DNA of 62,452 bases, from the IMG/VR virus record IMGVR_UViG_3300033076_000975, positions 1 to 62,452 of that record, one strand, 5' to 3'. The notes under the pieces were generated by a model. It made no database searches. It worked only from the letters and a program-made list of their open reading frames with translations, and had not been told where the DNA came from. The stretch comes from a virus. Taxonomy: Duplodnaviria; Caudoviricetes. Positions 1-62,452 of this stretch are shown one piece after another. The position numbers were made by a program, and so were the translations under genes. The first letter of the stretch is position 1; every line of letters begins with the position of its first letter.

Positions 1-1217
1 GGGATGAGACCGGCTCGTTCCCAGAGGGAGCCGAATTCCGGGGTGGGTTGCCAAATGTGAATATCGCGACCGTCGCGTTTTCCGTTCGATTCGTAGTGAC
101 GTTCCAGGATTCCGAGTTCCTCCAGGTTTTGGAGGCGGCGGGAGGTGGTGGTCTTCGGGAGCCGCATCGCTTTTCTGACGATATCGGTGGACCAGAAGCC
201 TTGCTCGTTCCTCTTCATCACCGTTTGGAGGATCTCCAGGGGGATGCCGTTGACGGTATCGAGTCCGAGCTTCTTCATGAGGTGGTAGACGTCCATGTCC
301 ACGGAGGGCTTTCCGAGGAGGTAGGTTAAGGCGTATCCCACCTTCAAGAGTTGCTTGGCGACACGAGAGCCACCTTCGGGGCGAGGGCGGTAGAGGAGTT
401 CGTCGCCATGACGGACGACTACCGCCCGGACGTACCCGATGACCTGGGAGAGGGCTTTCAGGCGGTCCCGGACTTCCTCGTCGATGGGTGGAAGGTTGGT
501 AATATCTATTTGCAGGGAGCTTAGGCAGGTGGAAATACGTCGGCCTAGGGCTTGGAGCTTCGCGTCCCGGGCCGGGTCTTTGACCGTGGAATCCAGGGCC
601 GCTTCGATGACGTTCTCGGTGTCGTGTCCAGGGCCTAAGACCTCGCAGCGGAGGAACCGTTCCCCCATGTGCGAGTGGTTGTAGTTCTTGATGGCGTCGG
701 TGACCGCCGCGAGCATCGGGAAGTAGATGTTCTCGAAGAGGACGTGTTTCCCGTTGCCGTAGCGGACCTCCACTTTCCCGTCGTAACAGTCACGAAGGAT
801 GCCGAAGAGTTCCTCCTGGACCCCCGCCCCCATGGAGAGGACGGTGGTGAAGTCCTTGATGCACAACGCCTTGGTCTTGAGGAGCGGGAAGATCGAGACT
901 TCCTTGTCCGGGTCCTCCGGGTCTTTCCACCCGGAAACCATCTGTTTCGCGGTTAGCTTTGAAACGGAGAGACAGTGCTCGTTGTCGGCGGCCATGGATT
1001 CCACGATCACCGTTTTCGAGGTGGAGGCGGGGCCGACGATGAAGGTCCAGACAGGGTCCCCTGGGAGCTTCCCCGTGACGAGAGTCGCGGCGGCGAGGGT
1101 CGCGGCTTCCCGAAGCCCCGTGTCCATGCAATACAGGTCCGAGTAGGAGTCCAGGACCTTGAGCCAGGAGAGCTTCGGGGGACGGGCCTTGAATTTCGGT
1201 TTTTTCTTCATGGTCAT
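1..1217 (-). CDS. MCM-like AAA+ replicative helicase (runs off window start; ends at 62446 if circular)
   Basis: Not in the ORF track; translated by hand from ATG 1217: MTMKKKPKF...WTFIVGPASTSKT (Walker A-like)...ALCIKDFTT (Walker B-like)...LRDCYDG...MGERFLRC (Arg-finger-like). Lies directly downstream of the primase. Confidence 0.7.
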   Translation of the reverse strand, partial: MTMKKKPKFKARPPKLSWLKVLDSYSDLYCMDTGLREAATLAAATLVTGKLPGDPVWTFIVGPASTSKTVIVESMAADNEHCLSVSKLTAKQMVSGWKDPEDPDKEVSIFPLLKTKALCIKDFTTVLSMGAGVQEELFGILRDCYDGKVEVRYGNGKHVLFENIYFPMLAAVTDAIKNYNHSHMGERFLRCEVLGPGHDTENVIEAALDSTVKDPARDAKLQALGRRISTCLSSLQIDITNLPPIDEEVRDRLKALSQVIGYVRAVVVRHGDELLYRPRPEGGSRVAKQLLKVGYALTYLLGKPSVDMDVYHLMKKLGLDTVNGIPLEILQTVMKRNEQGFWSTDIVRKAMRLPKTTTSRRLQNLEELGILERHYESNGKRDGRDIHIWQPTPEFGSLWERAGLI

Positions 1218-1220
1218 CTT

Positions 1221-2147
1221 TCAGAAGGTATTCTCACGGATGTAACGGAACACGATCTCCGGGGGGAGACCTAGCGAGCATAAATCCCGCACGTCGAAAC
1301 CAAGCGGGAAGGCTCCGTTGGAGAGAAATGGGGGCAGTAGATCCAAGTCCCCGTTCTCACTTGGTAGGCGGTTCCACACGAGCATGTTACAGTTACGGTT
1401 CCATCTCCTTGCGGTGTAATAACAGCGAGTTGGACCTTGATAGCGTTTGCACCCGACCACGGAACCACGGTAACCTGCGGGGTCGTGGTCTCCAAGGAAG
1501 TTGAAGTTTCCCCGGATTGTCCCCAGGTCTTCCGGGAAGACCAGAGCCCCAGGACGCCCAAGAACGCGGTAAGTAGAGAACGCCGGGAGGTCTTCCAGGG
1601 TGTCGATGAGGGCCAGGACGTCCCATTCGCCTTCGCAGATCCAGGTTTCATGATCTTCCTCGGGGGGTAACAGGTTGTTGAAGAGGTGGGATTTGCAGGT
1701 CGGGGTGGAGAAGAGTTTCCGCTTCCCGTTGTCCTCGACCCAGCGTTTCAAATTTACGATCGGGGTGGTGACTTCCTTGGTCTCTTCGTTCACCTTGCGG
1801 ACTTTGATCGGGAGAATCCACTCGTTCGTGAAGTCGTCGTAGACGAGCCCGAAGCGGTGGAGGGTCTTGGCCCCGATGTTCCGTTCCAAGGAGAGCTTGC
1901 GGAGCATACCCTTGGTGGTGGTGTACGACAAGTGCTCATGGAGGTCCCTCAGGAAGGTGTACAAGTTGCCTCGGCGTTCGCACTTCACGCAGCGGTATCT
2001 ACCGTCCAGGTAGTTCACCGAGAAGTGGGTATCATCGAGGCAGAAGCGGCAGTTGCCTAAGGCGTCCTTGTCACTGTAAGGCTCGGCGTGAACCCCGTGG
2101 AAGGCGTAGGCTTTGAGGTAGTTCTTTCGCAAGCACGACTCCTTCAT
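1221..2147 (-). CDS. DNA primase (N-terminal Zn finger + TOPRIM)
   Basis: CRFC...H...CVKC Zn-binding motif; TOPRIM motifs WICEGEWDVLAL and FLGDHDPAG. Confidence 0.8.
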   Translation of the reverse strand: MKESCLRKNYLKAYAFHGVHAEPYSDKDALGNCRFCLDDTHFSVNYLDGRYRCVKCERRGNLYTFLRDLHEHLSYTTTKGMLRKLSLERNIGAKTLHRFGLVYDDFTNEWILPIKVRKVNEETKEVTTPIVNLKRWVEDNGKRKLFSTPTCKSHLFNNLLPPEEDHETWICEGEWDVLALIDTLEDLPAFSTYRVLGRPGALVFPEDLGTIRGNFNFLGDHDPAGYRGSVVGCKRYQGPTRCYYTARRWNRNCNMLVWNRLPSENGDLDLLPPFLSNGAFPLGFDVRDLCSLGLPPEIVFRYIRENTF

Positions 2148-2269
2148 TTTTCTGGCGAATGCTTACTCAGCCTTTGGTTTTCCCTTCTGCGGGCATCTTT
2201 GGCCCCGGATAAGACTATCCGTAGGCGGGCTTTCTTCGCTTTCCTTTTAGCTCTGTTGTTTTTTCCCAT
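2144..2269 (-). CDS. small basic protein (41 aa)
   Basis: Hand translation MGKNNRAKRKAKKARLRIVLSGAKDARRRENQRLSKHSPEK*; fills the gap between polA and primase, with ATGA overlap on the primase start. Confidence 0.45.
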   Translation of the reverse strand: MGKNNRAKRKAKKARLRIVLSGAKDARRRENQRLSKHSPEK

Positions 2270-2273
2270 GGAA

Positions 2274-4382
2274 TTACCAATCCAGTTCTTGGGGGGAAGC
2301 CCAGTCGGTCTCGACCACCGAGATCGAGACGGGGGTGGGGATGCCTACCGATTTTCCAGCGGCGACCATTAAGTCCCGGATGGTGGTGATGTACGGGCGG
2401 TAGTGCTCCACCTTCCAGCCTACCGGGCGGATGAAGTCGAAGCCGAGTTCGTCATGGACCTGGAAGGACAGGAAGGCGTTGGGGAGGAGGCCCACCGGGA
2501 GCCCGTTCTTGGGGGTTGTTGAACGACGGCAAGGCTTCAAGGCCCGGATGATCCTAGGGTCGGTGGATACCTCCTTGCAGTAGGCGTCGGTGGATACCAT
2601 GGCACGCTTCACGAGGATGCCCTCGGTGCCCTGGACTTCGTAGCAGACTCCGGCATACGGGCGGTCGCCACGTTCCTCGTCTTCGGGGATGTGGAGGGGG
2701 TAGCCGCCCCGGGTGACCACGGACATGGTCCCGGCTGAGCGACGTTCGGCACGGAGTTTCCGCTGGGTCTCGGCGAGGTACTCGGTGGCGGTCGGGAACA
2801 TGGAGCGGACCAGGGAGCCCAGGCCCGGTTGGATCTTGTCGAGGTTCTTCTCGGACTTCCCGAAGATGTACCCGAAGTTCACCGCCTTCGCGTCCCGCCG
2901 TTGGATGGCGGAAGGCTTATGGTCTTGTCCGATCCCGTAGAGGCGGCGGGCTACGGTATCGTGTGGGTCAAGGCCCTTCGAGAAGCCGTCGATGAGGGAT
3001 TTCTCTCCCACGATGTGGGCGAAGATCCCGAGTTGGAGCCACTTGTAGTCGAGGCAGAACCAGATCCGCCCTGGGAGGGGACCGAAGACTTTGCGGATCT
3101 TGAAGTCGGAATGCGAGCCTTCCTCGTCCTCCCATTCCTGGCCCTTTCCGACTTGCTGGATGTTCGGATTCGAGGCGGAGAGGCGGGTGGACCGGGTCCC
3201 TGTCTGGTTATAGGAAGGGTGGATACGGTCGGTGCCGTTCCTGAACTCCTCGTACTGATCGAGGTAGTCCAGGGATTTCGAGACCTTGCGGTACTCCATG
3301 AGGGTTTGGAGGGCCACCTTCGCTTTCTTGGTTTTTTCCGGGGAACGCAAGGGGGTCTCTTCGATCTCGGCGAGCATTAAGGGCAGGGCGTGCTTGTCGA
3401 GGGAGACCCCGGTCTTGGTGGTCTTGACGATGGGGGCTCCTAGGGTATTAACCAGCCAATCCACCAGTTGCTTGGGGGAGTTGGGGTTGAGGTCGGGGTT
3501 TCCCGAGAGTTTGCGGAGGATGCCGATTTGGGATGCTTGCTCCTGGAGGTAACGGGAGCGTTCTTGGGAAAGGTTCTGGAGGTTTAAGGAGACGCCGTGG
3601 TTCACCATGCGGTAGATCACGGGGATTACCTGAAGTTGCTCCAGGTAGACGGCCCAGAGATCGTGGACGCCCTGGACGGTCTCCGTGGTGGCATCCTCCA
3701 AGGCTTTCTTGAAGAACAGGAAGAGGGCGATGGTACGCTCCGCGTCCCGGTCGCCGTACTCCGCGAGAACGTCCAGGAAGTGGGGGCTGTGATTGGCACG
3801 ACCCTTGAGGTAGACGGCCCTTGGGACCCAGCCATCCATTTTCAGCCAGGACTCGGATTTATCCCCGGAGTCGGCATGGTCACGATCCACCACCTTCCAG
3901 CCGAGTTTCTTCGCGATGTTCCGGGCTTTGCGGATGGCGTTCAAGAGGACCTTCTCGTCGTCGTCTTCAATGTCCAGGAACTCGAAGGCGAGATCCTTGA
4001 GCCCGTGGGACCCGATGTTCCGATAGACGTGGGAGGCGATGAGGGTATCGTGGAAGGCTGGGACGAAAGTATTCACCCTTCCGCACCCGGATTTTTCTGG
4101 CGAATGCCTGGAGATCCAGAGCGGGATCTGGGGGACTTCGATGGAGGCTAAGGCCCGGAGGTCGAAGTTGGCGTTGTGGAAGACGGGGATCTTGGTCCCG
4201 ACGACTTTGGTGAATTCACGGTAGAAGGATTGAGGGATGATTACCCGTCGAGCGGGGGTAACATCAAATTCCCAGGAGGCGATGTTACCTTCTTCGTCGC
4301 AGGTGGAGACGTAGTAGGGGCGGTCTCCGAACTGGAAGGAGCCTCCGGTGCATTCGGTGTCGATTGCGATGTACTTCGCCAT
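2274..4382 (-). CDS. polA: DNA polymerase family A with 3'-5' exonuclease
   Basis: ExoI IAIDTECTG, ExoII FHNANFDL, TGTRSTRLSASNPNIQQ, motif A CLDYKWLQL, motif B RRDAKAVNFGYIFG, motif C QVHDEL. Start set at MAKYIAID. Confidence 0.92.
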   Translation of the reverse strand: MAKYIAIDTECTGGSFQFGDRPYYVSTCDEEGNIASWEFDVTPARRVIIPQSFYREFTKVVGTKIPVFHNANFDLRALASIEVPQIPLWISRHSPEKSGCGRVNTFVPAFHDTLIASHVYRNIGSHGLKDLAFEFLDIEDDDEKVLLNAIRKARNIAKKLGWKVVDRDHADSGDKSESWLKMDGWVPRAVYLKGRANHSPHFLDVLAEYGDRDAERTIALFLFFKKALEDATTETVQGVHDLWAVYLEQLQVIPVIYRMVNHGVSLNLQNLSQERSRYLQEQASQIGILRKLSGNPDLNPNSPKQLVDWLVNTLGAPIVKTTKTGVSLDKHALPLMLAEIEETPLRSPEKTKKAKVALQTLMEYRKVSKSLDYLDQYEEFRNGTDRIHPSYNQTGTRSTRLSASNPNIQQVGKGQEWEDEEGSHSDFKIRKVFGPLPGRIWFCLDYKWLQLGIFAHIVGEKSLIDGFSKGLDPHDTVARRLYGIGQDHKPSAIQRRDAKAVNFGYIFGKSEKNLDKIQPGLGSLVRSMFPTATEYLAETQRKLRAERRSAGTMSVVTRGGYPLHIPEDEERGDRPYAGVCYEVQGTEGILVKRAMVSTDAYCKEVSTDPRIIRALKPCRRSTTPKNGLPVGLLPNAFLSFQVHDELGFDFIRPVGWKVEHYRPYITTIRDLMVAAGKSVGIPTPVSISVVETDWASPQELDW

Positions 4383-4717
4383 GATTGATCTTTCAGGGAG
4401 AGGGATGCCACGGGAAGTTTCACGTTCCGTAGAATCTGGGACCAGCGAACCACTTCGGTTCGGCGGGGGCTGGGGTTGGTCAGGACCAGTTGGATGAGGT
4501 CCATGAGCACCAGGATTTGATCCAAGGATAGCTCCCGCCACTCGGTATGATCGAGGACGCAGAGGACCAGGGAGATCAAATTCTGGCGGCTCGGGCTACG
4601 CAGGTGAGCCCCGTAGCGGGCTTTGCGGAGTTCCTCCCGAAACGCGGACAGGGCGGGAGTCGCGTCCCGCCCCGTCGCTTTTCGGAACTCAGCTAAGGCG
4701 TACAGCAGAGTTTCCAT
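4241..4717 (-). CDS. hypothetical protein
   Basis: Start overlaps the stop of the upstream gene; 3' end overlaps the polA start by about 140 nt, so the C-terminus is uncertain. Confidence 0.45.
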   Translation of the reverse strand: METLLYALAEFRKATGRDATPALSAFREELRKARYGAHLRSPSRQNLISLVLCVLDHTEWRELSLDQILVLMDLIQLVLTNPSPRRTEVVRWSQILRNVKLPVASLSLKDQSWRSTSQSTPNAPEAPSSSETAPTTSPPATKKVTSPPGNLMLPPLDG

Positions 4718-5544
4718 TAGTCGGTGAGGATCTCCACCGAGCCCCAGGCCACGCCCTTGAAGGTCTTCTTGGTGGCGGGGTCGTAGAGGTCGCAGGTCTT
4801 CTTGGAACCGTTGGAGGCTGTCACGTTGCAGAGGACCTTCTTCTTGCCGTTGACGGGCTTGTAGTAGACTTGGTCCTTCTTGTTGATGGTGACTTCCTCT
4901 TCTTCCTCCTCGTCTTCCTCTTCTTCGTCGTCACCTTCCTCTTCTTCCTCCTCCGATTCCTCCTCCGATTCCTCCTCGGCTTCTTCTTCCTCCTCTTCTT
5001 CCTCTTCCGATTCCTCTTCCTCCTCCGCGTCCTCGGAATCGTCTTCCAGGACGCCGTTGATGTAGATGTTCGGCCAGTCGTTCCCGGGGCTTCGCTTCAC
5101 CGTGATCGAGACTTCGGGCTTCTCGGTCATGAGTTCGGTGACGGTGGCTTCCACGTCATCGGCGGTATCCCATTCTTCCGTGGACTTCCCGAGACGCTGG
5201 ACGGCCACCGCGAAGCGGCCCCAGGCGTCTTCCTCGGTACGCTCCCACTCCTGGCCGGTGCGGGTCTTCCCCTTCTCGCCGTAGAGCTTGAAGTTGGCGG
5301 AAAGGTTGTCCCCATGGTAGTCCTCGCCGGGGGCGTTGACCGTGAAGTTGAAGTAAGCGGTAGGTTTCTTCGTCTTCGGGTCCACCACGATCTGGGCACG
5401 GGAGAGCTTGGCCTCGTACTTGCCGCTGGGGATCTCGCTGACCTTGCGGTCGTCCTTGGCCTCACGGGCGGCCTTGAGCTTCGCCTTCAGGGATTTGTCA
5501 CTGACCATCGACGAAACGAACGCACTCTTCGATTGCTTAGCCAT
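4717..5544 (-). CDS. SSB-like protein (DUF669-like OB fold) with long acidic tract and small C-terminal domain
   Basis: IPSGKYEAKL start typical of phage DUF669-type SSBs; ~50-residue E/D tract; adjacent to Sak4-like ATPase. Confidence 0.6.
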   Translation of the reverse strand: MAKQSKSAFVSSMVSDKSLKAKLKAAREAKDDRKVSEIPSGKYEAKLSRAQIVVDPKTKKPTAYFNFTVNAPGEDYHGDNLSANFKLYGEKGKTRTGQEWERTEEDAWGRFAVAVQRLGKSTEEWDTADDVEATVTELMTEKPEVSITVKRSPGNDWPNIYINGVLEDDSEDAEEEEESEEEEEEEEEAEEESEEESEEEEEEGDDEEEEDEEEEEEVTINKKDQVYYKPVNGKKKVLCNVTASNGSKKTCDLYDPATKKTFKGVAWGSVEILTD

Positions 5545-5621
5545 TCCAGGCTCCTTAGGGAAAGAAACGAAACTTCAGTGTGGGGATTGTATCATCCTTT
5601 GGAGGATGTTGTCAAGTGGAT

Positions 5622-6458
5622 CTACTTCTTGGACTTTTTCTTGGGAAGTTCCGGTTCGCCGCGAATGGCGTCCCAGACTTGGTTGTTGAAAGCCGCTTCC
5701 AAGACGTCGTAAGCGGTGTCCGGGTCATTGGGAATCTCGAAGATCGAGAGGGGTTCTCCCGAGGGGTCCAGGAAGTGGTCTTCCGGGCCGCAGGCACAAT
5801 CCACTTCCATGGTCGTCTCATCGAAGGGACGGATGGAGATGGCTCGGTTCTTGCCGTGCTTCCCGTAGTACATGATGTAGTCGAATGTCTCTTCCACGAT
5901 GGCGTAAGCCCCGTTGGAGCAGGAAGGCTTTAAGCGGTCGTAAGGCTCGCCGGAACGAGGGGTGACCGTGTCCTTCTTCTCGTGGGATAGACAGACGATA
6001 CCCTTCTCCGCCGCCGTGATCGCATCGAAGAACTCCTTGAAGGAATTCTTGATGGCTCCCCAGGTGGCCCCGTAATCGTTCATTTCCCCCGGGTGGGAGA
6101 TGCCTCGGGCCGAGCATTCGGACTGGAGGCATAAGTCGTACATGACGTCGATGGTGTCGAAGATGAGCGTGTCCACGGTATCATCCTCGATGGCGAGATC
6201 CCGGAAACGCTCCAGATCCTCCCAGGCGGTGACGGGGACTTGGCGGATCTTCAGACCCTTGCGTTGGCGTTCCATCTGGGCGGTGATCGCGTTAGGGAAG
6301 CGACTGCCCATGGTGGTCTTCCCAATGGCCTTTGGGCCGAACAACAGAATGCGGTAGGCCCCCAAGTTCTGGGGCGGTTCGTTCAGTTCGTCGGGACCGG
6401 GGAGACTGGTGAAGGATTCGACCTTCTTGGAGGGGACGCTCTTGGGTTTCTTCTTCAT
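5622..6458 (-). CDS. Sak4-like / AAA_24 ATPase (recombinase-type)
   Basis: ILLFGPKAIGKTT Walker A, DTLIFDTID Walker B, IVCLSHEK; context between exonuclease and SSB. Confidence 0.8.
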   Translation of the reverse strand: MKKKPKSVPSKKVESFTSLPGPDELNEPPQNLGAYRILLFGPKAIGKTTMGSRFPNAITAQMERQRKGLKIRQVPVTAWEDLERFRDLAIEDDTVDTLIFDTIDVMYDLCLQSECSARGISHPGEMNDYGATWGAIKNSFKEFFDAITAAEKGIVCLSHEKKDTVTPRSGEPYDRLKPSCSNGAYAIVEETFDYIMYYGKHGKNRAISIRPFDETTMEVDCACGPEDHFLDPSGEPLSIFEIPNDPDTAYDVLEAAFNNQVWDAIRGEPELPKKKSKK

Positions 6459-6523
6459 GGCTACCTCGGAGGGAAAGAATTTCGATGGTGGTATTGTATT
6501 ATCCCAAGGGGATGGTTGTCAAG

Positions 6524-7738
6524 TCAGTCGGCAAGTTCGGGGAAGACTTCGGAACGACGGTAGAGACCACTGGTGCTCCCGGAGGTCAAGAGTTCAAAGA
6601 AGTCGCCGCGACGACCGGAGGCTAAGGAGTCATAGACTCCGAAGGGGCGTTGGTAGTGATAGGGAGAACCCCAGGGGTCGAAGGGATTGGCTTTGATCGA
6701 ATCCCACCATTGTACCACCTGCGTCAAGATCGGGTTGAAGGTCCGTTCTTGCCAGCGTTCTAAAGCCCCGGGCTCCAGGGTGTGGGGCCAGCGGATGAAG
6801 TAGCGGTCCCGTTGTTCCAGGGCCGTATCCTTAACCCGCTTGATGAAGTCCCGGAGAGTCTCCCCCTTTCCCTGGCGGAGAGCCGGGCGGCGGATGACAT
6901 TGTAGAGGACGCCTCCCACCGTCTCCCCCTTGAGGTGAGTCAAGGCGGTGACGTACATCATGGTCTGGAGATCCTGGGAGAGGGTCCGGGAGATCCCGTC
7001 CACGTCAATGTCGCTTTTCGTCTTCGTCTCCATGATCCAGAGGGAACCATCCTTCTTGCGGAACACAGCGTCGATCTTCCCCCGGAGCTTCACCTCGCGA
7101 TGTGTAACGCCGTAGTGAATTTCGGGCCTGCCGTAGTTTTCCGAGTTCTCATCCAAACAGACTTCTCCACAGTCACAGGGAACCGTCAGTTGGATGTTGT
7201 GGGGAATCTCGAACTTCTCCTCGTGAAGGATGAACTGCTTCTGGTCCACGTCCTCATGGTAGACGTCGCGGTAGGCATGGACCATGGCTTCCACCATGCC
7301 CATGAGGACCTCGAATTCCTGGATCTGATTCGGGAATAGGGCCTTTGCGGCGATTCTGGACTGTTGGTACTGCCGCGTGATTTTTTCTGGCGGATGCTGA
7401 GGGTTCTCCAGGCAGGCGTGGAAGGCGTTGCCGAATTCCATCGCGGCTTGGAGTCCGGTCTCCGACCAGCCTTCGACGGAGGAAAGGCGGAAGCGTTCGG
7501 GACAGACCATGAACTTGGAGAGCATGGAATACGTGATCCCATCGCGGTCGAGATCCCAGAGGGGCTCGTTGTTCTTCCCCCGCTTCTTGGAGAGTTCCGC
7601 CATGCGTTGCTGGGGAGTCTTGCGAGGGGCGTAAGGCTTTCGCTCTTGGGCGAGGCGGGTTGGTTTTGGCGGTTTTTTCTCGGTTGGACGTTTGGCCCCC
7701 CGGAGGACGGCTTTGTTCTTTGGCATCTTGATGGGCAT
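6524..7738 (-). CDS. PD-(D/E)XK exonuclease (RecB/Cas4-like)
   Basis: TYSMLSKFMVCP, FGNAFHACLE, LRGKIDAV...IMETKT, QTMMY. Confidence 0.82.
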   Translation of the reverse strand: MPIKMPKNKAVLRGAKRPTEKKPPKPTRLAQERKPYAPRKTPQQRMAELSKKRGKNNEPLWDLDRDGITYSMLSKFMVCPERFRLSSVEGWSETGLQAAMEFGNAFHACLENPQHPPEKITRQYQQSRIAAKALFPNQIQEFEVLMGMVEAMVHAYRDVYHEDVDQKQFILHEEKFEIPHNIQLTVPCDCGEVCLDENSENYGRPEIHYGVTHREVKLRGKIDAVFRKKDGSLWIMETKTKSDIDVDGISRTLSQDLQTMMYVTALTHLKGETVGGVLYNVIRRPALRQGKGETLRDFIKRVKDTALEQRDRYFIRWPHTLEPGALERWQERTFNPILTQVVQWWDSIKANPFDPWGSPYHYQRPFGVYDSLASGRRGDFFELLTSGSTSGLYRRSEVFPELAD

Positions 7739-7780
7739 GGGAGAACTCCTTAAGTGGAACAGTTCAGGAGCGGATGCTCC

Positions 7781-8467
7781 TTAGAAGGGAATGTCGTACA
7801 AAGAGAGGATAAAGGTGGATACGTTGGCCACCCAGCGTTTGCCTTCCAGGGAACGGGGACCACCCTTACGCATGATGTAGGAAGGATGGTACACGGAACA
7901 TCTCGGGAGGCCGTGGAGTAGCTGGTATCCAGGGACGGGATCGGAAGGGTTCCAGACCTTGGCTTTCCGATCCTCGGAAGGAGGGGAAAGTTTCAGGAGG
8001 CTATCGGCCACTTTGCCCAGGAAAAGGATTCCGCGAGGATGGGCGTGCTCGATCACGGAGAGGACGCGAGGAAAGCACCGTTGCATTTCCTCTTTGGTGG
8101 GAGGGCGGAAGCCGCCCTTCCCGTCGTCGGGGTAACAAGCGATAGTATTCGCGATGAAGGGACGGAACCTGGAAGGACCGTCCAAGGATTTGGCCTCTTC
8201 AGGCCGCTCCCGACGGAGCCGGGAACGGACCTGAGAGAGGAGGGCGTCCAGGCATTTACCCGCACGACCGACAAAGGGTTCGCCCAAGGCGTCCTCGGAA
8301 GGCCCCGGGGCTTCGCCGAACAGCAAGAGGTCGCACGGAAGCCACCCGCGACCCAGTACGTGCGACGAACACGAGAGACCGATGGGACAGAGCACGCACC
8401 CGGACCACTGGCCCTTGTGCGACCGCCACGATTGGGCGGTGGACCGCCGCGAGAACAGGATGGTCAT
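7781..8467 (-). CDS. uracil-DNA glycosylase family 4-like protein
   Basis: CVLC Fe-S ligands, LLFGEAPGPSED..GEPFVGRAG, ACYP...RC, YHPSY; RBS GGAGGA before MTILF. Confidence 0.85.
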   Translation of the reverse strand: MTILFSRRSTAQSWRSHKGQWSGCVLCPIGLSCSSHVLGRGWLPCDLLLFGEAPGPSEDALGEPFVGRAGKCLDALLSQVRSRLRRERPEEAKSLDGPSRFRPFIANTIACYPDDGKGGFRPPTKEEMQRCFPRVLSVIEHAHPRGILFLGKVADSLLKLSPPSEDRKAKVWNPSDPVPGYQLLHGLPRCSVYHPSYIMRKGGPRSLEGKRWVANVSTFILSLYDIPF

Positions 8468-8628
8468 GAATTCCTCCGAGCAGAGAGAGGGCGACAACGA
8501 AACCGTACATGGCATAGTCTCCAGGAAGTGATGTTACCAAACAGAAACGCTATTTGTAAAGCCCGGGGTCCAGACCGCTAATCAGACCCCGGGCGAGAGG
8601 CACCATGCCTCTTGGGGTTCAAAATATC

Positions 8629-8662
8629 GCCCCGCCCTAGGAAGGAGTAACCTAGGGCGGGG
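8629..8662. terminator. GC-rich hairpin, probable terminator
   Basis: CCCCGCCCTAGG-9nt-CCTAGGGCGGGG inverted repeat in an intergenic region. Confidence 0.55.
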
Positions 8663-8776
8663 CTTTGAAATCCTGGGGTGCCCCTCGATCCCCTTGGAGA
8701 AGCCGATGGTCTTCGCCAAGGACGGTGCGGATCGAAGTCCAGGATGTTGAATTGTAGCATCCCTTGAGGGATGTTG

Positions 8777-9013
8777 TCAAGCCGCCTTGGCCTTGGTGGC
8801 GGTATCCAAGATCATTCGGACCCACTGGGAAAAGTTGAGGCCGGAACGCTTGGCGGCGATTTTCCAAGCGGCCCATTGACGGTCGGGGACTCGGCCCAGC
8901 ATTCGGGCCGGGGTTCGACCAGGGACGCCGGACAGGGATTTCTTGCCGCCTCGGCGGGGAGCCTTCGAGGTCTTGGCGGCGGGGGCTTTCTTCGTGGGTT
9001 TCTTCTTGGCCAT
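8777..9013 (-). CDS. small basic DNA-binding protein (ribbon-helix-helix-like)
   Basis: K-rich N-terminus followed by RVPDRQWAAWKIAAKRSGLNFSQWVRMIL, an RHH-type pattern. Confidence 0.6.
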   Translation of the reverse strand: MAKKKPTKKAPAAKTSKAPRRGGKKSLSGVPGRTPARMLGRVPDRQWAAWKIAAKRSGLNFSQWVRMILDTATKAKAA

Positions 9014-9080
9014 GGTAGTCTCCGAGAGAGCGGTCTGTCAAAGTATTGTAGCAAGGGGCAATACAGTGTAAAGACCCAGG

Positions 9081-9455
9081 CTAGGATTTTTTCTGGCGAA
9101 TACGTGAGAGCTTCGTGGATACCTTGGCGGCGAGTTTCGGAAGGCCCACGGCCCGGAGGTACTCCGCGACCACGATGGGCATATCGTCCCGGTGGAAGGA
9201 AAGGATGTACCCGGGGTGGTGCTTCTTCCCGAGGCAGAGGACGACGGCCTTCCCCTCCTTATCGGCGAGGGGTTTGGCTTTGAGGTAAAGCCGCCAGAAC
9301 GGGGAGTTGGCGTTGAGCTTGCCTTCCAGGAACAGGCGGGGGTGGTGGCTGTCGGAGGCGGTGACCTTGGAGTTGCTCCCGGACAGGGAATTGCGGACGG
9401 TTCCCCAGTCGGAGGCGAGACGGCGTTCGTAGGCTTTCCAGGCTTTGTCGGCCAT
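9081..9455 (-). CDS. Holliday junction resolvase-like PD-(D/E)XK nuclease
   Basis: WKAYERRLA...R..LSG...SD...FLEGK pattern of Hjc-like phage resolvases. Confidence 0.65.
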   Translation of the reverse strand: MADKAWKAYERRLASDWGTVRNSLSGSNSKVTASDSHHPRLFLEGKLNANSPFWRLYLKAKPLADKEGKAVVLCLGKKHHPGYILSFHRDDMPIVVAEYLRAVGLPKLAAKVSTKLSRIRQKKS

Positions 9456-9469
9456 GGCGGGTTCCTTAA

Positions 9470-9540
9470 AGGGTCCTAGGGGAATCGAACCCCTTATGAC
9501 CGGATTGAAAGCCGGGTGCCGACCATTCGGCGTAGGACCC
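9470..9540 (-). tRNA. tRNA-Glu(TTC)-like gene, atypical
   Basis: Acceptor GGGTCCT/AGGACCC, D-stem GCCG/CGGC, anticodon loop CT-TTC-AA, T-arm AGGGG-TTCGATT-CCCCT. Anticodon stem has a C-C mismatch, position 8 is A, and there is no CCA. Confidence 0.7.
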
Positions 9541-9546
9541 GGTTGG

Positions 9547-9915
9547 TTAATCCAACCATTTCTTGACTTCGTTCAGAAGATTTTCGGGCTTGTAGTTGTA
9601 GACGTAGCTCGGGATAAACTTCGCGAGCTTGTTGGCTAACGCTTTGGAATCCACGGGCTTGGAAGCCGTGTACTCCACGGACTTATAAGGACGGCCACGG
9701 ACGAAGGCTAAAGCGAGGTGGGCTAGGCGTGCCTCTTCGCGGAGACGTCCGGTGCGGTGGTAGTGGAGGGAACAGCGATAGGCGGGACCGGCACGAAGGG
9801 TTTCCTTGCGGATGATCTTAGCCTCCATGGCCAACGATTTCACGTTGACGCGGAGGGAATGGATCGTCATTACTTTGTGGTCGTAGGCGTATTGCTTGGG
9901 AATCATGGTACTCAT
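9547..9915 (-). CDS. conserved phage hypothetical protein
   Basis: KSLAMEAKIIRKE...LHYHR...LREEARLAHLALAFVRGRPY resembles a recurrent phage family of unknown function. Confidence 0.7.
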   Translation of the reverse strand: MSTMIPKQYAYDHKVMTIHSLRVNVKSLAMEAKIIRKETLRAGPAYRCSLHYHRTGRLREEARLAHLALAFVRGRPYKSVEYTASKPVDSKALANKLAKFIPSYVYNYKPENLLNEVKKWLD

Positions 9916-10005
9916 TGTCGCATCCTTGTAGTTAGGGAATGAGGGAGAAAGGGAAAGGTTGGATGCGGCGGGTCACGGCATTCACAACATGGTAAATCTC
10001 CAAGG

Positions 10006-10545
10006 TTACTCGTTTGCGTCGTCGGGGTATTCGCCTTTGACGGGTTTACGGCCTAGGCGTTCCATTAGTTCCTCGAAGGTCTCCTGGACGGCGCTCCCGG
10101 TGATCCTTTTGCGGAGTTCGCCATTCGTGGATCTCCAGACGGAGGAGCCTCGGCCCGTGATGGGGAACCCGTCGGCGTCGTAGCGGAGGGAGAGGAGGGG
10201 AGGGTGGCCGGGGTTGTCCTTCGGGTAGGAGGTCTTTAAGAGGTTCCCGTGGTTGTACTGGAATCGGAAGTTGGCGATGTTCATCGCCCCATGGCAGAGG
10301 GATTGGGCGGTGGTATCGTAACGACCGAATTCCTTGAGGGTCATGGCGAGGAGTTGTTGGTCTGTGAGGGGCTTCGGCCATTGCTCCCGATCCTCGTTGT
10401 ACGAGAACAGGTGGACAAGGTATTCGCTGAGACCGAGCTTACTCTTCTGGCCGATCTTGATCCGTCGAACCATGCCGATGCGGCGGTCCGGTTCCCGCAC
10501 CGTTTTCTGGTAGTCCTGGAAGATGACGCTTTTCGAGGTTCTCAT
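10006..10545 (-). CDS. hypothetical protein
   Basis: ORF downstream of the promoter at 10653-10682; start chosen at MRTSKS. Confidence 0.65.
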   Translation of the reverse strand: MRTSKSVIFQDYQKTVREPDRRIGMVRRIKIGQKSKLGLSEYLVHLFSYNEDREQWPKPLTDQQLLAMTLKEFGRYDTTAQSLCHGAMNIANFRFQYNHGNLLKTSYPKDNPGHPPLLSLRYDADGFPITGRGSSVWRSTNGELRKRITGSAVQETFEELMERLGRKPVKGEYPDDANE

Positions 10546-10678
10546 GGAGTCTTCCTTGCACCGTTCTTCGGAGGCTGGGTGATCCACTCGGAGACTGGTT
10601 ACTCGTAAGGTTCAGTTTGGTTCATCGAGGATGAGACCCAGCAGGACTATCAATAGTATCATCACGGGGACTAGGCTG

Positions 10679-12157
10679 TCAAGGATGGTCATCGCGGCAT
10701 TCCTTGGAGCAGGGAGATTTGGGAGCACACAAGATCCGTTCCTTAGGACGTTCATTGGGGTTATTACCCATGGTCTTAAGGTCTCCTAATAAGGTACAGT
10801 CCCATCCCACTTTTGTCAACCAGCGACGTTTCTCCTCCAGGTATTCCTTGGCTTCCTTGAGGCACTGGGCATTAAAGGGAGGAAGGTCAGGCCAGGGGTG
10901 GGCATGGATAATACTACCCTTCCCCTGGCAGGCATGGTGGAAGAGTACCTCCTCGGAATTCGGTTTTTTCTGGCGAATGCAGGGGGAGACGTAAATCGGG
11001 GCGTTGGCTAAGGAGAAGTCGGAGCCGCAGGCTCTCCAAGCGATATGGAAGGTGTCCTTGTCGCCGTAGAGGAATTGATACCAATAGTCCTGGTGCTCAT
11101 TCATCCAGTTGGTGACGGTCAGTTCCTTGGCGCAGCGGTTTTTGTTGATGATGAGTTGGCCGCTCTCGAAGTCGGGTTCGGTCTGATGGGGGAGACCGGC
11201 ACGGTTCCAGACGTCGGGCTTAAGGCGGCAGGGGGATTCCGGGGGGTGTTCGATATCCGGCCAAAAGAGAGCCCCGGTGTCGGTGTACGATTCGTGCGAG
11301 AAGAGAAATGTCGGGTCGGCAAGGGGGATGCAGTCGGCGTCTAAGGAGAGGACTTCCGCGAAGCGGGAATGGTAGATGGCGAAGGGTTTGATGGCGAAGC
11401 CTTGGAGGAAGCGGTGGGGAACTCCGATGGCGGTGGCGTCCACGAGTTCGATGCCATAGTCTTCGGCGATGAGGCGAAGGGCCGCGTCATATTCGCCAGA
11501 AAAATGCCAGAACTGGATGGGGAGGGCACAGCCGAGTTTGCGAAGGGTATAGACCACCGCGAAGGCACACCGGAAGTAGACCGGGCCACCGGCACAAATG
11601 ACGATCCCCTGGCCATCCCAATTTTTCTGGCGAATAGGCCGTGCTTCGGTCTGCTCCTTTAAGGCTTCGCCCATGGCGAGATGGGCTACCCTCCAGGAGG
11701 TCCAGCCAGCGGGCATGTTCGGACGAGGGCCGTCGAGGAGGTTGCGGAATTCGGAGAGCCGCATTTCAAGCCCGGATTCCGGCTCACGGTAGCCACATTC
11801 CCGGCAGACCCGGTAGCCGGAGGCTCGGGCCATTTGCTCCTGGCGTTCTTGCCCGGCGATGAAGCAGCGGGTTACGTTGGCCTGGGGGTGGTGGCAGGCG
11901 TGGGCGATATTCCCCCCGTTGCAGGTTCCGCACCCGGGGATGGTGAAGTCTTTTCCCCCACGGTGAACGCAAGGGTAGCGGATCTCGGGTGGACTGTCGG
12001 GGACAAGGACCTTACCGATGCCCCAGAGGCGGCGGTAGCCGTGGTTGTAAACGGCGAGCCAGCAGAGGTGGCACTGGGTGTTATCCCATACATGGGAGGT
12101 AACACCTTTGCATTTGACCGGGTGGTTGGGGATCTTCGAGGCAAGGGAGAAAACCAT
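10679..12157 (-). CDS. GT71/Mnn-like (mannosyltransferase-type) glycosyltransferase with Cys/His-rich N-terminal domain
   Basis: GIVICAGG, LGCALPIQFW, KPFAIYHSRFAEVLSLDAD (DxD), GALFWPD, ESGQLIINK, YGDKDTF. Confidence 0.8.
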   Translation of the reverse strand: MVFSLASKIPNHPVKCKGVTSHVWDNTQCHLCWLAVYNHGYRRLWGIGKVLVPDSPPEIRYPCVHRGGKDFTIPGCGTCNGGNIAHACHHPQANVTRCFIAGQERQEQMARASGYRVCRECGYREPESGLEMRLSEFRNLLDGPRPNMPAGWTSWRVAHLAMGEALKEQTEARPIRQKNWDGQGIVICAGGPVYFRCAFAVVYTLRKLGCALPIQFWHFSGEYDAALRLIAEDYGIELVDATAIGVPHRFLQGFAIKPFAIYHSRFAEVLSLDADCIPLADPTFLFSHESYTDTGALFWPDIEHPPESPCRLKPDVWNRAGLPHQTEPDFESGQLIINKNRCAKELTVTNWMNEHQDYWYQFLYGDKDTFHIAWRACGSDFSLANAPIYVSPCIRQKKPNSEEVLFHHACQGKGSIIHAHPWPDLPPFNAQCLKEAKEYLEEKRRWLTKVGWDCTLLGDLKTMGNNPNERPKERILCAPKSPCSKECRDDHP

Positions 12158-12158
12158 A

Positions 12159-12695
12159 TCAGGGAGCTTGAGTAATGGTTACGGTAATATCAGCGGCGGA
12201 AGTACAGCAGTCGCAGTTTACCCCTCCGAGGCCACTCCAGGAAGAGGGAGGAAGTTTGAATACCAGGGAGAGGGGGGAGCAGGAGCATCCTGATTCCACC
12301 CGCCGCCAGTCGGCCCCGGTATTCGCACACGCCGAGGAGGTGTAGGTGATGGAGGCTTCGTAGAAGTCGCAGAGACCACCGCCACGATCCGAGAGGGTTG
12401 GGTTGCAGCGGAGGCGGATGATGGCCGTGAACTGGACGGTGGTACACGGGTCGAGGGTGGCGGAGACTCCAACGTGGAAGGAGCAATAGGTCGGGTCGTT
12501 CTGGTTGGTTAGGGTAATGGTCACCCCGTCCAGATGCGGGCAATCCGGGGCCGCGATGGTGGCGATGAGGGTATTGTCGCTGAGGTTGCAGCAACAGTTC
12601 CCCGAGGGGCGGTCACAGCAGCAATTCAAGTCCATCGCCAACTGCCCATTCGGGGCGAAGAGGAGTTGGCCGTTCCAGAAGATGGGCGACGTCAT
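12159..12695 (-). CDS. cysteine-rich putative virion protein
   Basis: NCCCD, NCCCN, CSCS, CDCC among ~18 Cys in 178 aa; at the end of the tail gene run. Confidence 0.7.
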   Translation of the reverse strand: MTSPIFWNGQLLFAPNGQLAMDLNCCCDRPSGNCCCNLSDNTLIATIAAPDCPHLDGVTITLTNQNDPTYCSFHVGVSATLDPCTTVQFTAIIRLRCNPTLSDRGGGLCDFYEASITYTSSACANTGADWRRVESGCSCSPLSLVFKLPPSSWSGLGGVNCDCCTSAADITVTITQAP

Positions 12696-12698
12696 GGA

Positions 12699-14912
12699 CT
12701 AAGGCCGTAGGGGCAAGGGGATGCCGGACAAGGACTCCTGGGGGGCGGGGTCCACGTAAGGGGCGGGCTCCGGTTGGATCTGGGTGGTTTGGGTGAACGG
12801 GTAGTATCCGTAGACAGTGGAGTAATCGCAGGGAGTTCCCTGGATGAGCAAGGCGTCGTAGGGAGTGCAAATGCAGGCCACGAAGATGGGGACGTAAAGA
12901 CCTCGGATCTGGTAGCCGTACTGATAGACGTCGGTGAGGACGTCGATCTGGCTGAAGCTGTAGAGGGTGTACGGGACCTCGTTCTGGTCGCAGGACATGA
13001 CCGCGACGGTACGTTTCTTGTACGTAATCTTGCAGTCGCCGGTCGGGAGGGTATTGCCAGTCGGGACTCCGTAGGCGTCGAGTTCGGGTTCGCATCCATC
13101 CACCGAGGTGAAGGGGTAGCGGACGATATCGAGTTGATGGTGTTTTACCTGGATGACGATCAGACCGCCTACGTCGCAGTCATAGGTCATCAGGACGTCG
13201 TCCCCGGTGATCCCTTCCAAGGCGAAGGGGTTGGCGGCGGTCAAGGCATCGAAGGTGTCGGAACAGCAAGCCAAGTTGTAAGGGTAGTCGTCGAGTGTCG
13301 CGGAGTCACCTCCGCACATATCCGAGGCGAGAACGCCACGATAGAGAGGGTTCGCGGCGGGACCAAGGATTACCCAACTACGGATCTGCCAATGGTAGAG
13401 AATGTTGACGTAGCTGTTTGCCTTGTAGTTTACGTTGGCGGGGTTATGGGCTCGCACCAGCTTCCCGGAACTGGCCCAGTTGTAGCTTGTCCCGGAGGCA
13501 ACTCCGTAACGGATGGATACGGTTCCGAAGCCCCCGGAGCAGGAGATATCGGACAGGAGCCTTGCGACCGCGAAACGTTCGGTCTGCTCATGCTTTCTCG
13601 CGGTATCCGGTGGAGCCATGGATTCGCTGGCGTAAATCTCCCGGGCCTGGGTCTTACCCAAGGTTCCTACGGTGTCCTCTGGATCATATTTGAGTGGGGA
13701 CAGAAGAACTTCGGTTTTCGACCCGGAGCCCGTGGAGTACCAAACAACCGCTTCCGTCTGGGAGCCGGGTAGCAGTTGGTGGAAGCCGTGGTAGATCGTG
13801 TGAAGGGAGAAATGGGTCCCGGGGTCATGGGCGTAAGCCCAGGCTTGGGCAAGGGAGTTCGCGACCCCGGTAAGGTCTAGACCATTGAGGAGTGTTCCAT
13901 CGACGTGGTAATGAGCGGCCAAGGGGGCGTGGATGGTGGCGATGGTCCCCGGGACTACCGCGATATCCGTAAGCAATGTGGTAGTTGTAACATCAATGGT
14001 GTAAAGGGGGTTCAGGATATAAGCGTCCTGCCCGGCGATGGATTCCGTATCCGCATCGTTCTGGAAGTCGTTTTTGTCGGCGGGGAAAAGCACCCGGATC
14101 TTCTCGGGGAAGATCGCTCCGAAGCCCCGGTCGTTGGTGGGGTTCCAGATGGCTTGACGTTGAGGGTCTCCCTCCATCCCCGTGGTTTGTTCCGCTTGGC
14201 CCGATTCGATACGGAAGTTGCCGTCCAGATCGCGATAGACCCAGTTCTGGGTTACCTTCATGATCGAGATCAAGGCATCCCAGGCGGAGACTCCCCGGTA
14301 GATCAAATTCTCCGGGACCTCCGCAGGGTAAATACCATTGTCTACTAAGGCCCCGAAGGGCGTCGTCGGCAGGAGAGCCCAGATATCTTGAACGATCTCC
14401 GTCCAGGTCCAGGTAGCGGCTCCATTGAGAGTGGAATCGTACCAAGCCTCCATATTCGCATCGTCAATACTGCGATAGGACCGGAAGTTGTAGGCTTTAT
14501 TGATCGAGGTATATCTACCCAGATAACGGGCATCCGCCAGTTCGACTAGGCACAAGGCTTCGTTGACGAGGGTATTCGCGATTCCCGTGAGATGACGGAC
14601 CCGGACAATCCCGAGCTTCTTGATCTCCACCGCCCCGTAGGCGTCCTCCCACTTCAAGGTGAAGTTGAAGGTATTCGGGGAGCCACGATTCCCGGCGATG
14701 AGGGGCTCCACGTCCTTCCAGAGCATGAGGACGCACCCGCGACCGTATTCCTTCCCACGGGGGAGGGTGAAGGAATTGGCCTTCCCATAGAAATGGTCAT
14801 AGGGAATACCATTGCGTTGGTGGTATTCCATGAGCGGGGTAGGATCACAACAGACTACCCCGTTGAGAGTGATCTTTAAGCCCGAGATGCCGTTTTCAGG
14901 GTACATCCTCAA
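12699..14912 (-). CDS. putative tail/baseplate hub protein with Cys-rich C-terminus
   Basis: 737 aa, beta-rich; ENLIYRGVSAWDAL...DLDG resembles tail hub proteins; structural context. Confidence 0.6.
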   Translation of the reverse strand: MRMYPENGISGLKITLNGVVCCDPTPLMEYHQRNGIPYDHFYGKANSFTLPRGKEYGRGCVLMLWKDVEPLIAGNRGSPNTFNFTLKWEDAYGAVEIKKLGIVRVRHLTGIANTLVNEALCLVELADARYLGRYTSINKAYNFRSYRSIDDANMEAWYDSTLNGAATWTWTEIVQDIWALLPTTPFGALVDNGIYPAEVPENLIYRGVSAWDALISIMKVTQNWVYRDLDGNFRIESGQAEQTTGMEGDPQRQAIWNPTNDRGFGAIFPEKIRVLFPADKNDFQNDADTESIAGQDAYILNPLYTIDVTTTTLLTDIAVVPGTIATIHAPLAAHYHVDGTLLNGLDLTGVANSLAQAWAYAHDPGTHFSLHTIYHGFHQLLPGSQTEAVVWYSTGSGSKTEVLLSPLKYDPEDTVGTLGKTQAREIYASESMAPPDTARKHEQTERFAVARLLSDISCSGGFGTVSIRYGVASGTSYNWASSGKLVRAHNPANVNYKANSYVNILYHWQIRSWVILGPAANPLYRGVLASDMCGGDSATLDDYPYNLACCSDTFDALTAANPFALEGITGDDVLMTYDCDVGGLIVIQVKHHQLDIVRYPFTSVDGCEPELDAYGVPTGNTLPTGDCKITYKKRTVAVMSCDQNEVPYTLYSFSQIDVLTDVYQYGYQIRGLYVPIFVACICTPYDALLIQGTPCDYSTVYGYYPFTQTTQIQPEPAPYVDPAPQESLSGIPLPLRP

Positions 14913-14938
14913 TCCCCGGTTTTTTCTGGCGAATACGC

Positions 14939-16216
14939 CTAGGCCGCTTGCTCGTCGCCTTGGTCCATGCCTTCTTCGCCCTGGTCATCCTCAGGGAAAC
15001 CTTCCTCAGGTCCTTGAGGCTGTTCCAGGGCTTGCTGAGCGTCCAAGGGCGTGCAGAATAGCTCATAGTGTACCGGGCCGAACAAGGTGTTGACCAGATA
15101 ACGGAGGCAGTAGCGGTCGAAGTCGAGGAGGAGGTCGGTGGCGATGCTGAAGAGGATCGAGTTGTAGGCTTCCTGGGGGACGCCTCGGCCTGAGGAGGAA
15201 CCGAAGCCGGTATCCCCGGAGGACTGGATTACTTCCGGGGGGATGCCGAGGGACTCGAAGATTTCGGAGCGAAGGTCGTCACCGTATTCCAGGAGGCCAG
15301 CGGGAGTCGGGTTCGGGGAGGGAGGTTGGTATTCCCAGGAACGGGAGGAGCCGTCCCCGGAGGGGGAATTCGGCAGGGTTAGGACGGCCCCGGTTCGCTT
15401 CTTCTCCAACATCTCCCGGGCGTAGTCCCGGCAGGGCTTGTTGCCCTGGGGAGTTGCGATGAGCCCGGGGGGATGGTACATGACACCCCCGTCGAAGGCA
15501 CACCCCGTGAACCAGAGGCGACGGATCTGGCGGTAACCGTCCTCGCTCCACATCTCGTACCAGGGGACATGGGTGCCGAAGAGGCGGGAGAGGCCGAACC
15601 ACGGGTTACGGTCACGCCAGTGGAGATGCCAGAGGGCCCGGGGGGCTCCGACGTAATACCATCCGTCCTTGTTCACGTCGTCGCGAGGGTCATCACCATT
15701 GGCGACGGTATGGCCGTAGGGGTCCTGTGTCATGCGGAACTTGAAGCCGACGACTTGGCCCTTCAAGACCACCGGGCGACAGTCTAAGGACTCCAAGTCC
15801 CGGATCTGGTCGAAGTAGATTAGCCCGTCGTCGGGGTTGTAACGGTAGAGGACCTCGCTCCCCGAGTACCCCCATTCGATGGCTTTCAAGACCCGGAGAG
15901 CCCCTACCGTCCAGAAGCGGGAGAGGTTCTTGTGGATGAACTCTCCGACCACGGTGTCCTGGCAATCCACCTGGAAGGTGGGCTTGGAAATGATGGGACC
16001 TTTGAGGAGCATGAGCCCGAAGAGAACACGCGGGTCGCAGAGCATGTCCCGGATCACCCAGTAAGTGAACGGGGGACGGTTGCGGTTCATGAGACCCACG
16101 TAGCCGTACATCCCCAAGATCGCCTGGGGGACATAGTCCTGGGAGATGACCTCCTTCAGGAACATCTCGGGGGCGACCTTCAAGTCAGGGTTGACCGTGC
16201 CTTCGTTCTCTTTCAT
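14939..16216 (-). CDS. portal protein (Mu gp29/DUF935-like)
   Basis: RDMLCDPRV...LKGPI, LKAIEWGYSGSEVLY, NPWFGLSRL...PWYE, acidic C-terminal tail; 425 aa. Confidence 0.72.
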   Translation of the reverse strand: MKENEGTVNPDLKVAPEMFLKEVISQDYVPQAILGMYGYVGLMNRNRPPFTYWVIRDMLCDPRVLFGLMLLKGPIISKPTFQVDCQDTVVGEFIHKNLSRFWTVGALRVLKAIEWGYSGSEVLYRYNPDDGLIYFDQIRDLESLDCRPVVLKGQVVGFKFRMTQDPYGHTVANGDDPRDDVNKDGWYYVGAPRALWHLHWRDRNPWFGLSRLFGTHVPWYEMWSEDGYRQIRRLWFTGCAFDGGVMYHPPGLIATPQGNKPCRDYAREMLEKKRTGAVLTLPNSPSGDGSSRSWEYQPPSPNPTPAGLLEYGDDLRSEIFESLGIPPEVIQSSGDTGFGSSSGRGVPQEAYNSILFSIATDLLLDFDRYCLRYLVNTLFGPVHYELFCTPLDAQQALEQPQGPEEGFPEDDQGEEGMDQGDEQAA

Positions 16217-16739
16217 GGCGATTCCTGTCGCATTCGGCTGTACGCCACGTTCGATTGGGCCTGGGACGCCAAGGCTTCGTCTTCCGTGGCAAGGTAGGTC
16301 AGCTTGTAGGCGTATTCCTCGGTTAAGTCCCCAGCGGCGTTCCTCTGGCGGATTTCCCGCTGGGCGGATAGTCTCGGGATATTACTGTAATACAGGTAGA
16401 GCGTCAGGTCGTCCAGGCCCGAGGCATCGAACCCGTAGAACTCCGCGACTACCGCCCTTTCCCAAAATTTCCTTTGAGTTCCATGAGGCGAGCCAGGGCG
16501 TGCTCACCGATCACATAGGCTTGTTCGGGAGAAACTTCGACGTTGAAGACCTGCTGGAGAGCATAGGCGAGACGGGAGCAATACACCTCCGCGTAGTTCG
16601 GGTCGGTATTGGTGAGACCGCTCTGGGCTTCCGCGATGAGGGTGTTCAGTTTCAAGAGGGAGCATTCGAGCAAGGTCTCGCCTTCCTCCGTTTGGAAGCG
16701 AATGGTGGGGACCTTGGGGAGAGTCACGGAATCACTCAC
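16213..16739 (-). CDS. tail assembly chaperone, frameshifted long form (gpGT-like)
   Basis: Slippery A-AAT-TTT at 16464-16470 just before the stop of the 96-aa ORF; the -1 frame stays open (KFWERAVVAEFYGFD...RQESP*) to a TGA overlapping the portal ATG. Confidence 0.65.
16449..16739 (-). CDS. tail assembly chaperone, short form (gpG-like)
   Basis: 96-aa ORF ending ...LKGNFGKGR* across the slippery site. Confidence 0.68.
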   Translation of the reverse strand: MSDSVTLPKVPTIRFQTEEGETLLECSLLKLNTLIAEAQSGLTNTDPNYAEVYCSRLAYALQQVFNVEVSPEQAYVIGEHALARLMELKGNFGKGR

Positions 16740-18703
16740 TGGGTATCTCCTGGAGAAACGATGTTAGGGGGTTTGATCCCGGAGACGTACTTATCCGGGA
16801 CCGCGTTAAAGCGTAGCAAGGGATTCTTTTCAGGGGGAGCCGCTAGTTCATAGGTCTTCCGCCATCCCGTAGCGTACACTGGGAGGACTCCGAAGCCGTT
16901 GAGACGTTTCCGATTCGGATTGATGTTCTCCGCGATGAGCTTAGGGATTTGGCCACCATAGTAGGTCAGGTTTGGGACCGGAATGTCATAACAGGCTCGG
17001 ATGGCATAGCCTACCATGGTGATGTGCCATTTTCCATGGCTGGTGGCTTGCACGGTATGATTGTTGGTGGCACTCATGTTCTGGAGTTGACGGTAGGCGC
17101 TATAAAGGTTAGGACCTACCGCTTGCTTCAGGATCTCGGCGGCTTCCGCCCCTACCTCCTCCAGCATCTCCGAGGCGGATGTTACCCAACTCTTGTAGTG
17201 GCTGACGTAGTTCGCGTTGTTGTTGATCTCGAACCAGACTTTGTAGTCGAGCCAGGATTGGTCTGCGGGGGGACATTGGACCTGGAATAGATTAGCAAGG
17301 TATAAGCGTTCTAAGCTGCCTTGGATGGTATTATTGTTGGAGGGGGTTACCCCGTCGGTGCAATGGACCACGATGGAGGAAGTTCCGCCCACCGAGAGAT
17401 CCGAGGTTCCTCGCCCTGAGGATAAGGCAGGGGCTTGGGTGGTTAGCCAGGAACCCCAGTTCCCATCCTCGATAGGATAGAACATCTTAGAGGCTCGGAT
17501 GATCTGAGCCCAGGAGGCGTACAAGGTATACGAGAAGCTGAAACTGAATTCACGACCGTAGAGTTCCTCCTCGATCTCGATATCCCCCGGAATCCAGGAT
17601 GCGACGGTGGAGACCGTTTCAGGGATCGAGACGGTCCCGGTGTCGTTCCATTCCCGGATCATCTCAGTATTGGACAGGGGGACGGCGGCGAGGCGGCTAC
17701 GGACGATGGTCAGGAACATCGAGAAGGCGAGCCAACGGGCGATGTTCGGCTGGATGGTGAAGGTCCCCGCGATGAGGCATTCCCATTGGTAAAATCCTTT
17801 GTCCATCCCGGACTTCATCCTATGGGAGGCTTGGCACTTCAAGACCCCGTTGAGGTAGGGGTTGTCGCTATGGATCTCGCTATCGGTGATGCGGAAGTCC
17901 AGGCGGCGGAAGTCCCGGGAGACGTCCCATTGGAAGGTTCGATGGAATCCAGGGAGACGGATGAAGAGATTGGTGATGGTGTTCTGGACGATGGTGAGGG
18001 GGATTACCCGAGAGAACGCGGGGACCGCTCCGACCGCCGCCGCCCCGGCTGGGACCCCACCGTCCACCAAGACCCCGGGGACTTCCACCGTCCCAATGAG
18101 GCTCCGGGTCATCCAGCCTTCCTCGTCCACCCCTAAGGAGACCGAGTAGTTGAACTCCGTGAACCGGGGGTTGCCTTCCGACCAGATCCCCTCGGGGGAG
18201 CCGTCGCAGAGACCGTCTCCGTTGCTATCCGAGAAGCAGCAGACGGCTAAGGCGAATTCCACCGACCACTGGACCCGGACGGCCCTGGAGGAACCAATGG
18301 ATTCCCAGGTGATGAGTTCGGGCTTCGGGCCGAAGTTCAAGTCGTTATCGGGGCTCACCGTGTACGTGGAAGCGATGGCGTTCACGATGACGCGGTCGGT
18401 CATCCCGAAGCCCTTCTGGGTGAACTTCAAGGTTCGTCCTGGGACCGTTAAGGCCCGCTTGAAAACCTCGGTGTTCTTGTCCACCGCCGTCCCCCCGGTC
18501 CCAAAGTCGAGAGTCGGAGACATTTGCGGGGTAATGACGAATTCCAAGGTTAGGGTGTGTTTCCACCACTTCGGGACTCGGCCCGAGGATTCGTAGACGG
18601 GCTCCACTTGGACACGAGCCCCCACGGCAGGGGGAAATACCACCCCGTTGTATTCACATTCACCTACCAGGAGGCTATTGTCGAGATGGGGGGCATTGGG
18701 CAT
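16736..18703 (-). CDS. putative virion structural protein
   Basis: 655 aa, beta-rich, within the tail gene run; CEYNGVVF start resembles distal-tail-type proteins. Confidence 0.6.
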   Translation of the reverse strand: MPNAPHLDNSLLVGECEYNGVVFPPAVGARVQVEPVYESSGRVPKWWKHTLTLEFVITPQMSPTLDFGTGGTAVDKNTEVFKRALTVPGRTLKFTQKGFGMTDRVIVNAIASTYTVSPDNDLNFGPKPELITWESIGSSRAVRVQWSVEFALAVCCFSDSNGDGLCDGSPEGIWSEGNPRFTEFNYSVSLGVDEEGWMTRSLIGTVEVPGVLVDGGVPAGAAAVGAVPAFSRVIPLTIVQNTITNLFIRLPGFHRTFQWDVSRDFRRLDFRITDSEIHSDNPYLNGVLKCQASHRMKSGMDKGFYQWECLIAGTFTIQPNIARWLAFSMFLTIVRSRLAAVPLSNTEMIREWNDTGTVSIPETVSTVASWIPGDIEIEEELYGREFSFSFSYTLYASWAQIIRASKMFYPIEDGNWGSWLTTQAPALSSGRGTSDLSVGGTSSIVVHCTDGVTPSNNNTIQGSLERLYLANLFQVQCPPADQSWLDYKVWFEINNNANYVSHYKSWVTSASEMLEEVGAEAAEILKQAVGPNLYSAYRQLQNMSATNNHTVQATSHGKWHITMVGYAIRACYDIPVPNLTYYGGQIPKLIAENINPNRKRLNGFGVLPVYATGWRKTYELAAPPEKNPLLRFNAVPDKYVSGIKPPNIVSPGDTQ

Positions 18704-18705
18704 GG

Positions 18706-19650
18706 TTAGAACTTCTTGGCGGAGACGGCTGGGATAGTACCCGTCAGTTGCATGTTCTGGAAGTTGGGATTCAGGAAGTTCTCGATCCCCTGTTGCATAT
18801 TCTCCAAGCCCGTCTTCTTGTCGGGGATCTTACGGGCGATGGTTCGTAGGACGCTGAGGACGGAGTTCTGGGTAGCGATATCAACCCCGGATGCGATTAA
18901 GGCGGCACGCATCGCGTTCTCGACTTGCTTCCCAATGACGAACCCATAGTTCTCGGCAATGTACCTACCTATCTTAACCAAGTCCTTGAGGTCCTTTACC
19001 CCTTGGTTGAACAAGGGGAGGATGGCCTTGGTCAAGGCTGTATTCATCGCCTTGATTTCCACGGACAGTTGCGTTCTTTCTCTGGCGAACGCGGAGAGTT
19101 CCCGGGAAAGGACGTTGGCCCGTTCGATCTCCATCATGAGGAGCTTCGCGTCACTGATCGCCGCTTCCATGCCAATGGGAGCGTTGAACTTCCGACCCCG
19201 CTTCACCATCTCCTGGAAGGAGTCATCTAAAGCGGTGACCGTCTCCACGAAGGTATCCACCGCCATGGTAGCGACGGCGAGAGCCGCCGTGAGGACCGAG
19301 AGAGCGGCCCCGGTACTCATGGCGGCGTTCGGAATGAGAGGGGTGTTCCCGGGGTCGGGGACAGGAGGGTTCGGGATCTGGATGGGAGGACCCCCAGGGC
19401 CGTTTGGGTCGCCGAAGTCAGGTTCCCCTGGGGTAATGGTAGTATTCCAGCTATCGCTTTTGCCTTTGCCATCGTCGCCACTCCCGCCTAAGGCGGATGT
19501 GACATTGAAGGTCCCGGGGGGAGCCCCTCCTTTTCCCCCTTCCGCTGGAGTCGGAATGATGGGGGAATTCGGCGAGGCCGGGTTCTGAGGGGGCGGAGTC
19601 GTGTCCCGACTGAGGATTACGATCTCCGCTTTGACGTCGTTCCCGGCCAT
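18706..19650 (-). CDS. possible short tape-measure-like protein
   Basis: Follows the tail tube candidate; Pro/Gly-rich N-terminus then an Ala-rich helical region. Confidence 0.4.
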   Translation of the reverse strand: MAGNDVKAEIVILSRDTTPPPQNPASPNSPIIPTPAEGGKGGAPPGTFNVTSALGGSGDDGKGKSDSWNTTITPGEPDFGDPNGPGGPPIQIPNPPVPDPGNTPLIPNAAMSTGAALSVLTAALAVATMAVDTFVETVTALDDSFQEMVKRGRKFNAPIGMEAAISDAKLLMMEIERANVLSRELSAFARERTQLSVEIKAMNTALTKAILPLFNQGVKDLKDLVKIGRYIAENYGFVIGKQVENAMRAALIASGVDIATQNSVLSVLRTIARKIPDKKTGLENMQQGIENFLNPNFQNMQLTGTIPAVSAKKF

Positions 19651-19680
19651 GTCCAGCCTCCTGGATTTTTCTGGCGAATG

Positions 19681-20229
19681 CTACGTGAAGAGGACCCAGG
19701 AGACGTCGCCGTAGTTCGTGAATTCGGGGTACGGGAGCGACTGGAAGCGGACGGGGACGGAGCGGAGACGGGAGGCGAACATCATGGCGAGATTGTACCC
19801 CGGGGGGATGATCGCGTAAGGGGCGGTTACGGTGTCCAAGACGCCCCCGAAGGCGGTGGCGGCGGTGGTCCCGGGGGCCGAGACGCCGACTAGGGACGCG
19901 GAGTATACCGATGCGAGGCGACCGACTTGACCGCTACGACCGAAGACATTGCCCCAAGGCCAGAAGGTCCCATAGTTGAGGGGATTGACCTTTCCCCCGT
20001 CGCCCAAGGCACCTTCCCGGGCGACCGACCACTCGTTGACTTGGCCGTCCATGTAAAAGTCGAGGCCACGGTAGACGTAGTTCTGGGTGGAATCGCCGAG
20101 GTTGTCCCCCGTGATCTTATCCCCGAACATCGAGTAGTTCATGTTGAAGCCGTCCTGGGTGATCCCCAGGCTCAGGCCGTTGTAGGTCCAGACGTAGGGA
20201 CCTGCGATCCATCCACGGGGGGCGGGCAT
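19681..20229 (-). CDS. putative major tail tube protein
   Basis: AGPY...YNGLSLGITQDGF...DKITGDNLG...YRG pattern of tail tube proteins; follows neck genes. Confidence 0.6.
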   Translation of the reverse strand: MPAPRGWIAGPYVWTYNGLSLGITQDGFNMNYSMFGDKITGDNLGDSTQNYVYRGLDFYMDGQVNEWSVAREGALGDGGKVNPLNYGTFWPWGNVFGRSGQVGRLASVYSASLVGVSAPGTTAATAFGGVLDTVTAPYAIIPPGYNLAMMFASRLRSVPVRFQSLPYPEFTNYGDVSWVLFT

Positions 20230-20585
20230 GGGCGTTCTCCTAGGATAACGTCGCCTTCGGTGAGGGTGTTATCTTTGCAAATTTTGAGGCAATCGTAACA
20301 GGTGACGGCACCGGGAGAGGGGGTGTAGTAAATCGGGTAGGAGGGATGGCGTTGACCGTAGTGCCATCCCTTCCTGGAATTGTCACATCCGAATTGGAAG
20401 CGTCCTCCCGTGATTTTGGAGATCAAGGGACCCTTGGGGTCCGGGTGGATGTAGTGGATGCAATTCAGTTGGAGGAGGGTTCCCCGGAGGCCGCACCCCG
20501 GGCAAGGGGCGTTCAAGGAATCCACCATGTACGTGTCGCTGAAGATGGACTTGCATTCGGGGTTGACGCAATGGACGGTAATCAT
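20172..20585 (-). CDS. Cys-rich Zn-binding hypothetical protein
   Basis: CVNPEC, CPGC, VTCYDC. Confidence 0.6.
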   Translation of the reverse strand: MITVHCVNPECKSIFSDTYMVDSLNAPCPGCGLRGTLLQLNCIHYIHPDPKGPLISKITGGRFQFGCDNSRKGWHYGQRHPSYPIYYTPSPGAVTCYDCLKICKDNTLTEGDVILGERPCPPPVDGSQVPTSGPTTA

Positions 20586-20591
20586 GGGAGA

Positions 20592-21191
20592 CTAGTTGGT
20601 GATAATGGTGGAGCAGCGGATCTTTCCAAAGCGAACGGTCATCGTGTAGCCCATGATACTTTCCCCTCCCTGGTCCTGCAAATGCTCATTTGTGGCCCGG
20701 AAATGGTCGGCGTAAGCGGGGACCGGGGAAGGGTCGGTCCCGAGCCAGCGAGGGAACTCGTAGACTTGGCCGACGTAGAGATCGTTAGTCTCGTCGTAGA
20801 ATTCGTTCACGTATTCGTCGAGGGCATGGATGCGGGTGAGGAAGGAGACCTCCTGGGAAACCGTGGTCATGATCTTCAGGCACACGGAGCCCATTCCTGT
20901 GTATTCCTTGGCGTACAAGGATTTGCCCCGTTCCCAGGTCGGATACTTGGGGGAACGGATAGTGAGAGTACACGAGACCCCTAGGTAGTAATCGAGGCCG
21001 GTATTCGCATCGTCGGTTACAGGGTTCCAGTCATCACCATAGACCGCGATGAAGCGGTCGCCGCAGGAAGGAGGGGGCCGGTTGTCGGGCATCACCTCGA
21101 TCTGGTGGGACTCTAAGGGAAAGGAGGCGTAGTCCGCAAAGGCGTCCCGGAGCATGTCACGAATGACTACACACGCTAAGCCTGGGTGCAT
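20592..21191 (-). CDS. putative tail terminator/neck protein
   Basis: 199 aa between a gpG-like gene and the tail tube; positional inference. Confidence 0.5.
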   Translation of the reverse strand: MHPGLACVVIRDMLRDAFADYASFPLESHQIEVMPDNRPPPSCGDRFIAVYGDDWNPVTDDANTGLDYYLGVSCTLTIRSPKYPTWERGKSLYAKEYTGMGSVCLKIMTTVSQEVSFLTRIHALDEYVNEFYDETNDLYVGQVYEFPRWLGTDPSPVPAYADHFRATNEHLQDQGGESIMGYTMTVRFGKIRCSTIITN

Positions 21192-21192
21192 G

Positions 21193-21750
21193 TTACTTTC
21201 CTAGCTCGCCGAGGCGGGGGGCGATTCGATCAAAGGCGATTGCGAGGGATTCCCGGACCCACGGGCGGATGTTGTCCGGGATGAGGACACGACGGTCGTT
21301 CACGTAAGGAGCGTACTCCACTTTCGTCCCCAAGGTCACGGTATCCCCGGAGAGCTTGGCGATTTGATCTTCCCGGGGGACGTACTCGTTTCCACTGATA
21401 ATACCCATAGCCAGAGACTTGAAGAGGGCTTCCGTGTCCCGGTTGATCCAGGTAGGGTGCTTCGCAGGGGGAACCGTTTCCCCGAAGTGGGAGTGGGCTT
21501 TTCTTTTCTGGCGAATGGTACGCTTGTGAAGGCGGTCCCAGGAGTTTCCGAGGTCGTCTTTCCCATGGCGGGAGCGGGCGTGGAAGGAATCCCGGATTCG
21601 ACGGAACATCTCCTTCATGAAGACCGCCCAGAAGAGACGCCGGAGGGAGGTATACCGAGGATGCCTCCCGGAGAGGATTCCGGGAAGCATCCGTAGGTTC
21701 TCCTCCAGCTTCTTCTTGTCACAGGATACGTGGATGACGGTGTGGCCCAT
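21193..21750 (-). CDS. virion morphogenesis protein (Mu gpG-like)
   Basis: GNSWDRLHKRTIRQK...DTEALFKSL...TLGTKVEYAPYVN..R. Confidence 0.7.
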   Translation of the reverse strand: MGHTVIHVSCDKKKLEENLRMLPGILSGRHPRYTSLRRLFWAVFMKEMFRRIRDSFHARSRHGKDDLGNSWDRLHKRTIRQKRKAHSHFGETVPPAKHPTWINRDTEALFKSLAMGIISGNEYVPREDQIAKLSGDTVTLGTKVEYAPYVNDRRVLIPDNIRPWVRESLAIAFDRIAPRLGELGK

Positions 21751-21756
21751 GAGGTA

Positions 21757-22245
21757 TTACCACAAGGAGAAGATCGGCTGTTCCGAGATATCTCTTGGAC
21801 GGGTCCCCCCGGTATTCGGGGTCGAGGTCTCCGCGTCCACCCGACGAGTCGAATCCCGGTAGCGGGGGTCGTGCTCGATGTTGGACATGGCGGGGACAAA
21901 GTCCTCGGAGGTAGCGAGGCCCGGGATCGGGAGCGTTCCCTCCAGGACCTTCTTCAGTTCCTCCATGATCTCTTCGTAGCGGGCGTAAAAGAGGGAGGGA
22001 TCGCCGCCCATCTGCGAGAGACGGTAGCAAGCGATCCACGTCGCCCGGATGCGTGTCCAGGTGGACCCGTTCAAGGAGGCGTCGGAGTAGATTTGACCGG
22101 CATATGCCTGGATGGTGGAAGTCGCGTCGTCGATGTAGAAGTTCAGGGTGTCCTGACAATTCGGTTGCTGGGCCACCCGGAACTCTAAGCCGATGCGGGT
22201 GAATAGCTTCTCCATCTCGCTGCGGGACGTGAATCGAGTGGGCAT
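21757..22245 (-). CDS. head-tail adaptor (Mu gp36/DUF1320-like)
   Basis: IDDATSTIQAYAGQIY...IACYRL...RYEEIMEELKKVLEG. Confidence 0.72.
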   Translation of the reverse strand: MPTRFTSRSEMEKLFTRIGLEFRVAQQPNCQDTLNFYIDDATSTIQAYAGQIYSDASLNGSTWTRIRATWIACYRLSQMGGDPSLFYARYEEIMEELKKVLEGTLPIPGLATSEDFVPAMSNIEHDPRYRDSTRRVDAETSTPNTGGTRPRDISEQPIFSLW

Positions 22246-22281
22246 AGGGCACCTCTGGATTTCGGTTTTTTCTGGCGAATG

Positions 22282-22611
22282 CTAAGGGTTGTCCGAGTCG
22301 ATGGAGGGGTCCACCTCGAAGTGGAAACGGTCGGAGCGGTAGACGTAGCCTCCGATTTTCACCACGAATTGGGCTTGGTAATGACCTGCTGACCCGGCTG
22401 GGAAGTCGCCGGATTGGGTGACGTAGCGGACTTTGCCGTTGGTCCCGGGTCCGGTTAGGGAACCCGTGTAGTTGGCGTACAATTCGCCATCTTCGTCTTC
22501 CACGTCCAAGCGGATGGAGGTGGCGGTGGTAACGTCGATGGCGTCCCCATCTTCGTCCACCAGGGTCCTCTCGATGATAACCCCGTAGTCGTTTTCCTTC
22601 ATGTTACTCAT
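22282..22611 (-). CDS. small virion protein (BppU-N/Ig-like)
   Basis: GDAIDVT...NGKVRY...GDF...GHYQAQF...V. Confidence 0.55.
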   Translation of the reverse strand: MSNMKENDYGVIIERTLVDEDGDAIDVTTATSIRLDVEDEDGELYANYTGSLTGPGTNGKVRYVTQSGDFPAGSAGHYQAQFVVKIGGYVYRSDRFHFEVDPSIDSDNP

Positions 22612-23647
22612 GGTAGCCTTCCCGGAGGATCAGTCGTAGCGATTGTACTAGGATCGAGGTGCCTTGATCCACGGTCTTTAAGACGGATTTTCCGTTATCC
22701 AACCATTGCAAGTACCAAAGTCCGGCGTCGGTTTCCGGGATGAAGGAGATTGGGACTCCGTAGCTATCGTGGGTTACGCCGCTCCGGGGGGCCAGAGGGA
22801 CCGGCCAATCCCGTAAGGAGAAGGGCAATACCTCCACGATGACGTCGAGGACTTGGGAGCGTTGCGGGATATCCGTCTGAAGGACTGGACGAGCCCGGAG
22901 GGGGTTTGGCCACTCCGTCTGTCGGAAGTTGAAAATCGTATACCGAATCGGTAGGTGATTCGGGATGTACTCCGGTTGCTGGCGGTATACCCGGAGGATG
23001 GGGTTCGGCCAATCGTTTTGTCGGAAGGCGGTAACGACAAATTGGAAGGGCAGGTTGTTCGGGAGCAAGTCCGGCTGTTGGCGGTAGAGCCGGAGGGTCG
23101 GGTTCGGGAACTCGACGGGCTTGAAGGGGTCGGGGACCGGGATCGCGACCAGGAGCGGGTGGTCCCTCCAGGTATGCTCCTTCAAGAGGGGCGGCTTGGG
23201 GAGGACCGGGTTCGGCCAATCCAGTTGTTTGAATGGGGAAGGGAGCGTTTGGATCACCAAGGCCAGGGGGAAGCCTTGGAAGTCCGGCTGGGCCACCGAA
23301 CGGACGGTCGGGTTGGGAAATACCTGGGGGATGAACGGGGAGGAACGGAGCGTTAAAGGGGGAGCTTCCTGGAAGCCGTGTTGGAAAGTTGATGCGGGCT
23401 TGAAGGAAGCTACGTCCGTCCGGGAAGTGAACGGATTTTGGGCGACCTGGGTTAGTACCAGGAGCAGAGTGTTCGGAATGGGGTCTACCTGTCCACGGAG
23501 AGGCTGGACGGGCACGCGGTAGACCAGGGGCGTACGAAAGATGGTCACATCCGTATAGCCACGGACGTGGGAAGTTCCCGGCAGGAGCTTCTGCGGGTAG
23601 CGGGGGTTAGGCCAATCCGCCTGTGTAAAGATCGTGCCAGGGTCCAT
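22604..23647 (-). CDS. Pro-rich repeat protein (FxQxDWPNP repeats)
   Basis: At least 7 copies of (P)FxxxD/E-W/F-PNP, most about 33-39 aa apart. Confidence 0.7.
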   Translation of the reverse strand: MDPGTIFTQADWPNPRYPQKLLPGTSHVRGYTDVTIFRTPLVYRVPVQPLRGQVDPIPNTLLLVLTQVAQNPFTSRTDVASFKPASTFQHGFQEAPPLTLRSSPFIPQVFPNPTVRSVAQPDFQGFPLALVIQTLPSPFKQLDWPNPVLPKPPLLKEHTWRDHPLLVAIPVPDPFKPVEFPNPTLRLYRQQPDLLPNNLPFQFVVTAFRQNDWPNPILRVYRQQPEYIPNHLPIRYTIFNFRQTEWPNPLRARPVLQTDIPQRSQVLDVIVEVLPFSLRDWPVPLAPRSGVTHDSYGVPISFIPETDAGLWYLQWLDNGKSVLKTVDQGTSILVQSLRLILREGYHE

Positions 23648-23669
23648 CGAAGCCTCTGAGGTGGATAGT

Positions 23670-23699
23670 AAAACACCACGGGTGGCGGTCCCCGTGGTG
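23670..23699 (-). terminator. intrinsic terminator
   Basis: CACCACGGG-loop-CCCGTGGTG followed by TTTT on the minus strand. Confidence 0.6.
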
Positions 23700-23727
23700 A
23701 TCGGTGGCTACGATTGGCTGGGGACGA

Positions 23728-24231
23728 TTACAGGGGTTCGTAGATGATGTGCGAACCCATGAGGCCCGGGGTGCCGCCCGTGTACGCCGAGAGACTGATC
23801 TCGCCGAAGGAAGCGGTGTTCCCCAAGATTACCAGTTCACCGCCCGGGGGAGCGACCCAGCGGACGATCCCCCCGAAGGCATTGAACGAAAGGTTCAACA
23901 GGCCCAAGGTGGCGGATCGCTGCGGCTTCGTGGTGGAAGCCGTGAACGCGATCTGGGCGGCGGCTAAGGCGGCGGTAGCAGGGTCCAAGGCCGCGTTGCT
24001 TTGACCCGTGGTCAAGGCGGTGGGAGTGCCCTGGACCGTCGAGTCCCGGCTGACGAGCATGATACACGGCGAGGACGAGGTGGCCTGTCCACCCATGTAC
24101 ACTTCGCTGACGTTAAGCCGCTGGGTGGAACTGCCACCCATGAGGCCCTGGTAGCCGTTGTCGGTGTAGTTCGTGGTGTCCGCGACCGCCGTCGGTGTCC
24201 AGGTCGAAAGTTTGTAGGACCACTTGGCCAT
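23728..24231 (-). CDS. putative virion protein
   Basis: Thr/Ala/Gly-rich 167 aa with RBS and its own downstream terminator, suggesting high expression. Confidence 0.65.
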   Translation of the reverse strand: MAKWSYKLSTWTPTAVADTTNYTDNGYQGLMGGSSTQRLNVSEVYMGGQATSSSPCIMLVSRDSTVQGTPTALTTGQSNAALDPATAALAAAQIAFTASTTKPQRSATLGLLNLSFNAFGGIVRWVAPPGGELVILGNTASFGEISLSAYTGGTPGLMGSHIIYEPL

Positions 24232-24258
24232 TTCTCAATCTCCGTACAAAAGGGTTAG

Positions 24259-24585
24259 TTAAGACTGGACACGGGAGGCTTGATCCAGTGCATCGTCAAT
24301 GAATTTCTTGAATGGAGTGCATTCTAAACCGCACCCCGGGTTGTCACAAACGTAAGAATCGCATTTTGAGCAATATCCCCGGGGCCTTTTCCGATCAGGG
24401 TTTAGGATCACAACCCGGTTGCAATGGGCACAAGTCAAGGTGGCACACTCGTAGAGCTTCCCTCCTTGGGCCAAGGGGACGGGTTTGCCTCGCTTTTCCG
24501 CCTGGAGAGCCAACTCCAGAGGGACCCCGGGACTTTCCCGGTTGTCGATGAGGAGATAACCCTCCTTGGAACGCTTGAAGACCAT
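24259..24585 (-). CDS. Zn-finger hypothetical protein
   Basis: CAHC, CSKC, CDNPGC. Confidence 0.65.
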   Translation of the reverse strand: MVFKRSKEGYLLIDNRESPGVPLELALQAEKRGKPVPLAQGGKLYECATLTCAHCNRVVILNPDRKRPRGYCSKCDSYVCDNPGCGLECTPFKKFIDDALDQASRVQS

Positions 24586-24608
24586 GATAATACCTTTCTA
24601 GGGGAGAA

Positions 24609-25730
24609 CTAGAAACAACCTTGACCCATCAGAATCGTGGAAGTCCCGCCTGTCGGGGGTGTAATGTCATCAAGGATCAAATCCATGAATGGACGAACGG
24701 TTTGATCGTCGGTCCAATTCGAGCCGTCGTAACTGGCTAAGTGGAAATTCGACCCGCCCGGCCAAGCGTCGAGATCGGAGGATGAGTCGAGTTGAGCCCC
24801 ATAGATGTTTACCGCAGAATTCGCGGCGTCCGCGACTTCCAAGCCCGCGTAGTAAGCGGTCCCAGGGGATAAAGCCGTAAGGGTAGTCTCATCAAAAAAT
24901 ATCTCGTAGGAAACCTGGGAAGTTCCCGCAAACGCGGACCAGTCGGTATCCAAGGTGTAATTCTGGATAACACCACTGGAACTCCAGAGACCTAGGATGG
25001 GATTCTTGGAGCCACTTACCACGAGCGAACCCGCGAAGCGAATCCCTCGGACGGTGTACGAGGAAAAGATGCCGTCCGGGATCGTGAACTTCATCGCTTG
25101 CCGACGACCCACGGTGGAAGCCGTCGCCGTGGAGTAGTAGGACTTCACAATGTGACCATACCTGCCACTGGCGGTACGGAATCCGACTACTGGGTTATTA
25201 CCTTGTTTGGCCCAAGTTCCGGCTGTCAGACGTTGGGAACCCGGGATCTGGTAGTAGGCCCCACCGAGACCCGTATTCGTGATATGGGTGGTGATGGTGA
25301 TGTAGTTAGTCCCACTGATGGTCCCCGAGGAATAGCGGAACGTGGGGCAAAGTAGCTGGCCTCGGGTGGGGGCATAGGCGTTCGTTAAGGCCACCCATTG
25401 CCAAGTACCGTCCCAGGAGGTATCGCCAGGGGGCGTTACAGTGACCGCCGTGGGACTACCCCCTCCCACGTCAGCGCCATCGGGGGCTCCCGTGGTCGCG
25501 GATACCCCTTCCAAGGTAACCACGTACTGCAAGGAAGTATCGGTTCCCGTTCGTCCCCCGACCCGGAAACCGATATGGGTGATCGGGTCGGTATCCCGGG
25601 CTTGATGAACCCAGGCCACGCCATCGTTGCTTGCGTCGATGGTGTGGTTATTGAAACTGGGGTTCGCCGTGAAGGTATACGGAGACCCCAATCGCAGACC
25701 CTTTACCGCCGTCATGCCAAGGTCCCCCAA
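24609..25730 (-). CDS. putative virion fibre/adhesin-like protein
   Basis: Thr/Gly/Ser-rich beta protein with two similar halves (THIGFRV...LTNAYAPTRGQ and VRGIRFA...TALSPGTAYY). Confidence 0.55.
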   Translation of the reverse strand: MGDLGMTAVKGLRLGSPYTFTANPSFNNHTIDASNDGVAWVHQARDTDPITHIGFRVGGRTGTDTSLQYVVTLEGVSATTGAPDGADVGGGSPTAVTVTPPGDTSWDGTWQWVALTNAYAPTRGQLLCPTFRYSSGTISGTNYITITTHITNTGLGGAYYQIPGSQRLTAGTWAKQGNNPVVGFRTASGRYGHIVKSYYSTATASTVGRRQAMKFTIPDGIFSSYTVRGIRFAGSLVVSGSKNPILGLWSSSGVIQNYTLDTDWSAFAGTSQVSYEIFFDETTLTALSPGTAYYAGLEVADAANSAVNIYGAQLDSSSDLDAWPGGSNFHLASYDGSNWTDDQTVRPFMDLILDDITPPTGGTSTILMGQGCF

Positions 25731-25972
25731 TTCGCTAAGGAGAAGTCCACGGTCACTGTTTTCCCCTCTAAAGCCGGGGGGTTACCCAAGGACGGTTGAC
25801 GATTCAGACAAATCGCCATGGCCAAGAGTTCCAAGGTTTCCCTGGTCAACGCCGACTTCACGTAATCCCGAGCCGCCTGGATGCTCTCGAATTCGGCCTC
25901 GCTCTTTCCGAAGCGGAAACGGATTCGACCGCTGGAATCCTTGTGAATCTTCGTCACGGTAATGGCGGGCAT
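25712..25972 (-). CDS. hypothetical protein
   Basis: Start MPAITV at 25972 overlaps the upstream stop. Confidence 0.6.
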   Translation of the reverse strand: MPAITVTKIHKDSSGRIRFRFGKSEAEFESIQAARDYVKSALTRETLELLAMAICLNRQPSLGNPPALEGKTVTVDFSLANWGTLA

Positions 25973-26466
25973 TACTGAGGCTCCGTGTAATCGACGGGAA
26001 TCGAGGCGAGGCCGTTGACACTTACGGCCCCACCGACTTGGTTGGTCTTGTTGGCTCCGTCCGGGGAGTTCCGGTACGCCTTGCACATGAGAATTTTCTG
26101 AGCAATGGTCGGGTCCGCGTCCACTTCGTCCGCGACGAGACCAACGTCGGACCATGAGGACATTTCCAGGTTGTTACCATTGGAAAACTTGAAGGTAACG
26201 GCGCCCGTGTTCTGGTTTTCCGAGACTCCGATGCACGCGACATTGAGACCGGGCATTCGAGGCTCCTCCCAAATAAGTTGATGAAGCAGGTTTCCACCGA
26301 ATTTGATTGGACCCGTTACCGGGACGCTGGGGATCGAACGCAAATCGAACAACGCAAGCTGGGTTGTCCCACGCATTATCCTTAGGTGATAGTTACCGAA
26401 AGGCTCAATGGAATCTCCTGATTGTAACGTCAGGACCGAAGGGAGGGTATACAGTCTTAACGTCAT
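25972..26466 (-). CDS. hypothetical protein (alternative start 26256 with GGAGG RBS)
   Basis: ORF track; the strong RBS precedes internal MPGLNV. Confidence 0.55.
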   Translation of the reverse strand: MTLRLYTLPSVLTLQSGDSIEPFGNYHLRIMRGTTQLALFDLRSIPSVPVTGPIKFGGNLLHQLIWEEPRMPGLNVACIGVSENQNTGAVTFKFSNGNNLEMSSWSDVGLVADEVDADPTIAQKILMCKAYRNSPDGANKTNQVGGAVSVNGLASIPVDYTEPQ

Positions 26467-26522
26467 AAGGACACATCCTGTTTCAGGGTACGCCTTCGGA
26501 TTTCGGTTTTTTCTGGCGAACG

Positions 26523-26876
26523 CTACTCTTGGCAGGGCTTGGCGATATGCCCATTCGGTGGAAGCGAGCCATGGTTGTTGTGAAGACGGTCGATGCGGTC
26601 CAAGGCTTTCTCGAAGGAGGCGGCTAGTTTCTCCACCTCCTGGGTATGGGCCTTGCCTTGTTCATTGTAGCCTTCTTGGATTTGTTTCAAATGGGCGGGG
26701 ATGCCGACGTTGACCGCGTAAGTGGCGAAGTACCACATGGCGTACAAGATCGCCACCAGGAGCATGGTCGTCGCCCCTTGGGAAAGAATCCAACGTAAAG
26801 CGATGGTTTTCAACGGGAGCTTCTCCAGTTCGGCGTCAGTGAATTCTGTATCTACCATGCTGCCCCTTTCGTTCAT
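26523..26876 (-). CDS. holin-like membrane protein
   Basis: One TM segment (QGATTMLLVAILYAMWYFA) followed by a coiled coil; downstream of the peptidase. Confidence 0.5.
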   Translation of the reverse strand: MNERGSMVDTEFTDAELEKLPLKTIALRWILSQGATTMLLVAILYAMWYFATYAVNVGIPAHLKQIQEGYNEQGKAHTQEVEKLAASFEKALDRIDRLHNNHGSLPPNGHIAKPCQE

Positions 26877-26880
26877 GGTG

Positions 26881-27690
26881 TTAGACCGCGATGTGGAAGT
26901 TACTGATTTTGACGGAACGGATGGCGTATGCCCAGTCCATTCCCTCGGAGACGACGCGACGGGAATCGTAGCCGAAACCGTAGGAGAAGCGGGCATGGGC
27001 GTCGCCCCATTTCCCCCAGGAATTGGCGTAGACCCACCAGGGAACCCCTTCGTCGTCGTAGACCCAGTCACAGCCGCAAATGGCATGACCGCGACGTCCA
27101 TAGACCACGGGGTATCCCAAGAGATTGGCGGTGACTCCTTCCGCCAGGGAGTGGATGGTAAAGGCTTCCATCACCATGAGGTGGGAAGCGGAATCCTCCC
27201 AGCCGGAGGGGAGCTTAGCGTAGCCGGTATGGGGGAATACCACTTTGAAGCGGGCTTTGTTCGCTTCGTTGTCGAGGGGGAGAATGCCTCGGGTCTGGAG
27301 TTCCTCTAGGTTGTCGTCCACCGAGGAGCCGCTGCTTCGGGAACCGACCCGGACGTAGAGGGAGATCGGGGAGACCTGGATGACGTTGGCAAGGCCGAAC
27401 TGGAAGCCTTGGACGATCTCCACCGCTTGCCCGGAGGCGTTCGAGGTGCAAGAGGGCTCGTTGCTCTGGTTGAAGATCCGGGAGATGAGCCAAGCGGCGG
27501 AAAATTTCCGTCGCTGGTTCTCCATGGCGATTTCCTTCCAGTCGGATTCCGGGATCACCTCGATCTGATCCGAGAACTTCGGGAGAGCCCCGAGGAGGCG
27601 GTTTCCGCCTGGGATATCACCCGTCTGATAGCCTTCGGAGGTAGCCTCGATATCGAAGGGGACGTCTACGTAGCGGGGATTGACGATCAT
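26881..27690 (-). CDS. papain-like cysteine peptidase (C1 family)
   Basis: NQSNEPSCTSNA (Gln, catalytic Cys), GHAI (His), ANSWGKWG (Asn). Confidence 0.85.
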   Translation of the reverse strand: MIVNPRYVDVPFDIEATSEGYQTGDIPGGNRLLGALPKFSDQIEVIPESDWKEIAMENQRRKFSAAWLISRIFNQSNEPSCTSNASGQAVEIVQGFQFGLANVIQVSPISLYVRVGSRSSGSSVDDNLEELQTRGILPLDNEANKARFKVVFPHTGYAKLPSGWEDSASHLMVMEAFTIHSLAEGVTANLLGYPVVYGRRGHAICGCDWVYDDEGVPWWVYANSWGKWGDAHARFSYGFGYDSRRVVSEGMDWAYAIRSVKISNFHIAV

Positions 27691-28439
27691 TCCTTGTACC
27701 CCTTTTCCTTCAGGAAGGCTTCCAGGCTTTCGCTGTTGAAGCCGTTGGGGATGCTAAGGGCGTTTTCCAAAGAGCCGGTGTCCAGGTCCACGATAACGAG
27801 AACGGGAGACCCCACCGCCTTCGCCTTTTCCACCGCCGCTTTCATCGCCGGGCGGGCTTCCGAGGGCAGGGGGAGATCCTCCTCGAAGTTCCACCACTGG
27901 TGCCCCTTCGACTTTAGCCATCCCAGGAAGGTATCGTCCGTCCTGGTATAGTAGGTCATCCTCTTCAGGGGGAGATTGTTCTTCTCCAGTTCGTACCAGA
28001 CCAGAAAGAGCTTCGGTCCTTTGGCGACTACCGGAGTCGGGACTACAGGTCCCGGCCCCGGAGGGGGAGGGTTTACGGCGTCCCCCACCTGGACCCTCTT
28101 GGTGACGATGACGGGGTTCTTGGCGGAAGTATCCACGAGCACGATCACATACGTCCCCGCCTTGTCGGCGGAGAAGTAGAGGATCGGTTGTCGCTTCACG
28201 AGGCCAATATCCACTTCCAGGGAGGCTTCGGCCCCGGAAGGGGTATTAACCCCGACCACGAGCTTGGAGGCCCACTTCGAGAGGTCCTCCAGGTTGCCTT
28301 GGGGGACTTCGAGACCCTTTACCGGGAAGCGGGCTTCCGTGATAAGGGGAACCGTGGAGATGCCACCGATCTCCTGCCCATTCAGGGTATTGGTGAATAC
28401 CATGAAGGAGAGGAGGCAGAGGGTCAGGAGGGCACGCAT
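27687..28439 (-). CDS. exported protein with Pro-rich linker
   Basis: Signal-peptide-like MRALLTLCLLSFMVFT; PPPPGPGPVVPTP linker; thioredoxin-like alpha/beta C-terminus is a guess. Confidence 0.65.
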   Translation of the reverse strand: MRALLTLCLLSFMVFTNTLNGQEIGGISTVPLITEARFPVKGLEVPQGNLEDLSKWASKLVVGVNTPSGAEASLEVDIGLVKRQPILYFSADKAGTYVIVLVDTSAKNPVIVTKRVQVGDAVNPPPPGPGPVVPTPVVAKGPKLFLVWYELEKNNLPLKRMTYYTRTDDTFLGWLKSKGHQWWNFEEDLPLPSEARPAMKAAVEKAKAVGSPVLVIVDLDTGSLENALSIPNGFNSESLEAFLKEKGYKE

Positions 28440-28681
28440 TACTTGGTCTCCAAGTCTTCGAGGAACTTGAGGAGCAAGGGCAGGAAGACCTTCAAGATCG
28501 TCGCCCAGGGGATGGCCCCGAAGTTGTCGCCATACTTTCCCTTGGCGTCGGCGGTGACCTTCTTTTCGAGGGCCGCGAGCCGCTTCGGGTTTTCCGCGAT
28601 GGCTTCGAGACGACGGCGGCGGAAGGGGCCGACCGTCTTGGAATACTTGAGGAGTTCGGACTTGAAATCGCCGGATGGCAT
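28439..28681 (-). CDS. small protein with hydrophobic C-terminal helix
   Basis: AIPWATILKVFLPLLLKFLE. Confidence 0.6.
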   Translation of the reverse strand: MPSGDFKSELLKYSKTVGPFRRRRLEAIAENPKRLAALEKKVTADAKGKYGDNFGAIPWATILKVFLPLLLKFLEDLETK

Positions 28682-28781
28682 GGTTAGCTCCGTGGGAGAG
28701 AGGAGGGTAGGAGAGGGGACCACCTAGGACCGCCGCTCTCCCTTCGGACAGCCCTAGGTGGTTTACCCTATCGGAGGCTGG

Positions 28782-29990
28782 TTACAGGACCGATTCCTTG
28801 GTGGCATCTGGCGTGCGAACCGTGGCGTTCCAGATGGCTCGGGGGAAGCGGATCACCGGCAGGAAGTTGTCGATGAGGTTCGCTTCGCGTCCGGGCGGGA
28901 ACTGCGGGAGCGGGAAATTCCAGGCCCCGAAGCCCCGCATCATGGTGGCATCCGCCTGCCAGTTGGTGCGGACAGGTTCCTCGCCTTCATAGACGGTGAA
29001 CCAGTCGCCTCCCGGGGGCGGGGTGAACAGACAGTGACCAGCGGGGATGACCCGCTTGAGTTCGCTGTACGTGAACGAATCGGCCCCTTGCGGGTCCGAC
29101 GACGTCCCCAGCGAGACCACCGCGTCGTTCACGATGAACGTGAACTGGGGGATGGCATGGAAACGGACCCGTTGACCGCCGAGGTTGCGGTCGCCGGGCT
29201 TCACGTCGCTCGGACGGAGGTTGCTGTCCCACGACTCCCAGACCCGATTCGCGGAACCCGCGATCTGAGCCAAGGAGACGTTGTTCATCATGCACCCGAG
29301 GGTACGACCGTCGATCCAGCCGATGACTTCCTCGGCCCCGTATTCCGCGATCATGCGTTGACGGAGCGTCTGGAGTTGCATCAGGATATCCGCCCCAGGG
29401 TCGCTCCAGGGCGTGTCGATGATGCCACCGAGATCGCCCGTGTGAGCCGTCCGGGTGGTCGAGTCCTCGAACATATCAATGTCGAACTCGTTGCCGCTGG
29501 CGTTGAGTTCCGTCAGGTAATACATTTCCCCGCTGCGGGCGAGGCCGAAGCCGCCTTGGATCGCCAAGGAGACGATGATCTCCATGAGGTTCCGATGGCG
29601 TTGGGTCATGAACTGGACCTGCCGGGTGAACCAAGCCTCGCCCCGCGTATCCAGGGTTCCGATGGGAGCCCCTAGGGGACGCAAGTGGGCGATTTCCTCG
29701 TCGCCGATGTACAGCTTCTCGGCGACACGGAGCAACGCCCCGGTCTTGGTAGCGACCTTCTGGCGGCGGATCGTCGAAGGACCTGTCATGGGGGCCTTCA
29801 TCGTCGCCACGGTACGGGTCATGTTGAACTGATCCCACCCGAAGACGCGGGTCGGGGTGAACTCCCGGTTCTCCATGACGCCGTAATAGCGACTCATCGC
29901 CATGTCCGGCGTCGGGAGTTCCGAGTAGACGCCTTTGACGTAGGGCGTCTGCCACAGTTGTTGAATCGTCACAGAACTTGTATCGGCCAT
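28782..29990 (-). CDS. major capsid protein (lambda gpE-like)
   Basis: 402 aa after protease and decoration genes; PWSDPGADILMQL, LPVIRFPRAI C-terminus typical of the gpE family. Confidence 0.82.
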   Translation of the reverse strand: MADTSSVTIQQLWQTPYVKGVYSELPTPDMAMSRYYGVMENREFTPTRVFGWDQFNMTRTVATMKAPMTGPSTIRRQKVATKTGALLRVAEKLYIGDEEIAHLRPLGAPIGTLDTRGEAWFTRQVQFMTQRHRNLMEIIVSLAIQGGFGLARSGEMYYLTELNASGNEFDIDMFEDSTTRTAHTGDLGGIIDTPWSDPGADILMQLQTLRQRMIAEYGAEEVIGWIDGRTLGCMMNNVSLAQIAGSANRVWESWDSNLRPSDVKPGDRNLGGQRVRFHAIPQFTFIVNDAVVSLGTSSDPQGADSFTYSELKRVIPAGHCLFTPPPGGDWFTVYEGEEPVRTNWQADATMMRGFGAWNFPLPQFPPGREANLIDNFLPVIRFPRAIWNATVRTPDATKESVL

Positions 29991-30035
29991 ATCCTATTCT
30001 CCTGGTTTTTTCTGGGGAATGCTGGTTGATGGTTG

Positions 30036-30917
30036 TTACGTTGCGACGGTGACCAACTGGCCGCTGGTGGTGCCATCCGAGGTCTGACCAGCCGAGACGC
30101 GGGTGAGCCACCCCGTTCCGTCGGAGAAAACCTCGAACATGCCACCGATCTTCAGGTTCGCCGATTGGAACGAAACGGAGCGAGCGGTGGCATCGTTGAT
30201 GGCGACCATCGTGTCCACAGTCCCCGCCGTAACGGTGAGGTTCTGGTTGGCGATGTTGTAGAAACCGTACCAGAGACCCGCCGTCACCGCCGTGGGCAAC
30301 GTGAAATTAACCGCCCCAACGGCCCCACGGGTCGTGAAGAGGGTGCCGCTCTCGTAGGCTTTGACGGTGTAATCCGCCGTCTTCGCCACGATATGGCGGT
30401 ATCCACCCATGAACACGCCCGAAGCGAGCATCGAGGCCGAGACGGGGTCATCCAGGATCAGGAAGCCAGCCGCCTGGAGTTGGGCTCGGATGATGTACTC
30501 GTTCGCGTTGCCGGTGACGCCGAAGGAGGCATTCCCCGCGATAAGCAAACGATCCAGCTTCACCGCCCCACGGACCATGATCCCGCCTCGCCAACGGCCT
30601 CGGGCCGTGCCCAAGGAGTCCGTCATGGCAAGACCGGGGTTGTCCAGGATGCCGAAGATGTACTGGGTCCCATCAGTGGCGGCGGGGTCCCATTGCTTCA
30701 GCTTCCCGGTCGAGTAAACCTTGCCCAAGAGGAGACCAGGGCGAAGGACCGTGGAAACGGTATTGCCACTGTCAGCCGTCGTCGAATCGAAGTTGCCTTG
30801 ATCGAACATATTGCTGTAGTGGTTGTTCCAATAGAACGTGTTCTCCACGTTCCCAATGGCCGCATTGATGCCAGGAGCCGCCATGGCTCCGCCGAAAACC
30901 GAACTATACGTGGGCAT
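30036..30917 (-). CDS. head decoration protein (gpD-like) with C-terminal beta extension
   Basis: VLRPGLLLGKV..TGKLKQWDPAATDGTQ..FGIL. Confidence 0.78.
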   Translation of the reverse strand: MPTYSSVFGGAMAAPGINAAIGNVENTFYWNNHYSNMFDQGNFDSTTADSGNTVSTVLRPGLLLGKVYSTGKLKQWDPAATDGTQYIFGILDNPGLAMTDSLGTARGRWRGGIMVRGAVKLDRLLIAGNASFGVTGNANEYIIRAQLQAAGFLILDDPVSASMLASGVFMGGYRHIVAKTADYTVKAYESGTLFTTRGAVGAVNFTLPTAVTAGLWYGFYNIANQNLTVTAGTVDTMVAINDATARSVSFQSANLKIGGMFEVFSDGTGWLTRVSAGQTSDGTTSGQLVTVAT

Positions 30918-30976
30918 TCGTGTATTCTCCGTTGAATGTGATTCGTGTTATCCGTGGATGGTGATATCCGTGGAAG

Positions 30977-32455
30977 TTAGTAGAGGCCCCGTTCCTTCCA
31001 GGACTTGATCCGGGCCTGGATCTGCTCGGGGGTATGCCCCGTGCCTTGCGTGGCCTGGAGGGTCGCGGCGTCAATGCCGTTGGCGTGAGGGAGGTCCATC
31101 ATGGCGGTGGCTCCCGTCGGCATCCCACCATGGCTCATGGCGAGGAAGGCTTCGTAGCCGGGGATGTTCGAGGGGTTCTGCGGGGCGGCGGCTTCGAGAC
31201 CCTTGAGCAGGATATCGAGGACGCCTTCCTTGGGCTTCCCGTTCTCGAAGGACATGACCACGCCCTCGATGAGCGGCTTCAGGGTGCCATCCAGGTAATC
31301 CTGCTTGATGGTCCCGAGCTTCACGAGACGTTCGGCCCGATTGCGGTAACCGCTCTTGGCCTGCTCGTTGATGACGTTGGCGAGGGTATCCGTGGTGGAC
31401 ACCAGCCGTTGGACGGTTGGATGCGACATGAGAACCGCGTCGTCGATCTTTGGGGGATCGACCTTCGCGGCCTGTTGCAGTTCGTCCAAGGACCAAGGCT
31501 TGCCCGTCGTGGGGTTCACGACCTTGGCGTTGACGATGGCGGTCAGTTGGTCGTTGCTGAAGCTCATAATGAATGGGGCCTGTTTTTCTTGTGCCCCCTC
31601 CGGTGGGATAGAGATATCGTCCTGCTCCTCGTCTTCCTGGCACGCCTTGTATTGCGACAAGGCTACTTGAAGGTAGTCCAGGAAATTATCGGGCGTTGTG
31701 GTCGGCGGCAGGACGATACCGACCTCACTCAACAGACCGATCACGCCTACCAAGTCACCACCTTCAGGGAGAATACCCGAAGGCTGTTCTTCCAAGGCGG
31801 CATCGGCGGCATCCGGGGCGATGACGCCGAGACCGTCGGAACTTCCCGTGGACCCCCCTTCGTCGGCCTCCCCCGGGCTATCGGAACCAGGGGGGAGGGA
31901 CTTCGAGGGTTTGGTCTTATCCTGGAAGGACATACACAAGACCATGTCCGATTGTTCGACGGGACGGAAGTTCCCTTGGTTGGGTTCTATGGGGTGGACC
32001 ACACACCCGATGTGCATGATCGGCTCCGCCCACTTCCGTCCGCGACCGTCTTCCCACTCGGGGGCGACGTACACCGAGGTTTCCTTCACCGCCGTCCCCA
32101 CTCGACCGGCTGGCGAGTTCGGGTCCTTGGGGTCCCCATGGGCCTCCAAGGTTCCGTAGAGGGTTTGTTCGTTGTCGTTGTACCAGAGTTCTTTCCAGAA
32201 CCCGGCGTTGCGGGAGGCGTCTTCCACGATCCCGCCTTGATTGGCTTGCCCCATGAGGATGGGTCCCATGCGGTCCTTGTGGGACCAGGGGGCCGGTACC
32301 TGGATGCCCGCGATTCGCATGGCATTGAAGGTATTCGCCCATTGGCGAAGACGGTCGGGGGTGATCTGGATCTTCCGGGAGCCGCCTTCCCCGGGGATGG
32401 TGAACGTGTCACCGTCCTTGAGGGACAGGATGGGCTTAGTGAAAAGTTTGGGCAT
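30977..32455 (-). CDS. prohead protease/scaffold (Mu gpI-like)
   Basis: PWSH, NAGFW, KETSVYV, HIGCVVHP, followed by an acidic/helical scaffold-like region; upstream of the capsid genes. Confidence 0.75.
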   Translation of the reverse strand: MPKLFTKPILSLKDGDTFTIPGEGGSRKIQITPDRLRQWANTFNAMRIAGIQVPAPWSHKDRMGPILMGQANQGGIVEDASRNAGFWKELWYNDNEQTLYGTLEAHGDPKDPNSPAGRVGTAVKETSVYVAPEWEDGRGRKWAEPIMHIGCVVHPIEPNQGNFRPVEQSDMVLCMSFQDKTKPSKSLPPGSDSPGEADEGGSTGSSDGLGVIAPDAADAALEEQPSGILPEGGDLVGVIGLLSEVGIVLPPTTTPDNFLDYLQVALSQYKACQEDEEQDDISIPPEGAQEKQAPFIMSFSNDQLTAIVNAKVVNPTTGKPWSLDELQQAAKVDPPKIDDAVLMSHPTVQRLVSTTDTLANVINEQAKSGYRNRAERLVKLGTIKQDYLDGTLKPLIEGVVMSFENGKPKEGVLDILLKGLEAAAPQNPSNIPGYEAFLAMSHGGMPTGATAMMDLPHANGIDAATLQATQGTGHTPEQIQARIKSWKERGLY

Positions 32456-32470
32456 GGATGGGTCCTTGGA

Positions 32471-32629
32471 CTACTTGAACTTGAGATCGCCGCCCTTGGC
32501 GAGCTTCGCGAGGGGGACGTTCAGACGCTTCGCGATTTCCCGGAGGGCACGTCCCGCGAAGTAGGCTTCGACGGCCTTGATTCGGACGTCTTTGGACTTT
32601 CTGGTGACAGACTGCTTGGCCTTGGCCAT
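32471..32629 (-). CDS. small basic HTH-like protein
   Basis: YFAGRALREIAKRLNVP HTH-like pattern. Confidence 0.5.
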   Translation of the reverse strand: MAKAKQSVTRKSKDVRIKAVEAYFAGRALREIAKRLNVPLAKLAKGGDLKFK

Positions 32630-32725
32630 GGCATTTCCTGTGGGAATGGGAGGTCTCAAGGACTAAGATAGCCTTATCCTTCCCACTGTCTCAACGGCAA
32701 AGTTTTCCAGAAAAGGGGATTTTTT

Positions 32726-34066
32726 ATGGCTTTGAGTTACACGAACCTGTTCAACATCCTCGGGGAGCATGTCGAACGGGTGAACGAGTTTCGGGCGATT
32801 TATACCACGATTGATACGGCGGAATCCGAGACGGAGGCCGATTACGCCACCGCCTCCAGGTACGACCTTTTGGCGGCTCTCCCCTCGATGTTCAAGAATT
32901 TCAAGACGCAAGTGCTGTCTTGGATTTCCACCGTGAACGCCCAGGCGACCACCGCTTTGACGGATCGGGACTTGGTCCTCAAGGAGCTTCCCTTGGGAGG
33001 GGCCACGGACGTGAACACGGTCTTGAAGTACCTGTTCGCCCAGATGATCCTGGACTCGAAAACGATCAACCGTTCCTCGGTGACCATCGGGTCGGTGACA
33101 CGGACGGTGACGAACGCCACCGCTGGGACGGCGGTGACTTCCAAGGTCCTGGATGGGTATACGGCCCCCATGACCGGGGCCATGGCGATTTCCGGGTACA
33201 ACGGGGTGGACAGTGAATTGTCCTTCGCGGATACCGTGACCTTGCGGTGTGTCTCCGATAGCGAGACGGGGACTTCGGAGGGGGCGGAGGTGTTCCAGTG
33301 GAACGGCCTCCCGAAGCCGAGCTTTGGTCAGTTCGGGTGGGAATCGACGGGGAGCGGGACAGGACCTTCGGTGACGTGCCTGCACTCGTACTCGTACTTC
33401 CGCAACCAGGATTTCGAGGACTTCACCACGAACGCCCCGGATAACTGGACCATCGCCTCAGGGTCGGCTGGGACGCATATCTTTGAGAATACCTCTACTC
33501 CTTACCACGATGACGCAGGGCTCAAGTACACGGGCGATGGGGCTCAGGCGACCATCTCCATCACCCAGACCCCGACGTCGTCGAACTCACTGATCCCGCT
33601 CAAGCGGTATTGCCTTTCTTGCCGGGTGAAGGGTGAGGCCGCGACGCTCGCGGGGACATTGACGATCCAATTCGAGGGGACGGGGTATACGGCGGCTTCC
33701 AGCGAGAAGATTGAGTTGGACGCCACCGCCTTGTCGGCTCAGACGAGCTACGACTTGGAGTATTTCTTCATTAACATGCCCCTGGAAATCCCCGATGACT
33801 TCAAGCTGGTCATTAAGGTGACGGGGACGCTGACGAACGCGAAAAGCGTGTACGTCGATCATCTCGCCTTTGGCCCGGTTACCTACGAGAACGGGGTGAA
33901 CGTCGCGATCATCGCGGGGGCCACCAAGTTCCTGAAGGGGGATACCCTGGTATTCACCATCTCCAACAATGACGCCGGGGTTTTCCAGACATGGTTCCGT
34001 AAGATGTTCTTGGTGCAAATGCCGTCGAGCGGGGCTCCGAACATCGCCGATTCGTTGGCGACGTAG
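32726..34066 (+). CDS. putative virion protein with carbohydrate-binding-like domain
   Basis: 446 aa, Thr/Ser-rich; FRNQDFEDF...PDNW...YCLSCRVK...VYVDHL resembles CBM4/9-type sandwiches; antisense to its neighbours. Confidence 0.65.
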   Translation: MALSYTNLFNILGEHVERVNEFRAIYTTIDTAESETEADYATASRYDLLAALPSMFKNFKTQVLSWISTVNAQATTALTDRDLVLKELPLGGATDVNTVLKYLFAQMILDSKTINRSSVTIGSVTRTVTNATAGTAVTSKVLDGYTAPMTGAMAISGYNGVDSELSFADTVTLRCVSDSETGTSEGAEVFQWNGLPKPSFGQFGWESTGSGTGPSVTCLHSYSYFRNQDFEDFTTNAPDNWTIASGSAGTHIFENTSTPYHDDAGLKYTGDGAQATISITQTPTSSNSLIPLKRYCLSCRVKGEAATLAGTLTIQFEGTGYTAASSEKIELDATALSAQTSYDLEYFFINMPLEIPDDFKLVIKVTGTLTNAKSVYVDHLAFGPVTYENGVNVAIIAGATKFLKGDTLVFTISNNDAGVFQTWFRKMFLVQMPSSGAPNIADSLAT

Positions 34067-34128
34067 TACCCCTCCGGCCATGGTTTTTTCTGGCGAATGC
34101 TCCCGGGGATGGATAGTGGGAGCCGCTG

Positions 34129-34175
34129 GAAAAGAAAAGGCCCCCGGGCGCAGGATGTGAATCTTCCCGGGGGCC
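34129..34175 (-). terminator. intrinsic terminator after terL
   Basis: GGCCCCCGGG...CCCGGGGGCC followed by TTTTCTTTT on the minus strand. Confidence 0.65.
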
Positions 34176-34260
34176 ATCCGCCGCTTCGAGGAAAGTGTCT
34201 GCTCCACACCACTCCTCTAGGCTCTTTGAGTATAGGGGGTGGGAGGGGACGGGGGAAGGG

Positions 34261-37095
34261 CTAATTCAGGTGGAATCCCCCCGGGTCGCCTCCGGTGTAC
34301 CACCCGCCTTGCCACTGTCCTTCGTCGGAGCGGTGGGTCAAGATGATCTCCGGGTTGTCGGTGTACGTGACTACGTCTCCGGGGTCGAGGCCGTTGCGGA
34401 AGATTTGGGTATCCTCCCAGGTGACGTCCCTCGCCGCGTTCGAGAGAGTATCCACAATGTCGTCGGTCTGTCGTGGGTCGCCGGTCCAGTAGAAGATTTC
34501 GTCTTCGGCGACCTGGAGCCAGGAGGCGGTCTCGGGGAACCAGATCCGGCCTTGCTCCATGCGAATCATCGCTTCGGTGGCGTTGTCGAGTTTGTCGCGG
34601 CGGGTGTGGATGGGCTTTACCACCAAGCCCTCGCGGATGGCGGTCTGGTAGATCGCTTGCCCCGGGCCGTTGGCCTCGATCACGAAGTATTGCGGCCTCC
34701 AGACTTTGGCGACCCGGAGGAGGGCCTTGATGACTTCGGGGGCTTGGCGGCGGAAGCGGATCATGTCCAACCATAAGAGTTGGTGGTCGGAGGTCAGGCC
34801 CCAGACGGAGATGACCGTATACGACGGTTGCTTCGTCCAGATGTTGATATCCCCCGGGCCGTGCTTGCTGGTGGTCGCCGGGTCCACCGTCGCGAAGATG
34901 CGGAGATCCTGGAAGTGGACCTTATCGCCGTCGCCATCGGGACCTAAGACGAAGTGGACGCCTCGGCGGCTGTAGTAGCGAGCCCAGTGGCGTTTGAATT
35001 GGGAGTCGGCGGTAACATCCCAGCGACCTTCCTTGAGTTGTTCCCTGGTCGTGGGGTCGAGTTCGTCGAGCATGTGCCCGTAGGCTTCCAGGTTCAGGTA
35101 CGGATTGTCTTTCGCGAAGGAGGGGATGAAGGGCCGCTTCGGGAACTTGCCGATCCAGCGTTGCTTCTCCCCGGTCTTTACCGCTTCCTTGTTCGTGATG
35201 TGGGGTTCGATCCCGAAACGGCGACGGACCCAGGCACCCCCAGGGCCTCCGGGGTTGGTGGCGGATCGCATCCGCAGCGGGAGCATGGCCTGTCGGCGGC
35301 AGATGAAGCATTCAGGGTCATGGAGCGGTCGGCCTTGGGTGTCCGTTTTATGGATGGGGCAGGCGAGTTTGCGGAGACGGGAGAACAGGTAACGGTAGTG
35401 CTCCTCTTGGTGTTGGGTCACCTCATCGAAGGCGCAGAACTGCACCTCGATCCCTTGGTAGCGGAGGAACTGCTGGGCATCCCCGATGTACCCGAAGGAA
35501 AGGGTCGCGGGTGGGGCTGGGTTTCCTTGCTCATCGAACGTCGGGAAGATGTACTTGTGCTCCGAGGCGACGTAGCGGGCCGGGGTGTCATGGAGCCATG
35601 AGTGGGCACGGTCGAGGAGAGCCCCCGGTTGCTTCAAGTCCGTGAGAGTCTTGCGAAAGATTAAGGCGTTGTACCCGGGGACGTCCACGTACTGGAGGGC
35701 ACACATCAAGAGGGCGTCGGAGTTGTGGGTTACAATGAAATCGTTGGTAATGTACAGACCGTTAGGGTGGGATACGGTAATACAACGGGTCTCTAGTTTC
35801 TTTGGCAACTTGCGTATCGCGATGAGACGGCGACCTCCTTCCGTGTTGATTTCCTGGGTTTTGTCTTTCTTGCGAGGAAGACGGAAAAGACCGTTACGAT
35901 CACGTCCCGTGATGTAAAGCACCCAAGCCGGACGCCCTATTCTCTTCTCCCCTTGGTAGGTATAGACAGGTTCGTCCTTGGCTGTCTTGGTCGCCATGTA
36001 CCCTAAGGAACGCGACATGTACTGGACGTCATCGACCAGTCTCTCGGAGGTCGAACAGAAATAGACCTGTCCACGGGAATCGACATGGCCGTCCGTATCC
36101 AAAAGACCTTGGAGAATCGCTCGTCGTGTTTCGATTGGTCCATTCTTGTAGGCGGTGGGGATGAATTTTTCCCAGGCACGGCATTCGGACAGTTTCAGAC
36201 TACGTAAGCACTCCATGGTCTGACCGCCCTTGAAACCGTGGCTACCTTCCCGGGAGTGGTCGGTTATCTCATCGGTCATTCCACAGGCTTTGTATTCTCG
36301 ACGGACTTCCTCGGCGATGAAAGTATCCGGTTTGAACCAACGGGGAGACGCATTGCAAACCGAACCATCCCCGAGCCAGACCCCTAGGGAGTACGCGGGC
36401 ATCATCTTGGCACGACCGACCGACTGCTGGAAGTTGGCAGGTTCCATGAGAGGGATCAGGGGCCATCTTGGGCGTTGACCCTTTTCCTGATCCTCCACGG
36501 CCCTGTCAAAAAGTTCCTTTAGACGGAAGGTTGTTACCGTTTTGTAGCGACGGCATAGTTCCATGTTAAAGGATTGCTCACCCGAGCATCCTTTGGGAAC
36601 CATGTAAGGGTCCTTCACCTTTCTGCGGGTTCGTATCCCGGAAATCTTTACCGGCCAGAGATGATCTTCCGCGACCACGCACTTGGCCCCATCTAGGAAT
36701 TCCAGTTGGTAGCACTGTCGTTCCACGATAGGGTGGACCAAGATTACTTCGGAGGTGGTTCCATCCGGGTTAATCACCGCGTCCCCGACTTGAATGTCGT
36801 CCAGGAGCTTAAATCCGAAGGGGGTTAATACTTTTTGTCCGTAGGTCATCCGAAAGTTCTCCATGGAGGATTGATCTTTCGGATTGTACCCCATTATGGC
36901 GGCATTGCAGGGGGTGACTAACATACTAGCTTTCCCCCCGCCCGCCGCACCCCCGAAGAGAGCCTCCCGTTGCGGGAGCATTAAGAAGGCCAGTTGCTTG
37001 GCGGTGGGGTCGTGGGGGATGTACGGCGTCCACTTGATGCCGACTTCGGAGGGGAGCATATCTTCTCCAGTGGCGGCAATGAGAGATGCCGCCAT
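34261..37095 (-). CDS. terL: terminase large subunit containing an intein
   Basis: LFGGAAGGGK|SDALL Walker A split by the intein, AFDEVTQ Walker B, SATNPGG, ATVDPA, IEANG, DDIVDTLS nuclease motifs. Confidence 0.92.
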   Translation of the reverse strand: MAASLIAATGEDMLPSEVGIKWTPYIPHDPTAKQLAFLMLPQREALFGGAAGGGKASMLVTPCNAAIMGYNPKDQSSMENFRMTYGQKVLTPFGFKLLDDIQVGDAVINPDGTTSEVILVHPIVERQCYQLEFLDGAKCVVAEDHLWPVKISGIRTRRKVKDPYMVPKGCSGEQSFNMELCRRYKTVTTFRLKELFDRAVEDQEKGQRPRWPLIPLMEPANFQQSVGRAKMMPAYSLGVWLGDGSVCNASPRWFKPDTFIAEEVRREYKACGMTDEITDHSREGSHGFKGGQTMECLRSLKLSECRAWEKFIPTAYKNGPIETRRAILQGLLDTDGHVDSRGQVYFCSTSERLVDDVQYMSRSLGYMATKTAKDEPVYTYQGEKRIGRPAWVLYITGRDRNGLFRLPRKKDKTQEINTEGGRRLIAIRKLPKKLETRCITVSHPNGLYITNDFIVTHNSDALLMCALQYVDVPGYNALIFRKTLTDLKQPGALLDRAHSWLHDTPARYVASEHKYIFPTFDEQGNPAPPATLSFGYIGDAQQFLRYQGIEVQFCAFDEVTQHQEEHYRYLFSRLRKLACPIHKTDTQGRPLHDPECFICRRQAMLPLRMRSATNPGGPGGAWVRRRFGIEPHITNKEAVKTGEKQRWIGKFPKRPFIPSFAKDNPYLNLEAYGHMLDELDPTTREQLKEGRWDVTADSQFKRHWARYYSRRGVHFVLGPDGDGDKVHFQDLRIFATVDPATTSKHGPGDINIWTKQPSYTVISVWGLTSDHQLLWLDMIRFRRQAPEVIKALLRVAKVWRPQYFVIEANGPGQAIYQTAIREGLVVKPIHTRRDKLDNATEAMIRMEQGRIWFPETASWLQVAEDEIFYWTGDPRQTDDIVDTLSNAARDVTWEDTQIFRNGLDPGDVVTYTDNPEIILTHRSDEGQWQGGWYTGGDPGGFHLN
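35722..36930 (-). mobile_element. intein (403 aa) with LAGLIDADG homing endonuclease, class-3 signature
   Basis: Begins with Ala after GGGK, ends VTHN/S; block B EDHLW, block F TRCITV; LGVWLGDG and LQGLLDTDG motifs. Confidence 0.9.
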
Positions 37096-37113
37096 AGATT
37101 TTTCTGGCGAACG

Positions 37114-37626
37114 CTACTTGGCTTCGGCCTTGAGCATGTCCGGCATTTGCTTGGCGATGGTAACCACACAGTGGTGGCAAGCCTTGATGAGATCCGCGAG
37201 GCGGGCGTCACGGGCTCCTTGGTCGCTGCGACCGATGACCACCTGGGGATAGGAGGTGGCGGTGGCCTGGAATCCAGCGGCGAGGAGGGTCTTGAAGAGT
37301 TCGGCGGCGGTAAGCCCTTGGTACAGATCGCGGGGGAGACTGGTGGGAACCCCGAGTTCCCGGCTCATGACCGCCCGTTCCACTTCGTCCAGGCGTTCCT
37401 TGATGAACCCGAGGTGCTGTTGGACCCCGTTCACCTTTTCCCCGTTCACCTCGCCTCCACTGAGGAAGGTCTTCATCCGTTCCATCCGTGTCTCGATCTC
37501 CGAGATCCGTTGCTCCAGGATCTTGAAGGCTTCCATCTGCTCCAAGAGTGCTTGTTCCAAGTCGGCGTTGACGTCCAAGGCACCCTGTGGATTTCCGGTT
37601 TTTTCTGGGAGAGAGCCCTTAGCCAT
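37114..37626 (-). CDS. hypothetical coiled-coil protein upstream of terL
   Basis: 170 aa with RBS; first gene after the leftward promoter; could be terminase-associated. Confidence 0.65.
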   Translation of the reverse strand: MAKGSLPEKTGNPQGALDVNADLEQALLEQMEAFKILEQRISEIETRMERMKTFLSGGEVNGEKVNGVQQHLGFIKERLDEVERAVMSRELGVPTSLPRDLYQGLTAAELFKTLLAAGFQATATSYPQVVIGRSDQGARDARLADLIKACHHCVVTIAKQMPDMLKAEAK

Positions 37627-37720
37627 AATAGTAGTACCTTTCTACTGTGTACTGCACCATAGATTTTTCTGGCGAATACTACCTAAGAGGGCCTATCCCT
37701 CCCAGGTAGGTAGTATACCT

Positions 37721-37865
37721 AAGGTAGTAATACTACTCTTAAGATGTCAAGAGGGGGGAGAAAAAACCAAAATCCTAGGGGGCGCCCTGGAGCTATTCGC
37801 CAGAAAAATACAGGGCTAGGGTGCTTTCCATTGACTTGACAAGGTTAGGCTTACTAAGGTATATT
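37721..37865. promoter_or_regulatory. divergent promoter pair
   Basis: Minus: TTGACA(37750-37745)-18-TACCTT. Plus: TTGACA(37836)-18-TATATT(37860). Confidence 0.6.
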
Positions 37866-37885
37866 CCTTTCTACTGGAGGTAACT

Positions 37886-38125
37886 ATGGCGCCAAGAAAT
37901 GGTATCTACATGGTGAGATCGAAGGGCTTGTGTCTGCTCACCATCATCGCCTGGAGTCGCTTTGATGCTTTGGATCGGTACAAGAACTGGGAATCCTTCT
38001 GTGCCTCCGAGAAGAAGATCATGGAGGATCATCCTCCCGAGGTGGTGAAGATCGGGGATACGGATTTGCCCCAAGGACTGGTCGATATCGCTCTCTACGA
38101 AAGGCTTCGCGATGATCTATCTTGA
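37886..38125 (+). CDS. hypothetical protein
   Basis: GGAGGT RBS; first gene of the plus-strand operon. Confidence 0.65.
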   Translation: MAPRNGIYMVRSKGLCLLTIIAWSRFDALDRYKNWESFCASEKKIMEDHPPEVVKIGDTDLPQGLVDIALYERLRDDLS

Positions 38126-38858
38126 AAAACTTCTGACCCTTCCCGCTGGCTACGGGGTTCCCTTCCCAACGCATTACCACTTCAAGTACCGGAATGACCA
38201 CGACCTGAATACGGCACGGTGCGTCTTCGAGCAAGACGAGTACCGTCTCGGTCCTCTCCTGGGAGATGAGGATCGGTACAAGGTTACTACCGTGGTGGAC
38301 ATTGGGGCCGGGATCGGGGACTTCGCGTTAGCCGCCTCCGTTCGCTTCCCGGAGGCCCAGATATTCTCCTTCGAGCCCTGCCTCGGTTCCTTCCAGTACC
38401 TCAAGTTGAATACCAAGTGGTGTCCTCGGGTCTTCCCGGCACGCTACGGGATCACCGGGCGGGATACCTATGGCACCGTTGGGCTTTTGCACCACCGTCC
38501 CGAGGATAAAGGGGGGAACTACCTCCCGGACTTCGTCCCCTTCGGGCACTTCGCCAGCGAGCACATCGAGGAAGTCCCCGTGTCCTCCCTGGAGCAATGG
38601 ATACGCCTTTCCGGGGTTAGCCTGGATCGGGATGGTATTTCCCTCCTGAAGATCGACACCGAGGGTTGTGAGCTACCCATCTTGAAAAGTCTAGAGAAGG
38701 ATGGTACACTTAAGCTCTATCAGGTGATCGTCGGGGAATGGCATCATCAGACTCAGAGGCCCAAGATCGAGGAGTTGCTCAAATCATGTGGCTACCAAGT
38801 GGAAATGGCTGGAGATCCTTCTTCCTGGAATGGTTTCTTCTCGGCCTCGCTGTTGTAG
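38112..38858 (+). CDS. FkbM-family SAM-dependent methyltransferase
   Basis: VVDIGAGIGDF, FSFEP, LLKIDTEGCE, IVGEWH. Confidence 0.88.
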   Translation: MIYLEKLLTLPAGYGVPFPTHYHFKYRNDHDLNTARCVFEQDEYRLGPLLGDEDRYKVTTVVDIGAGIGDFALAASVRFPEAQIFSFEPCLGSFQYLKLNTKWCPRVFPARYGITGRDTYGTVGLLHHRPEDKGGNYLPDFVPFGHFASEHIEEVPVSSLEQWIRLSGVSLDRDGISLLKIDTEGCELPILKSLEKDGTLKLYQVIVGEWHHQTQRPKIEELLKSCGYQVEMAGDPSSWNGFFSASLL

Positions 38859-39277
38859 CGAACGCCCAGGGGCCATCCGCCAGAAAAATTCCAGAGGGGC
38901 ACTACTATGTCCGAGTGGAAAGGTGGCATGACGCCGATACACCCAAGGGATGTACCATTTACTTCCCGCTAGGGCTCAGGATGTACGAGGAAGACGGTAT
39001 CCGGGCCTTGAACTACGATGCCTGGGAAATCTCAAGGGTAAGGAACTCCGCCGCTTTCAAGGATTTTACCGATGAACAATGGAAGGAGGAGATCCGAAAA
39101 GGCAAATTGGCATTACAGGCCCTACTTGACATGAAGGGAGAACTGTATGTACAATTAACACCTGACAGTAAGCGGGACGTATTTGGAAGACCTCTGGGGT
39201 CTTTCTTCCTGCTCACGAAGGACGGTTACCTAGACTTAGGGAAATGGGCTCAGGACAATGGTCATCAACGAAAATGA
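38786..39277 (+). CDS. thermonuclease (SNase)-like protein with signal-like N-terminus
   Basis: VERWHDADT, IRALNYDAWE, RDVFGRPLG, NGH; hydrophobic FLLGLAVVANA/Q leader. Confidence 0.7.
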   Translation: MWLPSGNGWRSFFLEWFLLGLAVVANAQGPSARKIPEGHYYVRVERWHDADTPKGCTIYFPLGLRMYEEDGIRALNYDAWEISRVRNSAAFKDFTDEQWKEEIRKGKLALQALLDMKGELYVQLTPDSKRDVFGRPLGSFFLLTKDGYLDLGKWAQDNGHQRK

Positions 39278-39533
39278 CATGGTATGGCTCCTTCAGGCTC
39301 TCGGGAGGGTCTACGAGAATCATCCCTACCAGGAGATGCTCCAGGAGCTTCAGAAGGCCAAGGACTTGGTTCCCCAGATGTATCCCCTGCTTCAGGCGGT
39401 CCATGAGGTTCTGGAGACGCAACACTCCGTCCTCAACGCCTTGGGGATGCTGACTCAGGTTATCCCCTCCAAGGTTTCTCTGGTGGATGCCGAGGTATCG
39501 ACCACTCCCTCAACCCTTATGGAGATGCCATGA
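39258..39533 (+). CDS. hypothetical protein
   Basis: Overlapping operon ORF. Confidence 0.55.
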   Translation: MVINENDMVWLLQALGRVYENHPYQEMLQELQKAKDLVPQMYPLLQAVHEVLETQHSVLNALGMLTQVIPSKVSLVDAEVSTTPSTLMEMP

Positions 39534-40024
39534 ACACAACGGAACTACTTGCGGAAATCCAACGCCTCGCGGATGAGCGCGACGCACTGAGGCAGGAACT
39601 TGACGCGCTGAAGAAGACGACGGAGAAGAGGCCGATGTTTGAGGTCGGAAAGTCGTACAGAACGAGAGGCGGTGGTGTGGGCACGATCGAAGGAAGAATG
39701 CTAGACGCAGTTTACCCACTGCTGGGGCGGGTCGGATCTCGCAAAACGTCGTGGACTGAGGATGGACTTGAGGAGCGGTACGCCGTGACTCCCAACGACC
39801 TTCTCCCCGGTGAGGTCATCGCCTGGCAGCCACCTGCGAGCCTGCCGGATGGTGTGTATCGCTGGCTCTATAGTGGCGACCTAACAGACCGCACGCACTC
39901 GTGCTTTCATAAGGGTGATCTGTCTCACGGCAATGGCTGGCGACCGTACAAGGACTGGACCGACCCGCCGAAGTTCGGAACGTGGCGTGTCAGGGGCGGC
40001 GTCGGTGTTTGGGAGGGGGAGTGA
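39530..40024 (+). CDS. hypothetical protein
   Basis: Coiled coil followed by FEVGKSYRTRGG...YP...W...G...DL small domain; ATGA coupling. Confidence 0.65.
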   Translation: MNTTELLAEIQRLADERDALRQELDALKKTTEKRPMFEVGKSYRTRGGGVGTIEGRMLDAVYPLLGRVGSRKTSWTEDGLEERYAVTPNDLLPGEVIAWQPPASLPDGVYRWLYSGDLTDRTHSCFHKGDLSHGNGWRPYKDWTDPPKFGTWRVRGGVGVWEGE

Positions 40025-40254
40025 TGGCACGTTCAAAAGCCAAGCAAGAGATACTTAATGTTCGCAACGCAAGCTACGAAGTAGCCGAGCATCGAATCTG
40101 CATGACGTGCAAGCACTGGTGGAACGGTGCGGGATACTCAATCAGGGGAACGTGCCAGCCGTCGCATCTTGGGTATCGCGATAGGTGCGACCATTTCAAA
40201 GAAACGCCAGCCAATGGAACGTGTGACATTTGGGAGGCGAAGGAGCAGTCATGA
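40024..40254 (+). CDS. small Cys-rich protein
   Basis: CMTCKHW...C...CDIWE. Confidence 0.55.
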   Translation: MARSKAKQEILNVRNASYEVAEHRICMTCKHWWNGAGYSIRGTCQPSHLGYRDRCDHFKETPANGTCDIWEAKEQS

Positions 40255-40454
40255 GCGAGTGGTTTGATCCTGAAATTAAAAAGCCAGACACGTCGCGGAC
40301 GGTCATCGTCAAACTTATAAGTCATCCAGACGGTTGCGAGCACGAAGCGTTCTACTGGCGTGCTGAGGTGCGATGGTACTTGGAGAACGGAAGCAAGAAG
40401 CGCAAGCACGCCGTGACTGTTGTGGCGTGGCGTGAGAAAGCAGGTGACGCATGA
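40251..40454 (+). CDS. DUF551-like small protein
   Basis: MSEW...KKP...VIV...VVAW pattern; ATGA coupling. Confidence 0.55.
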   Translation: MSEWFDPEIKKPDTSRTVIVKLISHPDGCEHEAFYWRAEVRWYLENGSKKRKHAVTVVAWREKAGDA

Positions 40455-40780
40455 ACGACGACTTGAAAGCGGCGGTTGAAAAGGTGCGAGCACTTCCGCG
40501 AAGCGTTTTGGCGTGGACCGACAACGACAAATACATCGCGCAGAATTTCGCCGACGCCTACTGCGCCGACATTGCCGAGCGCGAGCGGCATGAGGCGGAG
40601 CGGGCGCTGCCCCAATGGCACGACCGACCCACCGGGCCGGGCTTGTGGTACTTCGAGGCGTCCGACGAATACGTAGGCGGTGCGTACCTGCTCACGGCGG
40701 ACAGCATTCACGAGCCGTGGCATCAGACGCCATGCTTCGGCCCGATCCCGCCGAGGTCAACACAGGAGGACGGGCGATGA
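40451..40780 (+). CDS. hypothetical protein
   Basis: WHDRPTGPGLWY...FGPIP; ATGA coupling. Confidence 0.6.
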   Translation: MNDDLKAAVEKVRALPRSVLAWTDNDKYIAQNFADAYCADIAERERHEAERALPQWHDRPTGPGLWYFEASDEYVGGAYLLTADSIHEPWHQTPCFGPIPPRSTQEDGR

Positions 40781-40983
40781 TCAACCTAGCGAAAGCGATT
40801 GAGGCGGCGAAGCGGCTCCTCAACGGAGGCGACGAGAGATGGGACCGTATCGCTGAAACAGCGTACAGTGAATCACGCGAGCGTGAGGATGACATTGATC
40901 TTGTCGCCAAAACCGTGCTGTGGATCGACAGAGTAACCAGCCAAGCGGACCTCGACAACTTAAAGGAGCGTGACCGTGAATGA
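40777..40983 (+). CDS. hypothetical protein
   Basis: GGAGG RBS, ATGA coupling. Confidence 0.55.
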   Translation: MINLAKAIEAAKRLLNGGDERWDRIAETAYSESREREDDIDLVAKTVLWIDRVTSQADLDNLKERDRE

Positions 40984-41407
40984 CTTGGTAGGGAAGAGAG
41001 TTCGGATCGTTAAGATTGGTCATCCGTTCTATGGCCTGGATGGAACCATTACCCATATCTGTGATACTACACAGACGGTAAAGTTAAGAGTGACCCTGGA
41101 TATATGGTCTGTTCCGGGTTACGGTTCTTCGGATATCTTCATTGCACCTGACCTGATGTTCCTGGAGACGGGGGAGATAGGTTTTTCTGGCGAATGCTCC
41201 AAGGGCGATGCTTCCCCGGCTTTGGCGAAGCCCCCGAAGTGCAAGACCTGTGTCTGGTTCGAGATACGGGAGCAATGGAAAGACATCCGAGGAGGTGATG
41301 TGGAAGTAGGAGCCTGTCACTACAATCCCCCGGATGCGAATAGTTTCACAGGTCATCCCGTGGTGAATGAGAACGGATTCTGTTCCAAGCATCAGGTCAG
41401 GACCTAG
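40970..41407 (+). CDS. hypothetical protein (SH3/KOW-like N-terminus, Cys-rich C-terminus)
   Basis: GKRVRIV..GHPFYGLDGTI; CKTCVWF...CHYNPP...FCSKH. Confidence 0.6.
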   Translation: MTVNDLVGKRVRIVKIGHPFYGLDGTITHICDTTQTVKLRVTLDIWSVPGYGSSDIFIAPDLMFLETGEIGFSGECSKGDASPALAKPPKCKTCVWFEIREQWKDIRGGDVEVGACHYNPPDANSFTGHPVVNENGFCSKHQVRT

Positions 41408-41442
41408 ACATACGCCGATTCCCGTAGGCTTAGCCACTCTAT

Positions 41443-41813
41443 TGTAAATACACCTGCCAGGAAAAAATATCCGGCAGGGGTGTCATCGCCCAGGGACCCA
41501 TTGATGGGACCCATCTGTAAATACACCTCCCGAGGAAAAAATATCCGGGAGGGATGTTAGGGGACCTGTTACTTTGGTGAGGAGACCGGTTATTTTTGTG
41601 GGGAGACCGGTTATTTTGGTGTACCCACCCCCCGCCACTAGGCCGACATCGCGGCCACTAAGGCTATCATCGCTCAAGCTAACGACGTGGCGACTAAGAG
41701 GGAGAGTGTCGGCCACTGGGGTGTTATAGCATGTACACCTATAAGAAAACCGGGATTGTGCGGGGCGATATGTCACACTCGCCATCACTCGCCATCACTC
41801 GCCACAATCCCGG
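41443..41813. repeat. non-coding repeat complex at the convergence of transcription
   Basis: Two ~41-bp hairpin copies (41443, 41516), three ~21-bp tandem units (41560-41621), CACTCGCCAT x3 (41776-41804) inside the inverted repeat CCGGGATTGTG/CACAATCCCGG. Confidence 0.8.
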
Positions 41814-41864
41814 CATTGTGTTTACCTTGGCCACCTATGGCCTTTGCCTATCCTAGTTCGTCTC

Positions 41865-42218
41865 CTAGTGTAACACTCGCATTTTCATTTGCTTTCCGCG
41901 AATCAATGCTACTTGTAGACAATCTAGGGGAATGAGTGTAACGGAACGTGAACGGGGCCTAGTCGATTCAATCCTATCTAGACTTGGAACCCAGTCCGGG
42001 AATTCACCATTACCTTTTGCCAATTCCCAGTAGTACCCCCAAGAGAGATGCAACTTGGGAATGTACCGTTGCGGGAGGGTGTAGCCTAGTTCCCGATGGA
42101 AGAGGATCGCGACGTCGCCCCTAGTCCAGACTGGAATGATCTGATCCGAGGGGTCTTCGCCTAACAGGCGAACTAGTGGCCAAACGTATTGACACGGTTT
42201 GCGAAAGGGACAATCCAC
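41865..42218 (-). CDS. hypothetical protein
   Basis: ORF track only; lies downstream of a terminator. Confidence 0.3.
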   Translation of the reverse strand: MDCPFRKPCQYVWPLVRLLGEDPSDQIIPVWTRGDVAILFHRELGYTLPQRYIPKLHLSWGYYWELAKGNGEFPDWVPSLDRIESTRPRSRSVTLIPLDCLQVALIRGKQMKMRVLH

Positions 42219-42223
42219 AACGC

Positions 42224-42254
42224 AAAGGGGCCTAGGTTATTAGCCTAGGCCCCC
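42224..42254 (-). terminator. hairpin terminator after ParB-like gene
   Basis: GGGGCCTAGG-7nt-CCTAGGCCCC followed by TTT. Confidence 0.55.
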
Positions 42255-42276
42255 CTCACTTCATGCTAGTTGTGGA

Positions 42277-43659
42277 CTAGGCCCCTCGATTATCCTCGCT
42301 GCAATCGTATCCACCTAATCGGGACATACGGCCTTTCTTAGCCTCATCGGTTTTCCCGATTCCGCATTCCTCATCGGAGCGGAAACGGGGGTAACTTTTC
42401 GACGCAATGGGCTTGCCTTTCACGTTCAACGGGGCCTTTGGCCATGCCCCATTCGACCAGGCCGCAAAGGCAATCACAACGGCATCAATTCGGGAATTGA
42501 TGCTCGCGGGGGTATCCCGCCCCAATTCCCGTTCCAATTCGGTGCGATACTCTCCGATTATCCCACCCGTTTCGCCCAAGGTTAGTACATCCTTAATGGC
42601 AATGGGCTTTCCATTGTGGAAGAAACAATCGGAAGCTAGTTCCCGCCCATCCGACCCGATACTACCTTTCTTGCGGAATTCCAGGATTGGCCATTCGCCC
42701 CAACAAACCTGTTGGACGAATTCCCGGAAAGACCGCTGGCGAGTCTCAAAAGATTCTGCGGGGGGGACCAAGATTCCGGCATCATAGGCTAATTCCTTGA
42801 CGTATGCTGATTCAATTTTTTCCTGTCCTTCGTGTAGGTCCGAATATCCGAGAAGGCAATCCAGGGCCGCAAGATAACCTACGCCACACAACTGGGAAGG
42901 CAGTAGAACTCCATCCAAACCCTTGCGGGTGGCTGTCACCCGGCAGGAACGTACCGATTGTTCTAATTCCCATGCCCACCGCACCGAATCGACCAAGCGG
43001 GGAACGTGTTCAACGAATTCGGGCAGACGGGTGGAAAATGGGCTTTCATACCGCCGTCCTTTGCCTTCGCATCGGGCGACCAAGTGCCCAACTGCGGTGG
43101 CGTAATCTCCCGCCAGTTCTCGCGGGATGCCGGACGTAACGGCGTTGTCTCGTGCCGACCTTGCCTTGCCTTGGTCGATTTTAGAGAACACATCCGGGCG
43201 ACAATGGAAAATCAACGTGCAAGGCATGGTAGGCCTCTTGCCTTTCATGCCTTCACGTGCCCATTTTTCCAGGGCTTGACGTGATACTACCGCACGATGC
43301 TGGCAGTCTCCCGATTGAATGCGGCCTTCGCAAAGTACGAAAATGCACGGTTGTCCGGTCAGAACCCAGCGACCATTGACCACATCCGCCAGCATATTGG
43401 CTAGATTTTGGCGGTCGATTGTCCGCTGGTGGGCCTCCTCTTCCCCTGGAGTAGGCCCAGTGGGTCCGAATACACAATCGAGTAACTCTTGGCCTTCGAT
43501 GCTGCAAAGGTCCAAGGCCGTATCCCATTCGGCATTTCCTAGTTCTGCGGACCCTGGAACATAGGCCCATTCCAATGCCTTGAATGCTCCTGCGTTCACC
43601 GGGAACGGGGGGGCCTTTTGCTCGACCTTGCTAGACTTCTTCGTAATGATCGTACCCAT
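42277..43659 (-). CDS. ParB/Srx-like domain protein (divergent)
   Basis: ADVVNGRWVLTGQPCIF...GDCQHR...FSKIDQGKARSARD matches the phage ParB-like pattern GxWxxTGxPIxF...DGQHR...IDxGxxR; has its own promoter and terminator. Confidence 0.65.
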   Translation of the reverse strand: MGTIITKKSSKVEQKAPPFPVNAGAFKALEWAYVPGSAELGNAEWDTALDLCSIEGQELLDCVFGPTGPTPGEEEAHQRTIDRQNLANMLADVVNGRWVLTGQPCIFVLCEGRIQSGDCQHRAVVSRQALEKWAREGMKGKRPTMPCTLIFHCRPDVFSKIDQGKARSARDNAVTSGIPRELAGDYATAVGHLVARCEGKGRRYESPFSTRLPEFVEHVPRLVDSVRWAWELEQSVRSCRVTATRKGLDGVLLPSQLCGVGYLAALDCLLGYSDLHEGQEKIESAYVKELAYDAGILVPPAESFETRQRSFREFVQQVCWGEWPILEFRKKGSIGSDGRELASDCFFHNGKPIAIKDVLTLGETGGIIGEYRTELERELGRDTPASINSRIDAVVIAFAAWSNGAWPKAPLNVKGKPIASKSYPRFRSDEECGIGKTDEAKKGRMSRLGGYDCSEDNRGA

Positions 43660-43866
43660 TGTAAAAACTCCTTACTGGCTGGTTGTCGGTGCCTGCCACC
43701 ATAGCAGGTTTACCCTAGACCTTCCGCCAGTCTCAGTATCTTACCATCCTGTTAATACCTTTGTCAAACGGTATCGACCAAGCGAAGATATGTATTCTGG
43801 TCAGAATGTGACAGTATCCCGAAAAGATTTTCATACCATACCACAATTACCATTCCCGATATACGG

Positions 43867-43991
43867 GATAATACCCATACGATACATGCGGGATAATACC
43901 TATGGGCTACATAGGTGATAATACACATGGCAGATATCACCGATAAACAGCATGTTCTTTCCCGGCGATAGCAGGGGGGAGAATACCCAGG
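43867..43991 (+). repeat. degenerate 25-bp tandem repeat
   Basis: GATA at 43867, 43892, 43917, 43942 and 43967; the first three read GATAATAC. Confidence 0.65.
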
Positions 43992-44038
43992 TACTATAAC
44001 CGCCGCATATATACGCAGCTTGAGCGGTCAAGCTGAAG

Positions 44039-44140
44039 GGAGGCATTACGGAGTCGAACCGTCGGCGGGGTCATTGATTCCCGTATCGCTGGGCCTCTCT
44101 TTAAGACAGTCCCACTATCTACCCACGATAGCTATGCCTC
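44039..44140 (-). ncRNA. tRNA-like structured element
   Basis: GAGGCAT/ATGCCTC acceptor, CTATC/GATAG D-like stem, long imperfect arm with CTTAAAG loop, extra arm, ACGG-TTCGACT-CCGT T-arm. Confidence 0.5.
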
Positions 44141-44186
44141 TTTACCTAAGATGATCGCTCAAGCTGCGAAGCGGGGGGAAATGATT

Positions 44187-44468
44187 TTACGTGATTGCGT
44201 CCCACTTGGCGGCAGCCTCGGGGGTTACCTCAAGTACCGCTGTGACCTTGCGGACCTCGATATCGGCGGGGAGCGAGATTTTGGAGGATCGGTTCGGGCC
44301 GACGCTAGCTAACTCAAACAGGCCCTTCGTGGTCCCCCAGTAGATCGCCATGCGGCAGTTCTTCAAGTGGATTACGTCACCGGACGTGTCATTGGCGTAG
44401 CCATAGAACACTCCTTTGTATTCAGTGGTTACGATTACCGGGCGGATGACCGACGATTTCTTTGACAT
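44187..44468 (-). CDS. DUF6948-like small protein
   Basis: VIVTT..KGVFYG...LKNCRMAIYW...GLFELASVGP; this family is typically next to GYG-repeat genes. Confidence 0.7.
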   Translation of the reverse strand: MSKKSSVIRPVIVTTEYKGVFYGYANDTSGDVIHLKNCRMAIYWGTTKGLFELASVGPNRSSKISLPADIEVRKVTAVLEVTPEAAAKWDAIT

Positions 44469-44579
44469 GACATACACTCCTATGGAAACAAACAAAATTC
44501 AGCAGGGAATATTTCCCAGCTTTCAATCTGGAGTTAGACCACCATACCCATCCCCATTCCCATATCCATTCACATACCC

Positions 44580-44954
44580 CTACCCATACCCATCCCCATT
44601 CCCATATCCATTCCCATACCCATACCCATCCCCATTCCCATATCCATTCCCATACCCATTCACATACCCAATTCCGTACCCATTCCCATACCCATTCCCA
44701 ATTCCGTACCCATCCCCATCCCCATACCCATACCCATTCCCGTTCCCGTACTCATTCCCGTACTCATTCCCGTACTCATTCCCGTACTCATTCCCGTACC
44801 CATCCTTTTCAAAAGCCTTCCTTTGATAGGGGCATTTAAGGTTTGGGGGGCCTTTGATCCGGGGGTCTTTCAGAAGATGTTTCAACACTCCTTCTATACA
44901 AGCTCCCGCTTCCAGAACGTCGATGACGGTAATGGTGTTAGCGTAATTGGACAT
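44580..44954 (-). CDS. Gly-Tyr-Gly-Asn repeat protein
   Basis: ITVIDVLEAGACIEGV head followed by (GYGN/EYGN)n; the repeat continues in frame beyond the TAG to 44523. Confidence 0.7.
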   Translation of the reverse strand: MSNYANTITVIDVLEAGACIEGVLKHLLKDPRIKGPPNLKCPYQRKAFEKDGYGNEYGNEYGNEYGNEYGNGNGYGYGDGDGYGIGNGYGNGYGIGYVNGYGNGYGNGDGYGYGNGYGNGDGYG

Positions 44955-45023
44955 GACTGACTCCTTGATAGAAAAGGGGTGGACAGGCCACCCCCTGGGA
45001 TTTTGGTTTTTTCTGGCGAATGC

Positions 45024-45239
45024 CTACTTCACCGAGACGACGACGCCGTTTTCGACGATGGCCGTCCCGTAGAACCTATGGGGTTCCGGGTAATGGGGGC
45101 CCTCGAAGGTCACGCTCCCTAGGGTGATTTCCTGGGTTCCCCAAGGCGTGTTCTCCATCGCGGTGATCCGTTGGCCCTTGTCGATGGCCTCCTTGTAGGC
45201 TTTCTTGCTCTTGAGATTCGGGTACAGGTATGCGGTCAT
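45024..45239 (-). CDS. hypothetical early protein
   Basis: Cassette leader AAGGAGTCAGCCATG. Confidence 0.7.
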   Translation of the reverse strand: MTAYLYPNLKSKKAYKEAIDKGQRITAMENTPWGTQEITLGSVTFEGPHYPEPHRFYGTAIVENGVVVSVK

Positions 45240-45348
45240 GGCTGACTCCTTGGATGGAGAGGGGCCTTGCTTGAACCGCTCAAGCAAGGCCCTATCTCGA
45301 TGATGGTATTATCCCATATAGGGGAGGGGTTTGTCAACTCGATCCGTA

Positions 45349-45714
45349 TTATCCCAAGGATTTGCGAGTCCAGGTGAAGTAGCCCTTGGTTAAGAGGATG
45401 GCCAAGGCCGTCTTGAACGGTTCATACTTCGCGATCTCGTAGAAGCTGGACATGGGACAAGATTGGTAGTCCCAAGGATTCTCCCCGGATTCGCGGATGA
45501 GGACCGATTGACGATCACTGAGGGGGGAAAGAACGTACAAGTCCATGACGGCGGTAAAGGGACCGCGATTGTCGGGAGGTCCCATGTACGTATACGAAAA
45601 GGTACATACGTACTCGTCGCTGTCGCAGACGTTGTGGTTGTTGTAGGCGGGACCGGGGATGATCCCGTAGTAGAGGCGGTCTTCCTCTTCTTGGGACAGG
45701 GATTCTTCGGACAT
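45349..45714 (-). CDS. hypothetical early protein
   Basis: GGAGTCAGTCATG start. Confidence 0.7.
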   Translation of the reverse strand: MSEESLSQEEEDRLYYGIIPGPAYNNHNVCDSDEYVCTFSYTYMGPPDNRGPFTAVMDLYVLSPLSDRQSVLIRESGENPWDYQSCPMSSFYEIAKYEPFKTALAILLTKGYFTWTRKSLG

Positions 45715-45806
45715 GACTGACTCCGGGTGACTCCTAGGAAGAAAGACCCCGCCGTGGGGAGTCAGGACCACGGCGGGGTTAGCCCACTGGCGGGCAGGGC
45801 CAGCGG

Positions 45807-46346
45807 CTAGTTGTTCTCGGGCAGGCCGTTCTTCGCGATCTTGGAAAGCTCCTTCTCAAGAAAGTCGGTGATGTTCTTGGCGGGTTCATAGAACTCGCCC
45901 CCGTCGGAGGGACAGTTCATGAGGTGGTACAACATCTCATTGAGCTTGTCGCTGATGTACTCCTCGGAAAGGGGGCCATCCGTAGGGTCGTACTTCCGGG
46001 CCAAGTGGATTGCCCGGACGAGGAGGCGGGAGAGGAGAAGCGTCACGGTCATGTTCTCGCACTTCTTGATGGCCAACTCGTAGAGAGCCGCCATCGTCGA
46101 AGCCTCGGCGAGGATGTGGATCTTCTCGTTCTCGTCGTAGGAGGAGAGGTCTTCCGCGAAGTCCCGGATTTCCTCCTGGAGGGCTACCCCCTCGGCCTTG
46201 AGATGGACGGTCAGGGGTTCCCGGACCTTGGACAATGTGAACTCGATCACGGGGCTTAGCAGGGAGTTCGCGATCTCCTTGCAGACCATCAGGTTTCGGT
46301 CGTTGAGACCTTCCTCGTAGGCGTTCGCGTTCAACGGGCATTTCAT
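45807..46346 (-). CDS. hypothetical early protein
   Basis: AGGAGTCAGAATCATG start. Confidence 0.7.
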   Translation of the reverse strand: MKCPLNANAYEEGLNDRNLMVCKEIANSLLSPVIEFTLSKVREPLTVHLKAEGVALQEEIRDFAEDLSSYDENEKIHILAEASTMAALYELAIKKCENMTVTLLLSRLLVRAIHLARKYDPTDGPLSEEYISDKLNEMLYHLMNCPSDGGEFYEPAKNITDFLEKELSKIAKNGLPENN

Positions 46347-46393
46347 GATTCTGACTCCTAAGGAAAGGGAAGGAAAGGGAAGGAAAGGGAAGG

Positions 46394-46702
46394 TTACAGG
46401 ACGTCGGCGTTGGATTCGTACACGGGTTCATAGCCGAAGTTAGACAGGGCTTCGTCGTGGTCGATGGCCCCTCGGAAGGAGCCAGGGAGTTCCAGGAAGG
46501 AGAGGATTTCTCCTTTCGCGTTACAGGGGAAGATGTAGGTCTCGGGGCCTGAGTAAGGGGCGTAAACGCCGCTTACGCAAATGTAGTCCACGGGGCCTTC
46601 GATCTCGTCGTCTCGAACTTCCTCTAAGGGAGGATCGAGGCGGTAAATCTTCTGGATAGCCCCGGAAGGAGAAATTCTCTTGGAAACAAACGTGGCTTTC
46701 AT
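46394..46702 (-). CDS. hypothetical early protein
   Basis: AGGAGTCAGTCATG start; GPETYIFPC...GEI...EL.GS...DH.EAL conserved-looking phage motif. Confidence 0.75.
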   Translation of the reverse strand: MKATFVSKRISPSGAIQKIYRLDPPLEEVRDDEIEGPVDYICVSGVYAPYSGPETYIFPCNAKGEILSFLELPGSFRGAIDHDEALSNFGYEPVYESNADVL

Positions 46703-46803
46703 GACTGACTCCTAAGGAAAGGAAAGGAAAGGAAAGGAAAGGAAAGGAAAGGGAACAATGGTTCCCTCACTGTCGGTATTATCCCATATTGGGATGGGTG
46801 TTG

Positions 46804-47214
46804 TCAATTACGATTGTCGCGGTCGGTGAAGTAGTCTTCAGCGGCCTTGGTGTTGTTCTCCATTCTCAAGAAGGGGAGATGTTCCAGGAGTAGGGCGTCG
46901 TGGGCCTTCTTGAAGGCTTGGTATGCGGCCTCCTTGTCGAAGTCCTTGTTGCTCCTGGCGTACAGTTCCAGGGAGGAGCCGACGTTGGCCTTTAAGAGGA
47001 TGTTGAGGACGCTGAGGTGGAATGTCCCCTCGAACATGAGGGAGAGGCTGGCCAGGTAGCGTTCGTCGATCCCGGGGTGTTCCTCCGGGATCAGGGGGGT
47101 AAAATAGCGGTGGAGGGCCAAGGAGAGGTACTTGGCGGCTTCCTCCAGCTTCTCCATTCCCATGTTGTTGGCGGTGAGTTCAGCGGACAAGGTTCCGAGG
47201 GTTTCACGGTTCAT
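46804..47214 (-). CDS. hypothetical early protein
   Basis: Coupled to the upstream gene; its stop lies within the next promoter's TTGACA. Confidence 0.65.
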   Translation of the reverse strand: MNRETLGTLSAELTANNMGMEKLEEAAKYLSLALHRYFTPLIPEEHPGIDERYLASLSLMFEGTFHLSVLNILLKANVGSSLELYARSNKDFDKEAAYQAFKKAHDALLLEHLPFLRMENNTKAAEDYFTDRDNRN

Positions 47215-47993
47215 GGGGTATCCTTGACGGGTGAGGGGAGCACGCTCAGAAGAAAATCGGAGGCTTCGGTTTCCGGGTCGTCGGTGAGAAAGCCCCCGCA
47301 GGTCTCCAAGGTGGACCAGGAGCCTTTCAGGGAGAAATCAGGGTGTTCCTCACAGACGGGGACAGGGTAGTCTTCGTCGAAGACTTCGGCTTCAAACCAG
47401 TAGCAGTCTCCACGGAGGTACAGGTCGTAGGTATTGACTTCCGCTTCCATGGCCCTGTCGATGAGGGCTTTCAAGCGAAGGTAGGTATTGCCCTCGGGGG
47501 AGGGGACGTTGTTGGCGTCATCCAAGGAGGAGGCTTCCATGTCGTCCATCACCTTGGAGAGGGAAGGAGGATCTCCGTACTCCGTGAGATGGGAAGGCCA
47601 GAGTTCCTTGAGGGCGTTCTCGTAGGAGACGTAGATCCAGCCGACTTGTCCGCTGTCCCACGGGCACCCGAAGGGGCCTAGGGAGATGCGGAGGCCGCTG
47701 TGGTCGTAGAGGAAGAGGGGCCGGATGATCCCGTCTCCGAACTCCTCGAAGATGGTGGCAGGGTCCTTGTATTCGTCGGGCCACTCCCACGTCCTTCGGA
47801 GCTTGGAGGAGTAGTCGGGGGAGGGGTCCCCTAGGTTATAGCGGGAATGCCAACAGAACATCTTGCAGGCGTTGTCCCATTCCGTCCTCGGGTTCTGAGG
47901 GTCGTCGTCACGGTGGATGGTGACTTTATAGAGCTTGCCGTCCGCTTTATGGAAGGCATACGGGTTGCCACTGGAGATAAATTTGAGTTTCAT
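47211..47993 (-). CDS. conserved phage/plasmid hypothetical protein
   Basis: NPRTEWDN...RYNLGD...PLFLYDHSG...CPWDSGQVGWIY...YDLYLRGD...CGGF. Confidence 0.75.
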   Translation of the reverse strand: MKLKFISSGNPYAFHKADGKLYKVTIHRDDDPQNPRTEWDNACKMFCWHSRYNLGDPSPDYSSKLRRTWEWPDEYKDPATIFEEFGDGIIRPLFLYDHSGLRISLGPFGCPWDSGQVGWIYVSYENALKELWPSHLTEYGDPPSLSKVMDDMEASSLDDANNVPSPEGNTYLRLKALIDRAMEAEVNTYDLYLRGDCYWFEAEVFDEDYPVPVCEEHPDFSLKGSWSTLETCGGFLTDDPETEASDFLLSVLPSPVKDTP

Positions 47994-48103
47994 GACTGAC
48001 TCCTAGGAAATGAAATGACAATTCAGGAGAAAAAACGGAGGGGAGCCTTGCCGACTTGCCAGAAGGATTGGCTCCCCTCCGAATCTTAGGGAACATCCCT
48101 AAG

Positions 48104-48634
48104 CTACCTGATGAAGCGTTCGAGCGTCTTGGTGACGTGGGCGGGGATCGCCTGTTTGCCACTCGCAAAAGCCCAGGCGGTGCATAAGGCGGTCAATTCC
48201 TCGGGGCTGATTCTGGCGCATCCGATCTTTAGGCCGTTGGAGTCCAGGGTTCCAACGTTGCCCCCGATGTTAAGGGACAACTCCGCCTTGGGGATTGGCT
48301 CGAATTCGCAGGGGAGGCCACCCGTTCGGATCACAGGGCAATCCTTCCCGATGAAGGAACGACGGCTACTGATATCCGTGTACGATGGGTTGTGCTCCAT
48401 GCGAATCTGAGAGGTTCCATTGAAGCCCCTCTCGAAGATCAGGTGGAAGGCCCAGAGGGGTTTGGTAGGGGGATTTTCGGCGTATTTCGCATCTCCCCGG
48501 ATCTGGGGGTTGCTCTTGAAGAAGGACTCCATGTCGCCGCCTTGGAAGAATCCTTTTTCCTTGCAATACTTCACGAATGCCTCGACTTCGGGGAGGTGGG
48601 CGAACTCGATTACCAATTCAAACTGAACTGCCAT
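48104..48634 (-). CDS. hypothetical early protein (paralog of 50368-51084)
   Basis: Cassette leader; shares EKGFF and NGLxxGCxxI motifs. Confidence 0.7.
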   Translation of the reverse strand: MAVQFELVIEFAHLPEVEAFVKYCKEKGFFQGGDMESFFKSNPQIRGDAKYAENPPTKPLWAFHLIFERGFNGTSQIRMEHNPSYTDISSRRSFIGKDCPVIRTGGLPCEFEPIPKAELSLNIGGNVGTLDSNGLKIGCARISPEELTALCTAWAFASGKQAIPAHVTKTLERFIR

Positions 48635-48844
48635 GACTCTGACTCCTTAAGGGGAACACAGGGAAAGTGAAAAGGGGAAGGAACAGACCTTCCCCCAGCT
48701 TCGGTATTATCCCATATTAGGGATGGTATTGTCAAGCCGGGAAGGTGGCGTCGAAGTCTCCGAAGGGAGTCCCTAGGGCGGCCTTCAAGGCTTCGATCAT
48801 GGGTTCCGGGTCGTTGAAACGGACCAGGGTTTTTCTGGCGAATG

Positions 48845-49477
48845 CTAGAAATCGACGCGGGTTAAGGCGATGGAGAAGAGGTAGAGGCCCTCGTCATCCA
48901 CGGGGTTGCCGTTGCCGTCGTAGCAGCAGCGGAGGGATACCTTGTTCCAGAGGCGTTCGCAAGGCGGGTCCGGGTCTTTCTGGTCCCGGAGGGATGGGTC
49001 CTTGGATTCCGCGAGGAGGCGATAGAAGACTTCCTTCGCGGTTTCCAGGGAGCCGTCTTCCTTGGGTTTCGCATGGACGTTCAACCAGACTTCCCCGTCT
49101 TCGATGTAGTCGAAGAGTTCGTGTTCCTCGATCTTGCACCCTCCGTGTTCACTGACGTGATCGAGGGCATATTCATAGGCTTCCTCCAGACTATCCGCCT
49201 GGACGACGTACAAAGGCGGGGAGAAGCAATCCTCCACGTAAAAGAGGTAGAAGACGCTCCCACTGTCGTCACCTTCCGCGAGTTCGAGGACGTTGAGGGG
49301 TTCTTGAGCGTTCCGCAGGAATTCGGTCCAGGGGGGATACCCTTGGGAATTCTGGTTTTTTCTCCACTTCTTCAGGGCCTCATCGTAGGCGAGATCCAAG
49401 ACGAGTGGCTCGTGGAAACGGTTGTTGGTGAACCAGAAGCGGGTGGGTTGTTGCTTCAGGTAATCGAGAGAGGGCAT
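48845..49477 (-). CDS. hypothetical early protein
   Basis: AAGGAGTCTCCCATG start; VVQADSLEEAYE. Confidence 0.7.
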   Translation of the reverse strand: MPSLDYLKQQPTRFWFTNNRFHEPLVLDLAYDEALKKWRKNQNSQGYPPWTEFLRNAQEPLNVLELAEGDDSGSVFYLFYVEDCFSPPLYVVQADSLEEAYEYALDHVSEHGGCKIEEHELFDYIEDGEVWLNVHAKPKEDGSLETAKEVFYRLLAESKDPSLRDQKDPDPPCERLWNKVSLRCCYDGNGNPVDDEGLYLFSIALTRVDF

Positions 49478-49487
49478 GGGAGACTCC

Positions 49488-49760
49488 TTAGAAGGTGATG
49501 GTGGTCCCGGGGGGGACGGCGGTAACAGTCTCTTTCGAGAAGAGGTCATCCAGGTCTTCGTAGTGATTGTGGCTACAGATGTTCTCGTCGTCTTCATCAA
49601 AGAAGTAGACGGTGATCCCTTCGTCATTCATCTCCGTGATAACGCCGATGGCGTCGTTGGGGAGCGTCTGGTAGCTGTACGCGGGTTTGCGGGTGAAACG
49701 GTAGACATGTCCAACTTTGATGATGGCTTGCGGGGAAGAACTTGTGAGCTTCGTTTTCAT
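49488..49760 (-). CDS. hypothetical early protein
   Basis: AAGGAGTCTCCCATG start. Confidence 0.65.
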   Translation of the reverse strand: MKTKLTSSSPQAIIKVGHVYRFTRKPAYSYQTLPNDAIGVITEMNDEGITVYFFDEDDENICSHNHYEDLDDLFSKETVTAVPPGTTITF

Positions 49761-49792
49761 GGGAGACTCCTTGGATTTGTTCGCCAGAAAAA

Positions 49793-50278
49793 TTAGGGGT
49801 TTGACGGATCGGGGTGGGAGGTCTCGTAGAGGGAGGCTTCCCATTCGTTGAGGGGTATGGCGATATCGTCGATGGTGATGACCGCTTCCTGGGTCTCGTA
49901 GTCGAAGTGGTAGGAGGAGTTGCCGTACTTCTTCTCGGCCTTGGCGCATTCGCGGTGGATACGCCGGGTCCCCCCGTCCGAGACCTTGAAAGTCATGCCA
50001 AAGGGGCCGGTTCTACGGACAGCCACCCGGAAGCGTTTCACTTCCTTCTGGGTGACTACCAGGATCTCGGAAGGGTCGGTGATATGGCGGGAGGGCTCGT
50101 TGGAGCATTGCCAGTTCGGCTTGGTGACTCGGTTGCCGTTGGCGTCGATATAGGGCGTGGACCAGGAAGCCCCGGGATTACTAAAGTTGATGGATTCCCA
50201 GACGAGGATTCCGCCTCGCTTGGTGACCCACTCCAGGAATTTGGGGGCATTCTCAACGGTGATGGTGTGCTTTTCCAT
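49793..50278 (-). CDS. hypothetical early protein
   Basis: Cassette promoter and AAGGAGTCAGTCATG start. Confidence 0.7.
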   Translation of the reverse strand: MEKHTITVENAPKFLEWVTKRGGILVWESINFSNPGASWSTPYIDANGNRVTKPNWQCSNEPSRHITDPSEILVVTQKEVKRFRVAVRRTGPFGMTFKVSDGGTRRIHRECAKAEKKYGNSSYHFDYETQEAVITIDDIAIPLNEWEASLYETSHPDPSNP

Positions 50279-50367
50279 GACTGACTCCTTAGATGGAACG
50301 TAAATGCAAGAAGCCGGGGGAGACGTTCCCCCAGCTTCGGTATTATCACATATTGGACAGAGTATTG

Positions 50368-51084
50368 TCAACTGATTCTACGCATCAGATCCCTTTCGGT
50401 GGTTTTGTGGCTGTACTCCGTTCCTTGGCGAGTGACGGAATAGACCCCGGTTCCATCTTGGTATCTTACGTTATAGGGGTAGTTATCATGGCCGTCATCT
50501 TCGTAGATTCGGACCTGCTTTCCTTCACGGTTCTCGTAGATCCCCCCTACTTCCAGGACGAGGCCGGGGACGTGGGTGGTTACTTCCTCTTCCTCTTCCT
50601 CTTCCTCTTCCTCTTCCTCTTCCTCTTCCTCTTCCTCTTGCTTGAAGCGTTCGGTGAGGATCTTGATGGTATCCTCGTCGGGCTTCTTGCCTTCCGCCAT
50701 GGCCTTGGAGGCGGCGACGAGGGCTTCCATCTGTTCCAAGGTGATCTTCTGGCACCCTACCATCAGGCCGTTGTTGTCAACGACCATATCGTACCCGAGG
50801 ATGGGGAGGATGATCGGGTCCGGGAGTTCCGGGAGGAAGCTCTCTACTTCCGTGGTGTACACAATGGGGGTGTCGTCTTTCTTGTGACTGTTGTGATAAT
50901 CGGTATTGTGTCCAACGTCACTGATGATGAGGCGGATACCATGTTTCCTATATTGGTTGTACCAGGAATGATTCTTGGGTCCGGTTTTGTCCTCCCCGAA
51001 GAACCCCTTCTCGACAAGGTACCGGAACAGGGCGTGAGTGGCCTTGCTGTCCCCACATTGAATGACGATTTCGCCGGTTGCCAT
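50368..51084 (-). CDS. two-domain early protein with poly-Glu linker
   Basis: Cassette leader; (GAGGAA)n encodes an ~18-Glu run. Confidence 0.7.
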   Translation of the reverse strand: MATGEIVIQCGDSKATHALFRYLVEKGFFGEDKTGPKNHSWYNQYRKHGIRLIISDVGHNTDYHNSHKKDDTPIVYTTEVESFLPELPDPIILPILGYDMVVDNNGLMVGCQKITLEQMEALVAASKAMAEGKKPDEDTIKILTERFKQEEEEEEEEEEEEEEEEEEVTTHVPGLVLEVGGIYENREGKQVRIYEDDGHDNYPYNVRYQDGTGVYSVTRQGTEYSHKTTERDLMRRIS

Positions 51085-51164
51085 GACTGACTCCTTAAAC
51101 AAGTGACGATTCAGAGGGAACATCCCTCAGCTTTCGGTATTATCTCATATCGAACAGTGTATTG

Positions 51165-51755
51165 TCAAATGCCTTCCTCATTGCCGATCTGTTCCCACCA
51201 AGGTGGTTGATCCGGTTTGTTGTCGATGAGGAAATCAGCGAGGTGCATCTCCTCATAGCGGATTTGTCGAGGACTGTTCGGGAGGTAGTCCACGTCCTGT
51301 CGATTCCCCATTCTCAGGGGATGATTCTCGGAGGAGATGTGACGGTCGTGGACTTGTAAGTCCTTGATGCACTCGAAACATAAATGGGTGTAGTAAGGGA
51401 GGAGAGGCCAGCGACGGGCCTGCTCCAAGGTCCAGTCTTCCTTGATGGCTGGCTTGCCACAGCGGCAAAGGCCCCGGGTTTTCAAGTCCGGGTATAAGGT
51501 CTTGTAGGCGTACCCGTTTCGTCCGAGGGAATTGATCCCGGATTTGCCATAGAGGACTCTGGACTTCTCGTAATAGTGGCAGGCCCTCCAGCGTTCCGCC
51601 TTCTCCGTTTCCGTCCACCCTTGCTGGAAACGGATGCACATCTCCTCGATCTCCTCGGGGGAGGGATCGTCCCGTTGCCTCTCATAGACATGCTGGCGGA
51701 GACGGGCTAATTCCTCCACCGTCTTTCGGTAGGCCAAGGTTCCTCGTTTGGCCAT
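51165..51755 (-). CDS. hypothetical protein with Zn-binding motif
   Basis: DPSPEEIEEMC..FQ.GWTE.E..ER; CRCG...CFEC. Confidence 0.65.
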   Translation of the reverse strand: MAKRGTLAYRKTVEELARLRQHVYERQRDDPSPEEIEEMCIRFQQGWTETEKAERWRACHYYEKSRVLYGKSGINSLGRNGYAYKTLYPDLKTRGLCRCGKPAIKEDWTLEQARRWPLLPYYTHLCFECIKDLQVHDRHISSENHPLRMGNRQDVDYLPNSPRQIRYEEMHLADFLIDNKPDQPPWWEQIGNEEGI

Positions 51756-51756
51756 G

Positions 51757-52179
51757 CTATTTCCCCTTGGTTTTTCTGGCGAATGCTGTCCAGGCTCGTC
51801 GGAAGGCTTTGAAGGAGACCTTAGCGAACATGGCCTGAGTCTTGCGGCGGATCTTCTCGTTACAGGAGAGACAGTAGAACAGGCCGCAGAACTCCTTGCG
51901 TTTTTCCTTGTCGAAGAGGACGGTGAGCTTCGAGGTGCCTTCGATGGGTTCGCCTTTGTCGTCGCGTTCGGGGACGCGGCAGAGGCAACAGGTGGGGTAC
52001 TCTCCATAGTGGTAGCCGACGATGGCTCCACTGGTGGAGAGCTTAATCCTTTGCTTGACTTCCTCTTCCCGTTCGTGAAAGGTCTTTACTTCCGTGTTAT
52101 ATCCACGTGCTCCGTAGCTACCGGGGACGTAGACACTCCAGGTGGCGACGTAGCCTTTGACGGTGGCTGGGATGGTCAT
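51757..52179 (-). CDS. hypothetical protein with Zn-binding motif
   Basis: CCLC...CLSC; follows the helicase. Confidence 0.65.
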   Translation of the reverse strand: MTIPATVKGYVATWSVYVPGSYGARGYNTEVKTFHEREEEVKQRIKLSTSGAIVGYHYGEYPTCCLCRVPERDDKGEPIEGTSKLTVLFDKEKRKEFCGLFYCLSCNEKIRRKTQAMFAKVSFKAFRRAWTAFARKTKGK

Positions 52180-52181
52180 GA

Positions 52182-53837
52182 CTAGGTTCCTTTCGGGGTG
52201 ACGGTGAAGATCAAGTCGGATTTGGAACGGGTCCAGGCGACGTACTGGAGGTTGCGTTCCTGGTCCAGTTCCCAAGGCTGGGGGTTCTTCATGACGAGGG
52301 GCATCTTCTCGGGGCACAGGATGTAGACCCGTTCCGCCTCCAGGCCCTTCGCCCGATGGACGGAGGAAAGGAGGATGGTGGAGGAACGGTCGGCGTTGTC
52401 CTGGAAGATCACGTTGATCCGATTCTCCAAGTCCTGGATGGACTGGCAGGACATGGCCAAGTGATTGACGCAATCGTACTTGTCGTTGATCGCCTGGAGC
52501 TTGGAATCCGAGGGATACTTCGAGGAGAGGACTTTGCGTTCCTCCTCCCCTCGGGCGTCTTCGGCCCAGACGATGAGTTCCTGGATCGAGGAAGCCTTGG
52601 ATTTGCGAACCAGGGAGAGGATGCCTTGGCCAATGTCCCGGCCCTGGATGTTGGCTCGCTTCCCCTCGCGGATGAAGCGATAGACCATTTGCACCAAGGG
52701 AGCGTTGACCCGGCAAAGGATCATATCCCCGGGGCGGCAGGCGAACTCCGAGGACGGGTCGCTGGAGGAACCGAGGCCGAGCATCGTATCCCAGGTAATC
52801 CCACGAGTGATGCGACCTTCGGGGGCTTCGGGGAGGGCCTGGAAGTCGGGGACGATGGATTGGGCCAAGGCGACCACCGCCTTCGGGCAGCGGCGGGTCT
52901 CCATGAGGCGGAGGGAACGGATGCCGCGTTCGCTGGATTCCATCCAGGAGTCCATTAAGCCAAAGGCTTCGGCGGAGGCCCCACTGAAGCCGTAGATGGC
53001 CTGGTTCACGTCCCCGATCCCCGCCATGCGTTCACAGGCCCGCTTCAGGAGGGCGAGTTGGCAGAGGTTGAGGTCCTGGCGTTCGTCCACGAACAGAAGA
53101 TCGAACTGGTCGAGGGGGAGGCCCCGGACCACCGGGAGCCAGATCATATCGTCGAAGTTGATCTTGCTTAAGTCGGAGGCGCAACGGCGGAGGATCTGCG
53201 GGAGGGTGGAGTATACGGTCCGCTCCTTCCCGTTGAGATCCAGGCCGTAGTGGGCGACGAGGGAATCCAAGTCCGAGTGGCAGAGATCCTCCGGGAAAAG
53301 GGACCCGGGGTCCTTCGGGTCCTGGTCTTCCCGCCAGCCAACCAAGTTCATCCGGGAGAGGGAGGTGACCTTTTCCAGGAGGCGGATGGTATCCCAGTCC
53401 TTCTTGGGGTCGAAGCCCAAGTCCTCGCAGATATCCTTGATCCGGTATTCCGCCTTGACGTTGACGCGGGGGAGGAAGCGACGGACGGCGGAGAAGCCGA
53501 GGGAATGGTTGGTGCAACCGGGGAGGTTCCGGTTGTTGAACTCGGTGGCGATGGACTTGTTGAAGCAGACGAATTGGACGGAAGCCGTGGGAGGGGTGCC
53601 CACGAAGCAGTCCATGATCGCCTCTTGGGCAACCGAGGGGGTGAAGGGGATCTTCTGGCCTAGGACTCGGGAACGGTAAGCCCATTCCACGGTGGTCGTC
53701 TTGCCGCACCCCGCCCCTGCGTTCACGGAGACGTGCTCCCCGGGTGTTTCCGCCAAGATTGGGCGGGAGCGTGCTTTCTTGGTTGAGGTTGGAGTGGACT
53801 TTATGGACTTCGCGGCTTTCGGGACGTTGAACTTCAT
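52182..53837 (-). CDS. SF1 UvrD/Rep-like helicase
   Basis: AGAGCGKTTT, FNKSIA, TNHSLG, VDERQDLN, GDVNQAIYGFSGA, RRCP, SVHRAKGLE, YVAWTRSK. Confidence 0.9.
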   Translation of the reverse strand: MKFNVPKAAKSIKSTPTSTKKARSRPILAETPGEHVSVNAGAGCGKTTTVEWAYRSRVLGQKIPFTPSVAQEAIMDCFVGTPPTASVQFVCFNKSIATEFNNRNLPGCTNHSLGFSAVRRFLPRVNVKAEYRIKDICEDLGFDPKKDWDTIRLLEKVTSLSRMNLVGWREDQDPKDPGSLFPEDLCHSDLDSLVAHYGLDLNGKERTVYSTLPQILRRCASDLSKINFDDMIWLPVVRGLPLDQFDLLFVDERQDLNLCQLALLKRACERMAGIGDVNQAIYGFSGASAEAFGLMDSWMESSERGIRSLRLMETRRCPKAVVALAQSIVPDFQALPEAPEGRITRGITWDTMLGLGSSSDPSSEFACRPGDMILCRVNAPLVQMVYRFIREGKRANIQGRDIGQGILSLVRKSKASSIQELIVWAEDARGEEERKVLSSKYPSDSKLQAINDKYDCVNHLAMSCQSIQDLENRINVIFQDNADRSSTILLSSVHRAKGLEAERVYILCPEKMPLVMKNPQPWELDQERNLQYVAWTRSKSDLIFTVTPKGT

Positions 53838-53983
53838 GACTGACTCCTTAAATGGAACGTAGTGACAGTTCAGGAGTAAGACTCCTCGGCAAGAACAGGT
53901 AACCAAAACAGTGAAAGCCCCGGAGAACTTCCCCGAGGCTTCCAATAATGTAACATCCTAACTAGGACCTTGTCAAGGTACTA

Positions 53984-54343
53984 TCAGGTTCCTTCGTCAC
54001 AACTGGCTTCGGCGACGGGGATACCCTCCGGTTCCTGGTTTTTTCTGGCGGATGCTGCTTTGGCCTTTTCGTACTCCCAGGTCTGGAAAGCCCGGACATA
54101 GGCTTGGACTTCGTCGTGGCCGGTGGCGGAGCGGAATCGGGAGGAGTCAAAGTTCTGACCGTGTTCGATGGCGAAGTCGTAGAGGCTGGAGTACCAGTTC
54201 AGCCAGGACAGGCAGGATTGGTAGATGGCTTTCGACTTGGAGCCAAGGTAAAAGGTCTTGCCGTCCACCTTGTAGGGGATAGGGGGCTTCGAGTTGCGGA
54301 GGATTTCCGCCAAGGCTTCGTAGTGTTTCCGGGAGAGGGACAT
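53984..54343 (-). CDS. hypothetical early protein
   Basis: SRKHYEALAEIL...NFDSSRFRSA pattern; cassette promoter and leader. Confidence 0.7.
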   Translation of the reverse strand: MSLSRKHYEALAEILRNSKPPIPYKVDGKTFYLGSKSKAIYQSCLSWLNWYSSLYDFAIEHGQNFDSSRFRSATGHDEVQAYVRAFQTWEYEKAKAASARKNQEPEGIPVAEASCDEGT

Positions 54344-54653
54344 GGGAGACTCCTTAAATGAGGGACGAAAGTTCAGGAGCGGATGCTCCTTAGGGTAGGG
54401 AAAGGTCCCGAGGGAAATCCTCAGGTTCCAATAGTGTAACATCCTAAGTAGTGTATTGTCAAATGGGATGGGAAGGGAGCATTCGCCAGAAAAATGGCGT
54501 CCAGAGGTGGCCTCGGTGAGGGGGGAGAGGGGATAGAAGTCGGCGTAAGGCCGAGGGGAGAACGCTGCTTGATCGCTCAAGCTGAGGATCAGGTTGACGA
54601 TCCAGGGAGGGGTAGACCCTGACCGTGATCGCTCAAGCTGAGGAGGGAGCCTT

Positions 54654-55880
54654 CTACTTCTTCCGGCCTTTCCCCTTGAAGGACTTCGGGACCGGGGTGG
54701 GCTCCGGGTTCACTCGATACCCCTCCTTAGGGCGGGGGAGCTTGGGGATCTTGTGCGTGCCCGTTGCTTTGCCGTTGCCTTGCCGTGTACCCGTTGCCTT
54801 GCCGTGTACCCGTTGTGTTGCCACCCCCTGTGGAGGGGTTTTGTTAAGCTGGGTAATCCCGCGTTTAAGGGCCTCCAGTGACCGCTGGAAGCGTTCGGAG
54901 GCACTAAGGGTATCCGAGGAGGGGGGAGGGGGTGAAAGTCCTGGGGATGAAGGCCCAGGAATTGTGGGAAGGGATGGGGAGGGAGGGGGGACGGTGGTGG
55001 GGAGCTTCGGGACGGGAGGGTTCCCGGGGGTAGCTTCGGCAGGGAGGCGGGCGATCCCCGGGTAGTCGGGTAGGAGCCCCGAGGGGATGTTTGGGTTGGC
55101 GGTCTTCCAGTGCCCGTTCTCGGCGTAGTTGGTGCCCACGTTGTCCACCTCCACGTCCATGGTCTCGTCGTCGTAGTCCACCTCCCCGTCCGGGTTCTCG
55201 GGGTTGCCTTCGCCGACGATGACTCGCCCGGGGACGTCGATGACTTGCTGGTCCTGGGCGAGGAGGTTCAAGTCCATCCCCGCGTCCACGAGGACCTTCA
55301 TGGCTTCCTGGAGGGCGGCGGCGGGGATCGCGGCGGAACCTTGGTTGATCTGGACGTTGAAGGAGCCGAAGCCCGCCCCGGAGTTCCCGGGGGCGTTGTC
55401 GGACCATTCCGGGGAGATGAAGCGGCCCGGGCCTCGTTCGAGCCAGACCAGGGGGGAGGACTTCTTGACGTCGGCTTCCGCGAACGCGGTGGCTTCCCCG
55501 ATGGCGTTCACCACTTCCTTGAAGAAGCGGCGGTAGGGTCCCTTCGGGGCGGTCTCCCCGCGTTTCATCCAGCGGGTGACGGTCTCGGGCATGAGCTTCA
55601 CGGCGGAAGCGGCGGAAGCCCAGGAGGCTCCGACCCGGAGGAAGTCCAGGAATTTCTCCATGCGAACCCGGTCGGTGAGAAGGTCGATGACGGTGGTCCG
55701 CTTCCGGGGGAGCATGAGCTTGTGGAACTCGGACCCCGCCATCTTCTCCTCGGCCTGGGAACGGGATTTCGGGTGCTCCGGGATTTCGAGGGCGGAATCC
55801 GGGAGATCCTCGGTGACGGAGGCGTAGCCTTTGGAGAGGGCCTTATGGCCCTTGGAGGTTTTAGGGAGAGTGCGGGCCAT
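54654..55880 (-). CDS. HTH protein, possible terminase small subunit, with long disordered tail
   Basis: LRVGASWASAASAVKL.PETVTRWMKRG...YRRFFKEV..A.GEA...WLER resembles TerS-like HTH proteins; acidic then Pro/Lys-rich C-terminus. Confidence 0.55.
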   Translation of the reverse strand: MARTLPKTSKGHKALSKGYASVTEDLPDSALEIPEHPKSRSQAEEKMAGSEFHKLMLPRKRTTVIDLLTDRVRMEKFLDFLRVGASWASAASAVKLMPETVTRWMKRGETAPKGPYRRFFKEVVNAIGEATAFAEADVKKSSPLVWLERGPGRFISPEWSDNAPGNSGAGFGSFNVQINQGSAAIPAAALQEAMKVLVDAGMDLNLLAQDQQVIDVPGRVIVGEGNPENPDGEVDYDDETMDVEVDNVGTNYAENGHWKTANPNIPSGLLPDYPGIARLPAEATPGNPPVPKLPTTVPPPSPSLPTIPGPSSPGLSPPPPSSDTLSASERFQRSLEALKRGITQLNKTPPQGVATQRVHGKATGTRQGNGKATGTHKIPKLPRPKEGYRVNPEPTPVPKSFKGKGRKK

Positions 55881-55898
55881 GGTTTTTTCTGGCGAATG

Positions 55899-56147
55899 CT
55901 ACGAGGAAGTGGCGGAGGTCTCGGCGGCTTCGAGGCATCTCGGGCACAAGCGGTCCTTCGAGGCCCCGAGGGGGAGGTGGGGCGAGGCCCCGACCGTGAT
56001 TGAGACCGGGAAGCCCTCGACCCCGTCGTCGGGGAGGGGGGAGACGGTGTAATCGCGGACGAAGGTATGTCCGCAGGTGAAGGTCACGCGGTACTTATTG
56101 AACGTCGGGTTGGGGTGGGGCGTGATGCTGCGGATGACGGGGATCAT
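55899..56147 (-). CDS. small Zn-binding protein
   Basis: TCGH...LCPRC. Confidence 0.55.
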   Translation of the reverse strand: MIPVIRSITPHPNPTFNKYRVTFTCGHTFVRDYTVSPLPDDGVEGFPVSITVGASPHLPLGASKDRLCPRCLEAAETSATSS

Positions 56148-56577
56148 CGTGATCCTCCTTGAGGACGATGTGCTCGTACTTCGGGGTTCGCTTGATTTTC
56201 ACCACCTTGACTGGGACCCAGCGGCGGAGCTTTGGGTTGAAGTATACGCCCTTGGCGCGGGTATTGTCCAGCTTGGTTCGCCAGGAAGTTTTGGTCGGCT
56301 GGTAGTCGCTGTGAGGGTCGTCTCCATCCTGGGGATGCTCGACCAAGGGGATCTTCCCGGAGATGGCGGAAGAGAGGTCGGAGAGGGTGAAGGCCACGGG
56401 GGCGAAGCGAGGGGGGACGTGGAGGATCGAGTCCGTGAAGGTGTAGAGGCTCCCGTGGCGGGAGAGCTTGATCCAGACTTGCTTCCCCTTGAGGAGGCGG
56501 TGGGGATTCCAGCGAGGGGCCGTCTTCTCCGCCCAGCGTGGACGTAGTCCTAGGGCGGAGTGAAGGTGATAGGTCAT
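56095..56577 (-). CDS. hypothetical protein
   Basis: ORF in the operon with GAGG RBS. Confidence 0.55.
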   Translation of the reverse strand: MTYHLHSALGLRPRWAEKTAPRWNPHRLLKGKQVWIKLSRHGSLYTFTDSILHVPPRFAPVAFTLSDLSSAISGKIPLVEHPQDGDDPHSDYQPTKTSWRTKLDNTRAKGVYFNPKLRRWVPVKVVKIKRTPKYEHIVLKEDHDDPRHPQHHAPPQPDVQ

Positions 56578-56613
56578 GGCGCCCTCGCGGATCTCGGTTT
56601 TTTCTGGTGAATG

Positions 56614-56949
56614 CTATGGACGGCAGAGATAGAGGATGGCGTACCCGGCGAGGTCCATCATGGTATCGTCAATGGATTCCTGGACTTGGGCGTCGGAGTC
56701 GGAGTTCAGGAGGTTGCGTAGGCGTTCGATCTTGTCGCTCATGCGAACGAGGATCGAGGTTCCACAGCCGAGATCGGGGAGGAGAACGGGGGATTTGTGG
56801 GCCGAGCCTCCGTAGTCCGCGTTCTTGCGGAGAAGGGTGGCGACGATGGAGAGGCCGGTCTCCGCGATGCGTTGCTGGTCGCCGCCTCGGAGTTCTCGAA
56901 GGGCTTCTTGTAAGAGATTGAAATCATCGGTTGTGGAGTACTCGGACAT
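56614..56949 (-). CDS. nucleotide-modification-associated domain 1 (DUF1599-like, MazG-type fold)
   Basis: LRKNADYG...ILVRMSDKIERL...ESIDDTMMDLAGYAIL. Confidence 0.8.
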   Translation of the reverse strand: MSEYSTTDDFNLLQEALRELRGGDQQRIAETGLSIVATLLRKNADYGGSAHKSPVLLPDLGCGTSILVRMSDKIERLRNLLNSDSDAQVQESIDDTMMDLAGYAILYLCRP

Positions 56950-56965
56950 GGGAGAGGTCCTTGGG

Positions 56966-57157
56966 TTAGGAGAAGAAACGACGGAAGGCTTCGGTGGTCG
57001 GGAGCTTTCCCGATTCGAGGCCACGGATTCCCGAGCGGGTGTTTACCGCCCGGAAGTGTTTCAAGGTCGCGGCTTTGGATTTCCGGTAAGTGGGAATACC
57101 GCCCCGGTGGCGTTCGTTCCGCTTCAGGTAGTTCTTGACCTTGGGCTTGATGGTCAT
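56966..57157 (-). CDS. small highly basic protein
   Basis: 63 aa, K/R-rich. Confidence 0.6.
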   Translation of the reverse strand: MTIKPKVKNYLKRNERHRGGIPTYRKSKAATLKHFRAVNTRSGIRGLESGKLPTTEAFRRFFS

Positions 57158-57158
57158 G

Positions 57159-57353
57159 TCAATTTCCCTTATGACGGGCGATGCCGCCTTGGCGGGCGAT
57201 GGCGGAGCGTTCTTCCTTGGTAAGGGTAGCGGCTCGGGCCGGGCCTCCCTTGGCCCCGCCTTTGCTACCCAAGGCTACGGCCTGGGGGTTCTTGTGACGG
57301 ACTTTCTTGTGGTGCTGGAACCGGGTGGCTCCACGATTGCGGGGGGATGGCAT
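57159..57353 (-). CDS. small basic KGG-type / H1-like protein
   Basis: KNPQAVALGSKGGAKGGPARAATLTKEERSAIARQGG. Confidence 0.75.
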   Translation of the reverse strand: MPSPRNRGATRFQHHKKVRHKNPQAVALGSKGGAKGGPARAATLTKEERSAIARQGGIARHKGN

Positions 57354-57378
57354 GATTAGTACCTCTTTTACACCTCTC

Positions 57379-57573
57379 TTATTCGTGTGGACTACGTAAG
57401 CCTGACCGGACTTCTCCTCTAACCATAAAGGCCCTGGTTTTAGAGACTTTCCGGGCTTCTTTTAGTTTGTCCGCGAATTTTTTTCTGGTTTTAGCTTCGT
57501 AGCTACCCCTCTTTTCCCAAGGGTCAAGCCATCCGACGTTGTGTCTTTCGATCTTAGCTTTCTTCCGTGGCAT
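57379..57573 (-). CDS. small highly basic protein
   Basis: 64 aa, K/R-rich, AAGGA RBS. Confidence 0.6.
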   Translation of the reverse strand: MPRKKAKIERHNVGWLDPWEKRGSYEAKTRKKFADKLKEARKVSKTRAFMVRGEVRSGLRSPHE

Positions 57574-57584
57574 GGGTATTTCCT

Positions 57585-57812
57585 TTAGGCTCGGTCCTTC
57601 CGCCAGGACTTCAGGCGACCGGCGAAGCTCTTGCGAAGTTCGGGGCTATGGAGGGGGGAACCTTTGGAGGCTCGGAGATGCTTCACCGAGAAGCCACTCC
57701 GTCGCTTGGAGGACCAGGGGGTCTTGGAGGTGGTGGGGACCTTGAACTCCGAGGACAGGGAGGCCAAGCGTTGGTTGTTGCGACGTTGGACTTTGCGGAC
57801 GATGGAAGGCAT
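57585..57812 (-). CDS. small highly basic protein
   Basis: 75 aa, K/R/S-rich, GAGG RBS. Confidence 0.6.
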   Translation of the reverse strand: MPSIVRKVQRRNNQRLASLSSEFKVPTTSKTPWSSKRRSGFSVKHLRASKGSPLHSPELRKSFAGRLKSWRKDRA

Positions 57813-57820
57813 AAGAACCT

Positions 57821-58372
57821 CTATTTCAGAATGGTGCGACCGAGGACGGAGGCTCTGGTCTTGCCTCCATGGCGGGAGAGTTTTAGCAGGGTGGCCCGCT
57901 TCCCGGCGAGGTTGGCCTTCGCGGAGACGGGGGCGTATCCCCTTCCCTTGTAGGAGAGGGTGGGGGATAGGTGGCGGGAAAGGCCGGAGGTTCCGGAGCC
58001 GACTCGGGCGAAGGTGGGGAAGCCCGAGCCCTTGGCCACCGACTTCATGCCTTTGGCCTTGGAAGTGGCTCTGGTCCGACGGAGGGTATTCGCCACGGCG
58101 GTCCTGAAGCCTCCCTCGCCTTTCAAGTTGGTCTTCTTCGCGAGGTGGCCGTACATTCCCTTGACGCGGGAGTGGACGGACTCTTTGGCCGGGATGTGGG
58201 TATGGGAGGGGAGTCCTCGGGAGCGATTGCCCTGGAAGTCCTTCCCGGGGATCTTGCGGGGGGCTCTGGCCTTCCTGGCCGGGGCCTGGGTACGGACCCC
58301 GGGAGCCCAGGCGGCGGAGACCTTCTTCACGGCGGAGGCCGCTTTGCGGAGTTTCAGGCGGGCCTTGGCCAT
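57821..58372 (-). CDS. highly basic H1/protamine-like protein
   Basis: 183 aa rich in K/R/A/G with only ~3 acidic residues. Confidence 0.7.
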   Translation of the reverse strand: MAKARLKLRKAASAVKKVSAAWAPGVRTQAPARKARAPRKIPGKDFQGNRSRGLPSHTHIPAKESVHSRVKGMYGHLAKKTNLKGEGGFRTAVANTLRRTRATSKAKGMKSVAKGSGFPTFARVGSGTSGLSRHLSPTLSYKGRGYAPVSAKANLAGKRATLLKLSRHGGKTRASVLGRTILK

Positions 58373-58375
58373 GGT

Positions 58376-58528
58376 CTAGTCCTTTTCGGTTCGTTCGTGT
58401 TGGGAGTGGATCTGCTTCCCGAGGAGCTTTACGCCCTTGTGGTGGCGGAGGTGCTTCTTCGCCTGGGCGATGGTGTAGCGGGACTCTTCGTGGTGGATGA
58501 GTTTCCGCCTGGCCTGACGGATCTTCAT
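58376..58528 (-). CDS. small basic His-rich protein (50 aa)
   Basis: Hand translation MKIRQARRKLIHHEESRYTIAQAKKHLRHHKGVKLLGKQIHSQHERTEKD*; fills the gap between its neighbours. Confidence 0.55.
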   Translation of the reverse strand: MKIRQARRKLIHHEESRYTIAQAKKHLRHHKGVKLLGKQIHSQHERTEKD

Positions 58529-58532
58529 TGGT

Positions 58533-58670
58533 TCATCTCTTATCTTCGTGGATGCGGTTGATGACTTTCTTCCACGCCGACTTCAAGGTCTTTCCCTTGT
58601 AAGGGCTGGGTTGGCGGATGCCCTTGGTGAAATCCTTGAGGGCCACTTTCCGGGCGATGCGAGTCTTCAT
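58533..58670 (-). CDS. small basic protein (45 aa)
   Basis: GGAG RBS followed by MKTRIARKVALK... Confidence 0.55.
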   Translation of the reverse strand: MKTRIARKVALKDFTKGIRQPSPYKGKTLKSAWKKVINRIHEDKR

Positions 58671-58726
58671 GGCGTCTCCCACGGCGGGAGGGGTGAAGTG
58701 TGTCCCCCTCCCGCCTGGACTAGCGA

Positions 58727-59365
58727 TTACAGATCCGAGTAAATCGCACAAGCGTAGCGGAGGACGCCCGTGGCGGTCGCGTTGTTGCTATGGATCAGCA
58801 ACGGCTCGTTGGAGTTCAACGAGGATGCGATCCCCAAGTCGCCTTCGGACCCCGTCGTCGGGAAGTCTTCCGTGGTCGAAGCGACGGTCGTGATCTGGAT
58901 CGAAGGAATGCCAGCGGTACGAGCGACCTCGTACATGGCGTACACGTTCGCTCCCGAGGCCACGTCCTTCGCCAAGGTCCCCGTGATGGTGACGACCTTG
59001 GTGGTGGTGTTGATCGAGGAGATCAGGTAGGCGTTGTGCGAACCGTCGGTATTCTCGACCACAAGGTAATCGGAAGCCGCGAGGTTCTCGGGCAGGGAAG
59101 CCCCGTTGAGATCCTTGGCGGGGGCCACGTTCGCGATGGTGATGGTGGAGCCACCCGACGAGGACGCGGCGGTGGTTGTCGTGGTCCCCTGGCAGCGGAG
59201 GACGGACAGGGTATGGGCCGTCCCCGCTGTGGTGTACCGCATCAGGGACAGGACGGTGCGGCCGTTGGCCTTGGGGGGGATTACGCGAACGATGGCCGTC
59301 CCGAAGGCTTCGGTCGAACTGCCGAGTTGCCAGCGACCTTTGAGGGAACGTCGGTCGAATGCCAT
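58727..59365 (-). CDS. Thr/Ser-rich beta protein, possibly virion-associated
   Basis: 212 aa with GAGGA RBS; composition like fibre or decoration proteins. Confidence 0.65.
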   Translation of the reverse strand: MAFDRRSLKGRWQLGSSTEAFGTAIVRVIPPKANGRTVLSLMRYTTAGTAHTLSVLRCQGTTTTTAASSSGGSTITIANVAPAKDLNGASLPENLAASDYLVVENTDGSHNAYLISSINTTTKVVTITGTLAKDVASGANVYAMYEVARTAGIPSIQITTVASTTEDFPTTGSEGDLGIASSLNSNEPLLIHSNNATATGVLRYACAIYSDL

Positions 59366-59525
59366 GGAAGTATCCTCTCTTACCTGAGGTTGTTTCGAGA
59401 CGCTCTTGGCGGAGCAATCCCAGGCGACCCCCAGGCGACTAACCCGGTTCCAGGTGGCCTGGGGGTTAGTCTAGAGAGGATTATCTAAGGGGTCCAGGCC
59501 GAATCCTGGATTTTTCTGGCGAACG

Positions 59526-59975
59526 CTAACGACCTCGGCCTCGGACTTGGCGTCTCCGGTGACGACGGCCCCTGACGGACTTGAGTTTCTTCTTGGGGCC
59601 CCTGACGGACTTGAGTTTCTTCTTGGACTTTTTTCCCAGGCTTTCTCCCATGGATTTGTAGGCGGCGGAGATCCGGGTCTTCCAGTGTTTGCTTTTCCGA
59701 GCGTTCGGGTAAGCTCGATAGATCGCGGCTCGGAAGCGGCCTAGTTCCCGCTTGGACTTCGCGTTCTGGAATCCCTTGACGGCTCGGTCGAGGCCCCGGG
59801 CGTCTTTGGAGGACTTGGACTTCGGGGGACGTCCCACCTCGACCGAACTCTTCTGATTCTGGCCTTTTCGGACTGTTGGTTTACGTGTCTTCGTGGCCTT
59901 GGACTTGCCTCTGGCGGATTGGCCTCTCTTCTTTTGGGATCTTACCTTTGGGGCGTTGGATTGCTTGCGGGCCAT
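59526..59975 (-). CDS. extremely basic protamine/H1-like protein
   Basis: 149 aa, about one-third K/R; duplicated KKKLKSVRG (30-nt tandem repeat); ends RRHRRRQVRGRGR. Confidence 0.7.
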   Translation of the reverse strand: MARKQSNAPKVRSQKKRGQSARGKSKATKTRKPTVRKGQNQKSSVEVGRPPKSKSSKDARGLDRAVKGFQNAKSKRELGRFRAAIYRAYPNARKSKHWKTRISAAYKSMGESLGKKSKKKLKSVRGPKKKLKSVRGRRHRRRQVRGRGR

Positions 59976-59976
59976 G

Positions 59977-60111
59977 CTAAATCTCCGGGTAGTCGTCCTC
60001 GGGGGTGGAACCGTCCTTAGTGTACGTCGCTAAGAGGTACGTGACCATTAAGGCGAGGAGGATTCCAAAGAAGGCGGAGAGGACGGCGATGATGGTGAAG
60101 GTTACGGTCAT
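59977..60111 (-). CDS. small single-pass membrane protein
   Basis: MTVTFTIIAVLSAFFGILLALMVTYLLA; ATGA coupling. Confidence 0.55.
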   Translation of the reverse strand: MTVTFTIIAVLSAFFGILLALMVTYLLATYTKDGSTPEDDYPEI

Positions 60112-60359
60112 GACTTTCTCCGTTTGCAGGGTTTGTCTTCGTCTACCGTGACGAGGGCTCCGCTTCCGTAGGCGTTGAGGATGGTTTCCAAGATCGCCAT
60201 CAGGAGGCGGTCTTCCTCGGTGAGTTCGTCTTCGTCGGAGATTCGACAACAGATGACCCGGTCCTCGTCGTCGAGGAGGGTGAGGGAGTTGGCGCAATCC
60301 TCCTCGATGCGGACGGGGAAGGCGATGGAGACGCGGATTTCGTCGAAGTCATCGGGCAT
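60108..60359 (-). CDS. small acidic protein
   Basis: AGGAG RBS; follows the ParB fusion gene. Confidence 0.6.
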   Translation of the reverse strand: MPDDFDEIRVSIAFPVRIEEDCANSLTLLDDEDRVICCRISDEDELTEEDRLLMAILETILNAYGSGALVTVDEDKPCKRRKS

Positions 60360-60361
60360 GG

Positions 60362-61768
60362 CTACTCCTGGGGTTTCTTGCCGCCTCGGGATTTCTTCCC
60401 CTTCATGGATTCGCGGCGGAGTTCCATGAAGGAGGGGAGGTAGACGTAGCGTACCTTCCGGGAGATGGAGTGACGGGACTTTCCGAGGTGAACGGTTTCC
60501 GGGAGATAGCCCTCGAATTTAGCTTTGTGCTCCCGCCCGTAGACGATGACCACCTCTGGTTTCACGGTTTTTACTTGGTTCGATAACCAGACGCCAAACT
60601 CCTCGAAGGACCCTCCGCTTTGTTTGATGGTGCGGCATTGGCAAGCCACCACGGGTGGTCGGAGAGCGGCGAGGTTTTCCAGGGTAATGTCCACTGGTCC
60701 AGAGGATAGCCGGGGATTTTTCTGGCGAACGCTGAAGTTGGTGGTCTGGAGGATCGGGAGGACGCGGAAGCCGTGGGACTGCCAGTATCGGGCCACCCAC
60801 AGGGAACGGTAGGCCGCATACAGACGAAGGGGGAAGGGCCAGTCCTCGTAGTTGCTGAAGTCGGGTTGCGTGAGGGCGGTGAAGTTCCATTCCTGGAGTT
60901 CCTGGATGTAGTCCCCGGGGAAGTCATAGTAGCCTCGTAGGTGGTAGTCGTTGCAGAAGGTCCCAAGGATGCCCCCGGAGACCCCGGAGGCTTCCCGTTC
61001 CTTCCAGGGGGTGGCTGAAAGGCAATACCAGGAATGTTCGCTGACGGAGGAGGGGGAGCGGTCGTAGGTCTTGGTCGGGATTTGGTCCGGGGTAAGGAGG
61101 AGATCGGGGAGGAGGGTCGGGAGTTGGAAGGTATCATCCCCCTGGAAGAAGACGTCGTCGATGGCGACTTCCTCTTTTACCTCGGGTTCATCGTAGTCGT
61201 GGAGGTCTTCGGGCGGCTTCCGTTTTTTTCTGGCGGACATGCCCCCGAGGGGCAGGGGGGAGGCTTCGCGTTCGCCTTGTTCGACGGAGCGGGCGAAGTT
61301 GCCGATGGAGGTCTGGAGCTTCTCCAAGGTTTTCGCGTGCTCGGCTTTCAGGCCGGTCACTCGTTTGGATTGCTCCGAGACCATGGCGTTCAAGGATTTC
61401 AGGCGTTCATGGTCCACGCGGTACATGGACCCGATAGTATCAATGGACTGGAGGAGGAAGTTTTCCTCCTCTTCGGTCCAGCGACCTTTGGCGACGGGGA
61501 CTGCGGTGAGCCCCGCTTTGACGCACTTCGCTTTACGGCCATGGCCGTCGAGAAGGCGGTTGGTGTTTACATTGTAGAGGAGCGGGAGGACGAACCCCGC
61601 CCGTTGGATCGCGACGAGAGCCGCGTCCAACTGGGACTGGGGATGCGTCTTCCAGTTTCGAGGGTTGTCGCCCAGGGAACGGGGGTCCACGACCTCCAAG
61701 GATTCCCACCGCATGAGCTTCTGGAAAACCGGAGGCAGGGTGATTTTGGTGGTATCTTTTGGAGGCAT
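60362..61768 (-). CDS. ParB-N domain fused to DUF4417-like domain
   Basis: N-terminal NPRNWKTHP...GFVLPLL...LLDGHGR; C-terminal FCNDY...PDFSNYEDWP...YRSLWVARYWQSHGFRVLP. Confidence 0.8.
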   Translation of the reverse strand: MPPKDTTKITLPPVFQKLMRWESLEVVDPRSLGDNPRNWKTHPQSQLDAALVAIQRAGFVLPLLYNVNTNRLLDGHGRKAKCVKAGLTAVPVAKGRWTEEEENFLLQSIDTIGSMYRVDHERLKSLNAMVSEQSKRVTGLKAEHAKTLEKLQTSIGNFARSVEQGEREASPLPLGGMSARKKRKPPEDLHDYDEPEVKEEVAIDDVFFQGDDTFQLPTLLPDLLLTPDQIPTKTYDRSPSSVSEHSWYCLSATPWKEREASGVSGGILGTFCNDYHLRGYYDFPGDYIQELQEWNFTALTQPDFSNYEDWPFPLRLYAAYRSLWVARYWQSHGFRVLPILQTTNFSVRQKNPRLSSGPVDITLENLAALRPPVVACQCRTIKQSGGSFEEFGVWLSNQVKTVKPEVVIVYGREHKAKFEGYLPETVHLGKSRHSISRKVRYVYLPSFMELRRESMKGKKSRGGKKPQE

Positions 61769-61787
61769 GGGTATTTCCGGCGAATGG

Positions 61788-62414
61788 TTACGAGACGTTG
61801 TGCTCTTTGCAGAGTTTCAGGACTTCCTTGCCGGTTAGGCCCTTGGTGGACGGGGCGAACCCGAGGTAAGGGACCGGGGGATTGCCCTTGAGCATCCCGA
61901 AGCGGTACTCGTAGTCGGACTTCACGAGCCGGTTCTCGAATTTCACCCGTTCCAGCCACCACTTGAGGATGGAGTTGCGTTCCTTCTCCTTGAGGGCCTT
62001 CAAGGCGGGGGAGACGACCTTGATGGAGTTCATCCAGTTGTCGCCCTCGTCGATGTTCCCGATGTGGACGGGGGCGAGGTAGGCGTGGAGCTTGCCTTCG
62101 CCTTTGCCGTCCTTGTTCAAGGTGACACGGTCCCCGAGGAAGTGGGAGCCCATGGGGAGGCGGCACTGGAGTTCCATGGGGAGCTTCGGCTTCGCCTTGG
62201 ACTTCGTCTTCTTGCGGCGGATGAGGACGGGGGTGGGCTTGGCCTTCGGGTTGGATTTCGCGAGGGCTTCGTTCGCCAGAGAATCCACGGGAGGCTTGAC
62301 CTTTGTCTTCACCTTCTTAGCGGGGGGAACGACTTCGCCCTTCGCGGCCTTGGCGAACGTGGGAGTTAGCTCCGCATTCACGACTTTCTTCTTCGCTTTC
62401 TTCACGGTCTTCAT
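61788..62414 (-). CDS. hypothetical protein with Lys-rich N-terminus
   Basis: AGGAG RBS; K/P/A-rich first 75 aa followed by a globular region. Confidence 0.7.
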   Translation of the reverse strand: MKTVKKAKKKVVNAELTPTFAKAAKGEVVPPAKKVKTKVKPPVDSLANEALAKSNPKAKPTPVLIRRKKTKSKAKPKLPMELQCRLPMGSHFLGDRVTLNKDGKGEGKLHAYLAPVHIGNIDEGDNWMNSIKVVSPALKALKEKERNSILKWWLERVKFENRLVKSDYEYRFGMLKGNPPVPYLGFAPSTKGLTGKEVLKLCKEHNVS

Positions 62415-62452
62415 GGGATGCTCCTAGGGAGAGGGGAGAGAAACTTCAGTGT

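What the first reader, a model, noticed from the sequence alone, without database searches (positions are those of the whole stretch)
2147..61238. Genome-wide, polarised ~16-bp signal (about 30 copies) fused to stop codons and written into genes in every frame
Seen: I counted 24 exact copies of TTCGCCAGAAAA by eye, 20 in one orientation, plus at least 8 near-matches, about one per 2 kb. Chance expectation for a given 12-mer in 125 kb is about 0.01. Many intergenic copies overlap or directly follow the upstream stop as TAG-CATTCGCCAGAAAAA (19681, 22282, 26523, 37114, 48845, 55899, 56614, 59526). Coding copies translate as HSPEK (polA), IRQK (resolvase, glycosyltransferase twice, gpG-like), FARK/SARK, or antisense FSGE, so selection acts on the nucleic acid rather than the peptide. 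It is not a palindrome, promoter, RBS or terminator. Inference, candidate roles: (a) loading sites for one of the two ParB-like proteins, organising the phage chromosome; (b) programmed single-strand nick sites, as in T5, phiKMV-like and tf virion DNA; (c) strand-specific priming sites at Okazaki-like spacing; (d) stoperator-like repressor sites or Chi/KOPS-like directional signals. This is the best candidate for an undescribed system here.
Basis: partly seen in the sequence, partly recalled or inferred. Interest (0 to 1): 0.88.

Follow-up and report, generated by a model that had tools for sequence, protein, structure and literature searches.

The report
Oriented repeated signal in phage genome
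A 20-letter DNA word occurs about 30 times in an uncultivated phage, nearly always pointing the way the genes are read, and its relatives carry altered spellings of it; it is most likely a phage-specific gene-expression signal of a kind seen in other phages, but what reads it is unknown.

Summary
TTCGCCAGAAAA occurs 24 times exactly (20 on the - strand, 4 on +; 0.02 expected). The full signal is a 20-nt asymmetric word, AG-YR-TTCGCCAGAAAAA-W-CC, of about 30 bits. It has 35 hits at 12 bits or more (shuffles give 0-2) and 30 at 20 bits or more. The window is a whole uncultivated phage genome.

New here:
- Relatives lack this spelling but have their own polarised word with the same core, CC(A/G)GAAAA, and a different 5' half.
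- Copies sit at homologous places inside the PolA and ParB-DUF4417 genes of different genomes, in different reading frames.
- 19 of 30 strong copies lie in the 14% of the genome that is non-coding.
- Every genome examined has a sense copy just upstream of the terminase genes.
- The word is not a host repeat.

Function remains unproven. I favour a phage-specific transcription start signal (0.35). Rivals are a stoperator-like roadblock (0.17), an RNA-level junction signal (0.15) and nick or priming sites (0.13). No polymerase, sigma factor or repressor was found, and no RNA data exist. Dispersed oriented repeats are known in other phages, so this is a new variant of a known kind, not a new category.

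The parts
2144..2163 (-). copy, 30.8 bits; spacer between PolA and primase genes, 12 nt before an SD-preceded start at 2132
3330..3349 (-). weaker copy, 19.4 bits, inside PolA (frame 0, RSPEK), in a 6-residue insertion relative to relatives
4089..4108 (-). copy, 32.0 bits, inside PolA after the ExoII motif (HSPEK); relatives have a copy at the homologous place
7379..7398 (-). copy, 30.1 bits, inside the PD-(D/E)XK nuclease gene
9085..9104 (-). copy, 30.1 bits, at the last codons of ORF 9081-9455; 12 nt upstream of the -35 of sigma70-like site 9072
10962..10981 (-). copy, 32.2 bits, inside the glycosyltransferase gene (3' part)
11488..11507 (+). reversed copy, 26.1 bits, inside the glycosyltransferase gene; convergent with the copy at 11619, 111 nt away
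11619..11638 (-). copy, 24.5 bits, inside the glycosyltransferase gene
14918..14937 (-). junction copy, 31.6 bits; 2 nt after a stop, 12 nt before the next start
19074..19093 (-). weaker copy, 19.8 bits, inside ORF 18706-19650
19663..19682 (-). junction copy, 34.6 bits, TAG-fused; SD starts right after it, start codon 13 nt on
21500..21519 (-). copy, 24.4 bits, inside ORF 21193-21750 (frame 2, IRQK)
22264..22283 (-). junction copy, 34.7 bits, TAG-fused; start 19 nt on
26505..26524 (-). junction copy, 32.7 bits, TAG-fused
30004..30023 (-). junction copy, 30.3 bits, between the decoration-like gene and the major capsid gene; 14 nt before the capsid start
32703..32714 (+). core-only copy TTTTCCAGAAAA, 11 nt before the ATG of the lone + strand gene 32726-34066
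34082..34101 (-). copy, 34.7 bits, in the gap between the terminase stop and the end of the + gene
37096..37115 (-). junction copy, 30.4 bits, TAG-fused, between the gene upstream of terminase and the large terminase gene
37597..37615 (-). CT-rich variant CTCTCTCCCAGAAAAAACC (the spelling of relative G001) in the first codons of ORF 37114-37626
   Evidence: read directly
37661..37680 (-). copy, 31.4 bits, in the divergent control region; 35 nt upstream of ORF 37114-37626
37792..37811 (+). copy, 26.8 bits, facing the + gene block; 24 nt upstream of the -35 of sigma70-like site 37836
38872..38891 (+). copy, 25.0 bits, sense in the + block; 14 nt after the methyltransferase stop
39472..39491 (-). 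weak copy, 16.7 bits, antisense in the + block
41179..41198 (-). copy, 30.4 bits, left of the convergence point; probably antisense to ORF 40970-41407(+)
45005..45024 (-). junction copy, 32.1 bits, next to TAG; followed 10 nt later by a GC hairpin with a T-run, then SD and start
48827..48846 (-). copy, 32.5 bits, TAG-fused; 91 nt upstream of sigma70-like site 48735
49776..49795 (+). reversed copy, 23.5 bits, in a junction of - strand genes, between a TAA stop and the next SD
51768..51787 (-). copy, 31.3 bits, in the last 30 nt of ORF 51757-52179; 13 nt before the next start
54037..54056 (-). copy, 31.6 bits, in the 3' part of ORF 53984-54343; 60 nt upstream of sigma70-like site 53976
54478..54497 (+). 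reversed copy, 28.9 bits; on the - strand it lies 15 nt upstream of sigma70-like site 54462
55881..55900 (-). copy, 34.7 bits, TAG-fused; abuts the ATG at 55880 of the 408-aa HTH/TerS-like protein
56596..56615 (-). junction copy, 30.8 bits, TAG-fused after the DUF1599 gene
59508..59527 (-). copy, 32.6 bits, TAG-fused; next start 143 nt on
60714..60733 (-). copy, 32.6 bits, inside the ParB-DUF4417 gene (frame 2)
61222..61241 (-). copy, 21.9 bits, in the linker of the ParB-DUF4417 gene (frame 1); same alignment column as copies in G001, G003 and G004
61769..61788 (-). weak copy, 17.6 bits, at a junction; abuts the ATG at 61768 of ParB-DUF4417
62268..62287 (+). weak reversed copy, 15.6 bits, inside ORF 61788-62414

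Best explanation
The word is a DNA signal for transcription that belongs to this phage clade. Most likely it is a phage-specific promoter, with transcription starting at or just past its 3' end (..AAAAAWCC). It would be used by an RNA polymerase whose specificity is set by a phage protein not yet recognised. That protein could be a sigma-like or appropriator factor on the host enzyme, or an unrecognised phage polymerase. The conserved 3' half, CC(A/G)GAAAA with its A-tract, would be the melting and initiation part. The 5' half, which differs between relatives, would be the specificity part, as in the T7/T3/SP6 promoter family (recalled).

Host sigma70 RNA polymerase would serve the early and replication genes from the TTGACA-N18-TAnAAT sites. 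The word would serve the rest, including the 27-kb virion module.

Shown: the anatomy, the conservation and the distribution. Inferred: that it starts transcription, where the start lies, and that a phage factor reads it.
For: 1. The virion module (10.9-37.8 kb) has no strong sigma70-like site. The tool lists only 3 sites at 9 of 12 in 10.9-30.8 kb, fewer than the shuffle mean of 5.9, and none at 10 of 12 or better on the - strand up to 37.8 kb. The module holds 12 strong copies of the word, 11 of them sense. Strong sigma70-like sites (17 at 10 of 12 or better) cluster elsewhere.
2. Copies lie upstream of the same genes in diverged genomes. A copy lies upstream of the terminase genes in all 6 genomes (G000 37661 and 37096; G001 45087 and 45148; G002 1464; G003 27275; G004 4971; G005 36543). 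Another lies upstream of the decoration/capsid pair, and another upstream of the primase gene. In G001 and G003-5 the primase copy lies inside the 3' end of PolA.
3. In three genomes (G000, G001, G002), outward-facing copies sit on both sides of the divergent control region.
4. The only + strand gene inside the - strand virion module has a sense core copy 11 nt before its ATG.
5. The word carries about 30 bits over 15 nearly invariant consecutive positions. About 12 bits would suffice to mark 30 sites in 125 kb (my arithmetic). Such excess is typical of phage-polymerase promoters (recalled).
6. The core is conserved and the 5' half changes among relatives whose capsid identity falls to 28%.
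7. sigma70-like sites in this genome also overlap upstream stop codons. Fusion to a stop codon is therefore what compaction does to a promoter here too.
Against: - No RNA polymerase, sigma factor or known activator was found. I scanned about 60 ORFs with Pfam or PHROGs, and a D.D.D (any residue between the aspartates) regex found no plausible catalytic motif in an unexplained long ORF. Most early proteins match nothing, so this is a weak negative.
- The geometry is awkward for a sigma-type enzyme. In 3 junctions the SD begins right after the word (2144, 19663, 51768). A start 5-7 nt past the A-tract would cut it off.
- In G003 and G005 a sense copy follows the last gene of the inverted block and runs straight into a hairpin terminator, with no gene behind it.
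- Copy density is the same where strong sigma70-like sites exist. 18 of 30 strong copies lie in the sigma70-free 62% of the genome (my count).
- The conserved copy in the first third of PolA has no obvious gene to serve.
- The 'ATG right after the word' pattern is probably not a leaderless start for terminase. Homologues fit the start at 37059.
- There is no transcript evidence of any kind.
Confidence: 0.35

Rival explanations
1. Stoperator-like roadblock. A phage DNA-binding protein sits on the asymmetric word and stops or slows RNA polymerase that arrives in one orientation, punctuating or silencing transcription units.
For: The anatomy matches the published description of L5-type stoperators (recalled; abstracts of PMC9283540 and PMC6550527 seen in the listing). 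The features in common are:
- an asymmetric word of about 30 copies;
- 26 of 30 strong copies co-oriented with genes;
- placement at stop codons;
- spellings that differ between relatives.

Several copies end a unit just before the next sigma70-like site (9085, 48827, 54037; G001 14755, 27622, 32612) or before a hairpin terminator (45005; G003 33550; G005 41995). A copy lies between a weak promoter-like site and the first virion gene in G000 and G001.
Against: - 0 of 17 strong sigma70-like sites overlaps or is closely followed by the word. The repressor of such a system would therefore not control the early promoters, which is a defining feature of the L5 system.
- Several of those promoters instead carry their own dyad, ATCC(C)-N3-6-GGGAT, in the spacer.
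- No repressor, integrase or ParA was found.
- Some copies lie upstream of promoters, where a roadblock does nothing (37792, 9085).
Confidence: 0.17
2. RNA-level junction signal. The word acts in the mRNA, between one gene's stop and the next gene's ribosome site. It could be a binding site for a translational regulator, a processing site, or a partner for the few reversed copies, which appear as complementary RNA in the same transcripts.
For: - The word has sense orientation, and 9 copies are fused to TAG.
- The word ends 12-19 nt before the start codon at 7 junctions, with the SD directly after it.
- In G003-5 the copy in the terminase leader sits in a conserved hairpin, with CAGAAA in the loop and the pyrimidine tract paired to a purine tract. 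Four pairs have changes on both sides, but only 3 related sequences were available.
- Fifteen consecutive invariant positions would suit base pairing.
- The 11619(-)/11488(+) pair could form a 16-bp duplex within one mRNA.
Against: - Copies in the divergent control regions lie upstream of the only recognisable promoter and may not be transcribed (G000 37792; G001 44955).
- Reversed copies also occupy junctions (49776, 54478).
- Several copies have no start codon within 90 nt (48827, 59508, 34082, 41179).
- No Rfam family matches.
- Conserved copies lie inside PolA and ParB-DUF4417.
Confidence: 0.15
3. Strand-specific DNA signal outside gene expression. The word would mark programmed nicks in virion DNA (as in T5, phiKMV-like and tf-like phages) or priming sites for the phage primase on the lagging-strand template.
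For: - The strand bias is strong: 25 of 30 strong copies lie on one strand.
- Positions are similar across relatives and spellings differ slightly between them, as reported for tf-like nick motifs (PMC3517423, passages read).
- A 20-nt nick consensus exists in phiKMV-like phages (same paper).
- The clade conserves a ParB-like nuclease fused to DUF4417 (phrog_940 'nuclease') and a DnaG-type zinc ribbon.
- In the small inverted gene blocks, about half of the copies keep the majority strand, not the gene's strand (my count; the rule used for G003-5 is noisy and those genomes are related to one another).
- The complement of the core holds CTG, the E. coli DnaG trinucleotide (recalled).
- The + strand is G- and T-rich throughout.
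Against: - 19 of 30 strong copies are in non-coding DNA, against 14% expected (P 7.6e-10). For nick motifs, 88% lie in coding sequence, equal to coding density (PMC11780129, passages read).
- Proven nick motifs lie on one strand only. Here 5 of 30 strong copies are on the other strand.
- At the divergent regions of three genomes the copies face outward with the genes.
- Spacing is irregular, from 0.6 to 4.2 kb, and long genes such as terminase have none.
- Known primases need 3-5 nt, not 20 (recalled).
Confidence: 0.13
4. Loading or binding sites for one of the ParB-like proteins (chromosome organisation or KorB-like global control), or boundary sequences that guide modular recombination between relatives.
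For: - A ParB-DUF4417 protein is conserved in all five full genomes, and a second ParB-like gene is present.
- Dispersed ParB-family operators exist on plasmid RK2 (recalled).
- A subset of copies shares 30-45 nt of extended similarity, as if whole junction cassettes had been copied.
Against: - The word is asymmetric, whereas parS-type sites are dyads (recalled).
- Breakpoints of similarity between related genomes are not near the word: 3 of 44 HSP ends within 40 nt (random mean 1.27, P 0.14), 0 of 58, and 1 of 46.
- Thirty direct repeats would invite deletions if they were recombination sites.
Confidence: 0.06

Closest known systems
Stoperators of Cluster A mycobacteriophages (L5 gp71; TipsytheTRex repressor)
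   Same: An asymmetric short word, about 24-37 copies per genome, co-oriented with transcription, in short intergenic gaps and over stop codons, with spellings that differ between related phages. These details are recalled; I saw only the abstracts of PMC9283540 and PMC6550527 in the listing.
   Different: - The word here is 20 nt, not 13.
- No copy acts as an operator at any of 17 strong sigma70-like promoters.
- No repressor or lysogeny genes were found.
- A third of the copies are inside genes, at places conserved across genomes.
- The clade shares an 8-nt core across very distant members.
Promoters of phage-encoded single-subunit RNA polymerases (T7, T3, SP6 and kin)
   Same: A highly conserved word of about 20-23 nt and about 30 or more bits. 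It occurs in many co-oriented copies, often overlapping the end of the upstream gene and sometimes inside genes. One half is conserved and the other, specificity half changes between relatives (recalled).
   Different: No such polymerase is encoded here. The only family-A polymerase has a 3'-5' exonuclease domain. The sequences are unrelated.
21-nt direct repeats of phage TLS and other T1-like phages
   Same: [quoted passage not shown] The function is unknown; the authors weigh stoperators, enhancers and UP elements (PMC11447400, abstract and passages read).
   Different: The TLS sequence is different (aaATAGCACnnnTTGnTAAAA), and its repeats lie about 76 nt upstream of starts. Here the word is 0-51 nt upstream and is tied to the preceding stop codon. 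The supplementary table of that paper could not be seen.
Nick-associated motifs of tf-like, phiKMV-like and T5-like phages
   Same: A short conserved word on one strand, with 4-14 copies, similar positions in relatives and slightly different spellings between relatives (PMC3517423 and PMC11780129, passages read).
   Different: Those motifs lie on one strand only and are not enriched outside genes. Here 5 of 30 strong copies lie on the other strand and 63% are non-coding.
17-bp repeats of Cluster O mycobacteriophages and start-associated sequences of Cluster K
   Same: More than 30 dispersed copies, a third of them in coding sequence, with no known function (PMC4351075, passages read).
   Different: The Cluster O repeat is a dyad without orientation. 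The Cluster K sequences are tied to start codons (recalled from PMC3203893; only the listing was seen).

Membership tests
L5-type stoperator/operator system | Asymmetric site in many copies, co-oriented with transcription, at gene junctions | tested here: met
   26 of 30 strong copies are sense; 19 of 30 are non-coding; 9 are fused to TAG.
L5-type stoperator/operator system | The same site serves as operator at the early lytic promoter | tested here: not met
   0 of 17 sigma70-like sites at 10 of 12 or better overlap a copy; the nearest gaps are 12, 15 and 24 nt upstream of the -35.
L5-type stoperator/operator system | Cognate immunity repressor and a temperate way of life | tested here: inconclusive
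   Pfam or PHROGs on about 60 ORFs found no repressor, integrase or ParA. Most small proteins match nothing.
Promoters of phage single-subunit RNA polymerases | A phage-encoded T7-like RNA polymerase | tested here: not met
   No PF00940-type hit. The largest ORFs are terminase with an intein, PolA with an exonuclease domain, and tail proteins.
Promoters of phage single-subunit RNA polymerases | About 20 nt, highly conserved, co-oriented, upstream of genes, with a variable specificity half | tested here: met
Promoters of phage single-subunit RNA polymerases | Transcripts start inside the word | not testable with these tools
   No RNA run holds the phage.
Programmed nick sites (T5, phiKMV-like, tf-like) | All sites on one strand | tested here: not met
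   5 of 30 strong copies are on the + strand.
Programmed nick sites (T5, phiKMV-like, tf-like) | Placement indifferent to coding sequence | tested here: not met
   63% of strong copies are non-coding against 14% of the genome; PMC11780129 reports 88% of nick motifs in coding sequence.
Programmed nick sites (T5, phiKMV-like, tf-like) | A physical single-strand break at the motif in virion DNA | not testable with these tools
   Only assembled contigs were available.
parS / ParB-family operator | Dyad-symmetric site | tested here: not met
   The word has no dyad symmetry.
Host repeat (REP-like, uptake sequence, Chi) | Abundant in a host genome | tested here: not met
   The 19-mer GCATTCGCCAGAAAAAWCC gives 23 single hits in 23 unrelated genomes of 185,579 species, none with two. 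The 8-nt core alone was not tested in genomes.
Cluster K start-associated sequences | Fixed position just upstream of start codons, including the ribosome site | tested here: not met
   The distance to the next start ranges from 0 to more than 190 nt, and 11 copies are inside genes.

The most novel reading that the evidence does not exclude
An uncultivated phage clade has its own transcription system. An unrecognised protein, either a novel promoter-specificity factor or a polymerase with no detectable similarity to known ones, reads a bipartite word made of a variable 5' half and the core CC(A/G)GAAAA. That word has been kept for as long as the capsid gene has diverged to 28% identity. It is written even into the linkers of the PolA and ParB-DUF4417 genes, in whichever frame fits.
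Probability: 0.15. Interest if true: 0.8.

Novelty: new variant of a known kind. Interest (0 to 1): 0.55.

Why it matters
Dispersed oriented words are among the few handles on gene control in phages that have never been grown. This case is unusually clean. The word carries about 30 bits. An 8-nt core is shared by relatives ranging from 39 to 58% G+C. The 5' half changes genome by genome, and copies are kept at the same places inside essential genes in different reading frames. That layout allows a co-variation search for the protein that reads it. It also gives ready-made test sites for 5'-end mapping or nick mapping if the phage or its host is found. If the copies are nick sites, they would extend that unexplained feature to a new clade.

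Tried and rejected
- **Close relatives by DNA:** megablast of 8 kb against cultured phages found no match.
- **Cultured relatives by protein:** tblastn of the capsid protein found no match. PolA matched only at 23-26% identity. There is therefore no cultured relative and no host name.
- **PolA as a single query for related loci:** nothing.
- **Capsid alignment in species genomes:** nothing, so no prophage or host.
The long contigs that encode the closest capsid relatives (P0003, 76% identity, 54 kb; P0011; P0021) could not be fetched.
- **Sequencing runs:** no RNA holder was listed.
- **Laid contigs of 4 runs:** no starts, ends or joints. Loose ends next to copies at 22257, 30000 and 37115 are explained at least in part by the other copies of the repeat.
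- **Recombination-boundary idea:** breakpoints are not near the word.
- **Programmed readthrough idea:** 5 of 9 TAG-fused copies are in frame with the next gene. However, the spacers are copies of one another, and G001 does not keep the frame (read). Dropped.
- **Leaderless-start idea:** an ATG abuts the word at 4 copies, but terminase homologues fit the later start with an SD. Not used.
- **Antisense-terminator idea:** a hairpin plus the word's T-run on the + strand was seen at about 6 copies. Terminator-like counts are not above shuffles, and no hairpin is conserved. Dropped.
- **sigma54, UP-element and class-I activator readings:** the spacing does not fit or is not constant (read).
- **Candidate readers:** the 408-aa protein looks like an HTH or small-terminase protein and has no match among solved structures. 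ORF 49488-49760 has a faint KOW hit at E 0.052, below the family cut-off. Neither is evidence of binding.
- **PDB sequence searches** of three large unknowns found nothing useful.
- **Rfam:** only the tRNA.
- **Earlier notes:** no look-alike windows in other genomes.
- **Supplementary tables** of the cited papers were not opened.

Full report
**What the window is.** The window is a complete record of an uncultivated phage: 62,452 bases, CheckV completeness 100%, no end repeats. Pfam and PHROGs identify:
- a large terminase with a LAGLIDADG intein;
- a lambda-E-type major capsid protein;
- a gpD-like decoration domain;
- PolA with a 3'-5' exonuclease domain;
- a DnaG-type zinc ribbon;
- an AAA_24 ATPase;
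- a PD-(D/E)XK nuclease;
- a uracil-DNA-glycosylase-like protein;
- a UvrD-like helicase;
- a ParB-DUF4417 fusion;
- a DUF1599 protein;
- a glycosyltransferase;
- an FkbM methyltransferase.

Most early proteins match nothing. There is one tRNA-Glu and no other Rfam match. Genes run almost entirely on the - strand, apart from a block at about 37.9-41.4 kb and one gene at 32726-34066. There is no cultured relative.

**The observation.** TTCGCCAGAAAA occurs 24 times exactly, 20 on the - strand and 4 on +, against 0.02 expected. There are 32 copies with up to one mismatch and 39 with up to two, against 4.85 expected. Aligning the 32 copies shows conservation over 20 nt, AG-YR-TTCGCCAGAAAAA-W-C-C. 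Fifteen consecutive positions are nearly invariant, and the total is about 30 bits. A weight-matrix scan finds 35 hits at 12 bits or more (20 shuffles gave 0-2) and 30 at 20 bits or more. Because genes are on the - strand, the common orientation is the sense orientation. I count 26 of the 30 strong copies as sense to the local genes; the status of 41179 is uncertain.

**Where the copies lie.**
- 19 of the 30 strong copies lie in the 14.1% of the genome that my rough gene calls leave non-coding (binomial P 7.6e-10).
- The typical site is a gene junction. Nine copies have a TAG stop fused to the first two letters of the word. The word ends 12-19 nt before the next start at seven junctions and 35-51 nt before it at four.
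- Junctions without the word are mostly shorter than 20 nt: 28 such junctions. The word therefore makes the gap.
- Eleven copies are truly inside genes: PolA (two), the PD-(D/E)XK nuclease, the glycosyltransferase (two sense and one reversed), two virion genes, and ParB-DUF4417 (two). They use all three frames.
- Three reversed copies also sit at non-coding places or junctions (49776, 54478) or pair convergently with a sense copy 111 nt away (11488 with 11619).

**Relatives.** A capsid search found relatives only in metagenomes. An alignment of them retrieved nine IMG/VR loci and ten JGI loci.

None carries the window's spelling: each of G001-G004 has one 1-mismatch hit and G005 has none. The most over-represented words in each relative are nevertheless variants of the same thing.

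| Genome or locus | Capsid identity | G+C | Word | Counts |
|---|---|---|---|---|
| G001 | 54% | 50.5% | TCTCTC-CCAGAAAAAAACC | CCAGAAAA 25 on + and 3 on -, against 2.3 and 1.4 expected |
| G002 | 54% | 52.1% (17-kb fragment) | CCGGAAAA | 8 on + and 2 on -, against 1.6 and 1.0 |
| L159 | 28% | 46.8% | TTCTCTT-CCAGAAAAA | CCAGAAAA 8 times on the gene strand in 16 kb, against 0.2 |
| G003, G004, G005 | about 30% | 39-43% | pyrimidine tract + TCCAGAA | CTCCAGAA 13, 14 and 11 on the gene strand, against about 2 |

Two loci show no such word in the part I hold: L152, and L132, which has a different enriched word.

The window itself holds one copy of the G001 spelling (37597-37615). The clade therefore shares an 8-nt core, and the 5' half is genome-specific.

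The word is not a host repeat. A 19-mer that matches 7 copies in the window gives 23 scattered single hits in the genomes of 185,579 species.

**Conserved positions.** In an alignment of the five PolA proteins (31-38% identical), every genome has a sense copy in the variable stretch after the ExoII motif. Four of the five have another copy directly after motif C (QVHDEL).

The reading frame differs between genomes:
- At the first site, G003 and G005 use frame 0 and G004 uses frame 1.
- At the second site, G001 uses frame 1 and G003-5 use frame 2.

The peptides therefore differ while the nucleotides are kept.

The ParB-DUF4417 gene has a copy at the same alignment column (186-187) in the four genomes where the gene is whole, again in two frames. 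A sense copy lies just upstream of the terminase genes in all six genomes. One also lies upstream of the decoration/capsid pair.

Among G003, G004 and G005, the 22-nt motif windows are more conserved than their flanks: 0.89 against 0.82, 0.84 against 0.75, and 0.81 against 0.74. The rule used to define copies in those AT-richer genomes is loose, and some of its hits are probably not real sites.

**Relation to ordinary promoters.** The tool's sigma70 scan finds 17 sites at 10 of 12 or better, nearly all TTGACA-N18-TAnAAT. They fall in three places: 5.6-10.7 kb, 43.7-56.3 kb, and 37836 and 39126 on the + strand. None lies in 10.9-37.8 kb on the - strand or in 56.3-62.45 kb plus 1-5.5 kb. No copy of the word overlaps any of them.

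Copies can lie 12-91 nt upstream of a -35 (9085, 54478, 37792, 54037, 48827). The same is seen three times in G001. A copy can also lie downstream of a weak promoter-like site in the leader of the virion operon. This is the case for G000 37750, which has a poor -10 and is found by my regular expression only, and for G001 44979. This mixed order argues that the word is an element in its own right, not an operator or activator site of the sigma70 promoters.

In three genomes the divergent control region carries outward-facing copies on both sides.

**Weighing the mechanisms.** I favour a phage-specific promoter (0.35), for five reasons:
- The 27-kb virion module has no credible host-type promoter but has 12 strong copies.
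- Copies are kept upstream of the same key genes in all relatives.
- Copies face outward at the divergent regions.
- The lone + strand gene has its own sense core copy 11 nt before its ATG.
- The word has the information content and the two-part evolution of phage-polymerase promoters (recalled).

Against this reading:
- No polymerase or sigma factor is recognisable (and the family scans).
- The SD follows the word so closely at three junctions that a sigma-type start would cut it off.
- G003 and G005 have a copy that fires into a terminator with no gene behind it.
- Copy density is no higher where host-type promoters are absent.

A stoperator-like roadblock (0.17) matches the anatomy best, but it fails the operator-at-early-promoter test and lacks a repressor. 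An RNA-level junction signal (0.15) fits the stop-codon link and the hairpin in the terminase leader of G003-5, but not the copies upstream of promoters. Nick or priming sites (0.13) fit the strand bias and the conserved ParB-like nuclease and primase. They do not fit the 4.5-fold non-coding enrichment or the copies on the other strand, which set this word apart from proven nick motifs (PMC3517423, PMC11780129). Recombination boundaries are not supported.

**Comparison with what is known, and verdict.** Oriented or dispersed short repeats are a known feature of phage genomes. Examples are L5 stoperators, T7-type promoters, the unexplained 21-nt repeats of TLS/T1, the Cluster O repeats and the tf/phiKMV nick motifs. 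Earlier notes of this scan list several more in other windows; these are unchecked AI notes.

This case is a new variant. It is not a member of any of those families by sequence or by their defining features. It stands out for its clade-wide core, its changing 5' half and its conserved in-gene placements. Whether it is new in kind depends on what reads it, which cannot be settled without transcript or virion-DNA end mapping.

Noticed in passing
window 5586-5615, 6493-6522, 8751-8780, 46778-46807, 48706-48735 and other sigma70-like sites: Several TTGACA-N18-TAnAAT sites carry a small dyad, (C)ATCC(C)-N3-6-GGGAT(G), inside the 18-nt spacer. It looks like the operator of a dimeric regulator, separate from the dispersed word.
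   Followed up: partly
window 32726-34066 (+): A 446-aa gene of unknown function lies on the opposite strand, between the terminase and portal genes. Its homologues in G001 (55% identity) and G002 (46%) are also on the opposite strand there. It has no Pfam or PDB match.
   Followed up: partly
All five also read NFG(Y/F)IFG in motif B (alignment).
   Followed up: partly
window 34261-37095: The large terminase carries a LAGLIDADG homing-endonuclease intein. Relatives G001 and G003 have the gene without it, at 524 and 481 aa.
   Followed up: no
window 44975-44995, 46749-46768, 48673-48696, 53912-53944: GC-rich hairpins followed by a T- or pyrimidine-rich linker (once a TTTCC run of about eight units) sit between promoter-like sites and the ribosome site of early genes. 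They look more like 5' stabilisers than terminators.
   Followed up: partly
window 49488-49760 (-): A 90-aa early protein has a faint match to a KOW domain of Spt5 (E 0.052, below the family cut-off). Its gene is the one headed by the reversed copy at 49776.
   Followed up: no
L142:7215-7310, L144:4911-5006, L148:16483-16578 (relatives G003-G005): The leader of the terminase gene folds into a conserved long hairpin with the CAGAAA of the word in its loop. Four pairs change on both sides, but only three related sequences were available.
   Followed up: partly
window 54500-54640 (-): Two direct copies of CCTCAGCTTGAGCGATCA lie in the 310-nt spacer after the 408-aa gene, upstream of the reversed copy of the word.
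   Followed up: no
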